This document shows, piece after piece, positions 1 to 64,000 of a stretch of 64,000 nt of DNA; position 1 is the first letter of the stretch; each line of letters opens with the position of its first letter. Under the pieces are notes generated by a model that saw only the letters and a list, made by a program, of their open reading frames with translations, did not search any database and was not told the origin of the DNA. The position numbers were made by a program, and so were the translations under genes. The stretch is from a virus: positions 4,010 through 68,009 of the IMG/VR virus record IMGVR_UViG_3300018432_000290. One strand, 5' to 3'.

Positions 1-163
1 CCAGCGGGTTGCCCAGGTCCGCCACGTGGAACGGGATGGCGTTGCCGCGCACGATGGTCTCCCCGGACAGGTGCCCGGTGGCCTCCACCAGGTCCCGCAG
101 GTCGGCCAGGGTGACGGTGCGGTGCGCACCCTCGGCGCGGATGGACGGCAGGGACAGGGCCAT
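1..163 (-). CDS. Hypothetical phage protein, runs off the window edge
   Basis: ATG at 163-161 overlaps the upstream TGA; reads MALSLPSIRAEGAHRTVTLADLRDLVEATG open to base 1. Confidence 0.55.
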   Translation of the reverse strand, partial: MALSLPSIRAEGAHRTVTLADLRDLVEATGHLSGETIVRGNAIPFHVADLGNPL

Positions 164-495
164 CAGGTGACCTCGTCCAGGCAGCCGCCCTTGGTGTGCC
201 CCACGGGCTCGGTGCACTGCACGGCCCAGCCCGCCGGCTGGGACCGGTAGCGGTGGCCACAGATGGCCCCGGCGTACACGTCGCTGGCCGCGGTGGGGTC
301 ATGGGCCTGGTCCGGGAAGCGGGGACGCGCTGAGTCGCGTTCTGCGCTCGCGGGGTTCCCCCGGGTCCCGGGGAGGTCGTCCAGGACGTGCAGCGCGCTG
401 TGGGGGGGCGCGGCGTCCCACCCCAGCCCTTCGCGCCCACGGCCCCGGTCACGGCCCCAGCGGACCGACAGCTCCAGGTGCAAGATCAGTTTCAT
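163..495 (-). CDS. Hypothetical phage protein
   Basis: Start re-called to MKLILHLEL, 8 nt after ACCACCGAGGAG; ATGA overlap with upstream gene. Confidence 0.6.
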   Translation of the reverse strand: MKLILHLELSVRWGRDRGRGREGLGWDAAPPHSALHVLDDLPGTRGNPASAERDSARPRFPDQAHDPTAASDVYAGAICGHRYRSQPAGWAVQCTEPVGHTKGGCLDEVT

Positions 496-728
496 GGTGA
501 CGTCTCCTCGGTGGTGACGGGCAGGGTCTGGGGGTGGTCGGTGCGGGCCTTGGCCAGCCGGGCCTCGTGGGCCGGGCGCATGGACAGGGGCTGGCCGTCG
601 GGGGCCACGCACGGCTGGGACACGCCGGCGTCACACCCCTTGGGCCACCCCACGCAGTCCACGGTCTTGGCGTGGGTGTGGTCGGCCCACCAGGCCTGGG
701 ACTTGGGCCGGTGGGGGTCCCGCCTCAC
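492..728 (-). CDS. Small Cys/His zinc-finger-like protein
   Basis: GTGA coupling to initiator gene; C-x5-C..C..H-x-AR pattern (CVGWPKGCDAGVSQPC...HEAR). Confidence 0.55.
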   Translation of the reverse strand: MRRDPHRPKSQAWWADHTHAKTVDCVGWPKGCDAGVSQPCVAPDGQPLSMRPAHEARLAKARTDHPQTLPVTTEETSP

Positions 729-1978
729 GACGCGGCCTGCTGGCTTGCGGCGGCCGCGCGCCGCGCCGCGTGGGTGGACGTCACCCCGCCGTGCTCGTTG
801 CGGCACTGGGCACCGGCCGCCACGTCACAGTCCGGGCAGGGCACCGTCTTGGCCGGGGGAGCCGGGTCGGCCCTGCGCGGGCCGTGCCCGGTGTCCGGGC
901 GGGGACGGTTGCGGGACAGCTGCTCGCGCCACTGCTGGTCCTCACGGTCGGCGGCGGCCACCTGGTCCCACGGGCGGGTGTGGTGATCACAGCGCACCGT
1001 GCGGGAGCGCAGATCGGTCTGGAACGGGTAGCGGTGACCGGGGGCGCGCAGCCACCCGTCCCGGTCACACCACCCGTTGCGCTGGCCGCAGGCGGCCACG
1101 GCGGCCAGTCGGTGCTCCTCGTCCAGCACTTCATCCGCCCGGGCCTGGTCCTGGGCCCCCTCGGCCGCGCGCCGCGCGCCCCCGCACGGCCCACAGTGGG
1201 GTACCTCCTCGCGGGGCCAGCCCTGGTGCTCCGGGCAGCGGGCCTGTTCGGGGTCGAGCGTCATGGGATCCACAGCTGGTGCTCCTCGGTGGTGTGCGGT
1301 GCCGGTGTCGTTCACGGAAGCCACGAGCGGCAGCTGGCGTCGGACCGGGTCCCGGTCGCGCTTCCTTCGGGGGATCCTAGGGGGGGGTGGTGAGCGGCTC
1401 CCCTCGCGCGCGGGCCCGCGCGCGGGCGCGCCCCTACGCGCCCGCGCCCCCCGGGAATCCCGGGAACCTACGGGAAGGGGACCACCTGGGTGGGACCCAT
1501 TAAAGATCGAATGGGACCCATTAGCGTCCTGGTGGGACCCTTTCCCGGAGTTATCCACAGGGTCATTGGGTCCCACCTGGGTGGGACCCTTTCCGGGGTC
1601 CTCCACGGAGTTATCCACAGGATTGGGTGTCACCATGGTGGCACCCTTTCCGGGGACCGGGGCCCGCACGCGGTCCAGCTGCAGGGACCCGGTGGCCAGG
1701 TCCAGCGTGATCAGCTCGTAGGTGGTCAGGCGTCCGCGGTGGGCGGTGGACACCACCCGCGCCAGCCCCCAGTCCGCCAGGTCGGCCAGCGCGCGCTGGG
1801 CGGTGGACCGGGACCGGCACGGCTTCATCAGTCGAGCCATGGCACACGGGGTGACGCGCTGGCCCAGATGTAGCTCATCGGCCAGCACCAGCAGGGCCTT
1901 GACCGCGCGCTCGGGCAGCCCGGCGTCCATCAGGTCACTCCAGGCGTCGATCACCTGGCCGCTGTACTCACCGGCCAT
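725..1978 (-). CDS. Putative phage replication initiator (N-terminal wHTH, Cys-rich C-terminus)
   Basis: N-terminal HTH-like segment (AMARLMKPCRSRSTAQRALADLADWGLARVV); internal iterons and DnaA boxes as in lambda O-type genes; lies downstream of recombination genes. Confidence 0.7.
   Translation of the reverse strand: MAGEYSGQVIDAWSDLMDAGLPERAVKALLVLADELHLGQRVTPCAMARLMKPCRSRSTAQRALADLADWGLARVVSTAHRGRLTTYELITLDLATGSLQLDRVRAPVPGKGATMVTPNPVDNSVEDPGKGPTQVGPNDPVDNSGKGSHQDANGSHSIFNGSHPGGPLPVGSRDSRGARARRGAPARGPAREGSRSPPPPRIPRRKRDRDPVRRQLPLVASVNDTGTAHHRGAPAVDPMTLDPEQARCPEHQGWPREEVPHCGPCGGARRAAEGAQDQARADEVLDEEHRLAAVAACGQRNGWCDRDGWLRAPGHRYPFQTDLRSRTVRCDHHTRPWDQVAAADREDQQWREQLSRNRPRPDTGHGPRRADPAPPAKTVPCPDCDVAAGAQCRNEHGGVTSTHAARRAAAASQQAAS
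1479..1660. promoter_or_regulatory. Putative replication origin with iterons and two DnaA boxes
   Basis: TGGGACCC at 1491, 1512, 1533 (21-bp period) and 1582, an inverted copy near 1568 and a variant at 1639; perfect TTATCCACA at 1551-1559 and 1611-1619; locally lower GC. Confidence 0.8.
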
Positions 1979-2240
1979 GGGCCCTCCCCAGCAGCGTCTC
2001 GTCGGCCAGGGCCAGCACGGTCTCCACCAGTAGCTGGGGGTCCTCGTGGAGCAGGCGCAGCACTTCCAGGCGCCGCTCCCAGCGGGGGCGGGTGTGGGCC
2101 TGCATGTGCAAGGTGCCGGCCAGGTAGGTGGCCATCCCTTCCAGGTCCGCGCGGGTGGGGCCTTCCAGGTCCCGGCGGGAGGGGACGGGGAGCCGAGGGG
2201 GCGACGTGGGCGGGCCCTCGGGCTCCCACGTCACGGTCAT
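1968..2240 (-). CDS. Hypothetical phage protein
   Basis: MTVTWEPE start overlaps the upstream stop (ATGA). Confidence 0.55.
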   Translation of the reverse strand: MTVTWEPEGPPTSPPRLPVPSRRDLEGPTRADLEGMATYLAGTLHMQAHTRPRWERRLEVLRLLHEDPQLLVETVLALADETLLGRAHGR

Positions 2241-2527
2241 GAGTCCTCGGCGTCGTCGTCGTAGGGCAGCTCCGGGTCGCGCTCGGGCTTGACCACGTCG
2301 GTGAACTGGACGCGGTCCACGGTGATGGTGCTGGTGTGGATCACCACCCCGTCCTTGCGGATCTCGCGGCCGTCCCCGGTCACGGTCCCGGTCACGCTCA
2401 AGGTCACCTCGGCCCCGAACGGCAACGGCTCGCCCACCTCGTTGGTGGACATGCCCTTGAACTTGGCCCGGCGGTTGGGCAGCAGGGCGGGGGTGGCGTC
2501 GGCGGGGTCGACGTCGGTGTCGGTCAT
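2237..2527 (-). CDS. Hypothetical phage protein
   Basis: GGAGG RBS, ATGA coupling, normal protein composition. Confidence 0.7.
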   Translation of the reverse strand: MTDTDVDPADATPALLPNRRAKFKGMSTNEVGEPLPFGAEVTLSVTGTVTGDGREIRKDGVVIHTSTITVDRVQFTDVVKPERDPELPYDDDAEDS

Positions 2528-2844
2528 GGTGGGGGGCCTCCTGGGTCGGACGGGGGAGCGAACAGCGCCAGCGGATCCGTGGACTCTGGCACTGGGTCAG
2601 GGGCTGGTCCGGGAGCGCGCGCCGGGGGACGCGCGTCCAGGTCTGCGGCGCGGGCCAGCAGCTTGCGGGCCCTGCGCACCAGCTGGTCCTCCAGGTCCGT
2701 CCCGGCCACCTTGGCCGCGTACACGGTGGACGCGATCGCGGCGCCGGCGGCATCGCCCTTCCAGTTGGCCGCGTCCTCCCAGCACGCGCGGGCCAGGGAC
2801 CGGGGGGACACGGGGACCAGCTGGTGCGCGGGGCTCAACCTCAC
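2524..2844 (-). CDS. Hypothetical phage protein
   Basis: GTGA coupling with the bet-like stop; helical Ala-rich product. Confidence 0.55.
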   Translation of the reverse strand: MRLSPAHQLVPVSPRSLARACWEDAANWKGDAAGAAIASTVYAAKVAGTDLEDQLVRRARKLLARAADLDARPPARAPGPAPDPVPESTDPLALFAPPSDPGGPPP

Positions 2845-3854
2845 GAGGCGGGTCCCTCCTCCACCACCTCGGCGTCCTCGGTGGCGTCCTCGCTGGCCGC
2901 GGCCACCAGCAGCGCGGCGTTCTCGATCAGCTTGTCGGCGTCGGCCTCGGTCACCTCCCCGAAGGTGGTGATCTCGCGCTCGAGGATGCGCCCGGCCCAC
3001 GCGTTGCGGTCCCCCACCTGAGCCTTGCGGATCAGGGGGAACAGCTTCTTGGACTGGTCGGCGGTCATGCGCGGGTGGCCGGTGTCGTCGGCGTGGGTGA
3101 CGGGCTCCCCGGTGGGGGCGGGGTCCGCGTGGGGCTCAGGCTCCCCGGCCAGCTCGTCGCTGGTCACCGCGGACTGGGGGGCCCGGGTGGACTCCACGCG
3201 CTCGGCCGGGACGCGCTCGAAGGCCCCGGCCTCGTCCTCGGTGTAGATCCCGGACAGCCGCTGGGGGAAGGCCTTGCGCAGTGCCCCCGCCTCGGCGCAC
3301 TTGCCCAGCATGTGGGCCCCCTTGGTCTTCCACATGCTGGTCAGGGACACCTGGCCCTGCCACGTCTTGGTCTGGGCGAACTCCCGGAACAGCACCACGG
3401 CCCGGATGGGGGCCCGCTTGTCGCTGCGGATCACCCCGCACCGGGCGGCCACCGGGGGGTTCTTGTCGTCCAGCCACACGTCCGTCCAGGCCCCGTCCGG
3501 GCCGCACCACAGAATGTCCTCCTGGCCCAGGTACTGCTCGTGCTCCTCGGCCACGGCCCGGAACCCGTCGATCCCGGTCTGGATGGTGTACTTGGTCTTG
3601 CCCTGCTCCTGGCGCCCGATCATGTAAATCTGGCGGGCGAACGGGTCCAGCCCGGTGCGCTGGCACTGGTGCATGAACACCATCAGGTCGCCCTCGGGGG
3701 CATCGGCCAGCCCCAGCTGGGCCAGGGCGGCCATCTGCATCTTGGTCCAGCTGGTCTGGTCCGAGGACAGGGCCAGCGCGCCCCCGCCGATCACGGCTGG
3801 GGTGGGCGGGGTGGGCGGCCCGTTGGCCTCGGTGGTGGCGACTTCCGTGCTCAC
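2841..3854 (-). CDS. bet: Bet/Redbeta-family single-strand annealing recombinase
   Basis: GLDPFARQIY, IQTGIDGFRAVAE and MLGKCAEAGALRKAFP motifs; adjacent to exonuclease. Confidence 0.9.
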   Translation of the reverse strand: MSTEVATTEANGPPTPPTPAVIGGGALALSSDQTSWTKMQMAALAQLGLADAPEGDLMVFMHQCQRTGLDPFARQIYMIGRQEQGKTKYTIQTGIDGFRAVAEEHEQYLGQEDILWCGPDGAWTDVWLDDKNPPVAARCGVIRSDKRAPIRAVVLFREFAQTKTWQGQVSLTSMWKTKGAHMLGKCAEAGALRKAFPQRLSGIYTEDEAGAFERVPAERVESTRAPQSAVTSDELAGEPEPHADPAPTGEPVTHADDTGHPRMTADQSKKLFPLIRKAQVGDRNAWAGRILEREITTFGEVTEADADKLIENAALLVAAASEDATEDAEVVEEGPAS

Positions 3855-4804
3855 AGGTCCTCCTGGGTGATGGTGTCGAACTCGAAGGCGCCGGCGTCGG
3901 CCGCGCGCTCGTAGGCGTTGAGCTGGTAGTACGGCAGGCCCAGCTCCTGGGGCTCCGGGCTGTACCCGGGCCAGTCGTCCAGCTCCACGCACCGGGCGTA
4001 GGTCATGCGGGCCTGGTGGTTGAGCACCTCACCCCACCCCACCGCGGCCGCGTCCGGGCTGTACACGGCGGCCAGGTACGGGGGCTTCTTCTCCTGGACC
4101 ACCAGCAGGAACTTGGGCAGGGGCGCGCCCGGGCCGCCCAGCCCCAGGCGGACCACCCCGTCGGTGTAGAACGGCCCCTGCTGGTGGTAGCCGTAATCGG
4201 CCATGCTCTTGGCGAAGGCCTGGGGGCTGGCGTCCTCGGTGCTCTTGTAGTCCACCACCAGCTGGCGACGCCCCTCGGGCACGTCCGGCAGCCAGTCCAC
4301 CATCACCCGGCACATCACCCCGGTGGCCGGGTCCCGGTACACCATCACCTGCTCCGCGCGCCCCGGGCGCGACAGCAGCGGCCCGATGGTGGGGTGGGCG
4401 CGCAGCGCGGCGGCCATGGCCTCCACCTGCTCCACGTCCTTGGTCAACAGCGGGGTCATCCCGGCCTGGCGGGCGTCCACGGCCGCGCTCTTGGCGGCCT
4501 TGGTGCGCCAGCTGTCGTGGGGCACCTCCGCGATCTGCATGCCCTGGCCCAGCACCCGGAAGTGGGCACCCCGGCCGAAGTCGAACACCTTGCGGTCCTC
4601 GCGCCCGTGCTGCTGGTCGTACCGGAACCGCGCGGGCGTCTTCCTGATCAGGGTGCGGGCCCCGGTGCTGGACAGCGACCCGCCCTGGACCGGGTCGGCG
4701 TGATACGTGCGCTCGTCCAGGTCGTACACCCCTGGGCTGTCGATCACCACGGGGGCGGGGTCGGGCTCGTCGGCCTCGGTCTCGAACTCCAGCACGTCGG
4801 TCAT
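3851..4804 (-). CDS. RecE/ExoVIII-like PD-(D/E)XK exonuclease (DUF3799-like)
   Basis: YHADP..SLSSTGA, FGRGAH, VVDYKST and YGYHQQGPFY motifs. Confidence 0.85.
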   Translation of the reverse strand: MTDVLEFETEADEPDPAPVVIDSPGVYDLDERTYHADPVQGGSLSSTGARTLIRKTPARFRYDQQHGREDRKVFDFGRGAHFRVLGQGMQIAEVPHDSWRTKAAKSAAVDARQAGMTPLLTKDVEQVEAMAAALRAHPTIGPLLSRPGRAEQVMVYRDPATGVMCRVMVDWLPDVPEGRRQLVVDYKSTEDASPQAFAKSMADYGYHQQGPFYTDGVVRLGLGGPGAPLPKFLLVVQEKKPPYLAAVYSPDAAAVGWGEVLNHQARMTYARCVELDDWPGYSPEPQELGLPYYQLNAYERAADAGAFEFDTITQEDL

Positions 4805-4959
4805 GCCACTCCTTCGTCGTCCAGGCGCGGCCCCAGCAGGTCGCGTCGCTCGTACCGGTTCTCGGCGTCCTGCACGTCCGTGGGGTCCGGTCGCCACAGG
4901 GCCTCGTCGTGACGGCCCTCGGCCACCTGGGCCCGCCACTCGTCGCGCCAGGTGCCCAT
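4801..4959 (-). CDS. Small hypothetical protein
   Basis: MGTWRDEW start coupled at both ends. Confidence 0.5.
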   Translation of the reverse strand: MGTWRDEWRAQVAEGRHDEALWRPDPTDVQDAENRYERRDLLGPRLDDEGVA

Positions 4960-5504
4960 CAGCGGCCCCCCTGCTCGCGGCGCACCTTGGCCAGCACCGC
5001 GCGGGCCTCGGCCAGGCTCAGCCCGGTTTCCTCGCTCACCGCGCGCGGGGTCCACACCCGGTCGGTGTCCAGCAGCATGGCCTCGGCGGTCAGCGCGGGA
5101 CTGGCCTCGTCGGGCTCCTCGGCGTCGGTGCGCGCGTACACCAGCACCGCCTTGAGCCGGGCCGTGGTCTCGTCGGCCGGGTCCACCTCGTCCGGGTCCG
5201 GGTCCGGAGTGAGGTCCGCCCCGTCCACCGGGGCGGCAGACGGGGCGGAAGGGGCGGAGGGTGCGGGCTCCGGGGCCGGGGTGGGGGGCGGGGGTTCCGG
5301 CTGGGGGGTGTCCCGCCCGTTGGCCAGCTGCTCCAGCGCGGCGTCCTGCACCAGGTCATGTCCCAGGCGCTGCAACAGCACGGCCAGGTCGTCCGGGGCC
5401 ACGTCGTACGTGCGCAGCGCGGTGCCGTCCAGGGTGATGGCCAGCGCTCGAGGTTCCCCCTCGATCACCCCGCCGGTCAGGTCGTCGTGGCACTTCCAGG
5501 CCAT
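4959..5504 (-). CDS. Hypothetical protein, possible C-terminal HTH
   Basis: MAWKCHDD start; C-terminal WTPRAVSEETGLSLAEARAVL. Confidence 0.6.
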   Translation of the reverse strand: MAWKCHDDLTGGVIEGEPRALAITLDGTALRTYDVAPDDLAVLLQRLGHDLVQDAALEQLANGRDTPQPEPPPPTPAPEPAPSAPSAPSAAPVDGADLTPDPDPDEVDPADETTARLKAVLVYARTDAEEPDEASPALTAEAMLLDTDRVWTPRAVSEETGLSLAEARAVLAKVRREQGGR

Positions 5505-5779
5505 CACCACTCCACCCTCCGGGTCTTGAGGGGAGCCGTGGCCGGGTGGCCCAGCTGGACCACCACGCGCGGGCGGGTCATGGGCCCGGTGGTGCGGCTG
5601 TCCTCCGGCACGCTCACCTCCCGCAACACGGTCACCAGTCGCTTCCAGGTGAACGTCCCCGCGGCCTTCCAGCTGCCGGGCAGGGCCCACACCACGGTGG
5701 CCGCCAGGGCCACCCCGGCCAGCGCCAGTCCCAGCGCCAGCCCCACGGCCCCGGCCCCCAGCACCGCCCACACCCTCAC
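5504..5779 (-). CDS. Small membrane protein
   Basis: Long N-terminal hydrophobic stretch; coupled at both ends. Confidence 0.55.
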   Translation of the reverse strand: MRVWAVLGAGAVGLALGLALAGVALAATVVWALPGSWKAAGTFTWKRLVTVLREVSVPEDSRTTGPMTRPRVVVQLGHPATAPLKTRRVEW

Positions 5780-6156
5780 GGCGCGTCCACCGGGGTGTCG
5801 TCGTCGGCTGACTCCGGTTCCGGGGCCTGCTCCACCGGTTCCCCGGTGGTCTCGGCCACCAGCTGGGCGGCCTCCTGGAGCGTCAGCGGCACCAGCACCG
5901 GGAAGTCCTCCTCGGCCGGGGCCGGCGCCGGGGGGGCGGGGAACTTCGGGGTGAGCAGCACGTCCACCTCCCCGGTGTCGTGGTCCACCAGCTGGCCCTG
6001 CAGCTCGGTCCTGGTGGGTTCCTCGTCGGGGTCGGCATCCGGGCGCGGCTGGTCGTGGACCAGGAACCGCACCAGCCCGTCCTCGGCGGTCAGGGCGGTC
6101 AGCAACCGCTCTCCGGCGTCGTCGTCCTCTATGCGCAGCACGAACGTGTGGGCCAT
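5776..6156 (-). CDS. Hypothetical acidic protein
   Basis: MAHTFVLRIE start 7 nt after the start-associated motif. Confidence 0.6.
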   Translation of the reverse strand: MAHTFVLRIEDDDAGERLLTALTAEDGLVRFLVHDQPRPDADPDEEPTRTELQGQLVDHDTGEVDVLLTPKFPAPPAPAPAEEDFPVLVPLTLQEAAQLVAETTGEPVEQAPEPESADDDTPVDAP

Positions 6157-6157
6157 G

Positions 6158-6682
6158 TCAGGTCTCCTCGGTGGTGGAGTGGGGGGGCGTGGAGCCCACC
6201 CCGGCATCCCGCGGGGGGCACGGGAGTACCGGGGTGGGCCGCGGCGAGCCATGATGGCCCGCCGCACCGTCCGGTCCCCGGGGGGGTCGGGGTCGGACGG
6301 AGTGGGGGTCCAGCAGGTCCGTGCCCATGGGCAGGATGACGGACACGCTGGCGCGCAGCCCGTGCAGGCGTCCCACGGCGGTGCGCTGGGTGAGGGGCTG
6401 GGTGTCGCTGGGCAGGGTGTGCAGTTCATGGCCGGGGTCCAGGCGCTGCACCCACAGCGCCCACCCGGACTGGTCGGCCAACACCAGGGCCAGGTGGGCC
6501 CCGTCGGCGTGGTGGGTGCGCGCGGTACACGTCTGGGGGGTGGGCAGGTGGGCCTGGTCCACCAGGTCATGGACCAGCTGGTGGGCCGCGCGCAGGGTGG
6601 CCCCCTGGGGTGGGACGTAACGCCCCTCCACGGCCCGGCGCGCGCGGGACTTGCGGGACTCCGCGGACCGGCGGGGGCTCAC
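6158..6682 (-). CDS. Hypothetical protein
   Basis: GTGA coupling with upstream gene; fills the operon gap. Confidence 0.45.
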   Translation of the reverse strand: MSPRRSAESRKSRARRAVEGRYVPPQGATLRAAHQLVHDLVDQAHLPTPQTCTARTHHADGAHLALVLADQSGWALWVQRLDPGHELHTLPSDTQPLTQRTAVGRLHGLRASVSVILPMGTDLLDPHSVRPRPPRGPDGAAGHHGSPRPTPVLPCPPRDAGVGSTPPHSTTEET

Positions 6683-6963
6683 CGCAGCACCGTGTGCCCG
6701 GCCACCACGCCCCGGGCGGACTCCAGGTGGCGCGCGGTGGCGGGCAGGAACGTGGCCCGCCAGCGGTCCCGGCGGTCCGGGTCCACCGGGTCCGCGTACA
6801 CCACCACGTAGAACCGCCCGTCCAGGGACGGCCCCACCACCTGCCCGATGGTGCCGGACAGGTCCGGCGCGCGGTACAGCGCGCACGGGTCTCGACGCGG
6901 GCGCGGACCCGCATCGCAGGGGGCGTGATCGCCGCCCGGTGGGCTATCGTTCGCTACGGCCAT
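6679..6963 (-). CDS. Hypothetical protein
   Basis: Purine-rich RBS with a start-motif variant; first gene after the Cro-like HTH. Confidence 0.55.
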   Translation of the reverse strand: MAVANDSPPGGDHAPCDAGPRPRRDPCALYRAPDLSGTIGQVVGPSLDGRFYVVVYADPVDPDRRDRWRATFLPATARHLESARGVVAGHTVLR

Positions 6964-7057
6964 GTGCTGACCCTCTTCTTCCTCGGTGGTGGGAGAGGTC
7001 GCCGTGGCTTGGCCCGGGACGCCGTCTCTGGGGGTGGCGTCCCGGGCCCCCCAGCGG

Positions 7058-7330
7058 CTATCCGGCGTCGGCGAGCTCGGCCCGGGCCTGGTTGTACACG
7101 TCCAGGAAGGTGGCCGGGGGCACGTCCAGCAGCGCGGCCGCGGCGATCAGCTCCCCGGCCCGCCACGGGGTCTTGCCGTCCAGGCGCCGCCACATGGACT
7201 GGCGCCCCATGCCCAGCTGCTCGGCCAGCTGGTACCCGGTTACTCTCTGGCGCGCCATGGCGGCGCGCACCTCCCCGGCCACGCGTTCGTCCGGCGTGAC
7301 GGGGGCCCTCGGTGGTGTGGGTAGCGTCAT
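7058..7330 (-). CDS. Cro/XRE-like HTH regulator heading the early operon
   Basis: VAGEVRAAMARQRVTGYQLAEQLGMGRQSMWRRLDGKTPW..ELIAAAALLDVPPATFL. Confidence 0.85.
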   Translation of the reverse strand: MTLPTPPRAPVTPDERVAGEVRAAMARQRVTGYQLAEQLGMGRQSMWRRLDGKTPWRAGELIAAAALLDVPPATFLDVYNQARAELADAG

Positions 7331-7501
7331 GGTTCCCCACTAAACACCCTCTCCGGGGGCCCCACCACCACCGGGGGGGTGACCCATGGGGGACCGGATC
7401 TGTGTACCGTATCCGGCCAGGGGATACGTGGGACACGCCTGGCGTGTCCCCGCTTCCTTCACACCACCGGCACCACTTGCCTCACCCCCAGGAGGCCCCA
7501 C
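7331..7501. promoter_or_regulatory. Divergent control region with a 21-bp palindrome
   Basis: GGGACACGCC-T-GGCGTGTCCC at 7430-7450; TACCGT (-10-like) at 7405-7410 flanked by CCGGAT/ATCCGG. Confidence 0.6.
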
Positions 7502-7924
7502 ATGCGGCGTTACTGGTTGCGCCCTGCCCAGCCCACCACCGAGACGCTGCGCTCCGCGGCGTGGGACCACGTTCTGTTACGACTGGGGGCCGACGCGGCC
7601 GCCATGCGCACCCGGTTGGCCGACCAGGTGGTGGCCGACGAGGCCGCGCGCCGCCGTGTGGCACACGCACGGCACACGACGGTGCTGGCATCTGTGGCAC
7701 ACACGGCCCAGCTGGGGGCCACGGTGGACCGGCTGGACCCCCCACCGGACCCCCCCACGGCCCCCATTCCCGGGCTGCCCCAGCAGCCTCCACCGCCCCC
7801 GGAGACCGCCCGGGACCGCCGGCGCCGGCTGCGTCGCCGGGCCGGGGAGCTGGGCATCACCCAACACGGCAAGACCGACCGCCAGCTCGAGGACGAGATC
7901 GCGGCCCTCGCCGGGGAGTCCTGA
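7502..7924 (+). CDS. Hypothetical protein, first gene of the transfer-like operon
   Basis: GGAGG RBS before MRRYWL; TGATG coupling to next gene; basic helical C-terminus. Confidence 0.6.
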   Translation: MRRYWLRPAQPTTETLRSAAWDHVLLRLGADAAAMRTRLADQVVADEAARRRVAHARHTTVLASVAHTAQLGATVDRLDPPPDPPTAPIPGLPQQPPPPPETARDRRRRLRRRAGELGITQHGKTDRQLEDEIAALAGES

Positions 7925-8313
7925 TGTTGTCCAGGCTGTCCGGGCGCGTGTGGTTCGTGCTGCTGTGCGGGGCGCTGGTGCTGGCGGGTGCCCTGGGGGC
8001 GGCCCTGTGGTTCGCGGCGGTGTTCGCCGTGGAGGTGCTGACCTGGCCCGGGGTGGTCACCCTGCTGGCCGCGGAGGCCTGTGTGGCCGTGGGGGCGGTG
8101 CTGGACTACCGGGAGGCCCGCCTGGAGCCCCCCACCCGGCTGGCAGCCTGGCTGGTGGCCCACTACACGGTGGTGCGCCGCGTGTACCGGCGCGGGCGCT
8201 GGGCCGTGGACGGGGTCAAGGCCCGCCGGCGCGCGGCCACCGCCCGGGCCGCGGCCCAGGCCCGGCGTGACGCCGTCGGTGAGGACCAGCAGCGCGGGCG
8301 GGAGGCCGCGTGA
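7924..8313 (+). CDS. Membrane protein (about 2 TM helices)
   Basis: MLSRLSGRVWFVLLCGALVLAG...; coupled to the T4CP start by GTGA. Confidence 0.7.
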   Translation: MLSRLSGRVWFVLLCGALVLAGALGAALWFAAVFAVEVLTWPGVVTLLAAEACVAVGAVLDYREARLEPPTRLAAWLVAHYTVVRRVYRRGRWAVDGVKARRRAATARAAAQARRDAVGEDQQRGREAA

Positions 8314-9833
8314 CCCTGGCCGTGGCCCTGGTGGCGGTGCTGGTCATCGCCGGGGCCATCGCCTCGGTGCGCGCCGGGGCCGGGCGCCCGCGCGGGCTGG
8401 CCCCGGGGTTCGACCTGGTCAAGACCGTCAGCCTGGCCGCGGCCCGGCGCAAGGCCCTGCACACCCGGCCGGGGCTGACCATCAAGCACCGCCCCACGTG
8501 GCTGGGGGGCACCCCGGCCCGGCAGGTGGGCATCGAGTTGTGCCGGTCCGGGTGGCGCTGGCTGTACGCGTCCCTGGAGGACGTGGTGCTCATCTTCGCC
8601 GAGCCCCGGTCCTGGAAGACCGGGCTGCTGTCGGCCCACGTGGTGGACCTGCCCGGGGGCGGGCTGGGCACCAGCACCCGCACCGACCTGTACCTCAACA
8701 CCGTGGAGCACCGGAAGGACCAGGGCCCGGTGCGGGTGTTCAACCCGGAGGGACTGGGGGCCACCATCGGGGTGCCCAACGACGCCCGGTGGGACATGGT
8801 GCGCGGGTGTGACGCCCCCGCCGAGGCCACCATGCGCGCCGGGTACCTGCTGTCCGGGTCGGCCAGCGGGGACAAGGTGTCCGACCGGGGGTACTGGGAG
8901 AGCAACGCCGGTCGCGCCCTGCGCTACCTGCTGTGTGCCGCGGCCCTGTCCGGGGGCTCCATGCACGAGGTGTACGAGTGGGGCCAGACCCTGTCCCAGC
9001 GGGCCCCGGTCTCCATCCTCAAGACCAACCCCGGGGCCCCGCCCGGCTGGGGGGAGGCCCTGGAGTCCTTGCAGGCCCAGGACCCCAAGCCCAAGGGGTC
9101 CGTGAGCGCCACCCTGACCCTGGCCCTGCAGTTCATGGACATACCGGAGCTGGCGTACGCGGCCACCCCGGGGCCGGGGGACGTCGGGCTGGACGTGCCG
9201 GCGTTCATCCTGGGCGGGGGGTTCCTGTACGTCATCGGCACACAGCGGGAGTACGCCCCCCTCACCCCGCTGTTCTCCGCGCTGGTGGGCCACGTGGTGG
9301 AGACGTGCAAGAAGCTGGCCGGGAGCCGGGGTCGGCTGGACCCTCCGTTCGGCCTGATCCTGGACGAGGTGTACAACACCGCCCGGCTGCCGCTGGCCCG
9401 CATCAGCTCCGAGCTCGGCGGCATCGGCGTCCCCATCGTGTGCGCGTTCCAGGGGCTGGACCAGGCCGAGGAGATGCTGGGCGCGGCCGGGGCCGGGACG
9501 CTGTGGACCAACAGCGCCGTGCGCATGGGGGCCGGGGGCAGCGTGCCCAGCCTGGAGAAGCTGTCCACGCTGCTGGGGCACAAGGCTCAGCGCAACCGGC
9601 GCGGGGAGATCGAGCGTTCCCCCGTGCTCACCGCCAGCGAGATCGACCAGCTGGACCCCGGGAAGGCCGTGGTCTACACGCGCGGCAAACCCACCATCGG
9701 CACGGTGCGCCCCATCTGGGAGCGCCGCACCCCGCGGGCCAAGGCGCCCCACCCCCCCACCGGTCCGCTGGCCCCGGTGTACAGCCTGGACGAGCAGCGC
9801 CGGGCCGGGCCCACCACCGAGGTGGGGTCGTGA
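8310..9833 (+). CDS. VirD4/TraG-like type IV coupling protein
   Basis: N-terminal TM anchor; Walker A-like AEPRSWKT; GPVRVFNPEG, YWESNA, Walker B LILDEVYNTARLP, GIGVPIVCAFQGLDQ, LEKLSTLLG, PVLTASEIDQL match actinobacterial T4CP layout. Confidence 0.85.
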   Translation: MTLAVALVAVLVIAGAIASVRAGAGRPRGLAPGFDLVKTVSLAAARRKALHTRPGLTIKHRPTWLGGTPARQVGIELCRSGWRWLYASLEDVVLIFAEPRSWKTGLLSAHVVDLPGGGLGTSTRTDLYLNTVEHRKDQGPVRVFNPEGLGATIGVPNDARWDMVRGCDAPAEATMRAGYLLSGSASGDKVSDRGYWESNAGRALRYLLCAAALSGGSMHEVYEWGQTLSQRAPVSILKTNPGAPPGWGEALESLQAQDPKPKGSVSATLTLALQFMDIPELAYAATPGPGDVGLDVPAFILGGGFLYVIGTQREYAPLTPLFSALVGHVVETCKKLAGSRGRLDPPFGLILDEVYNTARLPLARISSELGGIGVPIVCAFQGLDQAEEMLGAAGAGTLWTNSAVRMGAGGSVPSLEKLSTLLGHKAQRNRRGEIERSPVLTASEIDQLDPGKAVVYTRGKPTIGTVRPIWERRTPRAKAPHPPTGPLAPVYSLDEQRRAGPTTEVGS

Positions 9834-10018
9834 GGCCCCCGTACCTGGCGCTGCTGCTGCTGGGGGCGGTGCTGGGCAGCTGGGCATGGCAGGTCCCGGC
9901 GTTCGGGGCCATCTTCTGGCCGCTGGTGCTCACGCTGTCGATCTGGCTGTGGGCCGACTACTTCCGCTCGGCGGCACGCCGCCGCCGGCGGGGACACCAC
10001 AGGAGGAGTCATGGCTGA
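9830..10018 (+). CDS. Small two-TM membrane protein
   Basis: GTGA coupling; hydrophobic core and basic tail. Confidence 0.6.
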   Translation: MRPPYLALLLLGAVLGSWAWQVPAFGAIFWPLVLTLSIWLWADYFRSAARRRRRGHHRRSHG

Positions 10019-10187
10019 GGACGGGTTCCTGGCCGCCGTGGGCGGGGCCCTGGTGGCCATCGCCACGCTGGGGATGGTGCGCGAGGACGACGCGGCCCCG
10101 GGCGGTGGGGACGTGGGCACCCCCGTGATGCGCCACCGGGTGGAGTCCCTGGACGGGCGCGACACGGTCGAGGACGGGGTTTCATGA
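10011..10187 (+). CDS. Small membrane-anchored protein (58 aa, below ORF-track cutoff)
   Basis: AGGAGGAG RBS, MAEDGFLAAVGGALVAIATLG, ATGA overlap with next gene. Confidence 0.6.
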   Translation: MAEDGFLAAVGGALVAIATLGMVREDDAAPGGGDVGTPVMRHRVESLDGRDTVEDGVS

Positions 10188-10588
10188 ACGCCGCCCGGTC
10201 CCGCGCCGGTGACCCGGACCAGCTGTCCCTGGACCTCACCGGGGACGGGGACGACGCCCCCACCGTCCACCAGGTGGGCGCGGTGTACGCCATCCGCAAC
10301 CGGCTGGGCATCGGCCACAGCCGCTACCGCCTGGACTGGGTGCACGTCCACCCGCTCAACCACTGGCACAACCCCGGCGGCTACGTCACGTGCGCCCTGA
10401 CCCTGCTGGGTGGGATCGGCGGGGCCATGGTGGGCCCGGAGCACCTGGTCCCCGCCCAGTACGAAGGCCAGAGCACCTGGACCATGAGGAAGCCGGCCCC
10501 CCACCTGGGCACCCACTGCCGCTGGGCCGAGCAGGAGCAGCAGACGGCGGACCGCATCCAGGCCGAGCGCGCGGGGAGCACCCCGTGA
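10184..10588 (+). CDS. Hypothetical protein
   Basis: Coupled at both ends; normal composition. Confidence 0.6.
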   Translation: MNAARSRAGDPDQLSLDLTGDGDDAPTVHQVGAVYAIRNRLGIGHSRYRLDWVHVHPLNHWHNPGGYVTCALTLLGGIGGAMVGPEHLVPAQYEGQSTWTMRKPAPHLGTHCRWAEQEQQTADRIQAERAGSTP

Positions 10589-10860
10589 CCACGTGGGACA
10601 GGGACAGCGCCGCCCCCCACACCCACGTGGGGCTGTTGGGCCAGACGTTCTCCTGCACGTGCTGCTGCCCGGACCCCCCTCCCACCCCCCGCGAGAACCC
10701 GGGCGGGTCCGGCAGCGGGGACGGCAGGGGGTGGCTGGAGGCCGTGGGCACCGCGGTCGCGGTGCTGGGCACGCTGGGGTGGTACCGGGGGGACCCGGAG
10801 CCCCCGCCCGTGCCCGAGCGCGCCGAGCTCGAGCGCGCCGAACCGGAGGACCAGCGGTGA
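10585..10860 (+). CDS. Hypothetical protein with Cys cluster and one TM
   Basis: GTGA overlaps at both ends; CTCCC and hydrophobic AVGTAVAVLGTLGW. Confidence 0.5.
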   Translation: MTTWDRDSAAPHTHVGLLGQTFSCTCCCPDPPPTPRENPGGSGSGDGRGWLEAVGTAVAVLGTLGWYRGDPEPPPVPERAELERAEPEDQR

Positions 10861-11351
10861 GCGGCAACGGGGACCGCCCCGCGGACCGCATGCTGCGCGG
10901 GCGGGTGGATGAGCTGGACCGGGACCTCCAGGTCACCCGCGCGGCGGTCAAGGCGCTGTCGGAGAGCATCACGGCCATGGCCGTCCAGGCCGCGCGGGTG
11001 CGTCCCATCCACTGGCCGGACCTGCCCAACGACCAGCACGCCGCCCGGTACACGGAGCTGCTGGCCTGGATGCGGGAGGTGCTGGTGGAGCGCTACCCGT
11101 TCGACGCGGAAGCCCTCACCCCGTGCTGGTGGCGCCACCCCACGGCCGTGGACCTGCTCACCGCGGCCTGGCAGAGCTGGACGGCGGTGTACCGCAACCC
11201 CGCGGCCAGCGTGGACCGCCAGGTGACGTGGCAGCACACCACGCGCCCCACCACCACGTTCCAGCTACGGCTGGCACTGAGCAACTGTTCCGGGGCCAAG
11301 CACGTGGACGACCCCCACCAGCCGGAGCTGGTCACGGGGGCCTGGGGGTAG
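10857..11351 (+). CDS. DUF4913-like protein
   Basis: Coiled coil then LLAWMREVL..PCWWRHPTAVDLLTAAWQSW, resembling a family seen beside actinobacterial T4CP/relaxase genes. Confidence 0.65.
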   Translation: MSGNGDRPADRMLRGRVDELDRDLQVTRAAVKALSESITAMAVQAARVRPIHWPDLPNDQHAARYTELLAWMREVLVERYPFDAEALTPCWWRHPTAVDLLTAAWQSWTAVYRNPAASVDRQVTWQHTTRPTTTFQLRLALSNCSGAKHVDDPHQPELVTGAWG

Positions 11352-11352
11352 C

Positions 11353-11586
11353 TCACACGGTGCGGTCCGTGGGATCCAGGAACACCACCGGCACGGGGGT
11401 GCCCGGCTCGATCAGGGCCACCACCAGCTCCCCGTTCCCGGCCAGGGCCAGCACCTGGTGGCGTCGCTTGCCGTCCGAGCACGGCACCGCCCTGCTGACC
11501 AGGTCCACCACCAGTGCCTGGCCGCCCCACTGGATGGAATCCAGGCAGTGCAGCTGATCAGGCAGCAGGTGGCGGACCGTGGCCAT
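11353..11586 (-). CDS. Hypothetical protein
   Basis: MATVRHLLP start coupled to upstream stop; convergent with the transfer operon. Confidence 0.55.
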   Translation of the reverse strand: MATVRHLLPDQLHCLDSIQWGGQALVVDLVSRAVPCSDGKRRHQVLALAGNGELVVALIEPGTPVPVVFLDPTDRTV

Positions 11587-11912
11587 CAGGCGTCGTCCTC
11601 CTGCTCGGGCACGTGGCCGGACAGGTTGACCGGGCACCCGGGGTTCAGGTCCTCCGCGTCCCGCCACACCCCGTCCCACTCCAGGGCGGCCGAGCAGTGG
11701 TGGCAGGTCCCGGTCAGGGGGTCACCCTCCGGGTTCCACCCCGGCGGCATGTAGGTCAGCCAGAACCGCATCCCCAGTCGGGTGATCTCCGAGAACGCCC
11801 CCCGCACGTCCCCCAGCTCCGTCCGGGCCCGGTCCTCGATCTCCTCCCGCTCGGCCCGGGTGATGCGGGCGCGCGGCATGGGTTCCCGGCGTTCGGTGTC
11901 CCTGGGCATCAC
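11586..11912 (-). CDS. Hypothetical protein with CxxC
   Basis: Protein-like composition; CHHC motif; start uncertain. Confidence 0.55.
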   Translation of the reverse strand: MMPRDTERREPMPRARITRAEREEIEDRARTELGDVRGAFSEITRLGMRFWLTYMPPGWNPEGDPLTGTCHHCSAALEWDGVWRDAEDLNPGCPVNLSGHVPEQEDDA

Positions 11913-12266
11913 CCACCACCTCCTCGAGCGTCCCGGCCAGCCCGCACCGTTCCCACCACACGCGCACCTGGAAGCTGGCCACCACGGCCACCGCCCACGG
12001 CACCACCACCAGCACCAGCCCCAGCCCCAGCGCCACCAGCGCCGACGCCTTGGCCATGTCCGGCATGGTCTCCCTGGGGGAACTCACATCTGCGGCACCG
12101 CGCCCCGTCCGGCCAGGATTGGGTCTCGCGCTGCCAGCGGTCCGGCAACGCCACCAGGCGGATACCGCACTGGGTCCACACCACCCCGGTGGTGATGTGC
12201 CACGGCCCCGGGGTGATGGAGTGCTGGCCGCGGGGGCGCCGGCTGGCGCGCACGTACAGCGTGGGC

Positions 12267-12572
12267 TCAGTGCTGGCCACAGCGCACCTCCGCGACGTCC
12301 GGGGCCCACTGGGGGTCCCAGCCCGGGATGGTGTGGCGGTGTCCGTAGGCCAGCAGGCGCACCACGTGGACCAGCACGTTGGAGTCCGGGTCCCCGGCCG
12401 GCAGCTGGGCGATCCGGCCGGCGCACACCCCGGCGATGGCCTGCTCGGCGGCCACCCGGGCGGTGTCCCGGTCGTCCGCGGCCTCGGTGCCCAGCTCGGT
12501 CAGCGTGTTGTGGACGTCGGCCAGCCAGCACGCCAGCCTGGACGGCACCTGGTACGGCTCACCCCTGGCCAC
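12267..12572 (-). CDS. Hypothetical protein
   Basis: Protein-like composition in a minus-strand gene string. Confidence 0.5.
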   Translation of the reverse strand: MARGEPYQVPSRLACWLADVHNTLTELGTEAADDRDTARVAAEQAIAGVCAGRIAQLPAGDPDSNVLVHVVRLLAYGHRHTIPGWDPQWAPDVAEVRCGQH

Positions 12573-13347
12573 GGCGCACCGCTTCCGGGCAGTCGCTGGC
12601 GTGCTGGCTGGTGCTGGCCCCGCACACGTCGCACGTGGGCATGGTTCGGACCAGCGGCACCCGGTCCCGGTCCCCCGGCATGGTGGGACACATGCCGGGG
12701 GTGGGGCACAGGCAGTCCCGGTCGATGTGGCGGGCCTTGGTCTCGGCCACGTACATGGCCTCGGTGGCGGTGTGGTGCCCCACCCCGCTCATGTACCGGT
12801 GCCCGCCCTCGGTCCAGGCCGTCCAGCCCCAGCGCAGCATGGGACCCCCGGCGCGCACCTCCAGCACGGCACCACCGGCCAGCACCTTGACGTAGCGCTC
12901 CGGGGCGTCCGGGTCGTGGGTGACCGACACCCACTCCGCCCCGCGGATGGCGTCCCCCTGCTGGACGGTCAGGGCCGCCACGCCGGCGCGCAGCCCCAGC
13001 CCCAGTGCCACCGCGTCCGCGATGTGCTCGGCGCTCATCCCGGCGGTGGCCGCGGCGCGCACCGCCTCGGTGATCCCCCCGGCGAGCTCGCCGTCCAGGG
13101 GGTCCGGCAGCTGGCGCCCGAACCCGTCGTGCGTCACCTCCGGGTACCCGTCCGGGTCGTGCCCGCCGTCGTGCCCGGCCGGGCGGTAGCAACCCCACCC
13201 GGAGTCGGTCTGGACACCGCAGCGCTCCACCGCCGGTGGCAGGGCCACGGTGGGCTCGTAGTCCGGCACGGGGCCGGGGTCGTGGTCGTCCAGCGGCGGG
13301 TCCCAGGGGGCCCGGTGGCTGGCGTTGCTCTTGGCGTCGTCGGTCAT
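12559..13347 (-). CDS. Hypothetical Cys/His-rich protein
   Basis: Start motif at 13357-13368; several CxxC and GHDGGH motifs. Confidence 0.6.
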   Translation of the reverse strand: MTDDAKSNASHRAPWDPPLDDHDPGPVPDYEPTVALPPAVERCGVQTDSGWGCYRPAGHDGGHDPDGYPEVTHDGFGRQLPDPLDGELAGGITEAVRAAATAGMSAEHIADAVALGLGLRAGVAALTVQQGDAIRGAEWVSVTHDPDAPERYVKVLAGGAVLEVRAGGPMLRWGWTAWTEGGHRYMSGVGHHTATEAMYVAETKARHIDRDCLCPTPGMCPTMPGDRDRVPLVRTMPTCDVCGASTSQHASDCPEAVRRGQG

Positions 13348-13368
13348 GGGTCGGCTCTCCTCGGTGGT

Positions 13369-13716
13369 TCAGGGCTTGAAGGTCTCGGCGGTGGTGCGCA
13401 CCCACTCCGGGGCGGACTCCCACGGCAACGTCCAGCGGGACTGCTCCCCGTCCTCCGGGTCCGGAGGGGCCCAGGCGATGGTGCCGCTCTCCGGGCCCAT
13501 GCACGTCACGTAGGCGCGGTCCAGGCGCCACTGGACGGCGTCGTACAGGTCCCGCTCGTAGGTGATCGTCAGCAGGTTGGGGGTGATGCGGCGCACCGGG
13601 GCGTTGGGGTCCCGGCCGGTGTCCTGGGCCCGCGGGATGGACATGGTGGGGGCGGCGCGCAGGCGCAGGTACAGGGTGTGCGTCTCCACGCGCCCGTACG
13701 GTTCGGCGATGGTCAT
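13369..13716 (-). CDS. Hypothetical protein
   Basis: MTIAEPYG start after a start-motif variant. Confidence 0.6.
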   Translation of the reverse strand: MTIAEPYGRVETHTLYLRLRAAPTMSIPRAQDTGRDPNAPVRRITPNLLTITYERDLYDAVQWRLDRAYVTCMGPESGTIAWAPPDPEDGEQSRWTLPWESAPEWVRTTAETFKP

Positions 13717-13721
13717 GGGGC

Positions 13722-14108
13722 TCAGCTCTCCTCGGTGATGCGGCGGGGCGCCGGCGTGGGGGTCCACGCGGCGTAGCTGGCGGGCAGCTCCAGCCCCTGG
13801 GGGCTGGCCGTGATGGCCACCCGGGCCTGGGCACACACCTGGCGGCGGGCGCGGCGGCGCGCTCGAGCGCGGCACCACCAGGCCACCACGCGGGCCCAGC
13901 GCTGGGGCCAGGTCAGGGACCCGGCGTGCTGGGCCACGTCCACCACCGCCCGGGCCAGCATCACGGCCCCGGCCACGGCCAGGACGGCCACAGCGGCCAG
14001 CAGGTAGACGACGGCCACGGTGGCGCCCAGCAGCGCGCCGGCGACGGCCACCACCGACACAGCGGCCAGGACGGGTGGACTGGGGCAGTGCTGGGGACAG
14101 TGGGGCAT
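13722..14108 (-). CDS. Membrane protein
   Basis: Start-motif variant; long hydrophobic region. Confidence 0.55.
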   Translation of the reverse strand: MPHCPQHCPSPPVLAAVSVVAVAGALLGATVAVVYLLAAVAVLAVAGAVMLARAVVDVAQHAGSLTWPQRWARVVAWWCRARARRRARRQVCAQARVAITASPQGLELPASYAAWTPTPAPRRITEES

Positions 14109-14111
14109 GGG

Positions 14112-14465
14112 TCAGCTCTCCTCGGTGGGTGGGTCGATCAGGTGCCAGCCGCCCAACAGCCGCTCGGCGATGCGGGCGGCCAGCACGTCCGGATAGGCGT
14201 CCAGGTAGCCCCGGCACGCGCTCTGGCCCAGCTCCGGGTGGGTCCCGTAGCTCAGCGTCATGTGGCAGGTGAGCACCCCACCGGACTGGGGCAGCCCCTC
14301 CAGCTCCGGCAGGCGGATGCCGCGGTTGTGGTCCACCAGCTCCCCCAGGCGCCCCGGACGCAGCCGCATGGGGTTGCCCGGCCGGAACACGCACGTGGCG
14401 CACTTCCGGGCCATGGCCTGGGGTAGTCCGGTGTCCGGGTGGAACACCGGGCCCTGCCCGGTCAT
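14112..14465 (-). CDS. Hypothetical Cys-containing phage protein
   Basis: CATCVFRPGN..LTCH..ACRGY; ATGA coupling. Confidence 0.6.
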   Translation of the reverse strand: MTGQGPVFHPDTGLPQAMARKCATCVFRPGNPMRLRPGRLGELVDHNRGIRLPELEGLPQSGGVLTCHMTLSYGTHPELGQSACRGYLDAYPDVLAARIAERLLGGWHLIDPPTEES

Positions 14466-14662
14466 GCCAGCTCGTCTCGGCGGTAGTCCTTCCACAGGGT
14501 GTCCACGCTCATGGACTGGGTGCGGCGGGACGTCGAACGCTTCACCTGCACGCGGGTGCCGTCGTCGGTCACCTCCACGATGCGCAACCGGCGCCACGTC
14601 TCGCGGCGCCCGTGCCACACCTGGTCCGGCTGGGGGCGGTCCCCCTTGCGGCGAGTGGTCAC
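14462..14662 (-). CDS. Small basic beta-rich protein
   Basis: PDQVWHGRRETWRRLRIVEV; coupled at both ends. Confidence 0.5.
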   Translation of the reverse strand: MTTRRKGDRPQPDQVWHGRRETWRRLRIVEVTDDGTRVQVKRSTSRRTQSMSVDTLWKDYRRDELA

Positions 14663-14831
14663 CGGAACCCCCTCCACTCGTGCGGGACGGGACGACCCTG
14701 CTCGCGCAGCAGGGCGGTCAGGGCGCCGGTTAGCACCGGCCACGCGCGGGCCAGCTCGGCCAGGGCGGCACGGTGGGCCGCCGGGCAGCGTCCGGGGTTC
14801 TCCACCGCGGCCAGGACGCGGGCCACGGCGG

Positions 14832-15377
14832 TCACGACGCCACCGCCCTGCGCAGCTCGGCCAGCCCGCGGGCACACCGGGACTTCACCGTCCCCACCGG
14901 CACCCCCAGCCACACGGCCACGTCCACCTGGGGGACGCCGTCGTGGTGGACCAGCACCACCACGTCCAGGCGGTCCGGGGCCAGTAGCTCGAGGAGCGCG
15001 GTCACGTCCTTGCGGCACTCCACGGTGGCCAGCCCCGGGTCCTCCCGGGCCTCCCGCTCCCCCAGCTCGTCCAGCTGGGCCACCACGCGGGGACGCCTGC
15101 CGAAGGTGCGCAGGTGGGTGTACACCACGCTGGACGTCACGGTGTACAGCCAGGACCGGAACGATGCCCGGCCCGCCCACGTGTGCACGCTGTGCAGCAG
15201 GCGCACCGCCACCTCCTGGGTCATGTCGTCGGCGTCCCGGCTGGCGCGCCCCAGCAGGTGGTGGGCCACGTTGTGCACGTAGCGCTGGTGGCGGGTCCAC
15301 AGCTCGGCGAAGGCGTCGGGGTCCCCGGCGGCGTACGCGGCCACCAGCGCCGCGTCGTCGCGCTCCAGGGGGCTCAC
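14832..15377 (-). CDS. ECF-family RNA polymerase sigma factor
   Basis: DAALVAAYAAGDPDAFAELW, DADDMTQE, FRSWLYTV (region 2); VAVWLGVPVGTVKSRCARG (region 4). Confidence 0.9.
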   Translation of the reverse strand: MSPLERDDAALVAAYAAGDPDAFAELWTRHQRYVHNVAHHLLGRASRDADDMTQEVAVRLLHSVHTWAGRASFRSWLYTVTSSVVYTHLRTFGRRPRVVAQLDELGEREAREDPGLATVECRKDVTALLELLAPDRLDVVVLVHHDGVPQVDVAVWLGVPVGTVKSRCARGLAELRRAVAS

Positions 15378-15673
15378 GACGTCCCTGCCCGGTGGCCGGC
15401 CGCGCGCTGCACGCGCCCGGGCATGCCGTGGAGCACGTGTCCGAAGTAGTCGGCCACGTCCATCTGAGCGTCCAGCAGCACGCGGTGGGCGCGGTCCACG
15501 GCGGAGCTGCGCACCTCCCCGCGGCGGGCTGCGGCCTCGGCGTCGTCGCGGGCCGTGCGCGCGGCCTCGGCGGTGGCGCACAGCATGGCGGCGTGCCCGT
15601 CCCCGATGCACAGGGGCAGGAACTCCCGCACCTGTCCGGCGCTGGGGGTGGGGGCGGTCTGGTCGGTGTCCAT
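15374..15673 (-). CDS. Hypothetical protein
   Basis: Start motif upstream; GTGA coupling to the sigma gene. Confidence 0.6.
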   Translation of the reverse strand: MDTDQTAPTPSAGQVREFLPLCIGDGHAAMLCATAEAARTARDDAEAAARRGEVRSSAVDRAHRVLLDAQMDVADYFGHVLHGMPGRVQRAAGHRAGTS

Positions 15674-15748
15674 GTCTCTCCTCGGTGGTGGAACGGAGCC
15701 TGGAACCCCGCCGCCCGGGGTCGCCGGGCGACGGGGAGTCTGGCGGGG

Positions 15749-16213
15749 TCAGGACTGGAGCGCGGCGCGGGCGGCGTCGGTGATGGGCACGACGCGCAGC
15801 ATCTGGAAGGACACCCCGCGGAACCCGGCCACGGACTCCGAGCCCCCCAGCGGCACCACGGTGGCCCGGCCCCCGTCGGCCTTGATCGCCACGAACAGGC
15901 CGCGCTGGGCCTCCCGGGTGGGGGAGGTGAACACCACCACGGATCCCAGGGTCACGCGGCCCCCGGCGGCGGCCAGCTCGGCCATGCGGGCGCGGGCGCG
16001 GGCGGCGGTGTCGGAGTCCACGCGCTCGAACAGCTCCGGGGCCCCCGCGATACCACGGCCCCCCTCCACGGGGTCCACGGCCAGCCTGCGGCGGCTCCCA
16101 CCCGGGATGGCGGTCACCACGAACAGGGGGTCGCCCTCGCCGGGGCGCCGGGCCTCCGGCAGGAGGTGGACGACGTCACCCACGGCGTGGGCGGGAATGG
16201 TCTGTGCTGGCAT
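15749..16213 (-). CDS. Hypothetical protein
   Basis: Start motif 5 nt upstream of ATG. Confidence 0.65.
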   Translation of the reverse strand: MPAQTIPAHAVGDVVHLLPEARRPGEGDPLFVVTAIPGGSRRRLAVDPVEGGRGIAGAPELFERVDSDTAARARARMAELAAAGGRVTLGSVVVFTSPTREAQRGLFVAIKADGGRATVVPLGGSESVAGFRGVSFQMLRVVPITDAARAALQS

Positions 16214-16306
16214 GGCTGCTCCTCGGTGGTGGAGTCCTCGACCGTCCTGGCCGGGGGCGCCGTCCCCGGGCCCGTGGCGTGGCGGGTCCGGGGGCGACGC
16301 TCCCGG

Positions 16307-17341
16307 TCAGGCCGGGGTGGGCTGGAACAGCTTCCAGGCGGTGGCCTTGACGGCGTCGCTGCCACCCACCAGGGAACGGGCGGCGCGGGCACGCTCCGGG
16401 GTGCCGTGGTCCCGGGTCTGGACCGCGGCGTGCCAGTCCAGGTACTCGGTGATCACGTTGTACCCGGCCCAGGCGGTCCCGCGCACCGTGGCCTGCTGGC
16501 TACCGTCCTGCAACAGCGCGACCAGCTGGTCCATCTTGGCCTTGTCGTTGGCCTTGGCCCGGTCGGTCAGGTCCTTGTCCCCGCCGGGGCGAATGATCTG
16601 CTTGGCCTTGATCTCGAACTCCCCGGTGGTCATGGGGGTGTTGACCATGCGCTCCGCGCCGGTCTGGAACTCCTCGAACCACTCGGAGGTCAGGCCCAGG
16701 TGCTTGCGGGCCTCGGCGATCTGCTGGGTGGCCTTCTCGGTGTGGCGCACCTTGTAGATCCCGTCGTTGCACCGCATGGCGGCGCGCTCGGTGTTGCCGC
16801 ACACCACCCGGATCGGGGTCACGGCGGTGGTGAACGCGGAGCTGCCGTCGTGGCTGTTCAGGCAGGCCACGTACAGGTCCACGCGGTCCACCCCGCCCAC
16901 CTGCACGCTGCGCGGCAGCTTGGCCGTGATGAACACCCGGCGCCCGTGGTCCAGGCTCCCCCCGGTCTCCAGCGTGGCCCCGCCCTCGGCCACCAGGGTC
17001 TGGAGGTAGGTGGCGTGGGCCTCGTTCTGGATGGGGGTGTACCAGCTCCCCACCGTGCCCAGCTTCTCCATCTGGCCGGTGAAGGGGCTTGTGCGCACCA
17101 CGGTGCGCTCCGTGTCGTCCACCAGCGGGACCGTGGTGCCGTTCTCCAGCATCACGTGGGCCACGCTGGGCAGCGCGCGCACGTCCCAGCCCCCCAGGTA
17201 CGCGGTGCGCATCAGCTCGTCGGGATCCATCAGGCCGTCGGTCACGGTCCCGAGACCGTGCCAGCCGGGTCGCACGGCGGCGGCAAAGCTGGTGACGACG
17301 GTCCCGTCGGCGGTGGTGTTCTGTTCCAACTCGTGGGCCAT
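16307..17341 (-). CDS. DUF932-family phage/plasmid protein
   Basis: YTPIQNE, LETGGSLDHGRRVFI, LNSHDGSSAF, TPIRVVCGNT, GTAWAGYNVITEYLDW. Confidence 0.85.
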   Translation of the reverse strand: MAHELEQNTTADGTVVTSFAAAVRPGWHGLGTVTDGLMDPDELMRTAYLGGWDVRALPSVAHVMLENGTTVPLVDDTERTVVRTSPFTGQMEKLGTVGSWYTPIQNEAHATYLQTLVAEGGATLETGGSLDHGRRVFITAKLPRSVQVGGVDRVDLYVACLNSHDGSSAFTTAVTPIRVVCGNTERAAMRCNDGIYKVRHTEKATQQIAEARKHLGLTSEWFEEFQTGAERMVNTPMTTGEFEIKAKQIIRPGGDKDLTDRAKANDKAKMDQLVALLQDGSQQATVRGTAWAGYNVITEYLDWHAAVQTRDHGTPERARAARSLVGGSDAVKATAWKLFQPTPA

Positions 17342-17410
17342 GATGCGGTCCTCCTGGGGGTGAGGTCCCCGGTCCTTCCGGGGGGGCGTTCGTGTTCCAC
17401 ACTACGGGTC

Positions 17411-17439
17411 CCCCCCGTTGTGTGCCACACATCGGGGGG
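17411..17439. promoter_or_regulatory. 29-bp near-perfect palindrome centred on GTGTGCCACAC
   Basis: CCCCCCGTTGTGTG-C-CACACATCGGGGGG, one mismatch; TAGTGT -10-like hexamer on the minus strand at 17404-17399. Confidence 0.65.
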
Positions 17440-17528
17440 GACCGGGTCTGTACCGTGACCTGCCAGAACATGGCCCAACCCCCCGACACTCCGGTGTCGA
17501 GGGGCTGGGCCGGGCGGGGCCGGGGGGC

Positions 17529-18815
17529 CTACTTCCCGGCCTTGGCCTTGGGCTTGGCGGGCAGGGCGTACCCCTGGTCCGAGGACCACACCGTCTGGCC
17601 GTCCTGGGCCACCAGGCGCTGCTCCGCGGGGGTCCCCACCTTCTCGGCCTTGGCCGCGCGCCCGGCGGCGCTGGTGATGGCCTTGGCCGCGGTGGCGAAC
17701 CGGCGGTAGTCGGTCCACTCGTCGGTGGACCCGGCGGCGCGGTACTGGAGCATGGGCCCGGCGTCCACCAGCTTCTGCTGGGTCTCCGACAGCGGGGTGG
17801 TGCGCACCCGCTCGGCGAACACCGCGGCCAGCCCGGTGGGCTCCCCCTCGGCGGGGGCCTTGGCCTTGGTGGCCTTGGTGGCCTTGGACCCCTTGGCCTT
17901 GGTGGCCTTGCGGTCCTGGGCCTCCTCCTCGAAGGACCGGGCGGGGGCCTCCCCGAGGACCAGCCACAGCTTGGTGGACTTGTCCACCTTGTCCAGCAGC
18001 CACCCACCGGCCCCCAGGACCCCCACCTGGTTGCCCACCCACTCCACGGTGCCCGTCCCGATGGGCGGGAACATGGCCGACTTGCCCCGGCCGTAGTACG
18101 TCACCGTCTGGCCGTGGACCAGCCCGTGCTGGCGGGCGGTCCCGCGCTGGGGCACCGGGCGCTCCTGGGGGCCCTTGGCCGGGCCGGGGTTGGTGGCCAC
18201 CGCCTCGGCCACCATGGCCTCCACCGGGTCGGCGTCGTCCTTGGCGGGCTGGCCCTCCGGGGCCGGGTACTCCCAGCCCTGGGCGTCGGCCAGCTCCTCG
18301 TCCGTGGCGTGGTCCCGCGCGTCGCGCTCCACGTCGTCGGCGTCGGCCATGCGGGCCTCGTCGTCCTGGGCGGTCTCCTCGTCCCCGTCGTCCTCGAAGG
18401 CGGGCACCAGCTCCCCGCTGTCCTCGAAGCGCTCCGCGTCCAGCTGGGCGGCGCCCTCGGCGTGGTGGGCGCACCGCTCCGGGCCCATGTCCCCGGCACA
18501 GTCGGTGTCGGCGTCGGCACACGCCGCGTGGGGGTCGGTGTCGTCGGCGGTGGCGGCGACCTTGGCGGCCTGGGTGGCGGTGAACCCCTCCGGCAGGCCC
18601 TGGGCCTCGTCGGTGGCGCGCTGGGCCTGCTCGGTCTCCCACTCGACGGCGGCGACCACGCGGGGGGTCCCGGGCAGCTTCTTGCCCGCGCGGCGGGCGT
18701 TGGCCGCGGTGGTGTAGCGGGTGACCTCCTGGCCCTCGTGGGACACCAGCACCCACGGGCGGGGGGTGCCCGGGGCGGCGTCGGTGGTGGGGGCGGGGGC
18801 GGTGGACTCGGTCAT
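17529..18815 (-). CDS. Large low-complexity acidic/basic protein
   Basis: Start re-called to MTESTAP after the start motif; acidic middle, KATKA repeats. Confidence 0.65.
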   Translation of the reverse strand: MTESTAPAPTTDAAPGTPRPWVLVSHEGQEVTRYTTAANARRAGKKLPGTPRVVAAVEWETEQAQRATDEAQGLPEGFTATQAAKVAATADDTDPHAACADADTDCAGDMGPERCAHHAEGAAQLDAERFEDSGELVPAFEDDGDEETAQDDEARMADADDVERDARDHATDEELADAQGWEYPAPEGQPAKDDADPVEAMVAEAVATNPGPAKGPQERPVPQRGTARQHGLVHGQTVTYYGRGKSAMFPPIGTGTVEWVGNQVGVLGAGGWLLDKVDKSTKLWLVLGEAPARSFEEEAQDRKATKAKGSKATKATKAKAPAEGEPTGLAAVFAERVRTTPLSETQQKLVDAGPMLQYRAAGSTDEWTDYRRFATAAKAITSAAGRAAKAEKVGTPAEQRLVAQDGQTVWSSDQGYALPAKPKAKAGK

Positions 18816-19243
18816 GGCGTGCTCCTCGGTGGTGTCGCGCGGCGCGGGTCTGGGGTCCGCGTCCATATGTGACACACTACGGTCCTGCACGGCCGAGACC
18901 ACCTGCACCGTGCGGCACGGCCGATCGTGACCGAGCCGTTGCGGGCGGCTACACGCGCCGGGGTTCCGGCGCCGGCGGCGGCGCCGGTGCCGACCGTCCC
19001 TTTCCCGCCGGGTGGTTCCACCGGCTCAGGTCCCGGGCCAGCTGCTCCACCACCTTGTCCGGGTCGCAGCGGCAGAACAGCCTGGGGGTCACGCACATCG
19101 TGCACACGTCGTCCATGGGGGGGTGCCTCCGGGGTCTGGGGAGACTGCTGGGGGGCCCACTGGTGGACCCCCGTTCCGGCCGAATGAGGGTACCCGCGCA
19201 GCGGGTGGACGAGCCGGCCGCCGCCCACGCCGGCGGCGGCCGG

Positions 19244-19585
19244 CTACGGCAAGGGGGACTCCGCGTCGGCGTGCCCGCGCGCCCAGCTCAAGGTGTGGGC
19301 CACCATCCCGGCCCAGGTGCTGTCCTCCCCGTCGTACCGCTGCTCGCGCTCGAGGTCGTTGGCGGCCTGGAGCTCGGCGTGAATGGCGTCCGGGCCGGGC
19401 GGGGCACCGGCCAGGCTGGCCTCCCCCGTCACGGGCCCGGTGGGGCGGGTCCCGTCCAGCCACTCCAGCGTGGCGGCCACGGGACGGCACCGCGCCCCCA
19501 TCACCTGGGACCACCCCTCCCGCTCGCGCGCGGCAGCGTGGAGTGCAGCGCGCTCGGTGGCGCTACGGCCCAGACCGGTGGTCAT
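19244..19585 (-). CDS. Hypothetical protein
   Basis: MTTGLGRS start with TACCGT 8 nt upstream, probably leaderless. Confidence 0.55.
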   Translation of the reverse strand: MTTGLGRSATERAALHAAAREREGWSQVMGARCRPVAATLEWLDGTRPTGPVTGEASLAGAPPGPDAIHAELQAANDLEREQRYDGEDSTWAGMVAHTLSWARGHADAESPLP

Positions 19586-19688
19586 GGGCGCGGACGGTAG
19601 CCCCACCCACGGACACCGCGGACACGACGAGGCCCCCCACCGCGCAGGTGGGGGGCCGATCGTCACCGGGCCGAGACCGGAGCGTGAC

Positions 19689-19895
19689 CTACTCGGCGCA
19701 GGCCCCGCACACGTAGCCGGGAGGGTGCTGGCACAGGTCGTCCGGGCCCGGGAGCGGCGCCGTGGCGGCGACCACCGCATCGGCGATCACCCCGCGGGCG
19801 TCGTTCTCGCACGCCGTCACCCCGGTGGCGCGCACGCGCTCCACGGCCTCGCGCAGCTCCGCGGTCAGGACCAGGGTCACCGTCTGGGCGTCCAT
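19689..19895 (-). CDS. Small protein with C-terminal Cys/His motif
   Basis: MDAQTVTL coupled to upstream stop; CQHPPGYVCGAC. Confidence 0.5.
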   Translation of the reverse strand: MDAQTVTLVLTAELREAVERVRATGVTACENDARGVIADAVVAATAPLPGPDDLCQHPPGYVCGACAE

Positions 19896-20242
19896 CAGGA
19901 CCCCCCCAGCCCGAGGCGGGACAGCACCTCGGCGTCGGCGCGCTTCACCCGGTCCGACCCGCGCGACGGGTTCATGGCCGACGGGGCCACCCGCACCTCC
20001 ACGTGGGAACACCGGCCGTGCTGGTCCGGGGCCACCGTGGCCCGGGCGCGCCACCCCTCGGCGCGCGCCTCGGCGGCGGCGGGGTCGGTGACGTCCTCGG
20101 CGTTGCCGTGCACCCGGCGCCACGGCAGCTGGTGGGTGCGGCCGGGCTGCTCGCACGGCAGCGCGGCGTCGTGGGCCCAGGTGCGCACCAGCGTGGTCAG
20201 CATCGGGCGGGGCAGGGCGGTGGGCAGGTTGGTCACGGTCAC
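19895..20242 (-). CDS. Hypothetical protein
   Basis: Start motif at 20249-20260. Confidence 0.55.
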   Translation of the reverse strand: MTVTNLPTALPRPMLTTLVRTWAHDAALPCEQPGRTHQLPWRRVHGNAEDVTDPAAAEARAEGWRARATVAPDQHGRCSHVEVRVAPSAMNPSRGSDRVKRADAEVLSRLGLGGS

Positions 20243-20302
20243 GGTGGGCTCCTCGGTGGTGGAGTGGGAGGGGGGGCCGGTGTCCCGGCCCCCCCGGGGT
20301 TC

Positions 20303-20608
20303 CTACAGCTCGGCGTCGGTCAGGGCGTCCACGTCGGTGTCCGTGTCCTGGCCGGTCCCGTCGTAGATGTGGTCGTGGGCCATGCGCAGCGTGCCGGGGC
20401 GGTAGGTGTGCACCTGGTCGGCGTCCACCAGCGCCACCGGCAGCGCGGGGTTGTCGGCGGCGGTCAGGGTCGCGAGCATCTGGGCCACGTCGCGGTTCCC
20501 GGTCGAGCTGCTGTCCGCGCGGTACCAGGTGCGTCCCCGCGGGCTGGTCTTCACGGCGGTGGCAAAGCGCGTGGTGGCGGCGGTGGTGCGGTCCTCGGTG
20601 GTGGTCAT
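20303..20608 (-). CDS. Hypothetical protein behind promoter cassette
   Basis: MTTTEDR start 7 nt from GTGTGTCACAC; hairpin after the stop. Confidence 0.65.
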   Translation of the reverse strand: MTTTEDRTTAATTRFATAVKTSPRGRTWYRADSSSTGNRDVAQMLATLTAADNPALPVALVDADQVHTYRPGTLRMAHDHIYDGTGQDTDTDVDALTDAEL

Positions 20609-20660
20609 ACCACTAGTGTGACACACTTCCGCATGCCGCCGCACCGCCTGTGAGCTGCGG
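20606..20660 (-). promoter_or_regulatory. Repeated promoter/operator cassette, copy A
   Basis: GCAGCTCA..GGAAGTGTGTCACACTAGTGGT-ATG. Confidence 0.75.
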
Positions 20661-20720
20661 ATATGCCCCGGATCGGCCCCCCGGCACTGGGGCCGGGGGG
20701 CGGGTCCGCGGGGCGGGGGG

Positions 20721-21074
20721 TCAGGCCTCGCGGGCCCCGTCCAGCACCTCGCGCATCCCGCGCTGGAACCGGGTCAGGCGCTCCCGGTCGTCGGCCGGGG
20801 TGGCGGCCACGGCGGCGTCCGTGGGGCAGGTCATGACGAACCCGTCGGCCCCTTCCTGGAACCCCTCGGACAGGCCCGCGCGGGTCTCGCGGTAGGCCTC
20901 GTCGGCCTCCTCCTCGTCGCCGAAGGTGTCCCACACGTCCACGTACTGCTGGCGGTCGGCGTCGAACCACACGGCGGCCATGAACCACCCGGCGGGGGCG
21001 GCGAGCGCGGCGAGGACGGAGGGGGCCAGCACGGGGGCGTCGGTGGTGGCGGTGGCGGTCTCGGTGGTGGTCAT
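20721..21074 (-). CDS. Hypothetical acidic protein behind promoter cassette
   Basis: MTTTETA start 7 nt from GTGTGTCACAC. Confidence 0.65.
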   Translation of the reverse strand: MTTTETATATTDAPVLAPSVLAALAAPAGWFMAAVWFDADRQQYVDVWDTFGDEEEADEAYRETRAGLSEGFQEGADGFVMTCPTDAAVAATPADDRERLTRFQRGMREVLDGAREA

Positions 21075-21125
21075 ACCACCAGTGTGACACACTTCCGCAC
21101 GTCGCCGCAGGGCCATGAGCTGCAG
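21072..21125 (-). promoter_or_regulatory. Repeated promoter/operator cassette, copy B
   Basis: GCAGCTCA..GGAAGTGTGTCACACTGGTGGT-ATG. Confidence 0.75.
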
Positions 21126-21233
21126 ATACGACGGACCTCCCCCCGGCGCGGTGGCCGGGAGGAGGTCTTGAGTCCGTGGTCCCCTGGGGGCGCTGGCCCC
21201 GGCCCAGTAGCTGTGGGCCGGGTCCAGCGTTGG

Positions 21234-21764
21234 TCATTCCCCGGCGGCGGTCAGGGCTCGGCGCTGCTCCACCCCGATGATGGTCAGGGTGTCCTCCCGG
21301 CTGAGCAGTCCCGCGTTGGACGCGCTGTCCTGCCGGATGATGGAGGCCACCACCCGGCCCCTGCCGGCGTTCACCGTCCACTGCTCGTAGCCGCGCAGCA
21401 TGTCCTGCGCGAACTCGTCGTCGGGGGTGACGAACAAGATGCCGGCCTGCCGCTTCCCGTTGCCCACAGGCAAGGACTTGCCCACGTCCCCCGGGCCCAG
21501 CGTGCGGGTCCCTTCGGCCTCCTGGTCGCTCAGCGTGTAGTACGCGTCGGACACCGGGACCACCGTGTGTCCGAGGGCGCGCAGCACCTCGCTGACCTCC
21601 TTGAGGTGGGACTGCACCGTCGGCAGCAGCGCCACGGGGGCCCCTCCCGGCTGGGTGGACCATGCGTCCAGAATGTCCACCGACGTGGGGGCCACCACGT
21701 CCAGTTCCAGCAGCAGCACCGCTGCTGCGGCCAGCTCCTCGTAGAACTCTCGGTTGCTCTTCAC
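21234..21764 (-). CDS. Hypothetical protein
   Basis: AAGGAG RBS and GTGA coupling to upstream gene. Confidence 0.7.
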   Translation of the reverse strand: MKSNREFYEELAAAAVLLLELDVVAPTSVDILDAWSTQPGGAPVALLPTVQSHLKEVSEVLRALGHTVVPVSDAYYTLSDQEAEGTRTLGPGDVGKSLPVGNGKRQAGILFVTPDDEFAQDMLRGYEQWTVNAGRGRVVASIIRQDSASNAGLLSREDTLTIIGVEQRRALTAAGE

Positions 21765-22663
21765 GAAACGATCTCCTTCTCGTCGAACTCGACGTCCAGG
21801 ACGTCAAGGTTGGGTCCGCGGCCGGGGGCCTCGGGCTGGTCGTGGTTGAGGCGTCCGCGGAAGGCCTCGGCGCGCGCGGTGAGCGCGGCCAGCTCCCGCG
21901 CCAGGTGCTGGGCGGACCGGGGCGAGATGTGGTCCCGGAACTTGAGCAGCTCGTCCAGCGACGTGGCCAGCTGGTGGTACTCGCTGTCCAGCAGCCGGTG
22001 GACCGCGCGGGCCATGCGATCCGCGTACACGTCGATGTGGACCGGTTCCATGTCCCGGCGCGCGGCGTCGCGGCGGCGCGCGGCCTCGGCGGCGTTGTGA
22101 GCACTGAGGATGCGGTCGTTGCGCTGGCTCTCCTCGCTCACCGCGGCGCGCGCAGCTCGATACGCCGCCGGATCGGACTGGATGGCCTTGGTGACGGCCT
22201 CCGAGGTGACCGGGTGGCTCTCCTCGTAGGCGCGCGCGACGTCCGGGTCGGCCAAGATGTTCTCGATCACCTGGACCTTGCGCTCCGGGGCGTCGTCCCG
22301 CCGGGCCCGCAGGGGGTTGTCGGCCACCTGGGTCGTGCCGGGCCACGGCAGGTCCGGCAGGACGACGTCCTGGCCGGGCTCGGTCGGGGTGGCGTGCCCC
22401 TCGTCCACCGCGCGCTGCCACGTGTGGCGGTAGCGGGCCACGCTGTCCCGCTTGGCCAGCCCGGAGAACCCCAGCCGAGCGAACTCGTCCACGGCGACCG
22501 GGAACTTCCCCCCATTTTGGGTGAGGTCGGTGCGCTCACCCTGCGCGTCGCGGGTGAACGCGTACACGATGGCCGCGCGCTCCCAGCGCTTGGCCGTGAG
22601 CAGCTTGTCCAGGCCGCCCAAGCGGCCGGACAGCTCCTCGGCTGTCGGAATAGTGATCTTCAT
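21761..22663 (-). CDS. Hypothetical helical protein
   Basis: Start re-called to MKITIPTAEEL after the CCACCAAGGAG motif variant. Confidence 0.7.
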   Translation of the reverse strand: MKITIPTAEELSGRLGGLDKLLTAKRWERAAIVYAFTRDAQGERTDLTQNGGKFPVAVDEFARLGFSGLAKRDSVARYRHTWQRAVDEGHATPTEPGQDVVLPDLPWPGTTQVADNPLRARRDDAPERKVQVIENILADPDVARAYEESHPVTSEAVTKAIQSDPAAYRAARAAVSEESQRNDRILSAHNAAEAARRRDAARRDMEPVHIDVYADRMARAVHRLLDSEYHQLATSLDELLKFRDHISPRSAQHLARELAALTARAEAFRGRLNHDQPEAPGRGPNLDVLDVEFDEKEIVS

Positions 22664-22728
22664 GGTGTCCTCTCCTTGGTGGCCCGGGGTCGGTTGACCC
22701 CGGGCCGGTTCCTGGCCCCCGGCGGGGG

Positions 22729-23467
22729 TCAGCAGCGGGTGAAGCGGCCCAGCGTGTTGCGGCACCGGTGGCTGTCGTCGTCGTCCCCGCCGCCGTCCGG
22801 CACCACGTACACGTCCGTGTCCGGGGTGGTGGTCGTGGGGGTCGGACCGTCGCAGTCGCGGCCGTTGGCGTCCATGGCCCGCAGGTCGCTCACGTAGGCG
22901 GGCGAGGCGTCGTTGTCCCCCGCGTACACGGCGGTGTGGGTGCCGCGCACCATGGCGGACCCGAAGTCGTGGCCGTCCAGCTGCACGTACCGCAGCTCCC
23001 GCCCGTAGCGGTCGGTGTCCACACCCGGCTCCGCGGTCAGGGTGACCGGCTGGTTGTACGGGTTGGCCAGCGCGGACTGGGCGGACCCGGTGGCCAGCCG
23101 ACCCCCGTAGGTGTTGGCCTCGCAGGAGTCGATCCCCAGCACGCGGATGGTGCGCCCGCCCTCCACCTCGAAGGTGTCCCCGTCGATCACCCGCGTCACC
23201 GTCACCGCGTCCACCGGGGCGGGCGCGGGGGTGCTGGGAGTGGTGCTGGGAGTGGGGGCGGGGGTCGTGCTGGTGGTGCTGGGGGCGGTCTGGGCGGCGG
23301 TCTTGTCGGCCGGGACGCTGGCCTCCGCGGCGGGCGCGGGCGGGGCGGGGTCGCCGGAGTTGCCCAGCGCCACCAGCAGCAGGAACACCCCCAGCACCAC
23401 CCACGGCCACCGGCGGCGGCGTCGGAGCTGGGGCGGGGGGGGGCGGGGGCGGCTGGGGGTAGTACAT
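22729..23467 (-). pseudogene. Membrane-anchored thermonuclease (SNase family), frameshifted in a C9 tract
   Basis: VTRVIDGDTF, IRVLGIDSCE and DRYGRELRYV motifs; the ATG at 23467 with start motif is out of frame unless the run at 23435-23443 is 8 nt. Confidence 0.7.
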
Positions 23468-23513
23468 GGCGGGTCTCCTCGGTGGTGGAGTGGGTGGAGC
23501 AGGGCCGTGCAGG

Positions 23514-23756
23514 TCAGTAGGCCTCGGTGGGGCAGTTGGCGGCGTGGACCTCGTGCAGCGGGGCGGTGCAGTAGCCACACAGGCCCCGGGCCTGGAGGGT
23601 GGCGCGCACGTTGGCCAGGTCGGCGTCCGCGCCCGGCTCGTGGAACAGCGCGTCCACCTCCAGCTCCTCGGCGAGGTCGCGCAGCTCGGCGGTGCTGTAC
23701 GTGGCGTACGCGGCGGCCTGGGCCGGCGTGGGGGCGGGGGTCTCGGTGGCGGTCAT
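23514..23756 (-). CDS. Small protein with C-terminal CxxC/H/C motif
   Basis: MTATETP start 7 nt from GTGTGTCACAC. Confidence 0.65.
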   Translation of the reverse strand: MTATETPAPTPAQAAAYATYSTAELRDLAEELEVDALFHEPGADADLANVRATLQARGLCGYCTAPLHEVHAANCPTEAY

Positions 23757-23806
23757 ACCACCAGTGTGACACACTTCCCGCCGCGCCGAGGGGCCTGTGA
23801 CCTGCG
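23754..23806 (-). promoter_or_regulatory. Repeated promoter/operator cassette, copy C
   Basis: GCAGGTCA..GGAAGTGTGTCACACTGGTGGT-ATG. Confidence 0.75.
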
Positions 23807-24070
23807 AGGATGCCTTTCCGCCGCGCCAGAGTGCCAGCCTGGGACGGGGTCCCCTGGGGCCGCTGGTGCTGGGCCGGTGCCGCGCGGGGTCCCGGCTCGG
23901 TACGGGTCCAGAGGTGACCGGCTCCCGGGGACCTCTACCCCACCCACCAGCACCCCGCCAGGGACCGCTGCGCTCGCCTGCGGCGCCCTGGCGGGGCGCC
24001 GGCGCGCGGGGTCGGGACGAGGTCATCGCCGGGCACCCCAGGCCCCGGCCCACCACCGAGGGACCCCACC

Positions 24071-24454
24071 ATGAGCGACACCATCCTCCCCGCCACCGAC
24101 GAGCTCCCCGACCCCGCGCGACTGTCCAGGCTGGGCAAGCTGGCCAAGGCCGCCAGCGCCACCGGGGGACCGGAGTTCGGCACCCCGGAGTGGTTCGCCC
24201 TGTTCCTGGAGCCCGTCACCCCCCAGGCGCGCGCCCAGCGCGAGGCCGCCCTCATCCGCGCCGCGTTCTGCTGGGTGGCCGCGGAGCTCGGGCTGGGTGC
24301 CCCGGCCAGCCGTGAGCGCCTGGACGCCCTGGTGCGCGAGGAGTCCGCCCGCGCGGTGGTCCAGGACGTCGCGGGCCCCATGTCCGCCCTGCACGGCGAC
24401 CGTCGCGCCTGGGCCCGGGCCTCGGCGGCCTACGTGGCCCGCGAGAGGGCCTGA
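24071..24454 (+). CDS. Hypothetical protein
   Basis: Plus-strand motif variant ACCACCGAGGGA at 24052-24063; followed by a hairpin. Confidence 0.65.
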   Translation: MSDTILPATDELPDPARLSRLGKLAKAASATGGPEFGTPEWFALFLEPVTPQARAQREAALIRAAFCWVAAELGLGAPASRERLDALVREESARAVVQDVAGPMSALHGDRRAWARASAAYVARERA

Positions 24455-24462
24455 ACGCGACG

Positions 24463-24499
24463 CCGGCCCGCCACCCTGGGACACAGGGTGGCGGGCCGG
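24463..24499. terminator. Hairpin between convergent genes
   Basis: 16-bp perfect stem CCGGCCCGCCACCCTG / CAGGGTGGCGGGCCGG, 5-nt loop. Confidence 0.75.
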
Positions 24500-24570
24500 G
24501 GTCACCCGGGGAGCACGTGCAGGGTCTGGGCCAGGTGCGGCCGGGACCTCCTGGAGGAGCGGGGGGCGGG

Positions 24571-25104
24571 CTAGCGCCCCACCCCGTCCTGGAACTCCGG
24601 GGACACCTGGTCCGCCGTGCCGGCGCCGGGCAGCGTGTTGTCCGCGTGCGCGCCGTCCCCGCCCACCACGTCCGGGGCCGAGGCCTCCGCGTCGGTGCCG
24701 GCCTGATCCGCGGCCCCGGTCCCGGGGCTGGTGTCGGACGTGGTGCCGCCCGGGTCCACCTCGGGGGGCAGGGGCTCCAGCGCCGGCACGCTGCCGTCCA
24801 CACTGCCGGGGTCCGGGGTGTCCGGGTTGGTGACCGGGGGGGCCTCCACCGGACCGGTGGGTACGGCCGGGTCGTTGACGGGCTCGGCCACCACCGAGGC
24901 CAGCGCGTCCGCGCTGGCGTCCACGCTGGCCGTGATGGCCGCCAGCTGGGCGCGGGTGGCGTCGTCCAGGCCGCCGGCGTTGGCCAGCTGCTCGGTGAGC
25001 AGCGCGATCTTGCCACGCAGGTCCGGCACGATGGTGGCGATCTGGGCCACGTAGCCACCCGTGCGGGTGGCGGCCTGCTGGAGCTGCTCGAGGTCGAGTG
25101 CCAT
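24571..25104 (-). CDS. Coiled-coil plus acidic Pro-rich protein
   Basis: MALDLEQLQQ start (could extend to 25230). Confidence 0.55.
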   Translation of the reverse strand: MALDLEQLQQAATRTGGYVAQIATIVPDLRGKIALLTEQLANAGGLDDATRAQLAAITASVDASADALASVVAEPVNDPAVPTGPVEAPPVTNPDTPDPGSVDGSVPALEPLPPEVDPGGTTSDTSPGTGAADQAGTDAEASAPDVVGGDGAHADNTLPGAGTADQVSPEFQDGVGR

Positions 25105-25319
25105 GCGGGTGCTCACTTCCTGGATTCGGTCGGTGAGCGGGGCCAGCAGCCAGCTGCGCGCGGCGCGGGCGCAAGCCTGCGCCGCCTCGCGCGCCAGCAG
25201 TCGAGCCAGCGGTCCACTCGGGGTGTTCACGCGCGCAGCGTCCCACCGGTGCCGCTCGAGGTCCCACGTGCCACGCCCACAGCCTTGTACCGTGATCGCC
25301 GCCCACGGAGGGGATCACG

Positions 25320-25724
25320 CTGTCCCGGTTCATCCCGCCCCTGACGGCCAGCCAGGCCCGGGTGCTGCTGTACCTGACCACCGACCTGACGGTGCGGGAG
25401 ATCGCCGCGCTGCTGCACGTCTCCACCAACACCATCCGCACCCACCAGCAGGCCATCTATCGCAAGCTGGGGGTGGGGGGACGGCGGGAGGCGGTGCGGG
25501 CCATGGCGGCGGGTGGCCACGGGGAAATCAACCGTTGGCTGGGGCGCACCTGGGAGGTGCGGGCCACCGGGGACCGGGTGTCGCTGATCCTGGACGGGGG
25601 GTCCCCCGTGATGACGGTGGGCGCCGCGCGCCAGCTGGCGCGCGCCCTGCTGGACGCTGCCACCCGCGCGTCCTGTGACACCACCCCGCGGCCGGGGTCC
25701 CCCCAGCCCCCCGTGCAGTCCTAG
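25320..25724 (+). CDS. LuxR/GerE-type HTH regulator
   Basis: LTASQARVLLYL..TVREIAALLHVSTNTIRTHQQAIYRKLGV; start uncertain (CTG 25320 after GGAGG, or GTG 25362). Confidence 0.8.
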   Translation: MSRFIPPLTASQARVLLYLTTDLTVREIAALLHVSTNTIRTHQQAIYRKLGVGGRREAVRAMAAGGHGEINRWLGRTWEVRATGDRVSLILDGGSPVMTVGAARQLARALLDAATRASCDTTPRPGSPQPPVQS

Positions 25725-25970
25725 TGCCGACAGACCTATGTCTGTCCTAGGTCTGTCCTAGGTGGCTCCTAGTCCCCCATCCCTCAGCACCCCCCAGGAA
25801 TCTCGGGCACGTCACCCGTCCGGGGGACCCCGGGTGCACGTGCATCCGGGGCCGGCGAAGGCCCAGGGCGGTAGGGCCAGTGATCCACGGGCCAGTGCGG
25901 AAGGGAAGGCGGCAGGCCAGGTACACAGTTGCAACCGACCGTTGACCCGGGTACGGACCCCGCTACAGTG
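25718..25970. promoter_or_regulatory. Candidate oriT and relaxase promoter
   Basis: Hairpin GACAGAC-CTAT-GTCTGTC (25729-25746), tandem TCTGTCCTAGG x2, GGGCCAGTG x2, TTGACC-16-TACAGT (25942-25969); directly upstream of the relaxase operon. Confidence 0.5.
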
Positions 25971-26011
25971 CTCAAGGCCAGGAGTCCCCCAGCTCCCGCG
26001 GAGTCGCCGCT

Positions 26012-26254
26012 ATGAACACCCCTGCCAACGGACGTCGCCGGGCGTGGGGGCGGCGCGACCGCCGGGTGTGGGGGCGGCGCTACGCCCAGGCCGACCGGGC
26101 GGTGCGCGAGGCCACCATCGGGGTGGCCAACGTGCGCGCCCGCGGACAGGCCGTCCCGGACGCGCTGCTGGCCGACCGCGGAGAGAAGATCACCCGGCGG
26201 GCCGACGTCAGGGAAGCGGCGGCCAACGAACGGCGGGGGCTGGCCACCCCGTGA
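26012..26254 (+). CDS. Small Arg-rich protein coupled to the relaxase
   Basis: GGAG RBS; GTGA overlap with the relaxase start. Confidence 0.6.
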   Translation: MNTPANGRRRAWGRRDRRVWGRRYAQADRAVREATIGVANVRARGQAVPDALLADRGEKITRRADVREAAANERRGLATP

Positions 26255-29200
26255 GCGTGTCCGCCACGGCGGTGTCGGACGGGGGCTACTACCTGCGCGC
26301 GTGCGACAAGCACAAGGCCCCCAAGGACCGCCCGGAGGCCCACGGCCCGGCCGCGTACGAGCTGAACGCGGTGGCCGGCGGGGAGCCCCCCGGGGAGTGG
26401 TACGGGGCCGGAGCTCGGGCCCTGCGCCTGGTGGGGGAGATCGTGCCGGGGCAGCCCAGCGGGGATGACTTCTCCACCCTGGTGGACGAGGTCAAGCACC
26501 CCCACACCGGGGAGAAGCTGGGCAGCCGGCCGCGGCGGTTCAAGACCGCCGAGCAGCTGGTGGCCCAGTACCGGGCCAAGCACCCGGACGCCACCCCGGA
26601 GCAGGTGTCCGAGCAGGCCGCGAAGGCCAGCACCAAGCGGCGCAAGAACGTCCACGCGTACGACCTGGGGTACGGGCTGCCCAAGAGCTGGAGCGTGTTG
26701 CACGCCGCCCTCGAGCGCGAGGGCCGGACCGCCGAGGCCGCCCTGATGTGGGAGGCCATCAACGCCGGCGTGAAGGCCAGCCTGGACCAGGCCGCGGAGG
26801 AGCACGGGTGGACGCGCACGGGGGTGGGCGGGCCCCGGGTGCACGGCCAGAGCACCACCCGCAACGTGCGGGCCCCGGACTGGACCATGGCCATGTTCCG
26901 TCACCACACCAGCCGGGACCGGGACCCCCAGCTGCACGTCCACGTGATGCTGCTCAACCGGGTCCAGCTGCCGGACGGGAGCTGGAAGGCCATCCACGCG
27001 GCCCCCCTGATGCGGGCCAAGCACCAGCTGGACGCCACGTTCCTGCGCGTGGCCGAGGCCAAGCTCTATGAGCTGCTGGGCTACAGCGTGGCCACCCGCC
27101 CGGACGGCAAGGCCCGGGAGATCCTGGGGGTGTCCCAGGCGGTGCGGGATCTGTTCTCCAGCAGGTCACGGGCCCTGACGGAGCGCGCGTCGGAGCTGGT
27201 GGACGGCTACGCGGCCAAGCACAAGCTGGAGTCGGTGAGCCCGTTCATCCGGTGGTCCATCCTCCAGTACGCGGCCCGGGACAGCCGCAAGCCCAAGGCC
27301 CAGGGGATCACCCGCAAGCAGGACCTGGCCCGCTTCGAGGCCACCATGCGCGAGGCCGTGCGCGGGGGGCTGGACGGGGTGGTGGCCGACACCGACAAGG
27401 CCCGCGCCCAGCCGTCCCCGGCCCTGCCGTGGAACGACGAGCTGGTGATCGACCAGGCGTTGGCCGACCTGGACTCCAGGAGCGGCACCAGTAAGGCCGT
27501 GTGGAACCGGTCCCACCTGTACCACGCCATCAGCATGCGGCTGCCGGACCGGCTCAACCTGCCCGCCGAGGACATTCCCACCCTGCTGTCCGCCCTGACG
27601 GAGCAGGCCCTGGCCAGCCCCCAGGTGATCAGCGTGGAGGCCCCGGGGGCGGCCCGGGTGCCGGACAGCCTGCGCGACGCGCGCACGGGTCGGTCGGTGT
27701 TCGACGCCCCGGAGGGGGAGCGCTACACCACCGCGGCCCACCTGGGGCGGGAGGACAGCCTGGTGGCCCGCCTGGACCAGGTGGGGGCCCCGACGGTGCC
27801 GGAGGGCACCACCCGTGCCCTGATCGCCGCGCGCCACGAGCTGGACGACCAGCAGGCCGACGTGGCCGCCGCCGTGATGGCCGATGAACACCGCATCGTC
27901 CAGATCGAGGCCCCGGCCGGGTCCGGCAAGTCCCGCGTGGTGGGGGCCATCAGCGACGTGTCCGAGCAGGTGTACGGCCACGGGCTGCTGGGGTTCACCA
28001 CCGCCCAGAACGCCGCGGAGGTGCTGGCCCGGGAGGGGGTGCAGCGGGCCCACAACATCGCCGCGTACCTGGACTTCCTGGACCGCGCCCAGCACGGGGA
28101 GGTCACGGACACGGAGCGTGCCACGTTCGCCGTGCCACGCGGTGCCACGGTGGTGGTGGACGAACGCACCCTGGTGGGCACGCGGGACCTGGTGCGCCTG
28201 CTGGACGCCCTGGACCGCGCCGGCGCGGGCAAGTACGTGCTGGTGGGGGATGAGGAGCAGGCCGGGGCCGTGGACGCCGGCGGGGCCGCCGCGCTGATGA
28301 ACCGGGAGCGCGAGCCCTACCGGCTGGCCACCATCCACCGGTTCCACGAGCAGTGGGAGCGCGACGCATCCGCGGAGGTCAGGCAGGGCAAGGTGGAGGC
28401 CCTGATCCCGTACCAGGTGCGGGGCCGGCTGCACGGCAGCACCGACGCGGAGTGGGTGCGGGACGCGGCCGTGGAGGGGTTCGTCCGGGACTACCTGGAC
28501 GGGGAGCAGTCCATCATCGTCACGCGCACCGGGGAGGACGCGTCCAACCTGAACAGCCGGGTGCGCGCCCAGCTGGTGCGCCACGGGCGCGTGTCCGACG
28601 AGGGAGCCGTCCCCCTGCGCGATGACACCGTGGCCGGGGTGGGGGACCTCGTGGCCACCCGCAAGAACAGCCGTGCACGCGGGGTGGTCAACCGGGAGCA
28701 GTGGGAGGTGGTGGGCACCACCAGCCACGGGGCGCTGGAGGTGCGCCGCCTGGAGGGGCGGGACAAGGACACCGGGGCCATGCGGTACGGGCCCACCCGC
28801 ACCCTGGACGCGGAGTACACGCGGGAGCAGGTGGAACTGGCCTACAGCGGCACGGTGGAGGCCGTCCAGGGACGCAACCCGGACACCAGCCACCTGCTGG
28901 TCACCCCCGGCATGGGGCGCAGCCACTTCTATCCCGGGTTCGCCCGGGGGTCCAAGCGCAACCACGCGTATGCGGTGCTGGAGGACGACAAGCAGACGCC
29001 GCTGGGGCGCATCGGGGACGTGCTGGAGTACGACGACCGGGAGGTGGCCGCCCGCCAGGTGATTGCGCAGGAGCTGGAGCGCAGCGAGCACCTGGGCCAC
29101 CTGGGCCCCCAGTGGCAGCAGCTGGTGATCGAGGACAGCGCCGTCCACCACCGGGAGCTGATGCGTCAGGCCCTGGGGGATGACGCCCAGCGGGTGCTGG

Positions 29201-31041
29201 AGGACCCGGACGCCGGCGGGCTGCTGCGGCTGATGCGCGCCGCGGAGACCGAGGGCCACCAGCCGGAGAAGGTGCTGGCCGCCGCGCGCGGGCGCGGCAA
29301 CCTGACGGGGGCGCGGTCCCCGGCCCGGGTGCTGTTCGCGCGCATGGACCGGGAGCTGGACCGGGCGCGGTCCCAGCGCCAGGAGGAGGACCCGGACGCG
29401 CCGGCGGTCCCGTTCACCTATCAGGCCCGGGTGCGCCCGGTGGAGCACGGGGCCCGGGACAACGCCGAGCGCGCGTACGCGGCCGAGCTGGCCCGGGCCA
29501 TGGACCACAGCGTGGCCGAGCTCGGGCAGCGCGTGGTGGAGCAGTGGCCGGCCTGGGCCCAGCGCCAGTGGGGGGACCTGCCGGACGATCCCCTGGAGCG
29601 TCAGGCCCTGGCCGGTCGGGCGGCCCCGGTGGCCGCGTACCGCGAGCAGTTCGGGTGGGACGACGAGCTGGACCCCATCGGCCCCCAGCCGTCGCGCACG
29701 GAACCGGAGCGGGCGTGGGTGTGGAACCGGGCCGCGGACACCATGGGGCTGGACCGCCACAGCCGGGACCTGGCCGGGCTGAGCGCGGGGGAGCTGGAGA
29801 ACCGGCGCCAGGCCTGGCAGCGGGAGCAGACCTGGGGTCCGCGCAACGTGGACGACGAGCTGGGGGCCACTCACCTGGCCGCCGAGCGCGCCCGGGCCAA
29901 GGCCGTGGAGGCCCGCGCCGCCTACGGGGAGGACCTGGACCTGGAGGCCGCCGCGGAGAGCGAGCGCGCCCGGGTGCGTCAGCTGGAGTACGTGGCCCAG
30001 GTGCGCAAGGACTGGTACGCGGAGACCCGGGACACGCGGGTGGCCGCGGAGTACGCGGCGGCCGAGCAGGAACGGCGCGCGGAGCTGGAGCAGGCACGGC
30101 AGGACGACCCGGTCACGCGTGACGTCACGCGTGACCCGGAGACCCGTGACGTCACGCGTGACGTCACGCGTGACCAGCCCCAGCGCGAGATCCCGGACGA
30201 GGACCAGGTGCCCGCGTGGGCCCAGGAGGCCCGGCGCGGCGTGGACGCGGAGGCCCGCCGCGCCCAGGATCTGCGGTGGGCCCGGGAACGTGCGGCCGAG
30301 CGCGCCGCCCAGGCCCGGGAGCGCGAGGAGCAGGAACGCGTTACGCGTAACGCGCAGCCCGTCCCGGACGATGGGCGGGGTGAGAACGGGCCGAATAATA
30401 TTTCCCGGGATCCCACACCGGTGCCCGACGCCCCCTCAGATGAGGGCCCGGAAGTAGACGACCCCCCGCGTGAGCTGGGCGAGGACCGGCCGGTTGACGA
30501 TCCGGCCCCGGTCGAGAGGTTGCCGGAACCCCACCCGCGTCCCCTGCCGGAGCCGGAGCGGGAGCCGGAGGAGGACCAGCCCGAGGACGAGCCGCAACCG
30601 GAGCCGGTGGACGAGCTGGCCGCGCGCCGGGAGGCCAAGGCCGAGCGCGAGGCCGAGCAGGAGCACCAGCGCGAGGACGACGAGGGGGACGAGCCCATCG
30701 GCGGGTGGCGGGACGCCCCGGACGACTACACCGACGAGCAGGTGCAGGAGCGCGAGGACCGCGCCCCGGACGCGGACGTGGTGGACCTCGAGCGGGAGCG
30801 CCAGCAGCGGGAGCAGGACGACGCCGCCGCGGCCGCGCGCGAGGCCGACGAGCGCGCCGAGGAGCAGGCCCGCCAGCAGGCCCGCGCGGACCGTGACGCC
30901 CAGCTGCGCGCGGACGTGGAGAAGGCCCAGGAGGCCGCGCGCATCATGGCCGAGCGCCGGGAGGCGGCCGAGCGCGAGCAGGACGAGCGGGAGCCGGACC
31001 CGGCCCCGGTGCGCGAGGACACCCACCAGCGCGAGGACTAG
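26251..31041 (+). CDS. MOBF (TrwC/TraI-like) relaxase-helicase with long acidic tail
   Basis: N-terminal YY (DGGYYL), YDLGYGLPKSWSVL, HUH motif HHTSRDRDPQLHVH, EILGV..FSSRS, helicase APAGSGKS, VVDE, LVGDEEQ. Confidence 0.93.
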   Translation: MSVSATAVSDGGYYLRACDKHKAPKDRPEAHGPAAYELNAVAGGEPPGEWYGAGARALRLVGEIVPGQPSGDDFSTLVDEVKHPHTGEKLGSRPRRFKTAEQLVAQYRAKHPDATPEQVSEQAAKASTKRRKNVHAYDLGYGLPKSWSVLHAALEREGRTAEAALMWEAINAGVKASLDQAAEEHGWTRTGVGGPRVHGQSTTRNVRAPDWTMAMFRHHTSRDRDPQLHVHVMLLNRVQLPDGSWKAIHAAPLMRAKHQLDATFLRVAEAKLYELLGYSVATRPDGKAREILGVSQAVRDLFSSRSRALTERASELVDGYAAKHKLESVSPFIRWSILQYAARDSRKPKAQGITRKQDLARFEATMREAVRGGLDGVVADTDKARAQPSPALPWNDELVIDQALADLDSRSGTSKAVWNRSHLYHAISMRLPDRLNLPAEDIPTLLSALTEQALASPQVISVEAPGAARVPDSLRDARTGRSVFDAPEGERYTTAAHLGREDSLVARLDQVGAPTVPEGTTRALIAARHELDDQQADVAAAVMADEHRIVQIEAPAGSGKSRVVGAISDVSEQVYGHGLLGFTTAQNAAEVLAREGVQRAHNIAAYLDFLDRAQHGEVTDTERATFAVPRGATVVVDERTLVGTRDLVRLLDALDRAGAGKYVLVGDEEQAGAVDAGGAAALMNREREPYRLATIHRFHEQWERDASAEVRQGKVEALIPYQVRGRLHGSTDAEWVRDAAVEGFVRDYLDGEQSIIVTRTGEDASNLNSRVRAQLVRHGRVSDEGAVPLRDDTVAGVGDLVATRKNSRARGVVNREQWEVVGTTSHGALEVRRLEGRDKDTGAMRYGPTRTLDAEYTREQVELAYSGTVEAVQGRNPDTSHLLVTPGMGRSHFYPGFARGSKRNHAYAVLEDDKQTPLGRIGDVLEYDDREVAARQVIAQELERSEHLGHLGPQWQQLVIEDSAVHHRELMRQALGDDAQRVLEDPDAGGLLRLMRAAETEGHQPEKVLAAARGRGNLTGARSPARVLFARMDRELDRARSQRQEEDPDAPAVPFTYQARVRPVEHGARDNAERAYAAELARAMDHSVAELGQRVVEQWPAWAQRQWGDLPDDPLERQALAGRAAPVAAYREQFGWDDELDPIGPQPSRTEPERAWVWNRAADTMGLDRHSRDLAGLSAGELENRRQAWQREQTWGPRNVDDELGATHLAAERARAKAVEARAAYGEDLDLEAAAESERARVRQLEYVAQVRKDWYAETRDTRVAAEYAAAEQERRAELEQARQDDPVTRDVTRDPETRDVTRDVTRDQPQREIPDEDQVPAWAQEARRGVDAEARRAQDLRWARERAAERAAQAREREEQERVTRNAQPVPDDGRGENGPNNISRDPTPVPDAPSDEGPEVDDPPRELGEDRPVDDPAPVERLPEPHPRPLPEPEREPEEDQPEDEPQPEPVDELAARREAKAEREAEQEHQREDDEGDEPIGGWRDAPDDYTDEQVQEREDRAPDADVVDLERERQQREQDDAAAAAREADERAEEQARQQARADRDAQLRADVEKAQEAARIMAERREAAEREQDEREPDPAPVREDTHQRED
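30112..30174. repeat. Tandem palindromic 12-mer GTCACGCGTGAC x4
   Basis: Copies at 30112, 30124, 30151 and 30163 plus a half copy at 30145. Confidence 0.9.
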
Positions 31042-31051
31042 GACGCACGAA

Positions 31052-31083
31052 ACGGCCCCCTCCCGGGAGTGGGAGGGGGCCGT
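31052..31083. terminator. Hairpin between the relaxase and the end of the late region
   Basis: 13-bp stem ACGGCCCCCTCCC / GGGAGGGGGCCGT, 6-nt loop. Confidence 0.75.
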
Positions 31084-31100
31084 CGTGGTGGGGGGGGTGG

Positions 31101-31826
31101 TCAGCCGTCGTCGGGGCGAGCTCGCCCGCGGGGACCCTCCCCGCGCACGTCCACGCGCACGGAGTCGAACGCCGGCACCTGGTTGGCGAACTGCATCAGC
31201 GGGGTGCGGTGGGAGCCGTCCCCGGCCCACACCACGCACTGGGCCTGCCCCTGCTCGGCCAGCCCGGGCAGCGTGACGGTGACGGTGTCGGCGCCGGGGC
31301 CGCCCCCACCGTCCTCCACGGCGCGGAAGCTGGCGTTCCGGTCCGGCTGGGGGGCCACGTCGGCCCGGCCCAGGGGGCGGCAGGCGGCGTGGAAGTGTCC
31401 GCGGGTGATCCCCCCGGACAGGGTGCCGGTCTCCAGGTAGTACCCCCCCTGCCCGGCGGCCAGGAAGCGGTCCCGGATCAGGTTGCGGCTGGACACGCGC
31501 AGGGTGATGTCTTCCCCGGCCCGCACCCGGCGCGGGCTGTCCAGCACCAGCAGCTGGGGGTTGTTCCCCTGGGCGGCCACCTCCCCGTGGGACACCTGGA
31601 TGCACGCCGGCGCGACCTGGTTGCCGTCGTGGGGGGGCAGCTGGCTGGCGGAGCAGTCCACGGCCAGGGGTTCCAGCTCGGCCGCGGCGTACCCCACCAC
31701 GGTGCCGGTCCCCACCAGGGCCACGGCGGCCAGCAGGGCCGCGAGGACGGCGGCCACCCGCCCGCGGTGGGGGAGGCGGCGAGGTGCGCGGCGGGGTGCG
31801 CGGTGACGGCGGCGCGAGCGGAACAT
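31101..31826 (-). CDS. Secreted or membrane-anchored Cys-containing protein
   Basis: GAGGAG RBS; basic N-region plus hydrophobic helix; DCS..HDG..C, GHFHAAC. Confidence 0.7.
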   Translation of the reverse strand: MFRSRRRHRAPRRAPRRLPHRGRVAAVLAALLAAVALVGTGTVVGYAAAELEPLAVDCSASQLPPHDGNQVAPACIQVSHGEVAAQGNNPQLLVLDSPRRVRAGEDITLRVSSRNLIRDRFLAAGQGGYYLETGTLSGGITRGHFHAACRPLGRADVAPQPDRNASFRAVEDGGGGPGADTVTVTLPGLAEQGQAQCVVWAGDGSHRTPLMQFANQVPAFDSVRVDVRGEGPRGRARPDDG

Positions 31827-31877
31827 CTGGGGTCTCCTCGGGGAGCGGAGGTGGTGCGGGCAAGGTAGCGCGCTGGG

Positions 31878-32846
31878 CTACTTGGGCCCCACGTACCGCA
31901 CCGCGAAGCGTGTGCGGGCCTGGCCCCACGGGTTGACCAGGATGTTGAACGTGGCCGCGCACCACAGTCCAAAGGCCAGGGTGTCCCCGGCCGCCAGCCG
32001 GACCGTCTGGTGGATGCGCACGTTCTGTTCGGCCCCGGCGGTCTGGCTCTGAGTCATCACGCTGTACCCGGTGGCGGCCTGGCCGCCCGTGGACCCGTTG
32101 GGCACGTTCTTGCACACCTTGGCCGCCATGGGCAGCGCGGTGCCGTGCCACACCCACTCCACGTCGTAGCGCCCGGCCACCGGCACGACGGCCCGGTAGA
32201 ACGGGAAGGCCGTACTGAGCATGGTGTGGGTGTCCACCAGCGCGGTCATCTGGCTACCCATCAGGTAGTCCGCGCTGGCCAGGTTGGTGAACTGGGAGGT
32301 CAGCTCCATCTCCAGCACCGGGGCTTCGGTGTACCCCACGGCCCCGAACAGGTGGGTGCGCACCACCTGGTCCAGGTAGGTGTGGGTGTGGTTGCCGGGG
32401 GCGGCCTGGGTGGCACCGGTGCCCAGGGTGCGGCGGCTGGGGGTGGCGGCGACGGCGTCGCTGGCCAGGGCCAGCTTGGACTCCGCGATGGCCGCCGAGG
32501 CCGACACGGACCCGTCCACCACAGTCAGCGCGGCCGGGGTGCGGGTGTCGGACAGCCTGGCGTCGTCGGCGCGCACCAGCTGGGTGGTGCTCAAGGTCCC
32601 GCTGGACGCCACCGGTAGGTCCCCGATGGCGTGGGCGTGGGTGGTGGGCGTGCGGCTGTTGCTCAGCCGGGAGTCGTCGGCGCGCGTGAGCGCGGTGGCG
32701 CTCGAGGTCCCGCTGGCGGCCACCGGCAGGTCACCGATCAGGTGGCTGTGGGCGGCGGCGGCCTTCCCGGCCACGGCGGTGGTCAGGGCCTTGACGTCCT
32801 GCCCGATCCGAGTGGCCAGCTCGGACACCTCGGACACCAGGGTCAT
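31878..32846 (-). CDS. Tail fibre-like protein with His-x-His repeats
   Basis: HxHxIGDLPVA..RADDxRLS repeats; beta-rich C-terminal domain. Confidence 0.75.
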   Translation of the reverse strand: MTLVSEVSELATRIGQDVKALTTAVAGKAAAAHSHLIGDLPVAASGTSSATALTRADDSRLSNSRTPTTHAHAIGDLPVASSGTLSTTQLVRADDARLSDTRTPAALTVVDGSVSASAAIAESKLALASDAVAATPSRRTLGTGATQAAPGNHTHTYLDQVVRTHLFGAVGYTEAPVLEMELTSQFTNLASADYLMGSQMTALVDTHTMLSTAFPFYRAVVPVAGRYDVEWVWHGTALPMAAKVCKNVPNGSTGGQAATGYSVMTQSQTAGAEQNVRIHQTVRLAAGDTLAFGLWCAATFNILVNPWGQARTRFAVRYVGPK

Positions 32847-33907
32847 CAGACCAGGGCCGCCTCATAGGCCGCCACGAAGTCGGTGGTGGTGGAGCCCACG
32901 TTGGTGGTCAGGGTGGTCAGGTCCGCGGCCGCGGCGGCCCCGATGTTGGTCCGCCCCTGGGTCTGCTGGGGGCCGGTCAGCCCCTGGGCGGCGTCGATGC
33001 GCAGCCGGTTGCCCAGGGCGGCGGTCACGGTGCCGGCGAAGTTGGCGTCGTCCCCGATGGCCGCGGCCAGCTCGTTGAGGGTGTCCAGCGCGGCGGGGGC
33101 GCCGGCGGTGTCCAGCACCGTGCCGATGCGCCCGTCCACGTAGCCCTGGAGTCCGGTGACGTCGGTGGTGGCGTGGGCGTGGGCCACGGCGGCCTTGCCG
33201 GCCAGGGCGGTCGTCAGCCCGGTGACCTCAGCGGTGGTGTGCCCGTGGGCGGTGGGGGCGCGGCTGTCGGACAGCCGCAGGTCGTCCGCGCGCACCACCT
33301 GGGTGCTGCTGCTGGAGCCGCTGGCGGCCACGGGCAGGTCCGCGATCCCGTGGACGTGGGCGGTGGGTGCCCGGCTGTTGGACAGCCGGGAATCATCGGC
33401 GCGCACCAGGGCCGTGGTGCTGGTGGACCCGGACGCGGCCACCGGCAGGTCCCCGATGGCGTGGCCGTGGGCGGTGGCGGCCTTGCCGTCCAGCGCGCTC
33501 TGCAACCCGGTGGTGTCCCCGACGGCGTGGGCGTGGGCGGTGGGGGTGCGCGCGTTGGACAGCCGGGTGTCATCCGCGCGCACCAGGGCGGTGCTGCTGG
33601 ACACCCCGGAGGCGGCCACCGGCAGGTCGGCCACCCCGTGGCTGTGGGCCAGCTCGGCCTTGTCGGCCAGCTCGGTGCTCACCTTCTGGCTGGACCAGCT
33701 GGAGGTGGTGGACGTGGTGGCGTCGTTGATCCCGGAGGCCCCGCCCACGGACCCGCTCAGCTCGTTGATCGCCGACACCAGGTCCGTCTTGGCGGTGGTG
33801 TCCAGCGCGGACAGGTCCGGGGCGTTGGCGCACAGCAGGGTGCGCAGGGCCTTGTCCTCGGTGGCGGCGCGCACCGCCAGGTCCGCGACGTTGGTAGCCA
33901 GGGTCAT
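32846..33907 (-). CDS. Tail fibre repeat protein
   Basis: TTAKTDLVSAINEL, HxH repeats, APAALDTLNELAAAIGDDANFA. Confidence 0.8.
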   Translation of the reverse strand: MTLATNVADLAVRAATEDKALRTLLCANAPDLSALDTTAKTDLVSAINELSGSVGGASGINDATTSTTSSWSSQKVSTELADKAELAHSHGVADLPVAASGVSSSTALVRADDTRLSNARTPTAHAHAVGDTTGLQSALDGKAATAHGHAIGDLPVAASGSTSTTALVRADDSRLSNSRAPTAHVHGIADLPVAASGSSSSTQVVRADDLRLSDSRAPTAHGHTTAEVTGLTTALAGKAAVAHAHATTDVTGLQGYVDGRIGTVLDTAGAPAALDTLNELAAAIGDDANFAGTVTAALGNRLRIDAAQGLTGPQQTQGRTNIGAAAAADLTTLTTNVGSTTTDFVAAYEAALV

Positions 33908-34299
33908 CAGACCAGTCCGTTCTCGAACAGGAGCCGCAGGGACACCATGTCGTCATATGCCGGGTGAGGGGTCGGGGCCTGCTCGTGGGCGTTCAGGTGG
34001 GCGGCGGTGGCCATGGGCTGGGCGAAGTCCGGGTCCGGGAAGTACCCGGCCAGCACCCCGCCGGCGGGGCCGATGGCCCCTTCCGGCACGGCCCCGCGGC
34101 CCACGCTGACCACCTCCGCCCCGGCCAGCGGGTCCGGCACGGTGTGTTCCAGCACCACGGGGGCGGGGGCCCGGTGCTCCACCACCTCCACGTCGGTCAC
34201 GGTGGACACCACCTCGGCCCCGGCCAGCGGGTCCGGGGTCCCGTGCTCCAGCACCACGGACCCCGACACCCCCCGCTCCACCACCTCCACGTCGCTCAC
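33907..34299 (-). CDS. Virion-associated hypothetical with a 33-aa internal duplication
   Basis: DVEVVE..VVLEH..PDPLAGAEVVS occurs twice. Confidence 0.65.
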   Translation of the reverse strand: MSDVEVVERGVSGSVVLEHGTPDPLAGAEVVSTVTDVEVVEHRAPAPVVLEHTVPDPLAGAEVVSVGRGAVPEGAIGPAGGVLAGYFPDPDFAQPMATAAHLNAHEQAPTPHPAYDDMVSLRLLFENGLV

Positions 34300-34694
34300 C
34301 GGGCCGTGTCCGGTTCCACGTGGAACGGGCGGTTGCGCACGATGGTGCGCACCTCGGCGGGGGCGTCCTCGGGCCCGCGGCTGATCTCCACGTCCAGGAA
34401 GCCGTGCCAGTCCCGGGGCTTGTCGGCCCAGTCAGCGGGGGTGAGCACCAGCTGGATGCTGTCCGTGTCCAGCTCCTCCCCGGAGGACGGGACGGTGACG
34501 GTGCCGGTGTCGAACACGATGCCCCCGCCGTCCACCGTCCACACGAAGGTGGGGGCGGTGGCCTCGGTGTGCTCCCGGGCCTGGGCGCGCACACGCCAGG
34601 CCGACAGGGTGGGGTTGGGCCGGGCTCCGCGCAGGAACACGAACCACAGGGGGCTCTCCCAGCTCTCCCCGTGCCAGGCCACCAGGTCGTCCAT
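34296..34694 (-). CDS. Putative minor tail/adaptor protein
   Basis: GGAGG RBS; beta-rich; position before the fibre genes. Confidence 0.65.
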   Translation of the reverse strand: MDDLVAWHGESWESPLWFVFLRGARPNPTLSAWRVRAQAREHTEATAPTFVWTVDGGGIVFDTGTVTVPSSGEELDTDSIQLVLTPADWADKPRDWHGFLDVEISRGPEDAPAEVRTIVRNRPFHVEPDTAR

Positions 34695-34698
34695 GGCG

Positions 34699-35826
34699 CT
34701 ACCTCCGCGGTGCTCGGTACACGTGCAGGCCGTCGTGCCACAGCACGTGGGTGCGGTCGCTGCCGCTTCGGTAGATCCCCATCTTGAGGTAGTTGCGTTC
34801 CGTGCCCACGGTGGTGGCCGCGGGGAACCGGGTCAGCAGCTCCCCGTCACGCCACAGCGCCACTCCCCCGTCCAGCTCGTCCCGGGCCCAGCGCACGTGC
34901 AGCACGTAGTCCGACCAGCGCCCGGGGGACACCGGCCCGCACGGGCGCGCGTACCCCCCGGGGCGGTCGTTCTCCACGGACAGCCGCCCCTGGTGGTCCA
35001 CGTGCAGGCTCAGCGGGGGGGACCCCTCGTCGCTGTGGAACTGCATCCAGATCAGGCCCCAGCCCTGACCGGGCGGGGGGAACTCCCCGCCCAGGTCCCC
35101 GAACATGGTGGACCACACGTGCCAGGTCTCGTCCCCCTCCCCCACGTCGAACGTCTCCCCCGCGCGCACCTCCGCGCGCTCCCCGCCCCCGAAGTTGGGC
35201 ACGTCCCCGGGCACCACCTGGAAGCGCGCGGCCGTGGGATGGCCGGGCCCGGCGTCCCGCACCGAGATGGACCGGGTGCGGTAGCCCGTGGCCGCCCCGT
35301 TGTGGTCCACGGTCTGGACGTTGGCCCAGCGGCCCAGGTCTCCGCGGTCGAAGGCCAGGGACCCCACCAGCTCCACGTCCTGCGGCAGGATCCCGTGGCC
35401 CGCAGGGGGCGGCTGGGGAGCCGGCGTGTCCGGCGGCTGGGTGGGTGTGGGGGCGGTGGGCACCCCGGGGCTGGGGTGGGGGCGTGGGGGTGCGGGCTGG
35501 ATCCCCACCGCGGCCAGCGCGGTCAGGTTGGCCTCCAGCTGGCGCGCGGCCTCGGTCAGGTTGCGCCACCGGGACTGGTCGGTCAGCCGGAAGCGGGCGT
35601 GGACCTGCTCCACGGCGTCGGACAGCTTGCCGGTGGGCACGCTCCACGGCCCACCCTCGCGCCCGGCGTACACCGGCACGCGCCCCTCCAGCCCGTGCTC
35701 CTTGAGCAGCGGCCACGTGGCCTCCAGCGCCACCAGCACGCGCCCGGCCACCGGGTCCGGGTAGTCCCCCAGCTGGTCCGTGCCGGTGATGGCCCGGTGC
35801 AGCGCGTCCAGCTTGGCCTGGTCCAT
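34699..35826 (-). CDS. Protein with C-terminal polysaccharide-lyase-like jelly-roll domain
   Basis: GGERAEV, WMQFH, GRWSDYVLHVRW, NYLKMGIYRS after a Pro-rich linker. Confidence 0.65.
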   Translation of the reverse strand: MDQAKLDALHRAITGTDQLGDYPDPVAGRVLVALEATWPLLKEHGLEGRVPVYAGREGGPWSVPTGKLSDAVEQVHARFRLTDQSRWRNLTEAARQLEANLTALAAVGIQPAPPRPHPSPGVPTAPTPTQPPDTPAPQPPPAGHGILPQDVELVGSLAFDRGDLGRWANVQTVDHNGAATGYRTRSISVRDAGPGHPTAARFQVVPGDVPNFGGGERAEVRAGETFDVGEGDETWHVWSTMFGDLGGEFPPPGQGWGLIWMQFHSDEGSPPLSLHVDHQGRLSVENDRPGGYARPCGPVSPGRWSDYVLHVRWARDELDGGVALWRDGELLTRFPAATTVGTERNYLKMGIYRSGSDRTHVLWHDGLHVYRAPRR

Positions 35827-36287
35827 CACTGGTCCCGGGACCGGGCCATGGCCTCGGCCAGGATGCGGTCGGTGTCCACGCTCTTGCGCAGGGCCCACAC
35901 CCGGCCCTTGGTGATCTGGGTGGCCGCCCAGCTGATGGCCAGCCCCAGCACGGTGGCCACGGCCCCGGTGAGCAGGTCCAGCACCGGGTCCTCGAGCGGG
36001 ACCGCCCACACCACCCCCACCCCCAGCAGCACGATCACGCGGGCCAGCTCGGCCACCACCAGCGGCTGGGGGGCGCGCTGGGCCTCCAGCGGGGGCGGCA
36101 GGGCGGGAGCCGGGCGCCGCAGGCGGGACGGGCCGGGGTCGGTGTAGGGGGGGTCCGGCTCGTAGTAGTCCGGCTGGTAGTACCCGTCCGGGGCTCCCCA
36201 GGACCCGCTGGGGCGCGGGCCCAGGCGCCGCACCGGGGGCGGGGGGGCGTCGTACTCCTCCTCGGCCCAGTGGTGACGCGCGTTCAC
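35826..36287 (-). CDS. Holin-like membrane protein
   Basis: Two C-terminal TM segments; directly after the endolysin. Confidence 0.55.
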   Translation of the reverse strand: MNARHHWAEEEYDAPPPPVRRLGPRPSGSWGAPDGYYQPDYYEPDPPYTDPGPSRLRRPAPALPPPLEAQRAPQPLVVAELARVIVLLGVGVVWAVPLEDPVLDLLTGAVATVLGLAISWAATQITKGRVWALRKSVDTDRILAEAMARSRDQ

Positions 36288-36982
36288 CCGTGGAACCCCG
36301 TGGACCGGCGGGTGGCCGGGCCCACCACCCCGTCCGCCTTGAGCCCCCGATAGCTCTGGATCTCCTTGGTGCGGGCCACGGTGGCGTTGCCGAAGTCCCC
36401 GTCCACCTTGAGGTGGGGGCGGAAGCGCGCGTACCCGTCCACCGTGAACTCCTGCCAGGCCGCCACGGCCGGACCCTTCATTCCCTTGCGCAACACGGCC
36501 CCGGGCGCGGTGGCCGGGGTGCCGGACGTGGGGCGGCTGGGGGTGGCCCCGCCCAGCACGTTCTGCATGTGCCCGCGGCTCAGGGTGCGCGCGGTGTGCC
36601 AGGAGAACTCCACGTGGATGTGGTCGGTGTGGGGGCTCTGGCCCCCGTACCGGCGCCACCCCTGGGACTTCTTGTTCACCGACCAGATGCGCCGGTTCCA
36701 GATCACCAGCTGGATCCCCAGGGCCTCGTGGTGGTCCACCAGGGCCTGGGCCAGCGCGGTGCCGTACCCGGCGGCGTAGGGGCGCACCCCGAAGTCACAC
36801 GCGCGCCCCTCCCCGTGCAGGGACGGGGCGCTGCCCCCGCGCACGCTGCGGCAGTTGTAGATCCCGCTGTTGACGCCCCCGCGCGCGGCGTAGGCCCCCA
36901 GGTACCAGGCCATGGCCTCCCGGCAACCGTCCTGGGCGCGCCCGGAGCACTGCCGCCCGGCCCCCTGATACGTCAGCGCCAC
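36284..36982 (-). CDS. Endolysin: M15-like Zn peptidase plus peptidoglycan-binding domain
   Basis: SLHGEGRACD..HTDHIHV; LRKGMKGPAV..VDGDFG..ADGVVGPAT. Confidence 0.8.
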   Translation of the reverse strand: MALTYQGAGRQCSGRAQDGCREAMAWYLGAYAARGGVNSGIYNCRSVRGGSAPSLHGEGRACDFGVRPYAAGYGTALAQALVDHHEALGIQLVIWNRRIWSVNKKSQGWRRYGGQSPHTDHIHVEFSWHTARTLSRGHMQNVLGGATPSRPTSGTPATAPGAVLRKGMKGPAVAAWQEFTVDGYARFRPHLKVDGDFGNATVARTKEIQSYRGLKADGVVGPATRRSTGFHG

Positions 36983-36983
36983 G

Positions 36984-37673
36984 TCACAGCTCCTCGAAGT
37001 CGTCCAGCGGCTCCACGGGGGTGGCCTCGCCGGCCGGGTCCACGTAGTCCTCGTGGGCCGGGTCGGTCACGTCCTCCGGGACGGGGTCCGGCTCGCTGCC
37101 CGGCCCCCCCACCAGGTCCCCGGTGTCGGTGTCGTGCTGTTCCACGGCGATCTCCTGGGTGGGGAGTGGGGGCGTTGCGGGCACCGTAGCCGCGGGACCG
37201 GACGCGGCCGGGGCGGCGCGCGCCAGCGCGTGCAGCTGGGCCCGCAGCTCCCCCACCTGGTGCTCCAGGGCCTCCACCAGCTGCTCGGAGCGCCATGCCC
37301 GCCGGGCGGCGTCCCGGGCCTGGGCCTCGGCCCCCTCGGCGCGCTGCTGGGCCTCGGCCACGCGCGCGTCCGCGGCCGCGGTCACCGCGGCCACCTTGTC
37401 GTCCAGGCGGTCGGCCCGCGCGTCGGCGTTCTCCGCAATCTTGAGCGCGGCGTCGGACAGCTGACTGGCGGTGTCGGCCTGCACCTTGCGGCGGTTGGCC
37501 GGGATCATCACCAGCGCCGCCACACCCCCCAGCAGCCCCGCGGACCCCAGCACCGCGGACACCACCTGGAACCACGGGGGCAGCCCCCCGTCCGGCGGGG
37601 CGGCGGCGGCCACCAGCTGCTCCAGGGCCTGGGCCGCCGGAGGCCACCACCACAGCAGGGTCAGCCCCGTCAC
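36984..37673 (-). CDS. Membrane plus coiled-coil protein of the lysis cassette
   Basis: TM helix followed by heptad-rich region. Confidence 0.65.
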   Translation of the reverse strand: MTGLTLLWWWPPAAQALEQLVAAAAPPDGGLPPWFQVVSAVLGSAGLLGGVAALVMIPANRRKVQADTASQLSDAALKIAENADARADRLDDKVAAVTAAADARVAEAQQRAEGAEAQARDAARRAWRSEQLVEALEHQVGELRAQLHALARAAPAASGPAATVPATPPLPTQEIAVEQHDTDTGDLVGGPGSEPDPVPEDVTDPAHEDYVDPAGEATPVEPLDDFEEL

Positions 37674-38152
37674 GAGCTCGGGGATGGCGGGGACTCATCC
37701 GGTGGGGTCTCCAGCGGCAGGGTGTCCTCCAGCCCCAGGCGGTGGGCCTCGGCCACGATCACCTCCAGCTCGTACAGGTCCACGCTGAGGTGGAAGGCCC
37801 GCACCAGGTTGCTCACGGCGAACACGCACACCAGCACCGACACCCCGGCCGCGTCCCACCCCACCGTGGCCAGCCCCACCAGGGGGAAGGCCAGCAGCCA
37901 CCCGGCCAGCCCGGTCAGCCCGGCGCGCTCCACCATCAGCCCGGTGGCGGTGTGGCGGCGGGTGCCCCACAGCACCACCGCGGCCCCCAGCACGGTGACC
38001 AGGAACCACACCACGCTGGCCGGACCGGGGAACGCGTCGGTGATCACCGACCCCCCGGACCCCCCGCTGGCCGCCCCCAGCAGTCCCCCCACCAGCAGCA
38101 GCGCCACCAGCCCCCCCTGGTGGGGGCGCTGCCACCCGCGCTCCGCGAACAT
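37670..38152 (-). CDS. Four-TM membrane protein (holin-like)
   Basis: Four hydrophobic segments; start uncertain. Confidence 0.6.
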   Translation of the reverse strand: MFAERGWQRPHQGGLVALLLVGGLLGAASGGSGGSVITDAFPGPASVVWFLVTVLGAAVVLWGTRRHTATGLMVERAGLTGLAGWLLAFPLVGLATVGWDAAGVSVLVCVFAVSNLVRAFHLSVDLYELEVIVAEAHRLGLEDTLPLETPPDESPPSPSS

Positions 38153-38229
38153 GGTCAGCAGCCGCTGGCGCCGGCGCGCTCGAGCGCGGTAGGCCCGCCC
38201 CACCAGCTGCCGGTGCCAGGTCCCCAACC

Positions 38230-39285
38230 TCACGCCGGGCCCATGTAGCGCACCACCAGGTGGGTGGGGAACCCGTTCTGGACCTGGATCCCGGTGTGCA
38301 GTCCCCAGGCCCCCCAGTACAGCTTGTCCCCGGGGGCCAGCCGGACCTCCCGGGACGCGTGCAGCACCAGCTCCCCGCGCGCCCCGGTCACCTCCCGCAC
38401 GTCGATGGCCAGGGTGTTCAGGTAGTTGGCGGCGTTCAGCGCCACGCGGGAGATCATGGTGCTGGCCGCCGTGGAGATGGTGGCCAGCTCCCAATCCACG
38501 CGCCAGCGCCCCAGCACGGGGATGGTGACGTAGCTGGACACCCCGGCCGACCCGGACAGGGTGACCATGTCGTACGGGTCCCCGTCCACCCCCCCTTCCA
38601 GCACGGTGTTCCAGCCGGTGGTGGCCCACACGTCCCCCTGCCCACCGAACGGCCACTGGCCCCCGGTGCGCCGCACCTCGCACCACCGGTCCACGCTGCC
38701 CGCGGCCGCGGCGATGGTGTCCAGCTCGGAGCGCAGCCCCGTGATCCCCGGGATGGTGTGGACGTCGGTGGTGTCCCCCAGGTGGGCGGCCAGCTCGGCG
38801 TCGGTGGCAAACCACGCTTCCAGGGACGCGGCCGGGATCCCGGTGGAGCGCACCACCCACAGCGTGGTGGACACGGCCTGGAGCACTTCCACGGTGCCGC
38901 TCAGCTTGAGGGTGCGCGTGCCCCCCAGGATGGTGTGCCCTGCTCCTGCCGTCACCGTGGCCACGTTGGTGGCGTGGGTGGGGGACGTCAGCTGGACGGC
39001 CACCTGCAACCCCGGCACGGGGGTGGGCAGGGTGAGGGCCACCGGTCCCGCGGCCGCGTTCACCGGGTAGCCGCGCCCGATCACCATGGTGCCGCCGGCG
39101 GTGACGGTGTCCACCCACTCGATGCCGGCGCTCTCGGCCAGCTTCCACACGCTGGCCAGGGACTGGTCCCACCAGTCCAGGGCCTCGGCCACCTCCGGGG
39201 TGGTGGACGGCACGATGATGTTGCCGTCCGGGTCGCGCACCTCGTTCACCCACGGGCCACCGTGGTACGGGCCGGGATACGGCAT
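38230..39285 (-). CDS. Minor tail protein
   Basis: Position; beta-rich C-terminus similar in layout to 31878-32846. Confidence 0.7.
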   Translation of the reverse strand: MPYPGPYHGGPWVNEVRDPDGNIIVPSTTPEVAEALDWWDQSLASVWKLAESAGIEWVDTVTAGGTMVIGRGYPVNAAAGPVALTLPTPVPGLQVAVQLTSPTHATNVATVTAGAGHTILGGTRTLKLSGTVEVLQAVSTTLWVVRSTGIPAASLEAWFATDAELAAHLGDTTDVHTIPGITGLRSELDTIAAAAGSVDRWCEVRRTGGQWPFGGQGDVWATTGWNTVLEGGVDGDPYDMVTLSGSAGVSSYVTIPVLGRWRVDWELATISTAASTMISRVALNAANYLNTLAIDVREVTGARGELVLHASREVRLAPGDKLYWGAWGLHTGIQVQNGFPTHLVVRYMGPA

Positions 39286-39288
39286 GGG

Positions 39289-40503
39289 TCACGCCTCCGT
39301 CTTCTTCGGCGGCGGTGTGCCGCGCTTCTCCAGCGCTTCCACGCGCGCGGTCAACGTGTCGATCTGCTGGGCCTGCTCCTGGACGGCCGCCAGGGCCACG
39401 TTGAGCATCTGGCCCACGTCGTAGGAGGACAGGTCCCGGCCCTGGGGGTCCACGTAGTGGTTGATCAGCTGGTCGGGCAGCTCGTCGATCATCAGGCCGA
39501 CCCGCACCCGCTCCGGTTCGGCGTCGAAGTCGGCCACCTCCGGGTCGTACTCCCATGCGTCGATCTTGAGGTCGCGCACCACGTCCAGGGCGTTCTTGCC
39601 GGTGTGCTCCTTGATGGACCGGTGGTTCTTCTTGTACCGGGCGGCGCTGGCCACGGTCAGGAAGTTGGTGGAGCGGATCCCGCGGAAGGCGTTCCCGGCC
39701 CAGTTGCACACGTCGGTGGCCCCGTCGGAACCCCAGGCCAGCGCCCCGTCGAAGTAGCGGGAGCTCCAGTTGGCCCCGTTGGCCCGCGTGGCCACGTCGA
39801 AGGTCCCCCCGCAGCTCAGCCCGCCCTCCGCGCGCATCCCGCCCAGGGCGTTGATGTCCCCGTTGGAGTCCACGTCGTTGGCGTGCAGCCGGCTCACGCG
39901 CAACCCTCTGAGCGCGTTGCCGGCGCGGTTGACGAACTCCGCGGCCCCGTCGCTGCCCCAGTGCAGGGCCCCGTCGATCCCCTCGGTGGGGTAGTACGCA
40001 TTTTGCTGAGCCACGAAGCGGTACGCGGACACGGGGCCGAAGAACGTGGCGAACTCCCCCACCAGCCCCCGGCTCTGGGTTCCGTTGCCGTTGACCAGCT
40101 CCAGGGCCCCCGTGGGGCTCCATCGGATCGCCGCGTCCCGGTCCACCGGGCCATAGATGGCGTTCCCGGTGGTGCGGAAGGTGTTGGCGTCGATGTACCC
40201 GGTGGCGATCAGGTCGGTGACGCGCACCAGGCCGGCCGGGTCGTCCCCGTCCCCCAGGTGCCCCAGCACCACGGGGGCGCTGCCGGGCAGGATCACCACC
40301 AGCACCACCTGGCCCACGACAGGCCACGTGGAGCGCAGGCGGTTGCAGGCCACGCTGGCTTCGCTGCCGTCCCCGGCCAGGTCCACCCACACCTTGGCGC
40401 CCGCCAGGCTGGTCACGGGACCCACGTCCAGGCTGGGTCCCGCGGCGGCCTCCCCGCTGATCTGGCCCAGGGCCTCCAGGAAGGTGGGCACGGACTCGGT
40501 CAC
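39289..40503 (-). CDS. Tail spike/fibre with C-terminal intramolecular chaperone (peptidase S74-like)
   Basis: SAARYKKN..ALDVVRDL..GLMIDEL..AAVQEQAQQIDTLTARVEALE. Confidence 0.8.
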   Translation of the reverse strand: MTESVPTFLEALGQISGEAAAGPSLDVGPVTSLAGAKVWVDLAGDGSEASVACNRLRSTWPVVGQVVLVVILPGSAPVVLGHLGDGDDPAGLVRVTDLIATGYIDANTFRTTGNAIYGPVDRDAAIRWSPTGALELVNGNGTQSRGLVGEFATFFGPVSAYRFVAQQNAYYPTEGIDGALHWGSDGAAEFVNRAGNALRGLRVSRLHANDVDSNGDINALGGMRAEGGLSCGGTFDVATRANGANWSSRYFDGALAWGSDGATDVCNWAGNAFRGIRSTNFLTVASAARYKKNHRSIKEHTGKNALDVVRDLKIDAWEYDPEVADFDAEPERVRVGLMIDELPDQLINHYVDPQGRDLSSYDVGQMLNVALAAVQEQAQQIDTLTARVEALEKRGTPPPKKTEA

Positions 40504-41675
40504 GAGGCCTCCACGGTGGTGCCGGTGTCCTCGGCGGGCAGGTCGGTGGTGCGCGTGCCCAGGGCCTGGGCACTGCCGTCCAGGGGGATGGGCACCACCG
40601 ACACCAGGTGGCGCTGGTACAGCCCGGACGGCAACAGGGTGGCGATGGTCAACCCCGGCTCCAGGCCGGGATGGGGCAGCCCGGTGGGGTTGCACTGGTA
40701 GTAGATCCCGGCCCAGCGGGCCAGCCCGTCCACGGCCACCTGGTCGGCCTGTTCCTGGGTGACGATCATTTCGCTGGCGTAGAAGCGCGGGAAGCGCCCG
40801 GCCGGGCCGGGAACCTCCTCGGTGCCCCAGTAGTCCGGGCGGGTGGGGTCGTCCACCACCGCGCGCCCCATCACGATGGGGGTGCCGTCGGTCTGCTTGC
40901 CCTTGGCATAGAACGCGTTCACGATCTTGGCGCTGGACGTCTTCTGGTCCATGGCCACCAGCGCCCCCCCGGGGCCGGCGTTGAGCACCCACACCGGGGC
41001 GTCGGCCAGCTGGGGCACGTCCTCGATCACGAACCCCCCGGTGCGGTCCGCGTACACCACCACGTCCATGCGGTTTTCGAACTGGCCGATCCCGTCGTCC
41101 CACGGCTTCTCGGCCACCGTGAACGCCTTGCCCAGGGTGTAGGTGGACGAGCAGCGGCTGGTGTCCACGGCCGCCCCGGGGAAGCTGCGCCAGATCATCC
41201 ACTTGATCGCCTCCACCCCGGACACCCCGGCGGGCACCTGGAACGGCACCGGGAACCGGTCCCGCACGATCTTGATGGTGCGGTCACTGGCGTTGACGGC
41301 GATCCCGTCGGTCAGGGGCAGCTTGCGGCTGCTGTCGTCGATGGGGCCGCGGAACAGCGGCACCCACACGGGGGCCGGGCGCCCGGGCACGGCGATCCCG
41401 TACTCCACCCCCAGCTCCGGGCCCACCGCGGACAGCGGGCCGTCCATGGCCTCGCTCCACAGGCTGGGCTGGGACACCACCACCGCGGCGGTGCGGCGCA
41501 CGGCCTGCCCGTCGTCGTAGTTGACGGTCCCCCCGCTGTGGGGCACCCCCGGGATCACAGTGCCGTCCCCCAGGTACAGGGTGACGCGGGACTCCACCCC
41601 GTGGCTGGTGCGCAGGGCCAGGCTGGCCTCGGCGTCCAGCTGGGGGTGGACGCTCAGCGGGTACAGCCCCGGCAC
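40500..41675 (-). CDS. Minor tail/hub protein
   Basis: GGTVNYDDGQAVRRT, LPHPGLEPG; position after distal tail gene. Confidence 0.75.
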   Translation of the reverse strand: MPGLYPLSVHPQLDAEASLALRTSHGVESRVTLYLGDGTVIPGVPHSGGTVNYDDGQAVRRTAAVVVSQPSLWSEAMDGPLSAVGPELGVEYGIAVPGRPAPVWVPLFRGPIDDSSRKLPLTDGIAVNASDRTIKIVRDRFPVPFQVPAGVSGVEAIKWMIWRSFPGAAVDTSRCSSTYTLGKAFTVAEKPWDDGIGQFENRMDVVVYADRTGGFVIEDVPQLADAPVWVLNAGPGGALVAMDQKTSSAKIVNAFYAKGKQTDGTPIVMGRAVVDDPTRPDYWGTEEVPGPAGRFPRFYASEMIVTQEQADQVAVDGLARWAGIYYQCNPTGLPHPGLEPGLTIATLLPSGLYQRHLVSVVPIPLDGSAQALGTRTTDLPAEDTGTTVEAS

Positions 41676-41676
41676 G

Positions 41677-43386
41677 TCACCCTCCCCGCCGCACCATGTA
41701 CAGCACGGACTGGGGCACCTGCATGGTGGCGGCCGGGTCGTTGGGGTTGCCGCGGTACCCCAGCTCCATCAACCGGGCCAGCATCCACTCCGTGGTGTCC
41801 GCGGCCGTGACCAGCACCAGCGCGTCGGTGCTGTCGGCCACCATGGGGGGCACGCTGAACCCGGACCCGTCGGTGGTGCCGGACCCCACGCTGCCCACCG
41901 TGACGGGGGGCGCGATCTGCTGGAACGGGTAGGACAGCGGGCGTATCCCGTCCACCCCCCAGTGGGTGCGCGGGCTCTCGGTCTCGTCCCCGAACTGGGC
42001 CCAGAACCCCGGGCCGTACCCGTGGGACGCGGGCATGCGCACCAGCAGGGGACTCTGGTCGTCGAACAGCGCGGCCAGCTCGGCGCGCTCGGCGTGGCTG
42101 GTGGTGATCAGGCGCAGGGCGTCCCCGGTGGGGCTGCGCCGCGGACCGTTGGTCACGGCGATGGGCTCACTGGCCCCAATCACCTCCAGGTAGCTCACCC
42201 GGGCCGCGCGCGTCCGCGCGGGGGCGCGCTCCACCCACACCTTGACCATGCGCCCGTCCGGGTGGGACAGCCACGTGTCGTAGTGCCCGTGGGGGGCCTC
42301 GAGCGTCACGGGGGTGCCGGCGATCAACCCCCCCAGCACGTCCGGGTTGGACACCTCGTACACCACGGGCTGGCCGATGGGGGCCTCGCGGTCCAGCGCG
42401 AACCCCTGGGGGGCGTAGCTGCTGGTGGACTCCCCGGGCGCACCGTTCCACTCCCCGATGAGCACGCGCCCGTCGAAGTAGCTGCCGTCGCTGTCCGCGC
42501 TGGGCTCGATCAGCACCCGCCGCACGGTCAGGTACTCCCCCTGGTCCAGCTGGGCCACCAGCTGGGGCACCCCCAGGGTGGCCCCGGCGGGGGCCCGCAC
42601 CCGCAGCACCACCCGGTCCCGGCGCCCCAGGGCGCGGGCCTTGTCCAGGTCGCTCAGCGCCACCGTGGTGGGGGCGTAGGTCCCCCCGGCCACGTCGGAC
42701 CAGGCCACCTGCAGGTAGGCGGGGTCGGTGACGTCGAAGCTGGCCGGCAGGCGCAGCTCCAGGGCCACGGTGTGGACCCGGGCGTCCACCTCCCCCGGCA
42801 GGTACACCCCGGTCAGCCCGGCCGCGGGGGCGGTCACGCGGGCCACGTACCCGGTGCCGCTGAACCCGGACCCGCTGGTGTCCCCCCCGGGGAACGTGGT
42901 GGCCGACGGGAAGCGGGTGGCGCTGGGGCTGGACCCGGAGCGGGTCACCTCGTCCGGACGGCGGGCCACCACCGGGGTGCCCACCCCCGGCAGGTACCCG
43001 TCGGCATCCACCAGCAGGTCCGGGTTGGTGGCCCGGTTCACCCGGGTGGGGCGCACCCGCATCAGGTTGGCCCCGCGCACGCGGCTGCGTTCCCCGGTGG
43101 CCACGTTCACCCGGTACAGCCGCAGCGTGGTGGCGAACGGCCACCACACGGTGACGTCCACCAGCCCGGTGTCCGGGTGGGCCTCGGCCAGCACCCCGGC
43201 CCCCGGATACGTGGCGGTGGACCCGCCGCCCACGATCTCCACGCCCGGGCCCTGGGTGTCCTGGGCCGCGATCCACAGCCAGGACTGGGTGCGCCGATAC
43301 GGGTTGTAGTACCGCGTGCCGGGCTCGCGGACGGTGTCCGCCGAGGCCAGCGCGGCGACCCCCGGGGTCGACCCGACGATGGCCAC
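41677..43386 (-). CDS. Minor tail protein (distal-tail-like)
   Basis: NRATNP, YFDG, DREAPIGQPVVY; second gene after TMP. Confidence 0.7.
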   Translation of the reverse strand: MAIVGSTPGVAALASADTVREPGTRYYNPYRRTQSWLWIAAQDTQGPGVEIVGGGSTATYPGAGVLAEAHPDTGLVDVTVWWPFATTLRLYRVNVATGERSRVRGANLMRVRPTRVNRATNPDLLVDADGYLPGVGTPVVARRPDEVTRSGSSPSATRFPSATTFPGGDTSGSGFSGTGYVARVTAPAAGLTGVYLPGEVDARVHTVALELRLPASFDVTDPAYLQVAWSDVAGGTYAPTTVALSDLDKARALGRRDRVVLRVRAPAGATLGVPQLVAQLDQGEYLTVRRVLIEPSADSDGSYFDGRVLIGEWNGAPGESTSSYAPQGFALDREAPIGQPVVYEVSNPDVLGGLIAGTPVTLEAPHGHYDTWLSHPDGRMVKVWVERAPARTRAARVSYLEVIGASEPIAVTNGPRRSPTGDALRLITTSHAERAELAALFDDQSPLLVRMPASHGYGPGFWAQFGDETESPRTHWGVDGIRPLSYPFQQIAPPVTVGSVGSGTTDGSGFSVPPMVADSTDALVLVTAADTTEWMLARLMELGYRGNPNDPAATMQVPQSVLYMVRRGG

Positions 43387-43389
43387 AGG

Positions 43390-44145
43390 TCAGTGCCCCA
43401 CCGCGTCGTACATGATGTTCGCCCCCTGGGTGAAGGGGGTCCCGTTCAGGTTGGTCAGCCGCAGGCTGATGGTGGTCTTGGTGTTGGGCCCGGTGCCGCT
43501 GATCACGAACATGCCCTGGCTGCCGCCCTCGGTGCGCATGGCGGTGAAGGCGTCCACGGCGTTGGGGAAGCCACCGGAGGCCAGCGGCACCGTCAACAGC
43601 CCGGACCCGTCGGGGTTGGCCTGGTAGGCCCCGGCAATGCGCATTTGGACATGCTCCGCGCCCACCGTCTGCCCGGTGGGGGCGGACAGCCCGATCCCGT
43701 GGCCGCCGGGAGGGGCGTAGATCCCGCTCAACAGACCGGACGGGGTCTTGGTCACCAGCCGCTTGATGGTGCCCAGGAACGCCCGCCCCCCGTAGTGCAG
43801 GGCGGCCGGCACGTCGGCCAGCGCGGCGTGCTGCAACAGCAGGTCCCAGGTGGTGATGCGCTCCCCGGCCGGGGTGCCCTCGTCCCACACCTGGGTGGGG
43901 TCGGTGCCTTCCTGGCCGCGCAGCACGGTGGCCGTGGTGGCCCCGGCCGCGTGCTGGATCACCCACACCACCTCCAGGGGGGTGCCGGGCAGCCCGTCCC
44001 CCAGCACCACCGGCAGGTAGTTGGGGTCGCTGATGGTGCCCAGGGCGGCCAGGAAGCCGGCGGTCATGGTGGTGCTGCTGCCGGGTAGCACGGCGTCCAG
44101 GCGCCCGAACGCCTTGTTGAATGTCAGCCGGTGGGTTGCGGCCAT
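43390..44145 (-). CDS. Minor tail protein
   Basis: TAATG coupling to TMP; ATVLRGQEGT motif. Confidence 0.7.
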   Translation of the reverse strand: MAATHRLTFNKAFGRLDAVLPGSSTTMTAGFLAALGTISDPNYLPVVLGDGLPGTPLEVVWVIQHAAGATTATVLRGQEGTDPTQVWDEGTPAGERITTWDLLLQHAALADVPAALHYGGRAFLGTIKRLVTKTPSGLLSGIYAPPGGHGIGLSAPTGQTVGAEHVQMRIAGAYQANPDGSGLLTVPLASGGFPNAVDAFTAMRTEGGSQGMFVISGTGPNTKTTISLRLTNLNGTPFTQGANIMYDAVGH

Positions 44146-47100
44146 TAGTGAGCGCTCCTGATCCCGCGCGAGTGGGCGCGTCCGACGTTCTCCAGCGTGT
44201 CCACGACCACCCCGCGCATGCGGCCTTCCAGGCCGTTCACCTCCACGGACCCCTCGATGGTCATGCCGGTCAGCGTGGAACTCACCACCGCACGCGCCGC
44301 GGCCATGGCGGCCCGGCTGTCCACGGCACCCCCGGGCAGGCGACCGGCCTGCATCTCGCGCACCAGCCGCGTCAGGGTGTCGTACTGGGCGGTCTCCCGG
44401 GGGTTGAGCACCCGCTCATCGGCGATGACGTCCTTGAACATCACCCCGCGTCCTCGAGCGACCCCGCCCAGGTCGAACCCGGCCTGCGTGGCCAGGCTCT
44501 CGGCGGCCTGGCGGTGCTTGGTGTAGGCCCCGGGGAACGCGGACACCTGCACGCGCTGGGCCGCGGCCCCGTAATCCCCGTACGGCCCCTTGCCCAGCTT
44601 GTTGAAGAACAGCCCCGCGGAGCCGCGGGCGTTCATGCGCTGGGCCAGGGTGCCCCACCCGGCCTGGCGCTGCTGGAAGATGCCCACCGAGTCGTGGTCC
44701 CCCCCGATCCCCTCGTGGGGGAACTTGAGCGACTCCGGCACGCTGTTATTGGCCAGGATGCGGATCCCGGACTCCTGCATGCCGGTCATCAGCGCGATCA
44801 CGAACCCCTCGCGGGGGATGCCCCGCTCCTTGGCCGCCACCGCAATCTCCTTGGCGTGCCCCAGCTGGCCCGCCGAGGCGGGCCCCGTGGCCGCGCCCCC
44901 GGCGGCCCCGGCGGCGGCCCGCTGGGCGGCCAGCACCTTCTGGGCCTCGTCCAGCAGGCGCTTGATGGTGCTGTCCCGGTCCAGCTGGCCGTACCCGGGC
45001 GGCAGCTTGCGGTTGGGGTTGATGCGCCCGGAGCTGCCGATCTCGTTGTCCTGGTTGAACCGGCGCACCACGGGGTCCGCGTGCTTGGCGTAGGCCGCAT
45101 GGATGGCCGGGGTGATGGTGTCCACCACCGGGGCCGCGGCACCCCCGCCGCCGGCGCCCCCCACGAACGCCCCCCCGGCCTCTCCCAGGCTGAACTTGTC
45201 GGGGAACAGGCCGTCCGTGGCCCCCCGGGCCCCCCCGCCGATCTGTGGCCCCACCCCGCCGCGGCTCTCCACGTTCTCCCCGCCCAGGGTGCCGGCCATG
45301 TGCCCGACGCCCCCGCCGGCGTTCTTGGTGTTGCCGATGCTGAACGAGGTGGTCAGTCCGGGGGCGAACCCGGACCAGGGCATGGACGCCGTGGACCCCA
45401 GGCGGCTGTGGGGGGCCTGCCCGCGCAGCACGTTGGTGATCTGGGACATGAACCCGGAGCAGTCCGACCCCCCGGGCCCGGCCCCGCCCCACACGTAGGG
45501 CTTGCCCACCATGGAGCGGGCGAACTCCTTGGCCTTGTCCACGGCACCGCCCACCGCGTACCCGGGGGGGTTGGCGTAGCGCCCGCCGGCGGCCTGGCGG
45601 GCCTCGGCCTGCCCGCTGTTCAGGGCGTCCAGGAAGTGGCGGTGCGGGCGGGCCACGTCCGCGCGCACCACGTACTCCCCGGGGCTCACGCGGGCCAGCA
45701 TCTTGTCCTCCCGGGGTCCCCCGGGACCGCGCAGCGTGCCCCCGCCGGTGGCGTCCACCTGGCCACCGCGGGCGTACTCCGGGATGCCGGCCATGGGGTT
45801 GACCGGGGGCAGGTTGACCAGGCGGGCCACTTCGTTCCAGGCCCGCACGATCCCGTTGTTCCACACCGTGTTGATCAGGAAGTTGACGGGGGCGGCCAGC
45901 ATGCGCCGCAGCCCGTTCCACACCTGGCCGATGCGGTCCACGGCCACCTGGAACTGGTCCCCCAGCCAGCGCAGCCCCCCGGCCACGGCGTCCCAGGCCG
46001 GGCGGATGACGTTGTCCCAGACCCCCTGGATGATGGCCCCGATGCCGTCCCACACGGGGCGCACCACGCTGTCGATCAGCCACTGGGTCACCGGGCCCAG
46101 GGTGTTCTGCATGAACCCCACCAGGGCGTTCCAGGCCACCAGGATGATGTTGTTCCACACGTAGCTGATGACCTGGCCGATCCCGTTCCAGGCCGCCTCG
46201 AACACGTTGTGCCACAGCCACATGATGGCCGGGTTGATGGTGTTGTTCACAAAGCCCACCAGCGCGTTCCAGATGGGCAGGATGATGGTGTTCCACACCG
46301 TCTGGATCACCAGGCCGATGCCGTTCCACGCGGCCTCGAACACGTTGTGCCACAGCCAGTTGAGCGCCGGGATCATGGTGTTGTTGACGAACCCCACCAG
46401 CGCATTCCAAATGGGCAGGATAATGGTGTTCCACACCGTGCTGATCACGGTGCCGATACCATTCCAGGCCGGAACAAACACGTTGTTCCACAGCCACATC
46501 ACGGCCGGGATCAGAATGTTGTTCACGAACCCCACCAGCGCGTTCCACACCGGCAGGATCAGGGTGTTCCACGCGAAGCTGACGGCCTGGCCGATCCCGT
46601 TCCACGCGGGCACGAACACGTTGTTCCACAGCCACATCACGGCCGGGATGATCCAGTTGTTGATGAACCCCACCAGGTTGTTCCAGGTGGGCATGATGAT
46701 GGTGTTCCACACGAAGCTGATGGCCTGGCCCATGGCGTTCCAGGCCGGGACCATCACGGTGTTCCACAGCCACATCACGGCCGGGCCGATCACGTTCTGC
46801 ACCAGCCACGCCATGGCGTTCCACACCGGCTGGATGATGTTGACCCACGCCCACTGCACCACGGCGGCAATGGCCTGGAAGGCGGGCACGAACACGTTGT
46901 TCCACAACCACAGGATGGCCGGGCCGATCACGTTCTGAGCAAGCCAGACCAGCGCGTTCCAGTACGGCTGGATGATGTTGGTCCACGCCCAGCTCACCAC
47001 CGCGCCGATGGCGTTCCAGGCCGGGACGAACACGTTGTTCCACAACCACAGGACGGCGGGCCCGATGACGTTCTGGACCAGCCACACCATGGCATTCCAG

Positions 47101-49154
47101 TACGGCTGGATGACGTTGGTCCAGGCCCAGCTCACCACGGCCACGATGCCGTTCCAGGCGGGCTCCATCACGTTGTGCCACAGCCACAGCAGGGCCGGGC
47201 CCAGGGTGTTGACCACCCACCCGGCCAGGGCCTGGAACACCGGCAGCAGGATGTTGTACCAGGCCCACTGGGCCACCGCGACGATCCCCCGCCACGCGGC
47301 GTCCACGATGTCGCGGAACCACCCGAAGTTCTGGTAGGCCCAGATCACCCCGGCCACCAGGGCGGCCACGGCCACGATCACCAGCCCGATGGGGTTGGCC
47401 GTCAGGGCAGCGTTGAGCAGCCACTGCACCCCGGCCCACACCGCCGTGGCGATGCGGATGGCCACGATGGCGGCCACCATGGGCCCCAGGATGGGGCTGA
47501 TGAACGACAGCACGTTGCCCAGCGGCACCAGGGCCCAGCTCACCAGCTGGAACAGCACCTCGAGCAGCGGGCTGCCGGCCTGCCACACGTCATAGAGCCC
47601 GCGCGCCAGGGACATGATGCCCGGCCACAGGATGGCCAGCTTCTCCGCGAACCCCTGGGCCAGCCCGCGCACGATGGTGAAGAAGTCCGTCAGTCCCTGG
47701 GCGCCCTCCGGGGTGCGCAGGGCCGCGGCCAGGTCCCCGGTGATGCGCACCAGCACCCCGAGGAAGCTCTCCCCGCTGCGCGCCCCGGCATCGAAGATGG
47801 ACCCCAGGATGCTGCCCACGTTGACGGCCAGGTCCCACAGCTGCTGGATCACCACGATGGACTGCCGGATCCACCCCGTGATGGTGTTGATGCCCTCCGC
47901 GCTGGCCGTCCAGGCCCGGAACCGCTCGGCCACCCCCCCGATCCCCCCGGTGAGCTCCACCAGGATGGGCATGCCGATGGCCGCGATGTTGACGAAGGCC
48001 TGGGCGATGGGGTTGGCGGCGCGGAACACGTTGTCGAACGCCAGGGCGGACCCGTTGGCGATGGTGGTCACCTGGGCGATGCCCTGGGCGCTCTGGAGCC
48101 AGCCCCCGAAGGCGTGGGCGCCGGCGTTCACCGACCCGGCGATGCGCCCGAACGTGTCCGCGGCCAGCGGGAGGTACTGGGACCCCAGCGCGGTGGTCAG
48201 CGGGCCCAGCCCGTTGAACAGCGCATCCTGGGCCGTGGTGCGCACGTTGGTCAGCTGGGGGCCCAGCCCCTGGATGGCCAGCACCGTGTCCCGGGCCTGG
48301 GGGCTCAGCTTGGCCAGGGCCTCCTGGAACTGCTTGGCCTTGGTGGGGTCGAACGCGAACCCCAGGGCCTCCCCCACCCCGGCGGTGGCCGTCTTGAGCG
48401 CCCCCACGCTGATGGCCGCGGCGGACAGCGCGGCCGGCATCAGGCCCACCCCGCCGGCGGCCTGGACCGCGCTGTGGCCCAGGCTGGCCAGGAACGGGGT
48501 GGCCCCCAGGATGGCCGCGGGCATGGCCAGCAGGCTCAGCGCCCGGGACAGCGCGGCCAGCTGGACGATGGCCCCGGCGGTGTCCACGTCCACCTTGCTG
48601 TGGACGGTGCCCACCAGCCGGGAGGCCATGGCCCGGAACCCGGTCAGGGCCGCCGTGGCCCCCCCGGTGTCCACGTCCATGGCCACCTGGACGCGCTCGT
48701 CGCGCAGGCTGTTGAGGCGCGCGCGCAGCCCGGCCAGCTTGGCGTCCGCGTTGGCCATGTCCAGGTCGATCTTGGGGTCGGCCTTGGTCTTGTTCAGCAC
48801 GTCCAGGTCGTGGGTGATGCGCGCGACCTTGGCCTCCGCGGCCAGAATGTCCGCGTCCACCTTGGGGGTGCTGGTCTTGCCCCGCAGCTCGTCCAGGCGG
48901 GCGTTGGCCTGGGCCAGCTTGGCCGTCATGGCCGAGATATCCAGGTCGATCTTGGGGTCGGCCTTGCGGGCCGCCAGCTGGTCCAGCTTGGCCTGGGTGC
49001 TGGCGATCTCCTTTTCCACGGCCTTCATGTCCGCGTCGATCTTGACCACGGGGTTCTTCATGGTCTCGAACTCACGGCGCACCTGGGTGGCCGCCCCGCG
49101 GGCGTCCGGCTTGACCGGCACCAGGAGCTGGCCTGCCGTGAACTGATCGGCCAC
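44145..49154 (-). CDS. Tape measure protein with NlpC/P60 and lysozyme-like domains
   Basis: 1669 aa; ANPIGLVI, Trp-periodic repeats; [15 protein letters not shown]; [16 protein letters not shown]. Confidence 0.93.
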
Positions 49155-49178
49155 GGAGCGGTCACCTCCTGGTGTCGG

Positions 49179-50120
49179 TCAGGTCTCGCCGGGCGGGGTG
49201 AGCATGACTGCCCCGCGCACTGCCTCGGGTGGCGGCACGCGGGGCTGGTCCGTGGTGTTCAGCGGTGGGGGCTGATCGGTCTTGTCCGGGGAGCGCAGCA
49301 CCTGGGACACCACGTCCTCGTGCTCGGCCATGAAGTCCAGGAACTCGTACCGGTCATCCGCGGTCTCCGGGCCCTTACTGGGGCGCGGGGGGGTGCCTCG
49401 CTTCTTGCCGGCCTGGGCCGCGAACACCGCCCACCCCAGGAACTGCAACCGGTTCTCGATGCGGTGCAGGTATGACACCTCGGTGGTGTAGCCCTCCAGC
49501 GGGGGGCGGTTGCTGCCGGGCTTCTTGCGCTTGGACGGGGGGCCGTACTGCTCGGCCACGCGCCGGGCCAGGTCGTCGTCATCCAGCTGGGCACTGCGGT
49601 AGTGGCTGCCGGCCGGTAGGCGGGCGGCCACCTCCAGCAGGTGCTCCCACCCGTCGGGGTGGGTGCCGCGGAAGTAGTCGCTGAGCAGGTGACCGCGCTC
49701 CCACAGGTCGTACTGCAACCCCCTGCCGTACACGTTGACGCGCTCCACCAGGTCGTACCACCCGATGGACGGGGGGTGGGTGAGGTGGAAGTGGCCGAGC
49801 ACGTCGTCCGCGGCCCGGGCCGGGCTGCGGTCCAGGGTCTCCAGCACGTCGCACAGGTCGTCGTACTGGTCCCCGGCCAGGATCTCCAGCTCGTCCAGGG
49901 CCCCGCCAGCGTCGTCCAGGGCGGCCACCGCGGCATCGTCCGGGGGGTCCAGTGCCACGGTGACGGACAGCTCCCACGGGCCGTCCCGGTCCCGGTACCC
50001 CACCACGGTGGTGGGCAGGGTGTACGGCCCGTGCGTGCGCGCCAGCAGCTCGGCGAAGAACGACGCCGGCGGGTCCTCCTCCGAGTCCTCCGGGTCCTGG
50101 GGCGGTGGCTGCTCGGCCAC
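49179..50120 (-). CDS. Tail assembly chaperone-like protein preceding TMP
   Basis: Position; RLPAGSHYRSAQLDDDDLA motif. Confidence 0.7.
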   Translation of the reverse strand: MAEQPPPQDPEDSEEDPPASFFAELLARTHGPYTLPTTVVGYRDRDGPWELSVTVALDPPDDAAVAALDDAGGALDELEILAGDQYDDLCDVLETLDRSPARAADDVLGHFHLTHPPSIGWYDLVERVNVYGRGLQYDLWERGHLLSDYFRGTHPDGWEHLLEVAARLPAGSHYRSAQLDDDDLARRVAEQYGPPSKRKKPGSNRPPLEGYTTEVSYLHRIENRLQFLGWAVFAAQAGKKRGTPPRPSKGPETADDRYEFLDFMAEHEDVVSQVLRSPDKTDQPPPLNTTDQPRVPPPEAVRGAVMLTPPGET

Positions 50121-50126
50121 CCCCGG

Positions 50127-50609
50127 TCAGCGCCGGCGCGGGGGCACGCGGCCGCGGCCGCGACGCTGGGCCCGGTTGCCCTCGGCCTTGTCCAGCTTCT
50201 CCACCTTGTCCTGCATGGAGCTGGGGTCCATCCCGAAGTGCATGGACATGCCCCGGGCCAGCTTCCAGGTCAGGTCCGGGTTGCGCTGCTCCCGGAACAC
50301 CGGCTCGAACTCCTCCCACAGCTCCTGGCCCATCACGGTCTCGAAGAAGTCGCTCAGGAACGGGGCCTGCTCCGCGTCCAGGGTCTGGCCCACCCCGGGG
50401 CGGGGCACGCTCCAGTCCTGGCCTCCCAGCGTGAAGGTGAACGGATCCGGGTCCTGCTCCCCCTCATCCGCGGCCACCTCCGCGTCCAGGTCCAGGTGGA
50501 CGGTGGACAGGCGGCGCACCGTGGCGGTGTCCTCTCCGGTGGTGGCTTCCTCCTCCTCGAGCTCGGGGTCAGGGCGCTGGGAGCGGGCCTTGCGGGTGGC
50601 GGGGGGCAT
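50127..50609 (-). CDS. Tail assembly chaperone
   Basis: Start MPPATRK; LDLDAE..PFTFTLGG; position. Confidence 0.7.
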   Translation of the reverse strand: MPPATRKARSQRPDPELEEEEATTGEDTATVRRLSTVHLDLDAEVAADEGEQDPDPFTFTLGGQDWSVPRPGVGQTLDAEQAPFLSDFFETVMGQELWEEFEPVFREQRNPDLTWKLARGMSMHFGMDPSSMQDKVEKLDKAEGNRAQRRGRGRVPPRRR

Positions 50610-50714
50610 GGGTTGGCCTCTCTGGTGGCGACTGGGCGGCGACTGGGGGCAGTGCTGGGCCCCGGAGGGCCGGGAGCCGGACCCGGGCGTCGCCAACCCG
50701 GGCCCGACCCCCGG

Positions 50715-50984
50715 TCAGGAGGGCTCGGCCGGGGCCGACTGGGCCGGGGCCGACTGGGCGGGCTGCTGCGCGGCCTGCTGGGGGCGCTGCTGCTGGGCGG
50801 GCTGCTGGGCGGGCTGCTGCTGGGCCTGCTGGTCCCCGCCCCCCTCGTCGGACACGTCGCGGTACCCGGCGGTGTACACCAGCGTCTGGTACTCCGCGGG
50901 GTCCTCCACGATCACCTCCACGCCGTCCTTCGTGCGACGCAGGGTGGCCGGGTTGTCCTTGGACACGTGCTGGGCCTGGACCAT
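50715..50984 (-). CDS. Small protein with Gln/Pro-rich tail
   Basis: AAGGAG RBS; QQPA repeats; hairpin downstream. Confidence 0.65.
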   Translation of the reverse strand: MVQAQHVSKDNPATLRRTKDGVEVIVEDPAEYQTLVYTAGYRDVSDEGGGDQQAQQQPAQQPAQQQRPQQAAQQPAQSAPAQSAPAEPS

Positions 50985-51019
50985 GGCTGCTCCTTCGATC
51001 AGAGGGTCAGGGGGGTGGG

Positions 51020-51733
51020 TCAGGGACCGACGTGGGCCGGGAAGCCCATGTCCTCCAGGTGGGAACGCAGCCCGGGCCCGCCCATGCAGGTGATCAGGCT
51101 GGTGCCAATGTCGGTGTCCACGTTGCCCTTGAGGGTGACCGGGAAGGTGCTGTACTCCTCCCCGCCCCAGGCCTGGGCGTCCGCGGTGTCCAGCACCCCG
51201 GCCGTGAGGAACTTGACGATCCACACCCGGTCGGCCCCCACTCCGTCCTGGCCGTACGCGGCGTACCGGCGCTCGATCAGCGGGGCGTCCTGGGCCCGCA
51301 CCCACCGCAGCTCCCCGGTGACGGGGTCCGGGGTGATGCCGCTCATGTCGATGTTCTCGTAGGCCTCCAGCACCGGGCGCTTCCACTCCAGGAAGGTGGC
51401 GGTCAGGTTGGCCACGTCGGTGGTGACGTCGCTGCGGATGCTGTCCCGGAACCCGATGGCCAGCAGGTCCACGGTCTCAATGTCACGCTCCCAGCTGGGG
51501 GCGTCGTCGGAGCCGATCAGCCCCATGTCGTCCCAGCCGTCCTCCGGGTCCAGGTTGATCAGCTGGGGGCTGTCGGACCCGGTGGCCGCGTAGGTGATGG
51601 CCGGCGGGATGGGGGCTTCCTTGGGCGCGGAGAACACGTGCATGCGCTGAATGCGGTGGGTAAGGCTCTTGGACAGGTTGGCGATGGTCATGTTCTGGAC
51701 GGCGGTGGTGACGCCCACGGTGGGTGCGGTCAT
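51020..51733 (-). CDS. Major tail protein
   Basis: GWDDMGLIGSDD, IRSDVT; AGGAGG RBS; position. Confidence 0.8.
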   Translation of the reverse strand: MTAPTVGVTTAVQNMTIANLSKSLTHRIQRMHVFSAPKEAPIPPAITYAATGSDSPQLINLDPEDGWDDMGLIGSDDAPSWERDIETVDLLAIGFRDSIRSDVTTDVANLTATFLEWKRPVLEAYENIDMSGITPDPVTGELRWVRAQDAPLIERRYAAYGQDGVGADRVWIVKFLTAGVLDTADAQAWGGEEYSTFPVTLKGNVDTDIGTSLITCMGGPGLRSHLEDMGFPAHVGP

Positions 51734-51767
51734 GGCTGGTGTCCTCCTGGACTCGGGGGGGCGGGGC

Positions 51768-52205
51768 TCAGGTCAGGGCTGGACGCCACGACAACCGCCA
51801 GTTCTCGATCTTGCGGATGGTCTTGCTCTCCCCGGCGGCGCTCCAGGCCGGGCGGATGGGACCGGCCTCCACACGCGCGAGGTCGGGGACGGCCCCCGCG
51901 TGCACCTCCTCCCCCACGGCGTCCTTCATGGCGCGGAACATGGCCTGTTGCATGGACTGCACCTGGGCGTAGCTGGCCCCGAAGTACGCGATCTCCACCA
52001 GCGGGTTGTCGGAGGTCTCATCCAGGTTGGGGGCCCCGCCCACCCGCTCGATGCGGATGGTGCCGCCCGGCAGGTCGCGTCCGGCCGCGGTCTCGCGCCC
52101 CACCCGCTCCACCGGTTCCCCGTTGATCAGGATGGTGCCGGCGATGCTCTTGACCACGTCCTCGGCGTCCTGCCAGGTCCCGTGGTAGTCCGGGTCCACC
52201 GGCAT
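51768..52205 (-). CDS. Tail terminator-like protein
   Basis: IRIERVGG..DNPLVEI; position. Confidence 0.7.
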   Translation of the reverse strand: MPVDPDYHGTWQDAEDVVKSIAGTILINGEPVERVGRETAAGRDLPGGTIRIERVGGAPNLDETSDNPLVEIAYFGASYAQVQSMQQAMFRAMKDAVGEEVHAGAVPDLARVEAGPIRPAWSAAGESKTIRKIENWRLSWRPALT

Positions 52206-52207
52206 GG

Positions 52208-52495
52208 TCAGCGACCCCGGGTGGCGTAGTGGGTGGCCCGGGTGACGGCGTTGCCGAAGTGCTGTTGCACCGAGGCCCCGTCCTGGACGATCACGGCCCC
52301 CTTGCGGTCCCCGAAGTCGGCGGGTTCCACGTGGGTGCTGGTCTGGGTCTCCCCGGTGTCCACCGGGGTGGCGGCCCGGATGCGCGCGGCCTCCGGGATC
52401 GCGGCGCGCATGCACCCGCCCTGGATGCTGCGCGAGCGCAGCAGCGCGCCCCAGCCCGGGCTGTGGTGGTCGTACTTCACGGGGCCGATCGCCAC
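52208..52495 (-). CDS. HK97 gp10-like neck protein
   Basis: ATPVDTGE motif; position. Confidence 0.65.
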   Translation of the reverse strand: MAIGPVKYDHHSPGWGALLRSRSIQGGCMRAAIPEAARIRAATPVDTGETQTSTHVEPADFGDRKGAVIVQDGASVQQHFGNAVTRATHYATRGR

Positions 52496-52514
52496 GGGGG
52501 CCTCCCCTGGGTCG

Positions 52515-52862
52515 TCAGCCGGCGCTGTGCTCGGCCGTCAGCTGCACGTTATGGGGCGACTCCGGCCACACCCGTGCAGGTCCCACCAGCGTGGCGCGGA
52601 TCCATCGGTCACTGCCAGGTTCCAGCTCCAGGTCCACGGCGTCCTGGGCGCGCAGCGCGCCCAGCTCCGGGGGGCCGTACACGGTGTACGGCACCCGGTA
52701 CTGCTGGCCGGTGCTGTGGCTCTCGGACGGGGGGCGCCCCTGGATGGAGCACCCCCCCACGGGCGGGGACACCGAGTCATCCACGAACCGCCCGTCCGCG
52801 TCGTCGGTGCGCACCACCATGCGCACCCGCTGGGACCCGGGGGGCTCGTCCCAGAAGCTCAC
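52515..52862 (-). CDS. Head closure-like protein
   Basis: GGAGG RBS; GCSIQG; position. Confidence 0.6.
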   Translation of the reverse strand: MSFWDEPPGSQRVRMVVRTDDADGRFVDDSVSPPVGGCSIQGRPPSESHSTGQQYRVPYTVYGPPELGALRAQDAVDLELEPGSDRWIRATLVGPARVWPESPHNVQLTAEHSAG

Positions 52863-53050
52863 GGAAGATCAGCCTCCAGGGGAGCGTGGCAGGAGCACAG
52901 GCACCGGGCCGGGCAGAACTTGCACACCATCCGGCACTCCCCGTGCAACTCATGGTGGCAGGCCGTGGACACGTAGCGGTGAGCACTGGCGTGGGGTTCG
53001 CGCAGGGCGGTGTCGGCGTCCACCCGGTCACCGCGCCAGCGACGGGTCAT
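52859..53050 (-). CDS. Small Cys/His-rich protein inside the head-tail operon
   Basis: HRYVSTACHHELHGECRMVCKFCPARCLCSCH; coupled at both ends. Confidence 0.6.
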   Translation of the reverse strand: MTRRWRGDRVDADTALREPHASAHRYVSTACHHELHGECRMVCKFCPARCLCSCHAPLEADLP

Positions 53051-53580
53051 CCCACCACCCGGTAGCGGTCCAGGATGGCCGTGGCGGCCAGCGTCCACTG
53101 TGGGCCGGTCCCGCTGTAGGTGCGGGACCGGGACACGTCCCCGCTGGTGCGCAGCTCGTGTGTCACCCCGGGGGTCACCGGGTCATGGATCACCCGGGCG
53201 CGCTCGAGGACCACGGCCAGCAGGTCCGCCGGGCATCGCTCGTACCCGTGGGACAGCGTCACCAGCAGGTTGCCGTCCCCGCAGGGCCAGCCGGCGGCGC
53301 GGGCCAGCATGGGCCCGGGGACTTCACGCCACCCCGGGATGGGGGTCTCGTCGGGGTCGGTGGCGGCCACCACCGACACCACCTCCACCACCCGGCGGGT
53401 GGGGAGCCGAAGGCGGCTGCCTCCGGTGCCGGACACCTGGGCGGTGGTGGTGAGCACGGGGGCCACGTGCCACCCGCACTCCCCGCGCACGTCCTCGGCG
53501 GCCATCTCCAGCTCACGGTCGGTGAGCTCGGCGGCGGCCGGGATCCCGGTGACGTCCTGGGTCTTGACCAGGCGCTCCAC
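53047..53580 (-). CDS. Head-to-tail adaptor
   Basis: VRGECGWHVAP, LRLPT, VTLSHGYERCPADL. Confidence 0.75.
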   Translation of the reverse strand: MERLVKTQDVTGIPAAAELTDRELEMAAEDVRGECGWHVAPVLTTTAQVSGTGGSRLRLPTRRVVEVVSVVAATDPDETPIPGWREVPGPMLARAAGWPCGDGNLLVTLSHGYERCPADLLAVVLERARVIHDPVTPGVTHELRTSGDVSRSRTYSGTGPQWTLAATAILDRYRVVG

Positions 53581-53584
53581 CGGT

Positions 53585-53782
53585 TCAACGCCGCCACTCG
53601 GGGATGGTGGTGCGCGTGCCCCGGTTGCCCTCCGGGGTCTCGGGGGGCTGCTCGCGCACCAGCTCCCCCCACCCCCCGGCCACCGCGTCCTGGGCCTGGC
53701 CGGGGGTCATGCGGGCCTCGTCCCCGGCGCTCCAGGAGCCGTCGGGGCGGGACACGTCCCGGGTCACGCGCACCAGCGGCAT
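53585..53782 (-). CDS. Small head-associated hypothetical
   Basis: Position after capsid gene. Confidence 0.55.
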   Translation of the reverse strand: MPLVRVTRDVSRPDGSWSAGDEARMTPGQAQDAVAGGWGELVREQPPETPEGNRGTRTTIPEWRR

Positions 53783-53785
53783 CGG

Positions 53786-54115
53786 TCAGGCGCCCCAGTG
53801 CTCGGGACGGTTCTCGGCCGCGGCCCGCAGCTTGTCGTCGGCGTCCTCGGGCAGCCCGATCACGTCGTACCCCGGGGACTGGTGGGCCTGGCCCGTGGTG
53901 GTGCGGGACACGATGGCCACCCGGTCCGGCTGGGACTGGGCCACCTCGCGGGTGGCACTGGCACCGGACTGCTCCAGGGTGGTGGGCTCGGTCAGGGGGG
54001 CGCGCTTGTCCCCCTGGGTGGACCCCTCCTGACGCTCCGGGTCCGGGGCGTCCCCGGCCGCGGTGGTGCTGGCGGTGGGCTGGTCGGACTGACTGGTGTC
54101 GGCGTGCTGGGCCAT
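53786..54115 (-). CDS. Hypothetical protein
   Basis: GGAGG RBS before MAQHADT. Confidence 0.6.
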   Translation of the reverse strand: MAQHADTSQSDQPTASTTAAGDAPDPERQEGSTQGDKRAPLTEPTTLEQSGASATREVAQSQPDRVAIVSRTTTGQAHQSPGYDVIGLPEDADDKLRAAAENRPEHWGA

Positions 54116-54162
54116 GGTGGGCCTCCGCTCTCGTGGGCGTGCGAACTGTCGTCGTTGGGGTC

Positions 54163-54195
54163 GCAGCGGCGGACCCACGGGGGGCCCGCCGCTGC
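54163..54195 (-). terminator. Hairpin after the major capsid gene
   Basis: GCAGCGGCGG / CCGCCGCTGC 10-bp stem. Confidence 0.55.
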
Positions 54196-54207
54196 CCAGG
54201 GCCACTG

Positions 54208-55500
54208 CTAGGCCGCGGCGCCGAAGCGCAGCGCCGCCAGGGCCCGGGGGTCGTCCGGCACCGCGTCCATCCGGCTGTACGCGAAGTACCCGGTCTGCAT
54301 GAAGTCCGCGTACCGCTCCCCCAGCCGCACGGCCTGGAACCCCTGCACGATGCGCACCAGGTAGCCGGCGAAGAAGTCCCCGAACACCGCCCCGATGCCG
54401 CCCGGCACGTTGCCGGCCAGGCTGTTGTCCACGAAGTACGGGTGGCCGTTGATGGTGGGGGCGAACCCGGGCACGGGGATGGGCACCCACAGCGGGCGCT
54501 CGTCCCCGTCCTTGAGCTTGCGGGCCAGCTTGAGCATCCCGTCGGACAGCATGTACCGGGTGCGGCTGCCGTTGCGGTAGGCCGGATCGATGCTGTGCTC
54601 CAGGTCGATGAACGCGTCGAAGCTCACCGACGGGGTGGCTCCCACCGCGGTGGTGGCCCCCACGATCAGCGGGTCGGTGCCGGCCCCGATACGGCTGGGG
54701 TGCAGCAGCCCCAGCGGCTGACCCACCCCGGTGCCGGTCAGGAACCGGCGGGCGTAGATCCGGCCGATGCGCTCACCGAACTTGCGCACCAGGAACCCGT
54801 CCAGGTCGAACGCGGCGTCCTGGATGAGGCTCCAGGGCACGCGCACCATCTTGGACGTGTAGATGTGGGCCCCGATCTCGCGGGTCTCGAACACCATGTC
54901 CTGCTCGGGGACCTGGGTGTTCTCCGCGATCTCGATGCCCTCGTTCATGGTGTCGTCACTCATCGGCCAGTTCATGACGGCCCCGGTGCTGGTGACGATC
55001 TGGTTGGCGTACTGGAGCAGCCCGCCGAAGTCCTTCATCACCTCCACCACCTGGTCCCGGTACTCCGGGGGGACCAGGTAGCCACCGGCCTGGGGGGTGC
55101 CCTGGCCCAGCGCGCGGGCCTCCACCTTGTTCTCGGCCAGCAGCCGGCGCTGGTCCGGGGTCAGGGCCGCGTCCACCCCCTGGCCCTCGCGCAGGAACGC
55201 GGAGAACGCGGCCCGGTAGGCCTCCGGGGTGCCCCCCTTCACCTCGAGCTCGGGGTCGGTGTGGGCCGGCACCACGGTGGTGCGGTCGTCGCGCCCGCCC
55301 AGCTTGGCCATCTTCTCGGCCCGGGACAGGGCCTCCAGGTCCTTGTCGATCTGCTCGTTGGCCCGGTTCCAGTTCGCGGTGCCCTCCGCGGACCACCCGT
55401 CGTCGCGGGCGTCCTCGGTGGCCTGAATCTCCTGCATGCGCGTGTAGGTCTCCTGGACCTGCTGGCGCGCGCGCTCCACGGGGGTGTCGCTGTCAGCCAC
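54208..55500 (-). CDS. HK97-family major capsid protein
   Basis: GGYLVP, SLIQDAAFDL, GTGVGQPLGLL, LKDGDERPLW, FGDF, ERYAD. Confidence 0.95.
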   Translation of the reverse strand: MADSDTPVERARQQVQETYTRMQEIQATEDARDDGWSAEGTANWNRANEQIDKDLEALSRAEKMAKLGGRDDRTTVVPAHTDPELEVKGGTPEAYRAAFSAFLREGQGVDAALTPDQRRLLAENKVEARALGQGTPQAGGYLVPPEYRDQVVEVMKDFGGLLQYANQIVTSTGAVMNWPMSDDTMNEGIEIAENTQVPEQDMVFETREIGAHIYTSKMVRVPWSLIQDAAFDLDGFLVRKFGERIGRIYARRFLTGTGVGQPLGLLHPSRIGAGTDPLIVGATTAVGATPSVSFDAFIDLEHSIDPAYRNGSRTRYMLSDGMLKLARKLKDGDERPLWVPIPVPGFAPTINGHPYFVDNSLAGNVPGGIGAVFGDFFAGYLVRIVQGFQAVRLGERYADFMQTGYFAYSRMDAVPDDPRALAALRFGAAA

Positions 55501-55513
55501 GGGGTGGCTCCTC

Positions 55514-56467
55514 TCAGGTAGGGATCAGCGCGCGCAGCGAACGCATGCGCGCGTGGGCCCGGTCGGCGTCGGTGGGGGGAGTGGTCTCGGCCGGCTCCCC
55601 GCCGTCGTCGTGGGCCTCGTCCGTCTCACCTGCAGGAGTGGTGTCCACCGGCTCCTCGGTCGGATCGGCACCCGGGGCGGTCCCGGGGGTCTCGGTGCCA
55701 GGCTCGCTGCCTGGCTCGGTGCCCGGCTCTGCCGGGGGGCCGGCGTCGTCGGGGGTGGGGGGACCGGCGGGCTCGGCCGGGGCGGCAGCGTCGCGTGCAG
55801 GAGCCAGCCCGGGACAGAACAGCGACCGGGCCTCCAGCAGGGCACGTCCACCGGTGCGGCGCCCCAGCGCGCTACGCACGGCGGCCACCTCGTCCTCCGC
55901 GCGCACGCGGTCGCGCAGCCCGGCGTCGGTGTCCTCGTACGCGGGGAACGTCACCGCGGACACCTCCACCAGGCGCAGCTCCAGCAGGCGCCGCACCTCC
56001 ACCTCGGCAGAGTTGCCGTCGGACAGCTCCACCTCCTCCGTCCACCACTCGTCCTTGATCACGTAGAACCCGAAGGACATGCCGGTGATGTTCTCGTTGT
56101 CCAGGTTGCGCACCAGGTCGGCCACGTAGGTCACTTCCTGGTCCAGGGCGCTGTCCACGGCCAGCCCGCGGCGGTCCTGGGCCAGCTCCAGCGTGCCGGC
56201 GCTCACCCGGGACACCACGTGGTAGCTGCTGTGGTCGATCAGCATGCGGGCGTCGCCCTCGGCCAGGGTCTTGGTGAAGGCCCCGTCCGCAATCTCCTCG
56301 TAGAACCCCCACGTCAGGGGGTTGCCGATGGCCGTGCGGCTGTTGAACACCGCGGCGTGGCCCTTGAACCGCTGCCCGCCGGCGGGGTCCGCGCGCAGCA
56401 CGATGCCCGCGCTGGCCACGGTGACGCCGCGGCGGTCGCAGGTCGACTCGGGGGTGATGGTGGACAT
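55514..56467 (-). CDS. HK97-family prohead protease
   Basis: FKGHAAVFN, EEIADGAF, GMSFGF, LVEVSAVTFPAYEDT. Confidence 0.95.
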   Translation of the reverse strand: MSTITPESTCDRRGVTVASAGIVLRADPAGGQRFKGHAAVFNSRTAIGNPLTWGFYEEIADGAFTKTLAEGDARMLIDHSSYHVVSRVSAGTLELAQDRRGLAVDSALDQEVTYVADLVRNLDNENITGMSFGFYVIKDEWWTEEVELSDGNSAEVEVRRLLELRLVEVSAVTFPAYEDTDAGLRDRVRAEDEVAAVRSALGRRTGGRALLEARSLFCPGLAPARDAAAPAEPAGPPTPDDAGPPAEPGTEPGSEPGTETPGTAPGADPTEEPVDTTPAGETDEAHDDGGEPAETTPPTDADRAHARMRSLRALIPT

Positions 56468-56479
56468 GGGGTGTCTCCC

Positions 56480-57778
56480 CTACTCGTCGGGGTCGTCGGG
56501 GTCGGGGGCTGGCGCCGGCGACGGCAGGGCAGGTGGGGGTTCCGGTTCCGGTTCGGGGGGCTCGCCGAGCACCCCCATGTTCAGCGGCTGCAACGGCACG
56601 TCCCCGCCCTCGATGGGGGGCAGCCCCTCCATGGCCCGGGCCTCGTTGGCCGTCAACCCGGCCCACTGGCGCATGAACGCGTAGTAGCCCCCTCGAGCGG
56701 CGCTGTCCCCGCGCAGCAGCCGCTCCCGGCGGTACCGGGCCTCCTGGGGGCCGGTGAGCAGGTCCATGCTCACGGCCTGCTCGGTGGGGGTCAGCCACTG
56801 GGGGCCCAGGTCGTAGGTGGAGAACCCGATGGACTGCTGCTCCAGCCCGGTGCCCCAGCTGGTGGACTTCTCGGTCTCGTACAGCAGGAACGGGGGCACC
56901 CCGAACCACCGCCCAATCTCGGGCACCTGGAAGTGGCGGGACTCCAGGAACTGGGCGTCGTCGTTGGGCATGGTCAGGGACTGGAACTCTGCCCCGCTGT
57001 CCAGCACGGCAATGTCGTGGGCGTTCTTCTTGCCCAGCACCTTGTCCCGCCAGCGCTCCTGCAACGTCTCGGCCTGATCTTGCTTGAGCCGCCCCTCGGT
57101 CTTGATGAACCCGCTCAGCAGGTTGCCGGACCCGAACAGCTTGGCCGCGTGGGCCTCCGCGGCCAGCCCCATCCCGATGGCCTGTTTGGCCAGGCTGATG
57201 GGGGACACCCCGGCCACCCCGTCGAACCCCAGGTGCGGCACGTGGAACACCTCACGGCTGGTCCAGTCCCGCCGGTCCCCGTCGTCTCCCAGTACCTCGT
57301 ACACCCGCCCGCTGGGGTTCAGGTCGTTGGGGGTGGCCTGGCCGGGGGTGACCCGGTCCGGGCGGATGGGCCACAGCTCGATGGGGAACCCCACCCGGTT
57401 GCGGATGATCTGGGCGTAGCTGTTGCCCCACAGCGCGCGATGGCAGTACAGGGTGCGCCAGAAGTGGCTGGGGGTCTTGCCCGGGCAAGGGGCGGCCAAC
57501 AGCCGAGCTCCGGGGGTGTTGACCTTGATGGGGTCAAACGTCCCCTTGGTGTAGGCCACCAGCGGCAGCTCCCCGCCCAGCCCCGCGATCAAGGCCACGC
57601 ACCGGTACACGGCGCTCATGGCCAGGGACCCGGTGGGGGTGACGGGCACCCCGGAGTCGTTGGCCATGTCCCCGGCCTTGAACCACTCCAGCAGCTTGGC
57701 CCCGGTCAGCGGGTTGCCGGGGTTGTTCAACCCCCCCAGCCCCACGGCCTCGCGGTGGGCGGAACGGAACAGCGTCAC
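56480..57778 (-). CDS. HK97-family portal protein
   Basis: AVYRCVALIA, LWGNSY, GVSPI, DAQFLESRHF..IGRWFGVPP, TANEARAMEGLPP. Confidence 0.95.
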   Translation of the reverse strand: MTLFRSAHREAVGLGGLNNPGNPLTGAKLLEWFKAGDMANDSGVPVTPTGSLAMSAVYRCVALIAGLGGELPLVAYTKGTFDPIKVNTPGARLLAAPCPGKTPSHFWRTLYCHRALWGNSYAQIIRNRVGFPIELWPIRPDRVTPGQATPNDLNPSGRVYEVLGDDGDRRDWTSREVFHVPHLGFDGVAGVSPISLAKQAIGMGLAAEAHAAKLFGSGNLLSGFIKTEGRLKQDQAETLQERWRDKVLGKKNAHDIAVLDSGAEFQSLTMPNDDAQFLESRHFQVPEIGRWFGVPPFLLYETEKSTSWGTGLEQQSIGFSTYDLGPQWLTPTEQAVSMDLLTGPQEARYRRERLLRGDSAARGGYYAFMRQWAGLTANEARAMEGLPPIEGGDVPLQPLNMGVLGEPPEPEPEPPPALPSPAPAPDPDDPDE

Positions 57779-57981
57779 AGCCGATCACCCGGGGGCTGGC
57801 CGGCGGCCCGTAGCCGCACCGTGGCGCGCACCTGGAGCCGGCGGTCGGCCAGCTCGGCGGTCACGATCACCACCAGCCCACCCACCACCAGCGCGGCCGG
57901 CACGGACCACAGCGCGATCCCGACCACCAGGGCCGCCAGTCCGACGAGCTGGAGCAGGGTCAACCACACGGAGAGGTGCAC
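57775..57981 (-). CDS. Small membrane protein between terminase and portal
   Basis: Two hydrophobic segments. Confidence 0.6.
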   Translation of the reverse strand: MHLSVWLTLLQLVGLAALVVGIALWSVPAALVVGGLVVIVTAELADRRLQVRATVRLRAAGQPPGDRL

Positions 57982-57994
57982 CAGGCGCCTCCTC

Positions 57995-59686
57995 TCACCA
58001 CAGGTTGGGCACCACGGCCGGCTGGGCTGCTCGGCCCTTCCAGGCCCCCACGGCCATGCTGGCCGTGGGCACCCCGTCGATGCGCTTGCCGGTCGCGTGC
58101 CGCTCGGGCTTGTCGGGCCTGATCAGCTCCGGATCGTAGGGGGCGCGCCTGGCCTCGACGTTGTCGAAACACCAGCGGGCCACCGGGTTCCCGTGGTGGC
58201 GTAGACCGTCGGTCACCACCAGGTCCATCAGGGACGTCATGCCCGGGGTCATGGCCGTGTAGGTCTGGGACAGGGTGACGGGCTCCAGCCCGCACCGTTC
58301 CCCGATGGCCTGCACCACCGGGTCCAGGCTCCAGCGGTCCGCGTCCACGCTCAGAATGTCGAAGCGCTCGGCGTCGGCCTCGATGGCCTCGTACACCTTC
58401 TCGTAGTCCAGCACGTTGCCGTCGGTGACCTCGATCCACCCGGCGCGCACCCACCGCAGCACCTTGCCGTCGTTGCGCCTGTCCAGCTCCGGCAGGGCGG
58501 CCTCCGGTAGCCAGAACCGCCACAGCACGTCGCAGGCCAGCTCGTCCTCATCCGGGAACACCAGGCACCAGGCCGTCAGGTCCTGGCGCGCGGCCAGGTC
58601 CAGCCCGGCGTAGCACTCCCGCCCGGTCAGGGCGTCCAGGCGGTAGGCCGGGTCCAGCCAGGGCTCCCCGGGCTGGCGGTCGTACAGGTGCATGGGCATC
58701 CACCGGGTGGCCTGGGCCACCCACTGGTTGAGCCGGTACTGACGGAAGCTGTTCTCCGAGGCCGGGTCGTTCTTGGCCTCGAGCGCTTCCTCCCGCAGGG
58801 CCCGCAAGGACAGGAAGCGCCCCAGCGCGGGGTTGGACAGCTTCCAGTTGCGCTCATCCCACGGGTCCGCGTCCATGGGCACGTTGCGCAGGTAGACGAA
58901 CACGTGAGGAGCGCGGGACGGGTCGTCCTCGATGCGCTGCATCTCGCTGTGCATGCCGGCCGCGAACTTGGCGTCCGTGGTGCCGGCGGTGGTGGCGGCC
59001 ACCATCAGGGGCTGGCGGCGGGCCCCCATGCCGGTGCGCATGGCGTCCCACATGGACCGGTCGCGCCAGGCCAGGATCTCGTCCGCGGCCACCCCGCTGG
59101 GGTTGGACCCCAACGCGCCGGCGGCGTCGGCGGCGATCACGGCGTACACCCCGCCGTGCTTGGCGTCCACGATGCGCCGGTTGTGCTCCTTGACCTGCAA
59201 CCGCTTACGCAGCAGGGGGGACAGCTTGACCATGTCCATGGCCACGTTGAACGCCAGCGCGGCCTGGTCCTTGTCCCGGGCCACCCCGTACAGCTCCGCG
59301 CCGCCCTGGTACTCCCCCACCAGCAGGTACAGCATGATGGCGGCCAGCAGCTCGGTCTTGCCGTTCTTGCGGGCAATCTCGATCCACGCGATGCGGTACT
59401 GGCGCACGTACCCGTGCACGCCGCCCTCGGTGGACCACACCACCCGCCCGAACAGCGGGCGGATGATGTCCCGCCACTGCCAGAGCTCCAGCACGAACGG
59501 GCGTCCGCGCCACGTGTCCTTGGTGTGGACCAGCACCTGCTCGATGAACCCGCGCACGTGGTTGGCCCGCGGATCGCACAGGTGGTCCCCGCGCTTACGG
59601 CAGGTGCGCCCGTCCAGGGCGTACCCGCACTCCGGGAGGCGGGGTGCGGTCTTGCGCCGGCGGCGCGGGGGGGCGGGGGCGGCCAC
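57995..59686 (-). CDS. terL: Terminase large subunit
   Basis: IARKNGKT, ADEI, ATTAG, YAGLDLA, KRIDG. Confidence 0.95.
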   Translation of the reverse strand: MAAPAPPRRRRKTAPRLPECGYALDGRTCRKRGDHLCDPRANHVRGFIEQVLVHTKDTWRGRPFVLELWQWRDIIRPLFGRVVWSTEGGVHGYVRQYRIAWIEIARKNGKTELLAAIMLYLLVGEYQGGAELYGVARDKDQAALAFNVAMDMVKLSPLLRKRLQVKEHNRRIVDAKHGGVYAVIAADAAGALGSNPSGVAADEILAWRDRSMWDAMRTGMGARRQPLMVAATTAGTTDAKFAAGMHSEMQRIEDDPSRAPHVFVYLRNVPMDADPWDERNWKLSNPALGRFLSLRALREEALEAKNDPASENSFRQYRLNQWVAQATRWMPMHLYDRQPGEPWLDPAYRLDALTGRECYAGLDLAARQDLTAWCLVFPDEDELACDVLWRFWLPEAALPELDRRNDGKVLRWVRAGWIEVTDGNVLDYEKVYEAIEADAERFDILSVDADRWSLDPVVQAIGERCGLEPVTLSQTYTAMTPGMTSLMDLVVTDGLRHHGNPVARWCFDNVEARRAPYDPELIRPDKPERHATGKRIDGVPTASMAVGAWKGRAAQPAVVPNLW

Positions 59687-59692
59687 GGTGGC

Positions 59693-60160
59693 CTAGCTCA
59701 GGAACCGCTCGGCCCCTGTGCCGGTGGGGCGCTCGCGGTCCAGCCCCAGCTGGGTGCGCGCGCTGGGCGTCAGCCCGAACTCCCGGGCCAGGATCAGCAG
59801 GGTGTTGGCCGTGTCCCGCTGGATCTGGAGGGCGGGGTTGCGCACGTAGTTGCCGTGCAGACCCTGCACCAGCACCCCGCTGGAGCGCAGCACCGCGCTG
59901 GCCCGGCGGTGCTGGACCACGGCCTCGCAGTAGGCCCGCAGCACCTCCGCGTCCGGGGGTGCCCCCAGCCCCATCCCCTCCAGCTGGGCCACGGTCTTGT
60001 CCCACACGGCCTGCACCTCGTCGGACACGGCCCGGGGCCCGGCGTCCAGCTCCAGGGGCCCCTCCTCGGGCACGGGCTCCTCGGTGGGCACGCGGTCCGG
60101 GCGGGTGCCCTTGAGCAGCTTGAGCGGGGTGGGTTCGGACTTGGGTCCTCGTCGTCCCAT
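59693..60160 (-). CDS. terS: Terminase small subunit (P27 family)
   Basis: GRRGPK.EPT.LKLL.G, YCEA, RNPA, EFGLTPSAR. Confidence 0.92.
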   Translation of the reverse strand: MGRRGPKSEPTPLKLLKGTRPDRVPTEEPVPEEGPLELDAGPRAVSDEVQAVWDKTVAQLEGMGLGAPPDAEVLRAYCEAVVQHRRASAVLRSSGVLVQGLHGNYVRNPALQIQRDTANTLLILAREFGLTPSARTQLGLDRERPTGTGAERFLS

Positions 60161-60172
60161 GGCGGGTCCCCC

Positions 60173-60760
60173 CTATCTCGGCGCGGCCGCGGCGGCGGCG
60201 CGGTGCTCGGCCAGGACCTCGAAGGCCCCGTGGGCCCCGTCGGTCCAGTCCCCGGTCCAGGACGTGGTCATGGTGCGGGCGGTGCTCTGGCGCACCCCGC
60301 GGTGGCTCATGCACCCGTGCTCGGCCGTGATGACGCACCCGGCGGCGCGGGGGGCCAGCACCTTGTCCAGGGCGGCCACCACCTGGCTGCCGATGGTCTC
60401 CTGCACCTGGAGCCGCCGCGCGTACCCGTCCACCACGCGGGCCAGCTTGGACAGCCCCACGATGGGGTCCCCGGGGTGGGGCAGGTAGGCCACGGTGGCC
60501 AGCCCCCGGATGGGCAGCAGGTGGTGGGCGCACGTGCTCTGGACCTCGATGCCGGTCACCATCACCACCCCGGGGTTCTCCGGGCCGGGGAAGGTGCGCA
60601 GCAGGTGGTCCCGGGGGTCCTCCTCGTACCCGGTCAGGGCCTCGGCCCAGGCCCGGGCCACGCGCTGGGGGGTGTCCGCGGTGTGCTGGTCCACCGGCAC
60701 CCCCAGGGCCTCCAGCAGGTCGATCACTGCGGCCCCGGCGCGCAACGCGTCCACGCTCAC
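60173..60760 (-). CDS. folE: GTP cyclohydrolase I
   Basis: TPQRVAR, STCAHHLLP, IVGLSKLARVV..ARRLQVQE, AEHGCMSHRGV. Confidence 0.93.
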   Translation of the reverse strand: MSVDALRAGAAVIDLLEALGVPVDQHTADTPQRVARAWAEALTGYEEDPRDHLLRTFPGPENPGVVMVTGIEVQSTCAHHLLPIRGLATVAYLPHPGDPIVGLSKLARVVDGYARRLQVQETIGSQVVAALDKVLAPRAAGCVITAEHGCMSHRGVRQSTARTMTTSWTGDWTDGAHGAFEVLAEHRAAAAAAPR

Positions 60761-61506
60761 CGGCCGCGCTCCTGACCCCAGGCCAGCGTGTGCAGGCGGT
60801 GGGACACGTTGAGCCCCAGGGCCACGGCGGCGGTGGCCACCGGGGGGAACGTCACGGCCAGCCGCTCGGCGGAGGTCCCTTCCGGCATCACCCACACCCG
60901 GGACAGCGGCCACCCCACCTCCCCTGCCCAGGCGGCCACCCGCTCCACGTCCCCGGCGTCCAGGCACACCACCTTGGCGTGGGCGTCCTGGGCCCGGGCC
61001 AGCACCGGCCACCCGGGGGCCAGCCCGGGGTCCTGGTGTCCGCGGTGGGGGCCGGCGTTGGGCAGCTTGGGACTGACCACCCACGTGTCCACCAGGTCCA
61101 GGCACCACACGGGCGGGGTGATGGTCCCGTTGGTCTCCACCTGCACGGCGGTGTGCTGGCCCTCCAGCAGCAGCAGCAGGTCGTGCAGCGGACCCCCGTA
61201 GCTCAGCTGCAACAGCGGCTCCCCGCCGGTGAGCACCACCAGCCCCGCGTCCTCGAGCGAGCGGGCCACGGCGCTGGCACTGACCAGCTTGGTCTCCGCG
61301 TGCAGGTCATGGCGTGTGGCGTCCCAGGTGTAGCTGGTGTCGCACCAGCTGCAGCTCAGGTTGCACCCCATCAGGCGCACGAACCACGCCACCCGGCCGG
61401 TCAGGGGCCCCTCCCCCTGCATGGTGGGGCCGAACACCTCGGACACGCGCAGGGCCTGGACCCCGGCATCCCGCACCCCGGAGGTCGACCCGGGCGTCTG
61501 GGTCAC
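60757..61506 (-). CDS. queE: 7-carboxy-7-deazaguanine synthase (radical SAM)
   Basis: TMQGEG, CNLSCSWCDT, LTGGEPLLQ, VETNGT, VVSPKL. Confidence 0.93.
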   Translation of the reverse strand: MTQTPGSTSGVRDAGVQALRVSEVFGPTMQGEGPLTGRVAWFVRLMGCNLSCSWCDTSYTWDATRHDLHAETKLVSASAVARSLEDAGLVVLTGGEPLLQLSYGGPLHDLLLLLEGQHTAVQVETNGTITPPVWCLDLVDTWVVSPKLPNAGPHRGHQDPGLAPGWPVLARAQDAHAKVVCLDAGDVERVAAWAGEVGWPLSRVWVMPEGTSAERLAVTFPPVATAAVALGLNVSHRLHTLAWGQERGR

Positions 61507-61877
61507 GGGGTCCACACCGCGCTGCTCTTGGCGGTCTCGGACACGGCCACACTGGCCACCGTCACCCCGGTGGGCAGCTCCAGCAGGGACGGGACCACCC
61601 ACCTCCCCACGTGCTCGGCCAGGTTCTCGCTGGTGGGGATCACGGTGGGCAGCTGGTGGTTGAGCAGCTGGTGGTCCAGGGTCTCGTCCACCCACTTCTT
61701 GATCGGGGCCATGTCCCGGAAGTCCAGCACGAACCCGGGGCCGGCCAGGGTGTCGGCGGTCAGGGCCACCGTCAGCTGGTAGCTGTGCCCGTGGGTGCGG
61801 GAGCAGGGATGGTCCTCGGCCAGCCCCGGTAGGTAGTGGGCGGCCTCGAACAGGAACGTCTTGGCGACGGTGTGCAT
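61503..61877 (-). CDS. queD: 6-carboxytetrahydropterin synthase
   Basis: FEAAHYL, CSRTHGHSY, LDHQLLN, PTSENLA, VSET. Confidence 0.95.
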   Translation of the reverse strand: MHTVAKTFLFEAAHYLPGLAEDHPCSRTHGHSYQLTVALTADTLAGPGFVLDFRDMAPIKKWVDETLDHQLLNHQLPTVIPTSENLAEHVGRWVVPSLLELPTGVTVASVAVSETAKSSAVWTP

Positions 61878-61879
61878 GG

Positions 61880-62299
61880 TCAGCTGGCCTTCCGCACGGT
61901 GTACCGGGTGGTGCCCTCGTCATGGCCCACGTCGTCCAGCACCCCCTGGACGTCCAGGTGCAGAGCCTGGAGGTAGTACCGCCCGCCCCACGGTTCCCAC
62001 TCCGGGGCCACCCACCCGTCCAGGGCGTGGAACAGCTCCCAGGCCACCGTCTCGTTGGTGGCGTCCCGGAAGATGGGGCGGGTGAGCTCGCGCAGCCGGG
62101 CGCGCAGGGCGTCGTTGGTGGCCTTGAGCGAGGGGTACCCGTGCCCGGCCGGGGCCGCGTACTCCAGGGTGACGGCCCCGGTGTGGTGGTGCCCGCGCAG
62201 CCCCATGGCCGTGTTGACGTTGCCGAAGAACACCGGCAGCGGGCCCACCGTCACGGACAGGCGGCACTCCATCTGGTCGGTGATGCCGTGGACGCTCAT
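61880..62299 (-). CDS. Second QueD-like T-fold protein (DpdL-like candidate)
   Basis: His cluster GHHH without the upstream Cys; TNETVA resembles QueD TSENLA; lies between dpdA-like and queD. Confidence 0.5.
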   Translation of the reverse strand: MSVHGITDQMECRLSVTVGPLPVFFGNVNTAMGLRGHHHTGAVTLEYAAPAGHGYPSLKATNDALRARLRELTRPIFRDATNETVAWELFHALDGWVAPEWEPWGGRYYLQALHLDVQGVLDDVGHDEGTTRYTVRKAS

Positions 62300-63252
62300 G
62301 CGGTCTCCCGCGCGATGCTGCGCGCTGCCTCGTAGGTCCAGCGGAGGCTGCTGTCCGCCAGGTACAGGTGCAGGCCGCCGGCGTGGCGCACGTGGCCGGC
62401 GGTGCTCCCCTCGGCCAGGAAGATGTTCAGCCCGGGGGCGTCGTCGCTGGCGCGCACCACGCGGTCGTGCTGGACGGTGCCGGGTGGGGGGTACCCCTTA
62501 CCCGGGGGGAGCGCGATGGGTCCGTGCACGGCGCGCAGGGCGTCCGCAGCGCGGTACTGGGCGATGGCGCACGCCCCGGCCACCACGTTGCGGTCATACC
62601 CCCCGCGGGTCATGGCCTTGACGGGGATGGCGTAGGCCTCCAGCGCGTCCCGGTGGCGGGAGACGCTCTTGCGGTTGCCCAGCATCACGTTCACCCACCG
62701 CCCCTGGTGGAACAGCTTGAGCGCCCCGTACCGCACGCCGCTGCCCCAGCTCGAGGAGTCCACGCTGTAGAACGGGAACTCCCGCAGCAGCTGGTGCACG
62801 GTCAGCCCGAACCCGTGGAACACCGCCGTGCCCTGGGCCATGCGGAAGCACTTCTCCAGCCACGGGCGCAGGCTCTTGACCGGGTTGCCCAGCAGCTTGC
62901 CCAGGGCGATGTACGTGTACCCCTCGGACAGGTAGCGCTCCAGCGCGCGGAAGGACTCCCCCGTGTGGAACACCGGCATGGGGTGCAGCCCGTGCACGTC
63001 CTCCAGCCGGCGCTGGTTGCGCCACGTGGCCTCCGCGGCCCAGATCACGTCCAGGTTGGCATAGATGGTGAACCACGGGGACCAGCGCTTGATCCACCGG
63101 GCGTAGTCGTCCAGCTCGATGTGCCCCCCCAGGGTGCGCGCACTGTGCGCCCCGCTGTCCGCGAAGAAGCGCAGCCGGGGAACCTCCAGTCCCCCCAGGA
63201 ACTCGTCCATGGGCAACCGGCGGGCGTAGTAGTAGCTCCACAGCAGGCTCAT
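62296..63252 (-). CDS. dpdA: DpdA-like DNA 7-deazaguanine transglycosylase (TGT fold)
   Basis: FFADSGAHS, ANLDVI, MPVFH, YIALG, FHGFG, SVDSSSW; clustered with queD/queE/folE. Confidence 0.8.
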   Translation of the reverse strand: MSLLWSYYYARRLPMDEFLGGLEVPRLRFFADSGAHSARTLGGHIELDDYARWIKRWSPWFTIYANLDVIWAAEATWRNQRRLEDVHGLHPMPVFHTGESFRALERYLSEGYTYIALGKLLGNPVKSLRPWLEKCFRMAQGTAVFHGFGLTVHQLLREFPFYSVDSSSWGSGVRYGALKLFHQGRWVNVMLGNRKSVSRHRDALEAYAIPVKAMTRGGYDRNVVAGACAIAQYRAADALRAVHGPIALPPGKGYPPPGTVQHDRVVRASDDAPGLNIFLAEGSTAGHVRHAGGLHLYLADSSLRWTYEAARSIARETA

Positions 63253-63272
63253 GGCCGGAGCCCCGGGATGGG

Positions 63273-63947
63273 TCACTCCATCAGCCCGTGGCTGCGCAGG
63301 TGCTGGGCCAGCTTGGCGTGATCGTTCTTGCCCTCGTGCTCGTCCAGCATGGCGCGCCACCCCTCGAACACCTCCGGGGTCACCGGGAGCGCGATCTTGG
63401 GCCACATGGCGTCCGCGTCGTCCTCGTCCGGGCCCGCGCCCTTCCCACCGGCACCCCCGCTGTCCTCACCCCAGCTGTCGTCATCGGCCAGGGCCACGAT
63501 GGACTCCCGGTCGGCCTCGGTGTACCCGGTGTCGGCCACCCCATCCAGCCCCCCCAGCAGCTCGGCCAGCGCGCCCTCGTCGAACCCCCCGCGCTCGCTA
63601 CTGCGGTTGTCGATCAGCACCACGCGGGCCAGCTGGTCCTCGTCGTAGTCCCGCTCCACCGTGGCGATCCACTCGGCCCCGATCTCACGGTGCGCGATCA
63701 GCGTGTGGTTGCCCACGGCCACCTCGTCCGGGCGCCCGGTGTACGTGCCGCGGTTGACCACGATGGGCTTGTACTGCCCGTGCGCGCGCAGGCTGGCCAC
63801 GATCACTTCCACGTCCCCTCGCCGAGGGTTCTTGTGGTACGTGCGCAGATCGGCCACCTTGCGGTACACGATCTTGAGGTTGGCCGGCGACTGCTCCGTG
63901 GCCAGCGCACCCGGCAGCGGTTCGGGGTCCATCTGGGGGTCCGTCAC
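63273..63947 (-). CDS. ParB-like N-terminal domain protein
   Basis: YHKNPRRGDV..SLRAHGQYKPIVV..GNHT, LIDNRSSE; start uncertain. Confidence 0.85.
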   Translation of the reverse strand: MTDPQMDPEPLPGALATEQSPANLKIVYRKVADLRTYHKNPRRGDVEVIVASLRAHGQYKPIVVNRGTYTGRPDEVAVGNHTLIAHREIGAEWIATVERDYDEDQLARVVLIDNRSSERGGFDEGALAELLGGLDGVADTGYTEADRESIVALADDDSWGEDSGGAGGKGAGPDEDDADAMWPKIALPVTPEVFEGWRAMLDEHEGKNDHAKLAQHLRSHGLME

Positions 63948-64000
63948 GGCGCGCGATCCTGCCACGCAACTCCGGAAACCTGTCGGCGCGCGCGGCCGAC

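Follow-up and report, generated by a model that had tools for sequence, protein, structure and literature searches.

A relaxase and coupling-protein module in a soil actinobacterial siphovirus, with the coupling-protein operon opposite a Cro-position regulator

Why does an operon for a coupling protein (T4CP) start at the early control region of a tailed phage, opposite a Cro-like helix-turn-helix (HTH) gene, and could the region between them set lytic growth against DNA transfer? The locus lies in a 64,000-nucleotide (64 kb) window that makes up most of a 68,009-bp viral contig, IMG/VR record IMGVR_UViG_3300018432_000290. The completeness estimate is 84%, which leaves about 16% of the genome unseen. 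The late module at 31.9–60.2 kb is a full siphovirus set of TerS, TerL, portal, protease, HK97 capsid, major tail protein, tape measure protein, and lysin, which places the contig among the siphovirus-type Caudoviricetes. TerL is 54% identical to that of Mycobacterium Kostyavirus phages, and the phage backbone has no close relative among the sequences searched. We read the locus as the early control region of a new, high-GC siphovirus of soil Actinobacteria.

The HTH gene (7058–7330, minus strand) encodes a 90-residue protein that matches the PHROG family phrog_4583 'transcriptional repressor' (E = 8.3e-16) and falls under the Pfam HTH_31 cut-off (23.8 bits, cut-off 27). Leftward on the same strand are genes for a RecE-like PD-(D/E)XK exonuclease (3851–4939; DUF3799, 4.1e-16; phrog_412, 2.2e-87) and a RecT-family annealing protein (2841–3992; Pfam RecT, 1.5e-29; phrog_2780, 3.3e-66). 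The first-pass annotation had described a Cro-like HTH gene heading an exonuclease/Bet/initiator operon. The HTH gene at the head of a leftward recombination operon and the exonuclease are both borne out. Bet proper is ruled out for the annealing protein by the Pfam RecT match and by a best PHROG labelled 'RecT-like', and the search for a replication initiator among the leftward genes was negative, with the ORF at 725–1978 showing only a phage zinc-finger domain. A hairpin with perfect 13-bp arms and a 12-nt loop (7011–7048, minus strand) lies 10 nt past the HTH stop codon. Its RNA fold is estimated at −44 kcal/mol (z = −3.81), and none of 200 shuffles was equally stable. The hairpin is a terminator or attenuator candidate directly 3′ of the HTH gene, and because of it the leftward operon may be broken at this point.

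A tblastn search with the HTH protein matched 96 phage records from actinophages, and gene context was inspected in seven of them, with homologues 38–45% identical. In six (Butters, Guacamole, JustASigh, Karkharias, Nandita, and Raymond7) the homologue opens the early operon and diverges from another HTH gene, annotated as a repressor in four, that adjoins or lies near a tyrosine integrase gene. Pipp, the seventh context, is the weakest match and has a different layout. Downstream of the homologue there is a RecE-like gene in Butters and JustASigh, with RecT as well in JustASigh. The T4CP operon of the window therefore occupies the slot of the repressor/integrase cassette, which supports the positional argument that it stands on the lysogeny side of a Cro-like divergent region. 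As in a Cro-CI layout, a small HTH gene is the first early gene and faces another operon across a short spacer. The immunity switches of Butters (gp38/gp39, Mycobacterium), Guacamole (gp40/gp41, Gordonia), and JustASigh (gp46/gp47, Mycobacterium) share the homologous HTH protein and the short divergent spacer. Their partner is a repressor with an integrase, whereas the partner in the window is an orphan 140-residue helical protein followed by the T4CP block.

The orphan gene (7502–7924, plus strand) is in the 'cI position', and AGGAGG is found 6 nt upstream of its ATG at 7502. The AF2 model (pLDDT 85) places helices at residues 13–78, 103–117, and 126–138, giving one long helix and a C-terminal two-helix LGITQHGK(T/S)D motif. 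The protein belongs to no Pfam, PHROG, NCBIfam, or PADLOC family, shows no similarity to three actinophage repressors, and has a single distant relative among 1.84 billion representatives (P0048, E = 2.8e-07). The next gene on the plus strand encodes a small membrane protein (7924–8313) with hydrophobic segments within residues 5–62. It is a conserved partner upstream of the T4CP and shares 38% identity with the protein encoded immediately before the T4CP in L052, a plasmid-like metagenomic contig. The T4CP gene itself (8310–9833, plus strand) encodes a 507-residue VirD4/TraG-family protein that scores above the Pfam cut-offs for TraG-D_C (44.5 bits, cut-off 22) and T4SS-DNA_transf (23.8 bits, cut-off 20.1), and the earlier description of the rightward operon (7502–11351) as a T4CP cluster holds. 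There are 44 homologues with the same Pfam domains, the best non-self match being 42–43% identical. The membrane anchor is present as one N-terminal helix (hydrophobic residues 1–25 by Kyte-Doolittle) compared to two in many T4CPs. Walker B is kept (DPPFGLILDE), and the P-loop is the non-canonical PRSWKT. Among 42 homologues, 38 have GK[ST], two have FKT, and two have WKT, namely the window protein and P0002. ATPase activity is uncertain because Trp replaces the Gly of GK[ST]. Four further plus-strand genes encode a 58-residue transmembrane peptide (10011–10187), proteins of 134 (10184–10588) and 91 residues (10585–10860), and a 164-residue DUF4913-like protein (10857–11351; 24.3 bits, cut-off 25). 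In G003, the H1 plasmid, and L052, the gene that immediately follows the T4CP is a homologue of the last one, and in L012 and L017 a homologue adjoins the T4CP match.

The relaxase gene (26251–31041, plus strand) encodes a 1596-residue MobF (TrwC-type) relaxase-helicase identified by Pfam TrwC (3.1e-44), AAA_30 (SF1B helicase; 8.1e-34), and NCBIfam MobF (142.7 bits, cut-off 100). Its catalytic motifs are intact, with the GGYY...AAYE catalytic tyrosines and the histidine motif HHTSRDRDPQLHVHV. The T4CP and the relaxase are genuine by their curated cut-offs and look active. The relaxase gene overlaps by GTGA, suggesting translational coupling, with a gene for a basic 80-residue protein (26012–26254, plus strand) that matched no family and is a candidate relaxosome accessory protein. 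Upstream are a gene for a LuxR/GerE-type HTH regulator (25362–25724, plus strand; Pfam GerE, 5.6e-11) and a non-coding leader (25735–25970, plus strand). The leader contains two tandem copies of GTCTGTCCTAGG with an inverted copy at 25735–25763, an oriT candidate, and a promoter-like TTGACC-N16-TACAGT at 25942–25970. A hairpin with 13-bp arms (31052–31083) separates the relaxase gene from the convergent late/lysis genes and is a candidate bidirectional terminator. A scattered piece of the module, a gene for a 78-residue protein (19244–19480, minus strand), has its homologue directly after the relaxase in L052 (41% identity, E = 1.5e-09). The relaxase operon is a separate transcription unit 15 kb from the T4CP operon, so the spacer at 7331–7501 alone cannot switch 'transfer' on. 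The notion of a transfer operon opposite Cro thus stands for the T4CP and fails for the relaxase, which has its own promoter-like site.

L052 is the nearest relative of the module, with identities of 49.5% for the relaxase (over 1356 residues), 43% for the T4CP, and 34% for the DUF4913-like protein besides the membrane protein. L052 and the Streptomyces chartreusis plasmid NZ_CP108823.1 have the same gene set of membrane protein, T4CP, DUF4913-like protein, and MobF relaxase-helicase, and identities to the plasmid modules range from 30–36% (NZ_CP108823.1) up to the L052 relaxase value. Streptomyces plasmids of 31–35 kb have the order DUF2637-T4CP-x-MobF. The module of L052 is neighbored by ParA and three toxin-antitoxin-type pairs. 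The window module differs from the plasmid modules in lying inside a tailed phage without ParA or toxin-antitoxin neighbors, in being divided into three pieces (7924–11351, 19244–19480, and 26012–31041), and in having a T4CP operon that starts at a phage early control region. The module is contiguous in L052, G001, G003, and G009.

A T4CP relative is present in 12 IMG/VR loci, six of which have TrwC. Three other contigs with both T4CP and relaxase are bona fide tailed phages: G003 has portal, capsid, tape measure protein, and lysin genes, and PHROGs identify TerL, portal, capsid, and tape measure or tail proteins in G009 and G001. In G003 and G009, which are distant phage relatives, the module lies between lysin and integrase, oriented against the late genes, and a NUDIX or HTH-NUDIX gene diverges from it. 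Among related viral loci, the T4CP operon is faced by a divergent GntR/UTRA gene in L007, L009, and L013, a NUDIX gene in L014, and an HTH-NUDIX gene in L008. It thus looks usual for a transfer operon to have a repressor-type gene opposite it. These loci resemble the kor/pif-type control of actinomycete conjugative elements, with the GntR protein KorSA and the NUDIX protein Pif of pSAM2. In contrast to such GntR/NUDIX systems, the window has a phage Cro-type HTH gene in that place and no GntR or NUDIX gene. The layout that would speak against a switch, a relative with cI at this position and the T4CP block as a bounded insertion, is approached by G003, where a cI-like HTH_31 gene and an integrase are separate from the T4CP block, although G003 is only a distant relative. 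Among 50,697 deposited phage records, there was no T4CP homologue and there were only two fragmentary relaxase matches, and the module is therefore not routine phage cargo.

A six-frame search of the contig (estimated 84% complete) gave no match at E ≤ 0.01 to VirB4-like AAA_10 or to FtsK/TraB. The element is therefore at most mobilized by a helper and is not self-conjugative, and the earlier proposal of conjugation by the element itself was too strong. The same contig contains no match to Phage_integrase, Resolvase, AAA_31 (ParA), S24 peptidase, or an HTH_3 repressor. A cI, integrase, or parA gene that might have lain beyond the window was thus not found in these 68 kb, and no second regulator of a known family faces the HTH gene. 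Neither the integrase of a temperate phage nor the partition or replication functions of a plasmid prophage were recognized in the roughly 84% of the genome seen; the only partition-like match is a ParB-like nuclease-domain protein beside the packaging genes. Given the absence of recognizable lysogeny functions, a lytic phage is conceivable, with the T4CP operon being no more than an early or middle gene set.

The reading that we favor, with reserve, is a phage-borne mobilization module, with its T4CP half wired into early control. The Cro-position HTH gene would open the leftward early operon, ahead of the hairpin and the RecE/RecT genes. The repressor/integrase side would now be held by the orphan protein and a plasmid-derived block of membrane protein, T4CP, small genes, and DUF4913-like protein. 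The MobF operon (26012–31041), the LuxR-type HTH gene upstream of it, and the 78-residue protein gene would complete a module of the relaxase-plus-T4CP kind seen in small actinobacterial plasmids, with no mating-pore genes of the phage's own. The HTH protein, probably together with a second factor, would bind dyads at 7408–7450 that overlap candidate back-to-back promoters, and early lytic and T4CP-operon transcription would hence be mutually opposed. With the lytic operon quiet in a carrier state, the T4CP and relaxase could nick an oriT, for which the 25735–25763 repeat region is the best candidate, and deliver the phage DNA to a type IV secretion system present in the same cell. A more far-reaching version is conceivable but doubtful. 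It holds that, in a group of actinobacterial siphoviruses, the lysogeny region harbors a MOBF relaxase-T4CP module and that their genomes can leave the cell in virions or, with lytic genes off, as single-stranded DNA through a neighbor's type IV secretion system. Here, the T4CP operon would have replaced the repressor-integrase cassette, and the 171-bp region would decide between lytic growth and conjugative hitch-hiking.

Phages on the one hand and conjugative or mobilizable elements on the other count as distinct routes of gene flow, which differ in host range and in the barriers they meet. A tailed phage that is complete and retains both relaxase and coupling protein intact would be able to leave the cell in two ways and could reach hosts without its receptor. 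A T4CP operon wired to a Cro-type control region would be a concrete place where the choice of route could be made. The presence of the module in four divergent metagenomic phage contigs and the absence of its T4CP from the deposited genomes point to an overlooked lifestyle in soil Actinobacteria. Parts of known systems are similar. Some integrative/mobilizable elements, the subject of two reviews (PMC5704250, PMC5357655), pair a relaxase with a T4CP of their own and lack VirB4 and a mating pore, so that a helper type IV secretion system is implied as it is here; they are not viruses, whereas the window element comes with complete virion and lysis genes. Phage-plasmids such as P1 and N15, with their derivatives, likewise combine phage and plasmid functions (Pfeifer and Rocha; PMC7969092, PMC10879196). 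Compared to these, the window element has no recognized plasmid replication or partition genes, and its plasmid-type part is the transfer module alongside intact virion genes. The Streptococcus pyogenes prophage Phi1207.3, from another phylum than the window phage, is reported to move by conjugal transfer (PMC4260502).

The relaxase/T4CP pair could instead have been co-opted for phage DNA metabolism, with MobF starting rolling-circle replication or processing concatemers, the T4CP-like ATPase serving as its motor or partner in lytic growth, and the operon opposite the Cro-like gene being another early unit. None of the roughly 98 called ORFs of the contig matched a DNA polymerase, primase, replicative helicase, or initiator family, the relaxase has a full SF1B helicase domain, and the non-canonical P-loop of the T4CP would fit a changed function. 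However, the T4CP has a membrane anchor and a membrane-protein partner as in plasmid modules, which suits export rather than replication. The module also lies beside integrases and opposite the lytic genes in G003 and G009, and G009 keeps it despite having its own primase/polymerase. We consider a role in DNA metabolism unlikely.

A reading of the block as incidental cargo seems similarly improbable; the block would then be a plasmid fragment, captured recently and rearranged, at a former immunity-cassette site, with no coupling to the HTH gene and with a palindrome that serves the early promoter only. The plasmid-like nature of the nearest relative fits such a capture, as does the division of the module into three pieces here. 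The six proteins of the T4CP island that were scanned had no family match in PHROGs, and no direct repeats were found flanking the island. On the other hand, every ORF is intact with a phage-like GC3 of 0.84–0.97, the relaxase motifs are preserved, and such a module has been retained in four divergent tailed phages. No relative exceeds 49.5% identity to the module, and the capture was therefore not recent.

The preferred reading, a mobilization module coupled to early control, places regulation in the divergent spacer. This spacer (7331–7501) had been noted correctly as a feature, but its length is 171 bp and not 170 bp. No sigma-70 consensus promoter was found in it; −10-like hexamers are TACCGT at 7405 (plus strand) and TACGGT at 7411 (minus strand). 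The perfect 21-bp palindrome noted earlier is present at 7430–7450 as a 10+1+10 operator candidate, GGGACACGCC-T-GGCGTGTCCC. It is the sole match in 64 kb with up to three mismatches allowed, compared to a mean of 0.05 matches in shuffles and at least one match in 5 of 100 shuffles. Perfect palindromes are enriched across the window (33 listed with arms of at least 10 versus 3.95 in Markov simulations), and most have 4–8-nt loops and lie at gene ends. The 7430–7450 palindrome is atypical in having a 1-nt center and lying between divergent starts. It is abutted by an unrelated second dyad, CGTATCC-N7-GGATACG (7408–7428). Neither dyad recurs in the window, whereas classic switches have arrays of several related operators.

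Two other roles for this palindrome in place of an operator, as the inverted repeat of an oriT that MobF recognizes or as an attenuator hairpin in the T4CP-operon leader, seem quite unlikely. Its single-strand fold is stable (−25 kcal/mol, z = −4.66), and 15 nt of its core recur identically in non-coding DNA of L052 (451–465), the closest relative of the module, which is a weak lead. The 13-nt core occurs three times in 728 kb of fetched loci compared to 0.48 expected, a count reached in one of 60 simulations. oriT regions are also often located between divergent transfer genes. Nevertheless, two of the three other occurrences of the 13-nt core are within coding sequence and are not extended palindromes. 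A candidate oriT conserved in G001, G003, and G009 has no counterpart in the window, and the repeats with an inverted repeat just upstream of the relaxase operon are a better oriT candidate. The 1-nt center is typical of a protein-binding dyad.

An assembly chimera of phage and plasmid from one soil sample can practically be dismissed: the contig is metagenomic and occurs in only one DNA run and in no RNA run, but phage and transfer genes are interleaved across four junctions, the combination is seen again in contigs of other samples, and a 12,038-bp Logan contig from another assembler (depth 10.5) spans 5849–17886 with zero differences. The run behind it may be the source sample, and neighboring Logan contigs have equal depth (10.5–11.3). 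Both junctions of the T4CP island are therefore contiguous.

Gene calling by codon usage and annotation by Pfam and PHROG scans were applied to the 68,009-bp viral contig, whose bases 4010-68009 form the window and which is classed as linear, is an estimated 84% complete, and has a GC content of 73.6%. The phage backbone lies almost wholly on the minus strand. TerS, TerL, the portal, protease, HK97 capsid, adaptors, major tail protein, a 1669-aa tape measure protein, minor tail proteins, and the lysin occupy 31.1-63.9 kb. A 7-deazaguanine/queuosine-type cluster at 60173-63947 (GTP cyclohydrolase I (FolE), a radical-SAM QueE-like protein, QueD, and a TGT/DpdA-like protein) adjoins the packaging genes, is followed by a ParB-like nuclease-domain protein, and probably serves DNA modification against restriction. 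The middle block at 11.35-23.8 kb (11353-23756, 12.4 kb) contains a nuclease, a DUF932 protein, and a phage-encoded ECF-type sigma-70 factor (14832-15611; Sigma70_r2 2.9e-14) that could drive middle or late transcription without the HTH region. The DUF932 protein matched 506 phage and 118 plasmid records, and its homologues on large Streptomyces plasmids (matches H76-H83) are within about 1-5 kb of one end of the record. An HTH-RecE-RecT operon runs leftwards on the minus strand from 7330. Two islands are on the plus strand, one with the VirD4/TraG-type type IV coupling protein (T4CP; 7502-11351) and one with a relaxase (24071-31041). TerL is 54% identical to those of Mycobacterium Kostyavirus phages, and only four proteins, all for the head or packaging, are held in common with Mycobacterium phage Bask21, which marks the phage as new. 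Scans of the window for tRNAs and Rfam families gave none.

The HTH gene at 7058-7330 (minus strand) heads the leftward operon and matches phrog_4583, a transcriptional repressor family (8.3e-16). Searching with this protein by tblastn recovered 96 phage records at 38-45% identity, nearly all from Mycobacterium, Gordonia, and Arthrobacter phages, and the genomic contexts of seven homologues were inspected. The homologue is the first gene of its operon in six of them (Butters gp39, Guacamole gp41, JustASigh gp47, Karkharias gp39, Nandita gp44, and Raymond7 gp33). In each of these six it is faced by a divergent HTH gene, annotated as a repressor in four, that adjoins or lies near a tyrosine integrase. 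A RecE-like gene is downstream of the homologue in Butters and JustASigh, joined by RecT in JustASigh. Pipp, the weakest match, has another arrangement. These data place the T4CP operon at the usual site of the immunity cassette, as the first-pass annotation had proposed. Its description of the leftward genes as an exonuclease/Bet/initiator operon was right about the exonuclease and the HTH gene at the head, but the annealing protein belongs to the RecT family and the search for an initiator gave none. The HTH gene is followed at 7011-7048 by a very stable hairpin (-44 kcal/mol, z -3.8), in a position reminiscent of a terminator after cro.

The rightward operon at 7502-11351 begins with the gene for a 140-aa orphan and continues with those for a membrane protein of 129 aa, the 507-aa T4CP, three small proteins, and a DUF4913-like protein. 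Its identification as a T4CP cluster is confirmed by TraG-D_C and T4SS-DNA_transf matches that are both above cut-off. The T4CP has one N-terminal transmembrane helix and retains Walker B, and its P-loop reads PRSWKT (residues 99-104; window 8604-8621). Among 42 homologues the Gly of GK[ST] is kept in 38; Trp replaces it in two (this T4CP and its closest relative, P0002) and Phe in the other two. PADLOC matched no island protein, which speaks against a defense-system reading, and direct repeats of the kind left by a bounded insertion do not flank 7331-11352. The stop codon of the T4CP operon (11349-11351) is separated by one base from that of the convergent minus-strand gene (11353-11355). There is no terminator between them, so transcripts that run leftwards through the 23.8-11.35 kb block would enter the T4CP island antisense.

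The second plus-strand island (24071-31041) contains a LuxR-type HTH gene, a gene for an 80-aa basic protein, and the gene for a 1596-aa MobF relaxase-helicase, whose start is overlapped by the stop codon of the 80-aa gene upstream. The relaxase scores 142.7 against an NCBIfam MobF cut-off of 100, has an SF1B helicase domain, and retains its N-terminal tyrosines as well as the HHTSRDRDPQLHVHV motif. Just ahead of the 80-aa and relaxase genes are two sites: two tandem copies of GTCTGTCCTAGG with an inverted copy (25735-25763), and a promoter-like TTGACC-N16-TACAGT (25942-25970). The 12-mer has no other exact occurrence in the window. The LuxR-type gene (25362-25724) is just upstream of both sites, and together the two are the best oriT/promoter candidate in the window. 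Towards its 3' end the relaxase gene contains the 12-bp palindrome GTCACGCGTGAC in five tandem copies, which encode a VTRD repeat (30106-30174) and are followed by the 18-bp palindrome CGCGTTACGCGTAACGCG (30337-30354) and by the patch AATAATATTT (30388-30410), which is AT-rich and unusual in a 74% GC genome. The 30106-30410 stretch may hide a cis-acting site (iterons, ori or oriT) within the gene, or may be a peptide repeat only.

Six-frame searches of the whole contig (an estimated 84% complete) found no VirB4-like AAA_10 and no FtsK/TraB, so a helper could at most mobilize the element. The proposed lysis-versus-conjugation switch is partly supported: it had the slot right, but 'conjugation' was an overstatement for a contig in which no pore gene was detected. 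The same searches, which take in the part of the record beyond the window where the first-pass annotation advised looking for cI, an integrase or parA, detected no tyrosine or serine recombinase, ParA, S24 peptidase, or HTH_3, and the carrier state is a hypothetical one. The best-supported reading, which we hold tentatively, is a phage-borne mobilization module; transcription of its T4CP half would start in the early control region and run in the direction opposite to that of the lytic genes. Transfer would require the separately controlled relaxase operon, an oriT (25735-25763 being the best candidate), and a helper T4SS in the host. The finding belongs with hybrid mobile elements that need a helper for transfer. 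Phage-plasmid surveys have screened phages for conjugation genes (PMC7969092), and a Streptococcus 'conjugative prophage', Phi1207.3, is reported (PMC4260502). Word searches of an open-access library found no paper in which a tailed actinophage is described as carrying both a MobF relaxase and a T4CP of the VirD4 type. The relaxase-T4CP pair may instead have been taken over for phage replication; the odd P-loop of the T4CP and the lack of a recognized replication gene speak for this alternative, which we nevertheless judge unlikely.

The relatives of the module were sought among phages and plasmids. In 50,697 phage records the T4CP had no homologue and the relaxase had only two fragmentary matches. 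The T4CP matched 464 plasmid records, all below 60% identity, and the best were 31-35-kb Streptomyces plasmids with the order DUF2637-T4CP-x-MobF. The closest of all module relatives is on the metagenomic contig L052, with 49.5% identity over 1356 aa for the relaxase, 43% for the T4CP, 38% for the membrane protein, and 34% for the DUF4913-like protein. A 114-aa gene after the L052 relaxase is 41% identical to window 19244-19480. The neighbors in L052 are ParA and an RHH protein, a Phd/PIN pair, and a Phd/ParE pair, with no phage gene in the 17 kb covered, which indicates a plasmid-like context (L052:1886-4966). L052 has no homologue of the HTH protein or the 140-aa protein, and this sets the limits of the plasmid-type block in the window at 7924-11351, with the 140-aa gene beyond them on the phage side. 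In L052 the T4CP operon and the relaxase operon are neighbors that converge; in the window the module is scattered over three places. That the block is incidental plasmid cargo seems to us improbable.

An alignment-based scan of IMG/VR yielded 12 loci with T4CP relatives at 30-37% identity. Their records contain TrwC (6 of 12), a PF04860 portal (5 of 12), and an HK97 capsid (4 of 12). The TerL_nuclease family is a poor marker, with none of the 12 above cut-off, and PHROGs later detected TerL in G009 and G001. By PHROGs these two contigs (72 and 55 kb) encode TerL, a portal, a capsid, and tape measure or tail proteins. Both also have a T4CP and a relaxase, and G009 additionally encodes a serine integrase, an exonuclease, a primase/polymerase, and RusA. 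A third contig, G003 (69 kb), has a portal, capsid, tape measure protein, T4CP, DUF4913-like protein, relaxase, and a lysin 48% identical to that of the window. In G003 and G009 the late operon is followed by the lysin, then by the transfer module on the other strand, a divergent gene (NUDIX in G009, HTH-NUDIX in G003), and an integrase; G003 also has a separate cI-like HTH_31 gene upstream of the integrase. The gene divergent from the T4CP operon is GntR/UTRA in three more loci (L007, L009, and L013). These arrangements show that the transfer module is a recurrent lysogeny-region feature of several divergent actinobacterial phages and that the T4CP operon is, as a rule, faced by a regulator; a phage Cro-type regulator is there in the window alone. 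G001, G003, and G009 share a conserved non-coding element (L006:5194-5349, L008:12273-12480, and L014:12243-12381, respectively), situated after the DUF4913-like gene and before the genes that precede the relaxase. With its AGATC-rich repeats and its inverted repeat CACACCG...CGGTGTG, this element is a candidate oriT of those phages. The window has no counterpart of this element, only 24 loose matches scattered along its length.

The divergent spacer at 7331-7501 is 171 bp long, one more than first counted, and contains the perfect palindrome already noticed there (7430-7450, GGGACACGCC-T-GGCGTGTCCC), which is unique even at three mismatches (shuffled mean, 0.05 matches). It is abutted by a second, unrelated dyad at 7408-7428. 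AGGAGG is 6 nt ahead of the 7502 ATG. No consensus sigma-70 promoter was detected in 6800-12200, and the only -10-like hexamers in the spacer, TACCGT (+) and TACGGT (-), are overlapped by the dyads at 7408-7450. A protein bound there could therefore affect both divergent promoters. The palindrome might alternatively be an oriT arm or a leader hairpin instead of an operator, and a 15-nt stretch identical to its core does occur in the plasmid-like relative, inside 650 bp of non-coding sequence (L052:451-465). The 13-nt core is only weakly enriched (three copies in 728 kb against 0.48 expected, with 1 of 60 simulations reaching three), and coding sequence contains two of these three other copies. 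We regard this alternative as quite improbable. To judge from its position only, the HTH protein may be the one that binds at 7408-7450, and it may turn the T4CP operon off in lytic growth.

The 140-aa protein (7502-7924) occupies the cI position. It belongs to no family and has no similarity to the repressors of Butters, Guacamole, and JustASigh. A plasmid collection gave no match, and an Atlas search returned just weak Rho_N/SAP-like rows below threshold. One distant relative (P0048), for which scans of metagenome and genome contigs gave no genomic context, was found among 1.84 billion representative proteins. The two proteins have in common an AWDHxLL helix in the N-terminal part and the motif LGITQHGK(S/T)D in the C-terminal part. 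For the 140-aa protein AlphaFold2 (pLDDT 85) predicts a single helix of 65 residues, then a linker rich in proline and two short helices, and the protein could be a dimeric DNA-binding protein.

DNA searches of 7000-12000 against phages gave no match, nor did searches of viral contigs and of species genomes with just the T4CP, and a close relative of the backbone was not found in them. The HTH protein matched one weak locus among viral contigs. The exonuclease has relatives at 13 loci that share the exonuclease alone, with RecT matches besides in L023 and L047. No RNA run was listed as containing this DNA. The only DNA run with this sequence, possibly the source sample, provided a 12-kb contig from a second assembler that covers 5849-17886 without a difference and at the depth of its neighbors, and a chimeric assembly is accordingly very improbable. 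Palindromes with arms of at least 10 are about eightfold above Markov expectation in the window. Strong perfect hairpins with arms of 9-16 bp stand in series between small minus-strand genes at 19212-22706, and another lies between convergent genes at 24463-24499. The tape-measure gene contains about eight copies of a 138-nt (46-aa) repeat at 46103-47199, where the GC content falls locally to 65.8%.

Follow-up and report, generated by a model that had tools for sequence, protein, structure and literature searches.

The window, a stretch of 64,000 nucleotides, comprises bases 4010-68009 of a single-contig virus record of 68,009 bp, and positions given here are window coordinates. It covers most of a contig of 68 kb from an uncultured phage with an HK97 capsid, probably infecting a high-GC soil actinobacterium. 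The terminase, portal, protease, capsid, tail and lysis genes that an earlier note on this DNA had described as intact were all recovered with Pfam, and the tailed-phage set is present, with TerS/TerL, portal, prohead protease, HK97 capsid, tape measure, tail terminator and lysin. No sheath families were matched in Pfam; the gene content points to Caudoviricetes, with a probably sipho-like morphology. The phage backbone contains the following features.

1..7282, minus strand: leftward early operon of small phage-type genes (gene calls from GC3 and Pfam)
725-1978, minus strand: initiator-like gene with a phage zinc finger (Phage_zn_bind_8) and two DnaA boxes (Pfam)
2841-3854, minus strand: RecT (Pfam)
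3851-4804, minus strand: RecE-like PDDEXK, DUF3799 (Pfam)
7058-7282, minus strand: Cro/Xre-like HTH (read from sequence; no family match)
7283..7501, no strand: divergent control region separating the T4CP operon from the Cro-like gene (repeat search)
11353..25230, minus strand: mostly leftward early/middle genes between both transfer units (Pfam, PHROGs, start motif)
14832-15377, minus strand: ECF sigma factor (Pfam/PHROGs)
16307-17341, minus strand: DUF932/phrog_1221 (Pfam/PHROGs)
22729-23400, minus strand: nuclease-like gene (Pfam/PHROGs)
31101..53580, minus strand: lysis and tail genes (Pfam)
31101-31826, minus strand: membrane protein (Pfam)
32846-33907, minus strand: tail-repeat protein (Pfam)
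34699-35829, minus strand: polysaccharide lyase (Pfam)
36284-36982, minus strand: PG-binding lysin (Pfam; homologues 48-53% identical in G006, G011 and G015)
39289-40503, minus strand: S74-chaperone fibre (Pfam)
40500-41675, minus strand: DUF5047 (Pfam)
44145-49154, minus strand: tape measure (Pfam)
51768-52205, minus strand: tail terminator (Pfam)
54208..60160, minus strand: head and packaging genes (Pfam)
54208-55500, minus strand: HK97 capsid (Pfam)
55514-56467, minus strand: S78 protease (Pfam)
56480-57778, minus strand: portal (Pfam)
57995-59686, minus strand: TerL (Pfam; 54% identical to mycobacteriophage TerL)
59693-60160, minus strand: TerS (Pfam)
60173..63947, minus strand: DNA modification genes of 7-deazaguanine type with two unknowns and one ParB_N-like gene; the block leads into TerS (Pfam)
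60173-61877, minus strand: FolE, radical SAM QueE-like and PTPS/QueD (Pfam)
63273-63947, minus strand: ParB_N-like (Pfam 20.5 against a cut-off of 26.3; NCBIfam parB_part weak)

The description of this DNA as a complete genome is not borne out by the record. IMG/VR classes it as linear, CheckV estimates it as 84% complete, one end carries a poly-G stretch of ~155 bases that is an artefact, and no terminal repeats were found at the ends of the 68,009 bp. Nor is the part at 7502-60160 complete on its own, with phage genes extending past both its sides (2841-4804 and 60173-63947).

The DnaA box TTATCCACA occurs at 1551 and 1611, two copies observed against 0.06 expected, and the divergent control region holds a perfect 10+1+10 palindrome at 7430-7450. 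Many genes of 11353..25230 have no assigned family, and the gene calls are ambiguous at 19.1-20.7 kb. No ParA or Rep family was matched among the proteins scanned. In terms of phage-plasmid features, there are two DnaA boxes in the initiator-like gene, a ParB_N match below cut-off and no integrase found.

Next, the unit that encodes the relaxase reads rightward and ends at a hairpin.

25362..25724, plus strand: HTH regulator of LuxR/GerE type, preceding the relaxase unit (Pfam GerE 5.6e-11)
25725..26011, plus strand: candidate oriT and promoter region (sequence, repeats, CTAG counts, promoter scan)
26012..26254, plus strand: 80-aa basic protein, its stop overlapping the relaxase start (gene call; no Pfam match)
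26251..31041, plus strand: 1,596-aa relaxase of the MobF (TrwC-type) family with a fused SF1B helicase (Pfam, NCBIfam)
30112..30174, no strand: 12-nt palindrome GTCACGCGTGAC, repeated perfectly four times in the coding region of the relaxase tail (repeat search)
31052..31083, no strand: G+C-rich hairpin between the convergent relaxase and lysis/tail operons (repeat search)

The uninterrupted MOBF relaxase-helicase of 1,596 codons reported earlier is indeed one ORF, matched by Pfam TrwC (152.3 bits against a cut-off of 25) and AAA_30 (7.1e-34 for the helicase domain) and by NCBIfam MobF NF041492 (142.7 bits against a cut-off of 100). Across 12 relaxase sequences, the helicase Walker A and B residues are invariant (GxGK at 557-560, with G557, G559 and K560; DE at 637-638, D637 and E638), as are H218, H219, H229 and H231. 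The His triad lies in an FRHH...LHVHV stretch that aligns with the metal-binding motif of TrwC (1OMH). Y13 and Y36 are also invariant in the 12 sequences and are probably the equivalents of the catalytic Tyr residues; the alignment to TrwC stopped short of the N-terminus. The C-terminal tail is non-conserved, and it is here that all four matches of GTCACGCGTGAC in the window are found, against 0.46 expected.

The region 25725-26011 has three intergenic CTAG sites, plus one in the preceding stop codon. CTAG occurs 10 times in the window against 54.9 expected, and four of these copies lie at 25721-25772. The same region contains an 11-nt direct repeat, a hairpin with 7-nt arms (25729-25746), a palindrome (25828-25851) and, by promoter scan, a sigma-70-like promoter at 25942-25969. 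L056 and L057 likewise have three CTAG sites ahead of their relaxase genes and share a 9-nt core; at least three sites are present in only 3/58 loci. The conserved core overlaps the promoter-like site. This CTAG-rich repeat/hairpin region is the best candidate for a putative oriT. The 80-aa basic protein is possibly a relaxosome accessory protein, judging from its position only. In the regulator, the GerE match starts at profile position 10, and the true gene start may be further upstream.

The hairpin said to be shared with the phage genes has perfect 13-nt arms (31052-31064 and 31071-31083) around a 6-nt loop. On one side of it the relaxase ends at 31041, on the other the convergent gene ends at 31101, and it is a probable bidirectional terminator.

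The other unit is the operon of the coupling protein (T4CP), where Pfam and hydropathy agree with the membrane proteins and the DUF4913-like gene first noticed there.

7502..11351, plus strand: T4CP operon (Pfam, hydropathy, homologues)
7502-7924, plus strand: g17, in the T4CP operon
7924-8313, plus strand: g18, with two TM segments (hydropathy)
8310-9833, plus strand: g19, the T4CP (Pfam)
8598..8621, plus strand: T4CP Walker A in deviant form, AEPRSWKT (the codon at 8613-8615, TGG, gives Trp at the Gly position of homologues)
9830-10860, plus strand: four small ORFs, two of them (g20, g21) with a TM segment (hydropathy)
10857-11351, plus strand: g24, DUF4913 (Pfam)

In Pfam, the T4CP matches TraG-D_C (44.5 bits against a cut-off of 22) and T4SS-DNA_transf (23.8 against 20.1); in NCBIfam the match is weak (22.7 against 250). 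DUF4913 is barely above its Pfam cut-off (25.5 against 25). Hydropathy places an N-terminal membrane anchor in the T4CP, a hydrophobic segment at residues 1-25. Homologues of the T4CP are present in 33/135 loci and those of DUF4913 in 28/135.

The T4CP has a Walker B (LILDE), and its Walker A, on which the earlier note is silent, departs from the canonical GxxxxGK[ST]. None of the 31 locus-derived homologues has Trp at the Gly position, and one of 18 database homologues does (P0122). As the Trp is shared with this homologue, which is 42% identical, we read it as a lineage trait and not an error. In P-loop NTPases, replacing the Walker A Gly should impair nucleotide binding, and therefore this coupling protein may not pump DNA. 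The protein deviates at 13/62 conserved columns, next to 18/64 for L057, 14/62 for L097 and 21/67 for L018. The conserved Trp is a separate small puzzle on how coupling proteins work.

The two units are split among phage-type genes, as the earlier note had it, and lie 14.9 kb apart. The start motif reported on both sides of the T4CP operon is ACCACCGAGGAG, with 18 copies at one mismatch or fewer against 0.81 expected. It precedes at least 9 genes of 11353..25230, and one copy with 1 mismatch lies within the T4CP operon. In terms of composition, T4CP segments give tetranucleotide correlations (r) of 0.984-0.989 and relaxase segments 0.958-0.988, within the record range of 0.913-0.991; foreign loci, L056 included, give 0.77-0.84. 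Both large ORFs (4.8 kb and 1.5 kb) are uninterrupted, with a GC3 of 0.96-0.97, like phage genes.

Continuity was checked in an independent Logan assembly, which spans the relaxase junctions with no mismatches and an even depth of ~10.5x (10.3-11.1 across the long records). Its record 5 (9,585 bp, 0 mismatches) covers 23465-33049 and links the relaxase to tail genes. An identical T4CP protein is encoded on an independent Logan contig of 12,038 bp, which also covers 14001-17886. The assembly breaks at about 17.87, 23.2-23.5 and 33.03 kb, away from the junctions named earlier. This DNA was found in a single metagenome run, probably the one from which the record itself derives.

Profile searches of the 68 kb for VirB4-like AAA_10 (PF12846) and FtsK/TraB-like (PF01580) families gave no match in this ~84%-complete record, in line with the first reading. 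Apart from the relaxase, the T4CP, TerL, the tape measure and a tail protein, no ORF exceeds 500 aa, which leaves none large enough for such a gene. With no mating-channel genes found, the element is therefore at most mobilisable, which agrees with the proposal that its transfer would need a helper. It has the relaxase and T4CP of a mobilisable element and lacks the channel; the VirB4/FtsK-type match that would mark a self-transmissible one was not found in the ~84%-complete record.

Integrase borders, which the first reading had not seen either, were not found: the record has no match to tyrosine (PF00589) or serine (PF00239) recombinases, and no att-like flanking repeats of at least 14 nt border either transfer unit. 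The integrase and att borders that define an IME are thus missing. A 13-nt direct repeat brackets the T4CP operon, one copy 29 nt ahead of it and the other 31 nt past its end; the repeat has a rough chance expectation of 0.4-1 times in that comparison and overlaps the start motif. The Logan contigs, the composition, the shared start motif and the absence of recombinase and borders together back the view of a stable resident, and support the transfer genes as a long-resident, integrated part of the phage contig.

The relaxase and the T4CP share their nearest relatives, with identities of 50% and 42% to L056 and 43% and 40% to L057, and the clade of window, L056 and L057 has a support of 1.0. 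The order T4CP, DUF4913, relaxase of the window is that of the plasmid relatives, as seen in L057, L073 and G015. Judged by homology and gene order, both units descend from a lineage of small actinomycete mobilisable plasmids or IMEs in which these three genes were contiguous.

MobF, with or without T4CP, is present on other IMG/VR phage contigs (G006, G007, G011, G012, G015, G016, G017 and G020), and none of the five nearest TerL relatives, which are 60-82 kb and have little else in common with this phage, has TrwC. As in the window, relaxase and lysis cassette converge in G006 and G015. The relaxases of these contigs are only 32-34% identical to that of the window and fall in separate clades. 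G006, G011, G012 and G015 form one clade (support 1.0), and in the 66-tip tree window and G015 meet only at the root. MobF genes on other IMG/VR phage contigs were acquired independently. A contig of 58,030 bp, matched by its length and sources only, seems to hold homologues of the capsid (59% identical) and the relaxase (46%); it is a probable related phage, and hints that such a relative keeps the relaxase.

Our main reading, to which we give a probability of about 0.5, is that the phage carries two plasmid-derived units and is mobilisable by conjugation as well as infectious, while not self-transmissible on the evidence of the record. Both transcription units would be of plasmid origin, on the strand opposite to the early and late phage genes. 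One would comprise membrane proteins, the VirD4-type coupling protein and DUF4913, and the other the LuxR-type regulator, the small basic protein and the MobF relaxase-helicase, with its own promoter and the candidate oriT. A contiguous ancestral module would have been pulled 14.9 kb apart in the phage, its composition coming to match that of the phage. As for the nicking and transfer steps that we infer, in a non-lytic state (lysogenic or plasmid-like) the relaxase would nick the phage DNA upstream of its own gene and remain bound to the 5' end of the nicked strand. The T4CP would then pass the bound relaxase on to the mating channel of a conjugative element residing in the same cell.

The relaxase-helicase, perhaps with the deviant T4CP, might instead have been recruited for a phage job outside conjugation, such as rolling-circle-type initiation or processing, integrase-like site-specific recombination, or a non-hydrolysing coupling protein interfering with plasmid transfer. 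We regard this as unlikely. No integrase was matched in the record, and the relaxase adjoins the lysis cassette, the usual place of an integrase, in the window, G006 and G015. All three IMG/VR contigs found through the relaxase are without T4CP, and therefore a phage relaxase need not mean conjugation; the Trp P-loop, kept between proteins only 42% identical, suggests a selected, non-canonical activity. In the accessible part of a preprint, the relaxases of filamentous phage-plasmids are interpreted as enzymes of replication. However, the whole plasmid-type operon (TM proteins, T4CP, DUF4913) is kept, which replication leaves unexplained, and, given the separate origin-like feature with two DnaA boxes, replication can be accounted for without the relaxase. 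A tyrosine integrase in 4/5 other viral records with T4CP and TrwC, together with the serine integrase of G007, argues that the relaxase is no general integrase replacement.

That the transfer genes are now idle, a decaying or neutral cargo left from an old phage-plasmid recombination, is quite unlikely. The split by 14.9 kb, the deviant Walker A and the lack of a channel-gene match would be expected of such cargo, but both large ORFs are uninterrupted with phage-like GC3, the metal-binding and helicase residues of the relaxase are intact and its putative catalytic Tyr residues invariant, the deviation of the T4CP is within the range of other divergent members, and the Trp variant recurs in P0122. 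Capsid size limits would also make a useless cargo of 10 kb costly (argument in PMC12282955).

The record could also be part of a replicon extending beyond it, be it a conjugative phage-plasmid or a prophage-bearing conjugative plasmid or ICE, with channel genes and perhaps an integrase outside the sampled part. The CheckV estimate of 84%, the open ends and the poly-G artefact leave room for this, yet we hold it to be very unlikely: the contig ends (small early genes on one side, DNA-modification genes leading to TerS on the other) would join in a normal phage map, 68 kb is already typical for this capsid/terminase type because the TerL relatives are of similar size, and a scan of 10 of the 25 ORFs of L056 likewise showed no VirB4. 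Lastly, a chimeric assembly, or the recent insertion of an IME/ICE into a prophage, is highly improbable: the single metagenome source, many strand switches at 7-31 kb and the 13-nt repeat speak for it, but conservative Logan contigs cross the junctions at even depth without mismatches, the composition is uniform, the start motif is found on both sides, no recombinase was matched, and the repeat is near chance expectation and overlaps that motif.

Phages and conjugative elements are treated as alternative routes of gene transfer. If the phage is indeed mobilisable, it may be passed on through cell contact besides spreading as virions, and a compact phage with an intact relaxase and a coupling protein would make it testable whether a virus can escape its narrow, receptor-bound host range via mating channels. 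All of this was read from the sequence of a single metagenomic contig. The independent recurrence of MobF on actinophage contigs suggests selection and not accident. More tentatively, and rather doubtfully, at least three lineages (the window; the clade of G006, G011, G012 and G015; and G007) would have captured MobF modules, with or without a T4CP, independently from small plasmids and kept them long, as a real dual-route class in which the T4CP of the window, having evolved its Trp P-loop, would be a nucleotide-independent adaptor docking the relaxosome onto a helper T4CP or channel. Members of such a class would leave the cell in capsids or, when non-lytic, as relaxase-piloted single strands via the mating channel of a neighbour.

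Among known systems, the same relaxase and T4CP families are found in small MobF plasmids or IME-like elements such as the metagenome contig L056, and in PLSDB mobF plasmids of Streptomyces, Pseudonocardia and Amycolatopsis. L056 and L057 share the CTAG cluster upstream of the relaxase, and L056, over the 10 of 25 ORFs scanned, shares the lack of a VirB4-like match. In these small actinomycete elements T4CP, DUF4913 and relaxase are contiguous, whereas the cluster of the window is split by 14.9 kb. They have a tyrosine recombinase, ParA and a PIN toxin, with no virion genes within view, whereas the window is a phage genome, and the P-loop Trp of its T4CP sets it apart from them. TrwC of R388 (PDB 1OMH) is of the same fold family, and its His triad and surrounding motif align with the window relaxase; the match is confined to residues 172-311 (E 2.4e-11), and the window relaxase is longer, with an unrelated tail of ~300 aa.

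The actinophage contigs of IMG/VR (G006 and others) carry MobF alongside phage structural genes, as in the window, and the lysin of G006 and G015 is 48-53% identical to its own. Their modules are contiguous, unlike that of the window, and their T4CPs have a canonical P-loop by pattern search in place of the Trp. Phage-plasmids of the P1, N15 and SSU5 groups also combine virion and plasmid-type genes on one replicon. A relaxase or oriT is reported in 2 P1-like phage-plasmids (PMC10879196), and conjugation elements in 6 E. coli phage-plasmids of ~175 kb, suspected to be co-integrates or artefacts (PMC10123127). These reported cases are proteobacterial, whereas the element of the window is 68 kb and compositionally uniform. 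In phage-ICE tandems, phage and conjugative functions are transferred as one unit (Sci Adv 2026, PMC13651849); in the accessible part of that paper these are two bordered elements at an att site under integrase control, whereas the window has interleaved genes and no integrase or borders.

A 2025 review gives no known case of such an element. As described in the accessible parts of its sources, pZL12/phiZL12 is an extrachromosomal Streptomyces plasmid-phage with tra genes and a phage cycle (PMC4487206, PMC3583192, PMC7157519), and so by description alone resembles what we propose for the window, an actinomycete phage with conjugal transfer genes. With this precedent and the other MobF viral contigs, a phage with transfer genes is less unprecedented than the earlier note implied.

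We regard a phage mobilisable by conjugation through the channel of a helper as the most likely reading of this record, with a probability of about 0.5. The following features are involved in the putative transfer functions:

7502-11351, plus strand: T4CP operon, in the order 2-TM protein, T4CP, four small ORFs (two with a TM segment), DUF4913 protein
8310-9833, plus strand: T4CP, coupling protein of the VirD4 type, membrane segment at the N-terminus
25362-31041, plus strand: regulator-relaxase unit
25725-26011: candidate oriT
26251-31041, plus strand: relaxase

The relaxase is an unbroken ORF of 1,596 aa with TrwC and AAA_30 domains (Pfam), and it passes the NCBI curated MobF model with 142.7 bits (cut-off 100), in agreement with the uninterrupted 1,596-codon MOBF relaxase-helicase described in the earlier note. 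Its His-triad motif aligns to the TrwC structure 1OMH. Y13, Y36, the His residues, Walker A (G557, G559, K560) and Walker B (D637, E638) are invariant in this protein and its 11 nearest homologues. The non-conserved tail of the gene also contains, at window 30112-30174, four perfect GTCACGCGTGAC palindromes that are absent elsewhere in the window, possibly a protein-binding array.

The candidate oriT is a 287-bp gap before a small gene whose end overlaps the relaxase start. The window has 10 CTAG against an expected 54.9; 3 of the 10 fall in this gap and a fourth in the adjoining stop codon. The gap also holds an 11-nt tandem repeat, a hairpin with 7-nt arms, a 24-nt palindrome and a promoter-like site (TTGACC-16-TACAGT). 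At least three CTAG within 630 bp upstream of the relaxase were found in only 3 of 58 loci, including L056 and L057, the fetched loci with the nearest relaxase and T4CP relatives. When these two are aligned with the window, the three sequences have in common a core of 9 nt, some 70-90 nt ahead of the coding start, which may be regulatory, since it abuts the -35 element and overlaps the promoter-like site. No shared word longer than 12 nt was found between 25700-26011 and L056 or L057. By homology no nic site can be named, as words of at most 12 nt and a 9-nt core overlapping the promoter-like site are insufficient. A possible likeness to the nic region of R388 was given no weight.

As for the T4CP operon, the VirD4-type protein, the TM segments and DUF4913 were all matched, the last barely above its Pfam cut-off, so the operon with membrane proteins and a DUF4913-like gene is confirmed. 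Upstream, a perfect 21-bp palindrome (window 7430-7450) is present in the divergent region between a Cro-like gene and the operon. It is likely an operator, by which the phage switch would control the transfer operon.

The Walker A of the T4CP reads AEPRSWKT in the window, with codon TGG at 8613-8615; the motif ends in GK[ST] in 31/31 T4CP homologues from the fetched loci. Among 18 aligned database homologues, 17 have Gly and one has PRSWKT (P0122, 507 aa, 42% identical to the window T4CP, on a 2,606-bp contig of Logan, which independently assembles public sequencing runs). The T4CP of the independent Logan assembly of our stretch has the same Trp. Given this agreement, and PRSWKT in P0122 at 42% identity, the Trp is neither an error nor a recent lesion but a trait retained over deep divergence. 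The two proteins make up a small Trp-P-loop sub-lineage. The Walker A glycine is required for phosphate binding in P-loop NTPases. Judging from its motif, the window T4CP may bind nucleotide poorly and act unlike canonical T4CPs. Its Walker B is intact. That the relaxase and such a non-canonical T4CP serve a task specific to the phage is a rather unlikely reading.

In terms of conserved columns, the T4CP deviates at 13 of 62, with 14-21 in three other divergent members; apart from the P-loop, it is no more deviant than these. Relaxase columns were counted in 62 of the 123 relaxase-hit loci, those whose match began at query residue 45 or earlier and reached at least residue 1150; the other loci were dropped. 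Deviations amount to 39/175 in the window, 28/170 in L056 and 30/171 in L057, with a median of 4 that is set by a dense main clade and does not indicate decay in the window. The deviation counts are unexceptional for both proteins. It is unlikely that the transfer genes are neutral relics.

The phage genes, as assigned by Pfam, are the following:

Left arm: RecT, RecE-like PDDEXK protein, phage zinc-finger protein of 417 aa (725-1978)
Tail and lysis, minus strand, right to left: tail terminator, 1,669-aa tape measure, DUF5047, S74-chaperone fibre, polysaccharide lyase, PG-binding lysin, tail-repeat protein
Packaging and head, minus strand, right to left: TerS, TerL, portal, S78 protease, HK97 capsid
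60173-63947, minus strand: ParB_N-like, two unknowns, PTPS/QueD, radical-SAM (QueE-like), GTP cyclohydrolase I (FolE)

The packaging, head, tail and lysis genes claimed earlier are thus present. TerL is 54% identical to that of mycobacteriophages of about 75 kb. The genes at 60173-63947 lead directly into TerS and form a set for 7-deazaguanine-type DNA modification, with no family match for QueC or DpdA by Pfam or NCBIfam. The 725-1978 gene contains, at window 1551-1619, two DnaA boxes that match TTATCCACA perfectly and are spaced by 60 bp (2 found, 0.06 expected), an origin-like feature inside a possible initiator gene. The tRNA scan found no tRNA genes.

The earlier note had described a complete siphovirus genome at 7502-60160. 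The genes stand, but the extent does not, as RecT and the RecE-like gene lie to its left and the 7-deazaguanine and ParB_N-like genes occupy 60173-63947. Nor is completeness borne out. The source record, of which the window occupies bases 4010-68009, is a single 68,009-bp virus contig, classed as linear in IMG/VR, with a CheckV completeness estimate of 84% and no terminal direct or inverted repeats. It starts with a near-pure G run of ~155 bases (locus L221, positions 1-155 of the source record G000), probably a sequencing artefact of two-colour chemistry marking an assembly dead end. On these grounds completeness is not established.

As the earlier note had it, no VirB4 or channel genes are visible: the record has no VirB4/AAA_10 or FtsK/TraB-type match, and the gene calls include no unassigned ORF large enough for a channel ATPase of either type. 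A larger replicon with channel genes in its unsampled part seems quite unlikely.

The stretch is present in one public run, probably its source. Contigs of the conservative Logan assembly of that run were compared directly with 14001-34000 only:

Logan record 1: 12,038 bp, window 14001-17886, extending leftwards, depth 10.5
Logan record 2: 5,305 bp, window 17858-23162, depth 11.1
Logan record 5: 9,585 bp, window 23465-33049, 0 mismatches, depth 10.5
Logan record 8: 13,486 bp, window from 33021 on, depth 10.3

Record 5 connects the relaxase with the regulator region and, in the other direction, with three tail-side genes. Of the junctions proposed for a continuity check, those at 25.7 and 31.07 kb are therefore spanned (depth 10.5, no mismatch), while 7.4 and 11.35 kb lie outside the directly compared 14001-34000. 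The exact T4CP sequence is encoded on a Logan contig of 12,038 bp, the sole difference from the IMG version being how the GTG start is written, and the T4CP operon is thereby tied to 14-17.9 kb. Logan breaks fall at about 17.87, 23.2-23.5 and 33.03 kb, with 0 at the named junctions. Many short "joints" in the comparison have sides of 20-23 letters and were read as other organisms.

Tetranucleotide correlation of each 4-kb segment with the rest of the record ranges over r = 0.913-0.991 (T4CP segments 0.984-0.989, relaxase segments 0.958-0.988), with the lowest values in the tape-measure gene. For foreign loci from actinomycetes, among them L056 with the nearest relaxase, r against the record is 0.77-0.84. 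Composition agrees with a single molecule.

The same start motif had been noticed on both sides of the T4CP operon, and this was confirmed. The 12-nt, RBS-containing motif ACCACCGAGGAG has 18 copies at up to 1 mismatch in window 504-23486, versus 0.81 expected. Seventeen of the 18 are on the minus strand, most just before gene starts, in zones at 0.5-7 kb and 13.4-23.5 kb that flank the operon. One 1-mismatch copy is on the plus strand, 6 nt ahead of an ORF within the operon. The claimed lack of integrase borders also stands, with no tyrosine or serine recombinase in the record. The two flanks of each of three blocks (T4CP operon, relaxase unit, whole 7-31 kb stretch) were compared for repeats from 11 nt upwards. 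None exceeded 13 nt, and the 11-13-nt matches were taken as chance. A chimera, fresh insertion or nested element is very improbable given this continuity, composition and shared motif.

The motif precedes many leftward non-structural genes, and several copies lie inside called genes, a hint that the true starts are further in or that products are nested. The raw list of 269 ORFs of at least 100 aa is uninformative because of the high G+C (72-77% across the record, with one dip to 66% within the tape-measure gene); genes were called by third-position G+C, giving 88 in the window. Another 14 small leftward genes precede it in 4 kb, where Pfam gave 0 matches for 8/14 small genes scanned. Well-supported plus-strand genes are those of the T4CP operon and the regulator-relaxase unit only, except a small unknown gene at 24071-24454, and the remaining plus-strand calls have atypical codon statistics. 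Three of these calls, g40 and g41 (window 19100-20700) and g76 (53600-54030), have an atypical second-position G+C of 0.61-0.74, and minus-strand motif copies lie opposite g40 and g41 at 19.4-20.6 kb. The real genes in both regions are probably leftward.

Regarding the origin of the transfer genes, identity between the relaxase and mobF genes on sequenced plasmids of actinomycetes is no more than 30-33%, and its nearest homologues in a large protein collection reach 43-51%. On L056, a 28-kb metagenome contig, the relaxase (50%) and T4CP (42%) are accompanied by a tyrosine recombinase, ParA and a PIN toxin, and 23 kb around them are free of virion genes. The 135 fetched loci have homologues for 5 window proteins only (T4CP 33, DUF4913 28, relaxase 123, sigma factor 1, lysin 1), with T4CP, DUF4913 and relaxase within about 6-8 kb of one another. 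In L057 (relaxase 43%, T4CP 40%) these three are consecutive, unlike in the window. A maximum-likelihood tree of 66 relaxases (the same 62 loci, with near-full-length matches, the viral records G011, G012 and G015, and the window) joins the window with L056 (support 0.996) and then with L057 (1.0). As they have the same nearest relatives, relaxase and T4CP were most simply acquired together and later split by 14.9 kb. The genes now separating the two units are leftward and phage-type, and include a nuclease and:

14832-15377: ECF-type sigma factor
16307-17341: DUF932 protein (phrog_1221, E 7e-82)

One homologue of the sigma factor (33%) adjoins the relaxase of L004, another fetched locus.

Single-protein IMG/VR scans with the relaxase and with the T4CP gave no matches, and a capsid scan gave best identities of at most 35%. 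The five closest TerL relatives (viral records G001-G005, 50-65% identical) share with the window TerL (5/5), TerS (2/5) and short tape-measure, portal or tail-protein matches. TrwC is present in 0/5, which says little on the kin of the window phage, since essentially only TerL is in common. In PHROGs, neither the relaxase domain nor the T4CP has a family, and the helicase part alone finds matches, to Dda-like helicases. A search of 50,697 phage records in GenBank gave 0 matches for the T4CP and, for the relaxase, two fragments from uncultured phages that align with 13-15% of the protein. Searched with a profile of the aligned relaxases, IMG/VR yielded three viral contigs:

G006: 41 kb, HK97 capsid; capsid, tail genes and lysin (51% identity to that of the window), followed by a convergent relaxase
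G007: 35 kb (94% by CheckV), HK97 capsid; 1,448-aa MobF relaxase, SPP1-type portal, large serine recombinase
G008: 52 kb, no HK97 capsid; tape-measure homologue, Ro60/TROVE, GH81 hydrolase (glucanase)

The layout of G006 is that of the window. In G007 (loci L227, L228) the serine recombinase, relaxase, portal and capsid lie at 182-1612, 5766-10112, 16336-17781 and 19285-20214. G008 (L229, L231) apparently has its MobF relaxase in two ORFs at the left end, and part of it, with Ro60/TROVE and GH81, may be host DNA. TraG-D_C and tyrosine integrase are found in 0/3 of these contigs.

With the T4CP alignment, the IMG/VR scan gave 12 more viral records, with TrwC in 6/12 and Phage_capsid in 4/12. 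T4CP, TrwC and Phage_capsid are all present in G015 (69 kb), where contiguous T4CP, DUF4913 and relaxase are convergent with lysin (48%), tape measure and portal. Four of five TrwC-bearing viral records have a tyrosine integrase. In the relaxase tree, a clade with support 1.0 unites G006, G011, G012 and G015 at a long distance from the window, and G007 falls in neither place; from these separate positions, the association of MobF with phages arose at least 3 times. The capsid search found three homologues, with identities of 80%, 62% and 59%. The last (P0170) and a relaxase homologue (P0005, 46%) are each on a 58,030-bp contig from the same two sources, and by these matching lengths and sources a related phage also carrying a relaxase is probable; no 58,030-bp contig is among the listed T4CP homologues.

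Ares-Arroyo et al. describe six E. coli phage-plasmids with conjugation elements, suspected to be co-integrates or artefacts (PMC10123127; Supplementary Figure S14 covers these elements), and for P1-like phage-plasmids Pfeifer and Rocha give no more than two with a relaxase or oriT (PMC10879196). The 122 phages with plasmid-replication, partition or conjugation (CONJscan) features are listed in Supplementary Table S4 of PMC7969092. In our literature search no tailed phage described with both MobF and a T4CP came up; the supplements to PMC7969092 and PMC10123127 may list comparable cases.

Overall, the observation of the earlier note holds, save completeness and extent. The element is of real specialist interest, on the basis of a single metagenomic contig with a putative transfer function. 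The known kinds nearest to it are phage-plasmids, mobilisable elements and pZL12.
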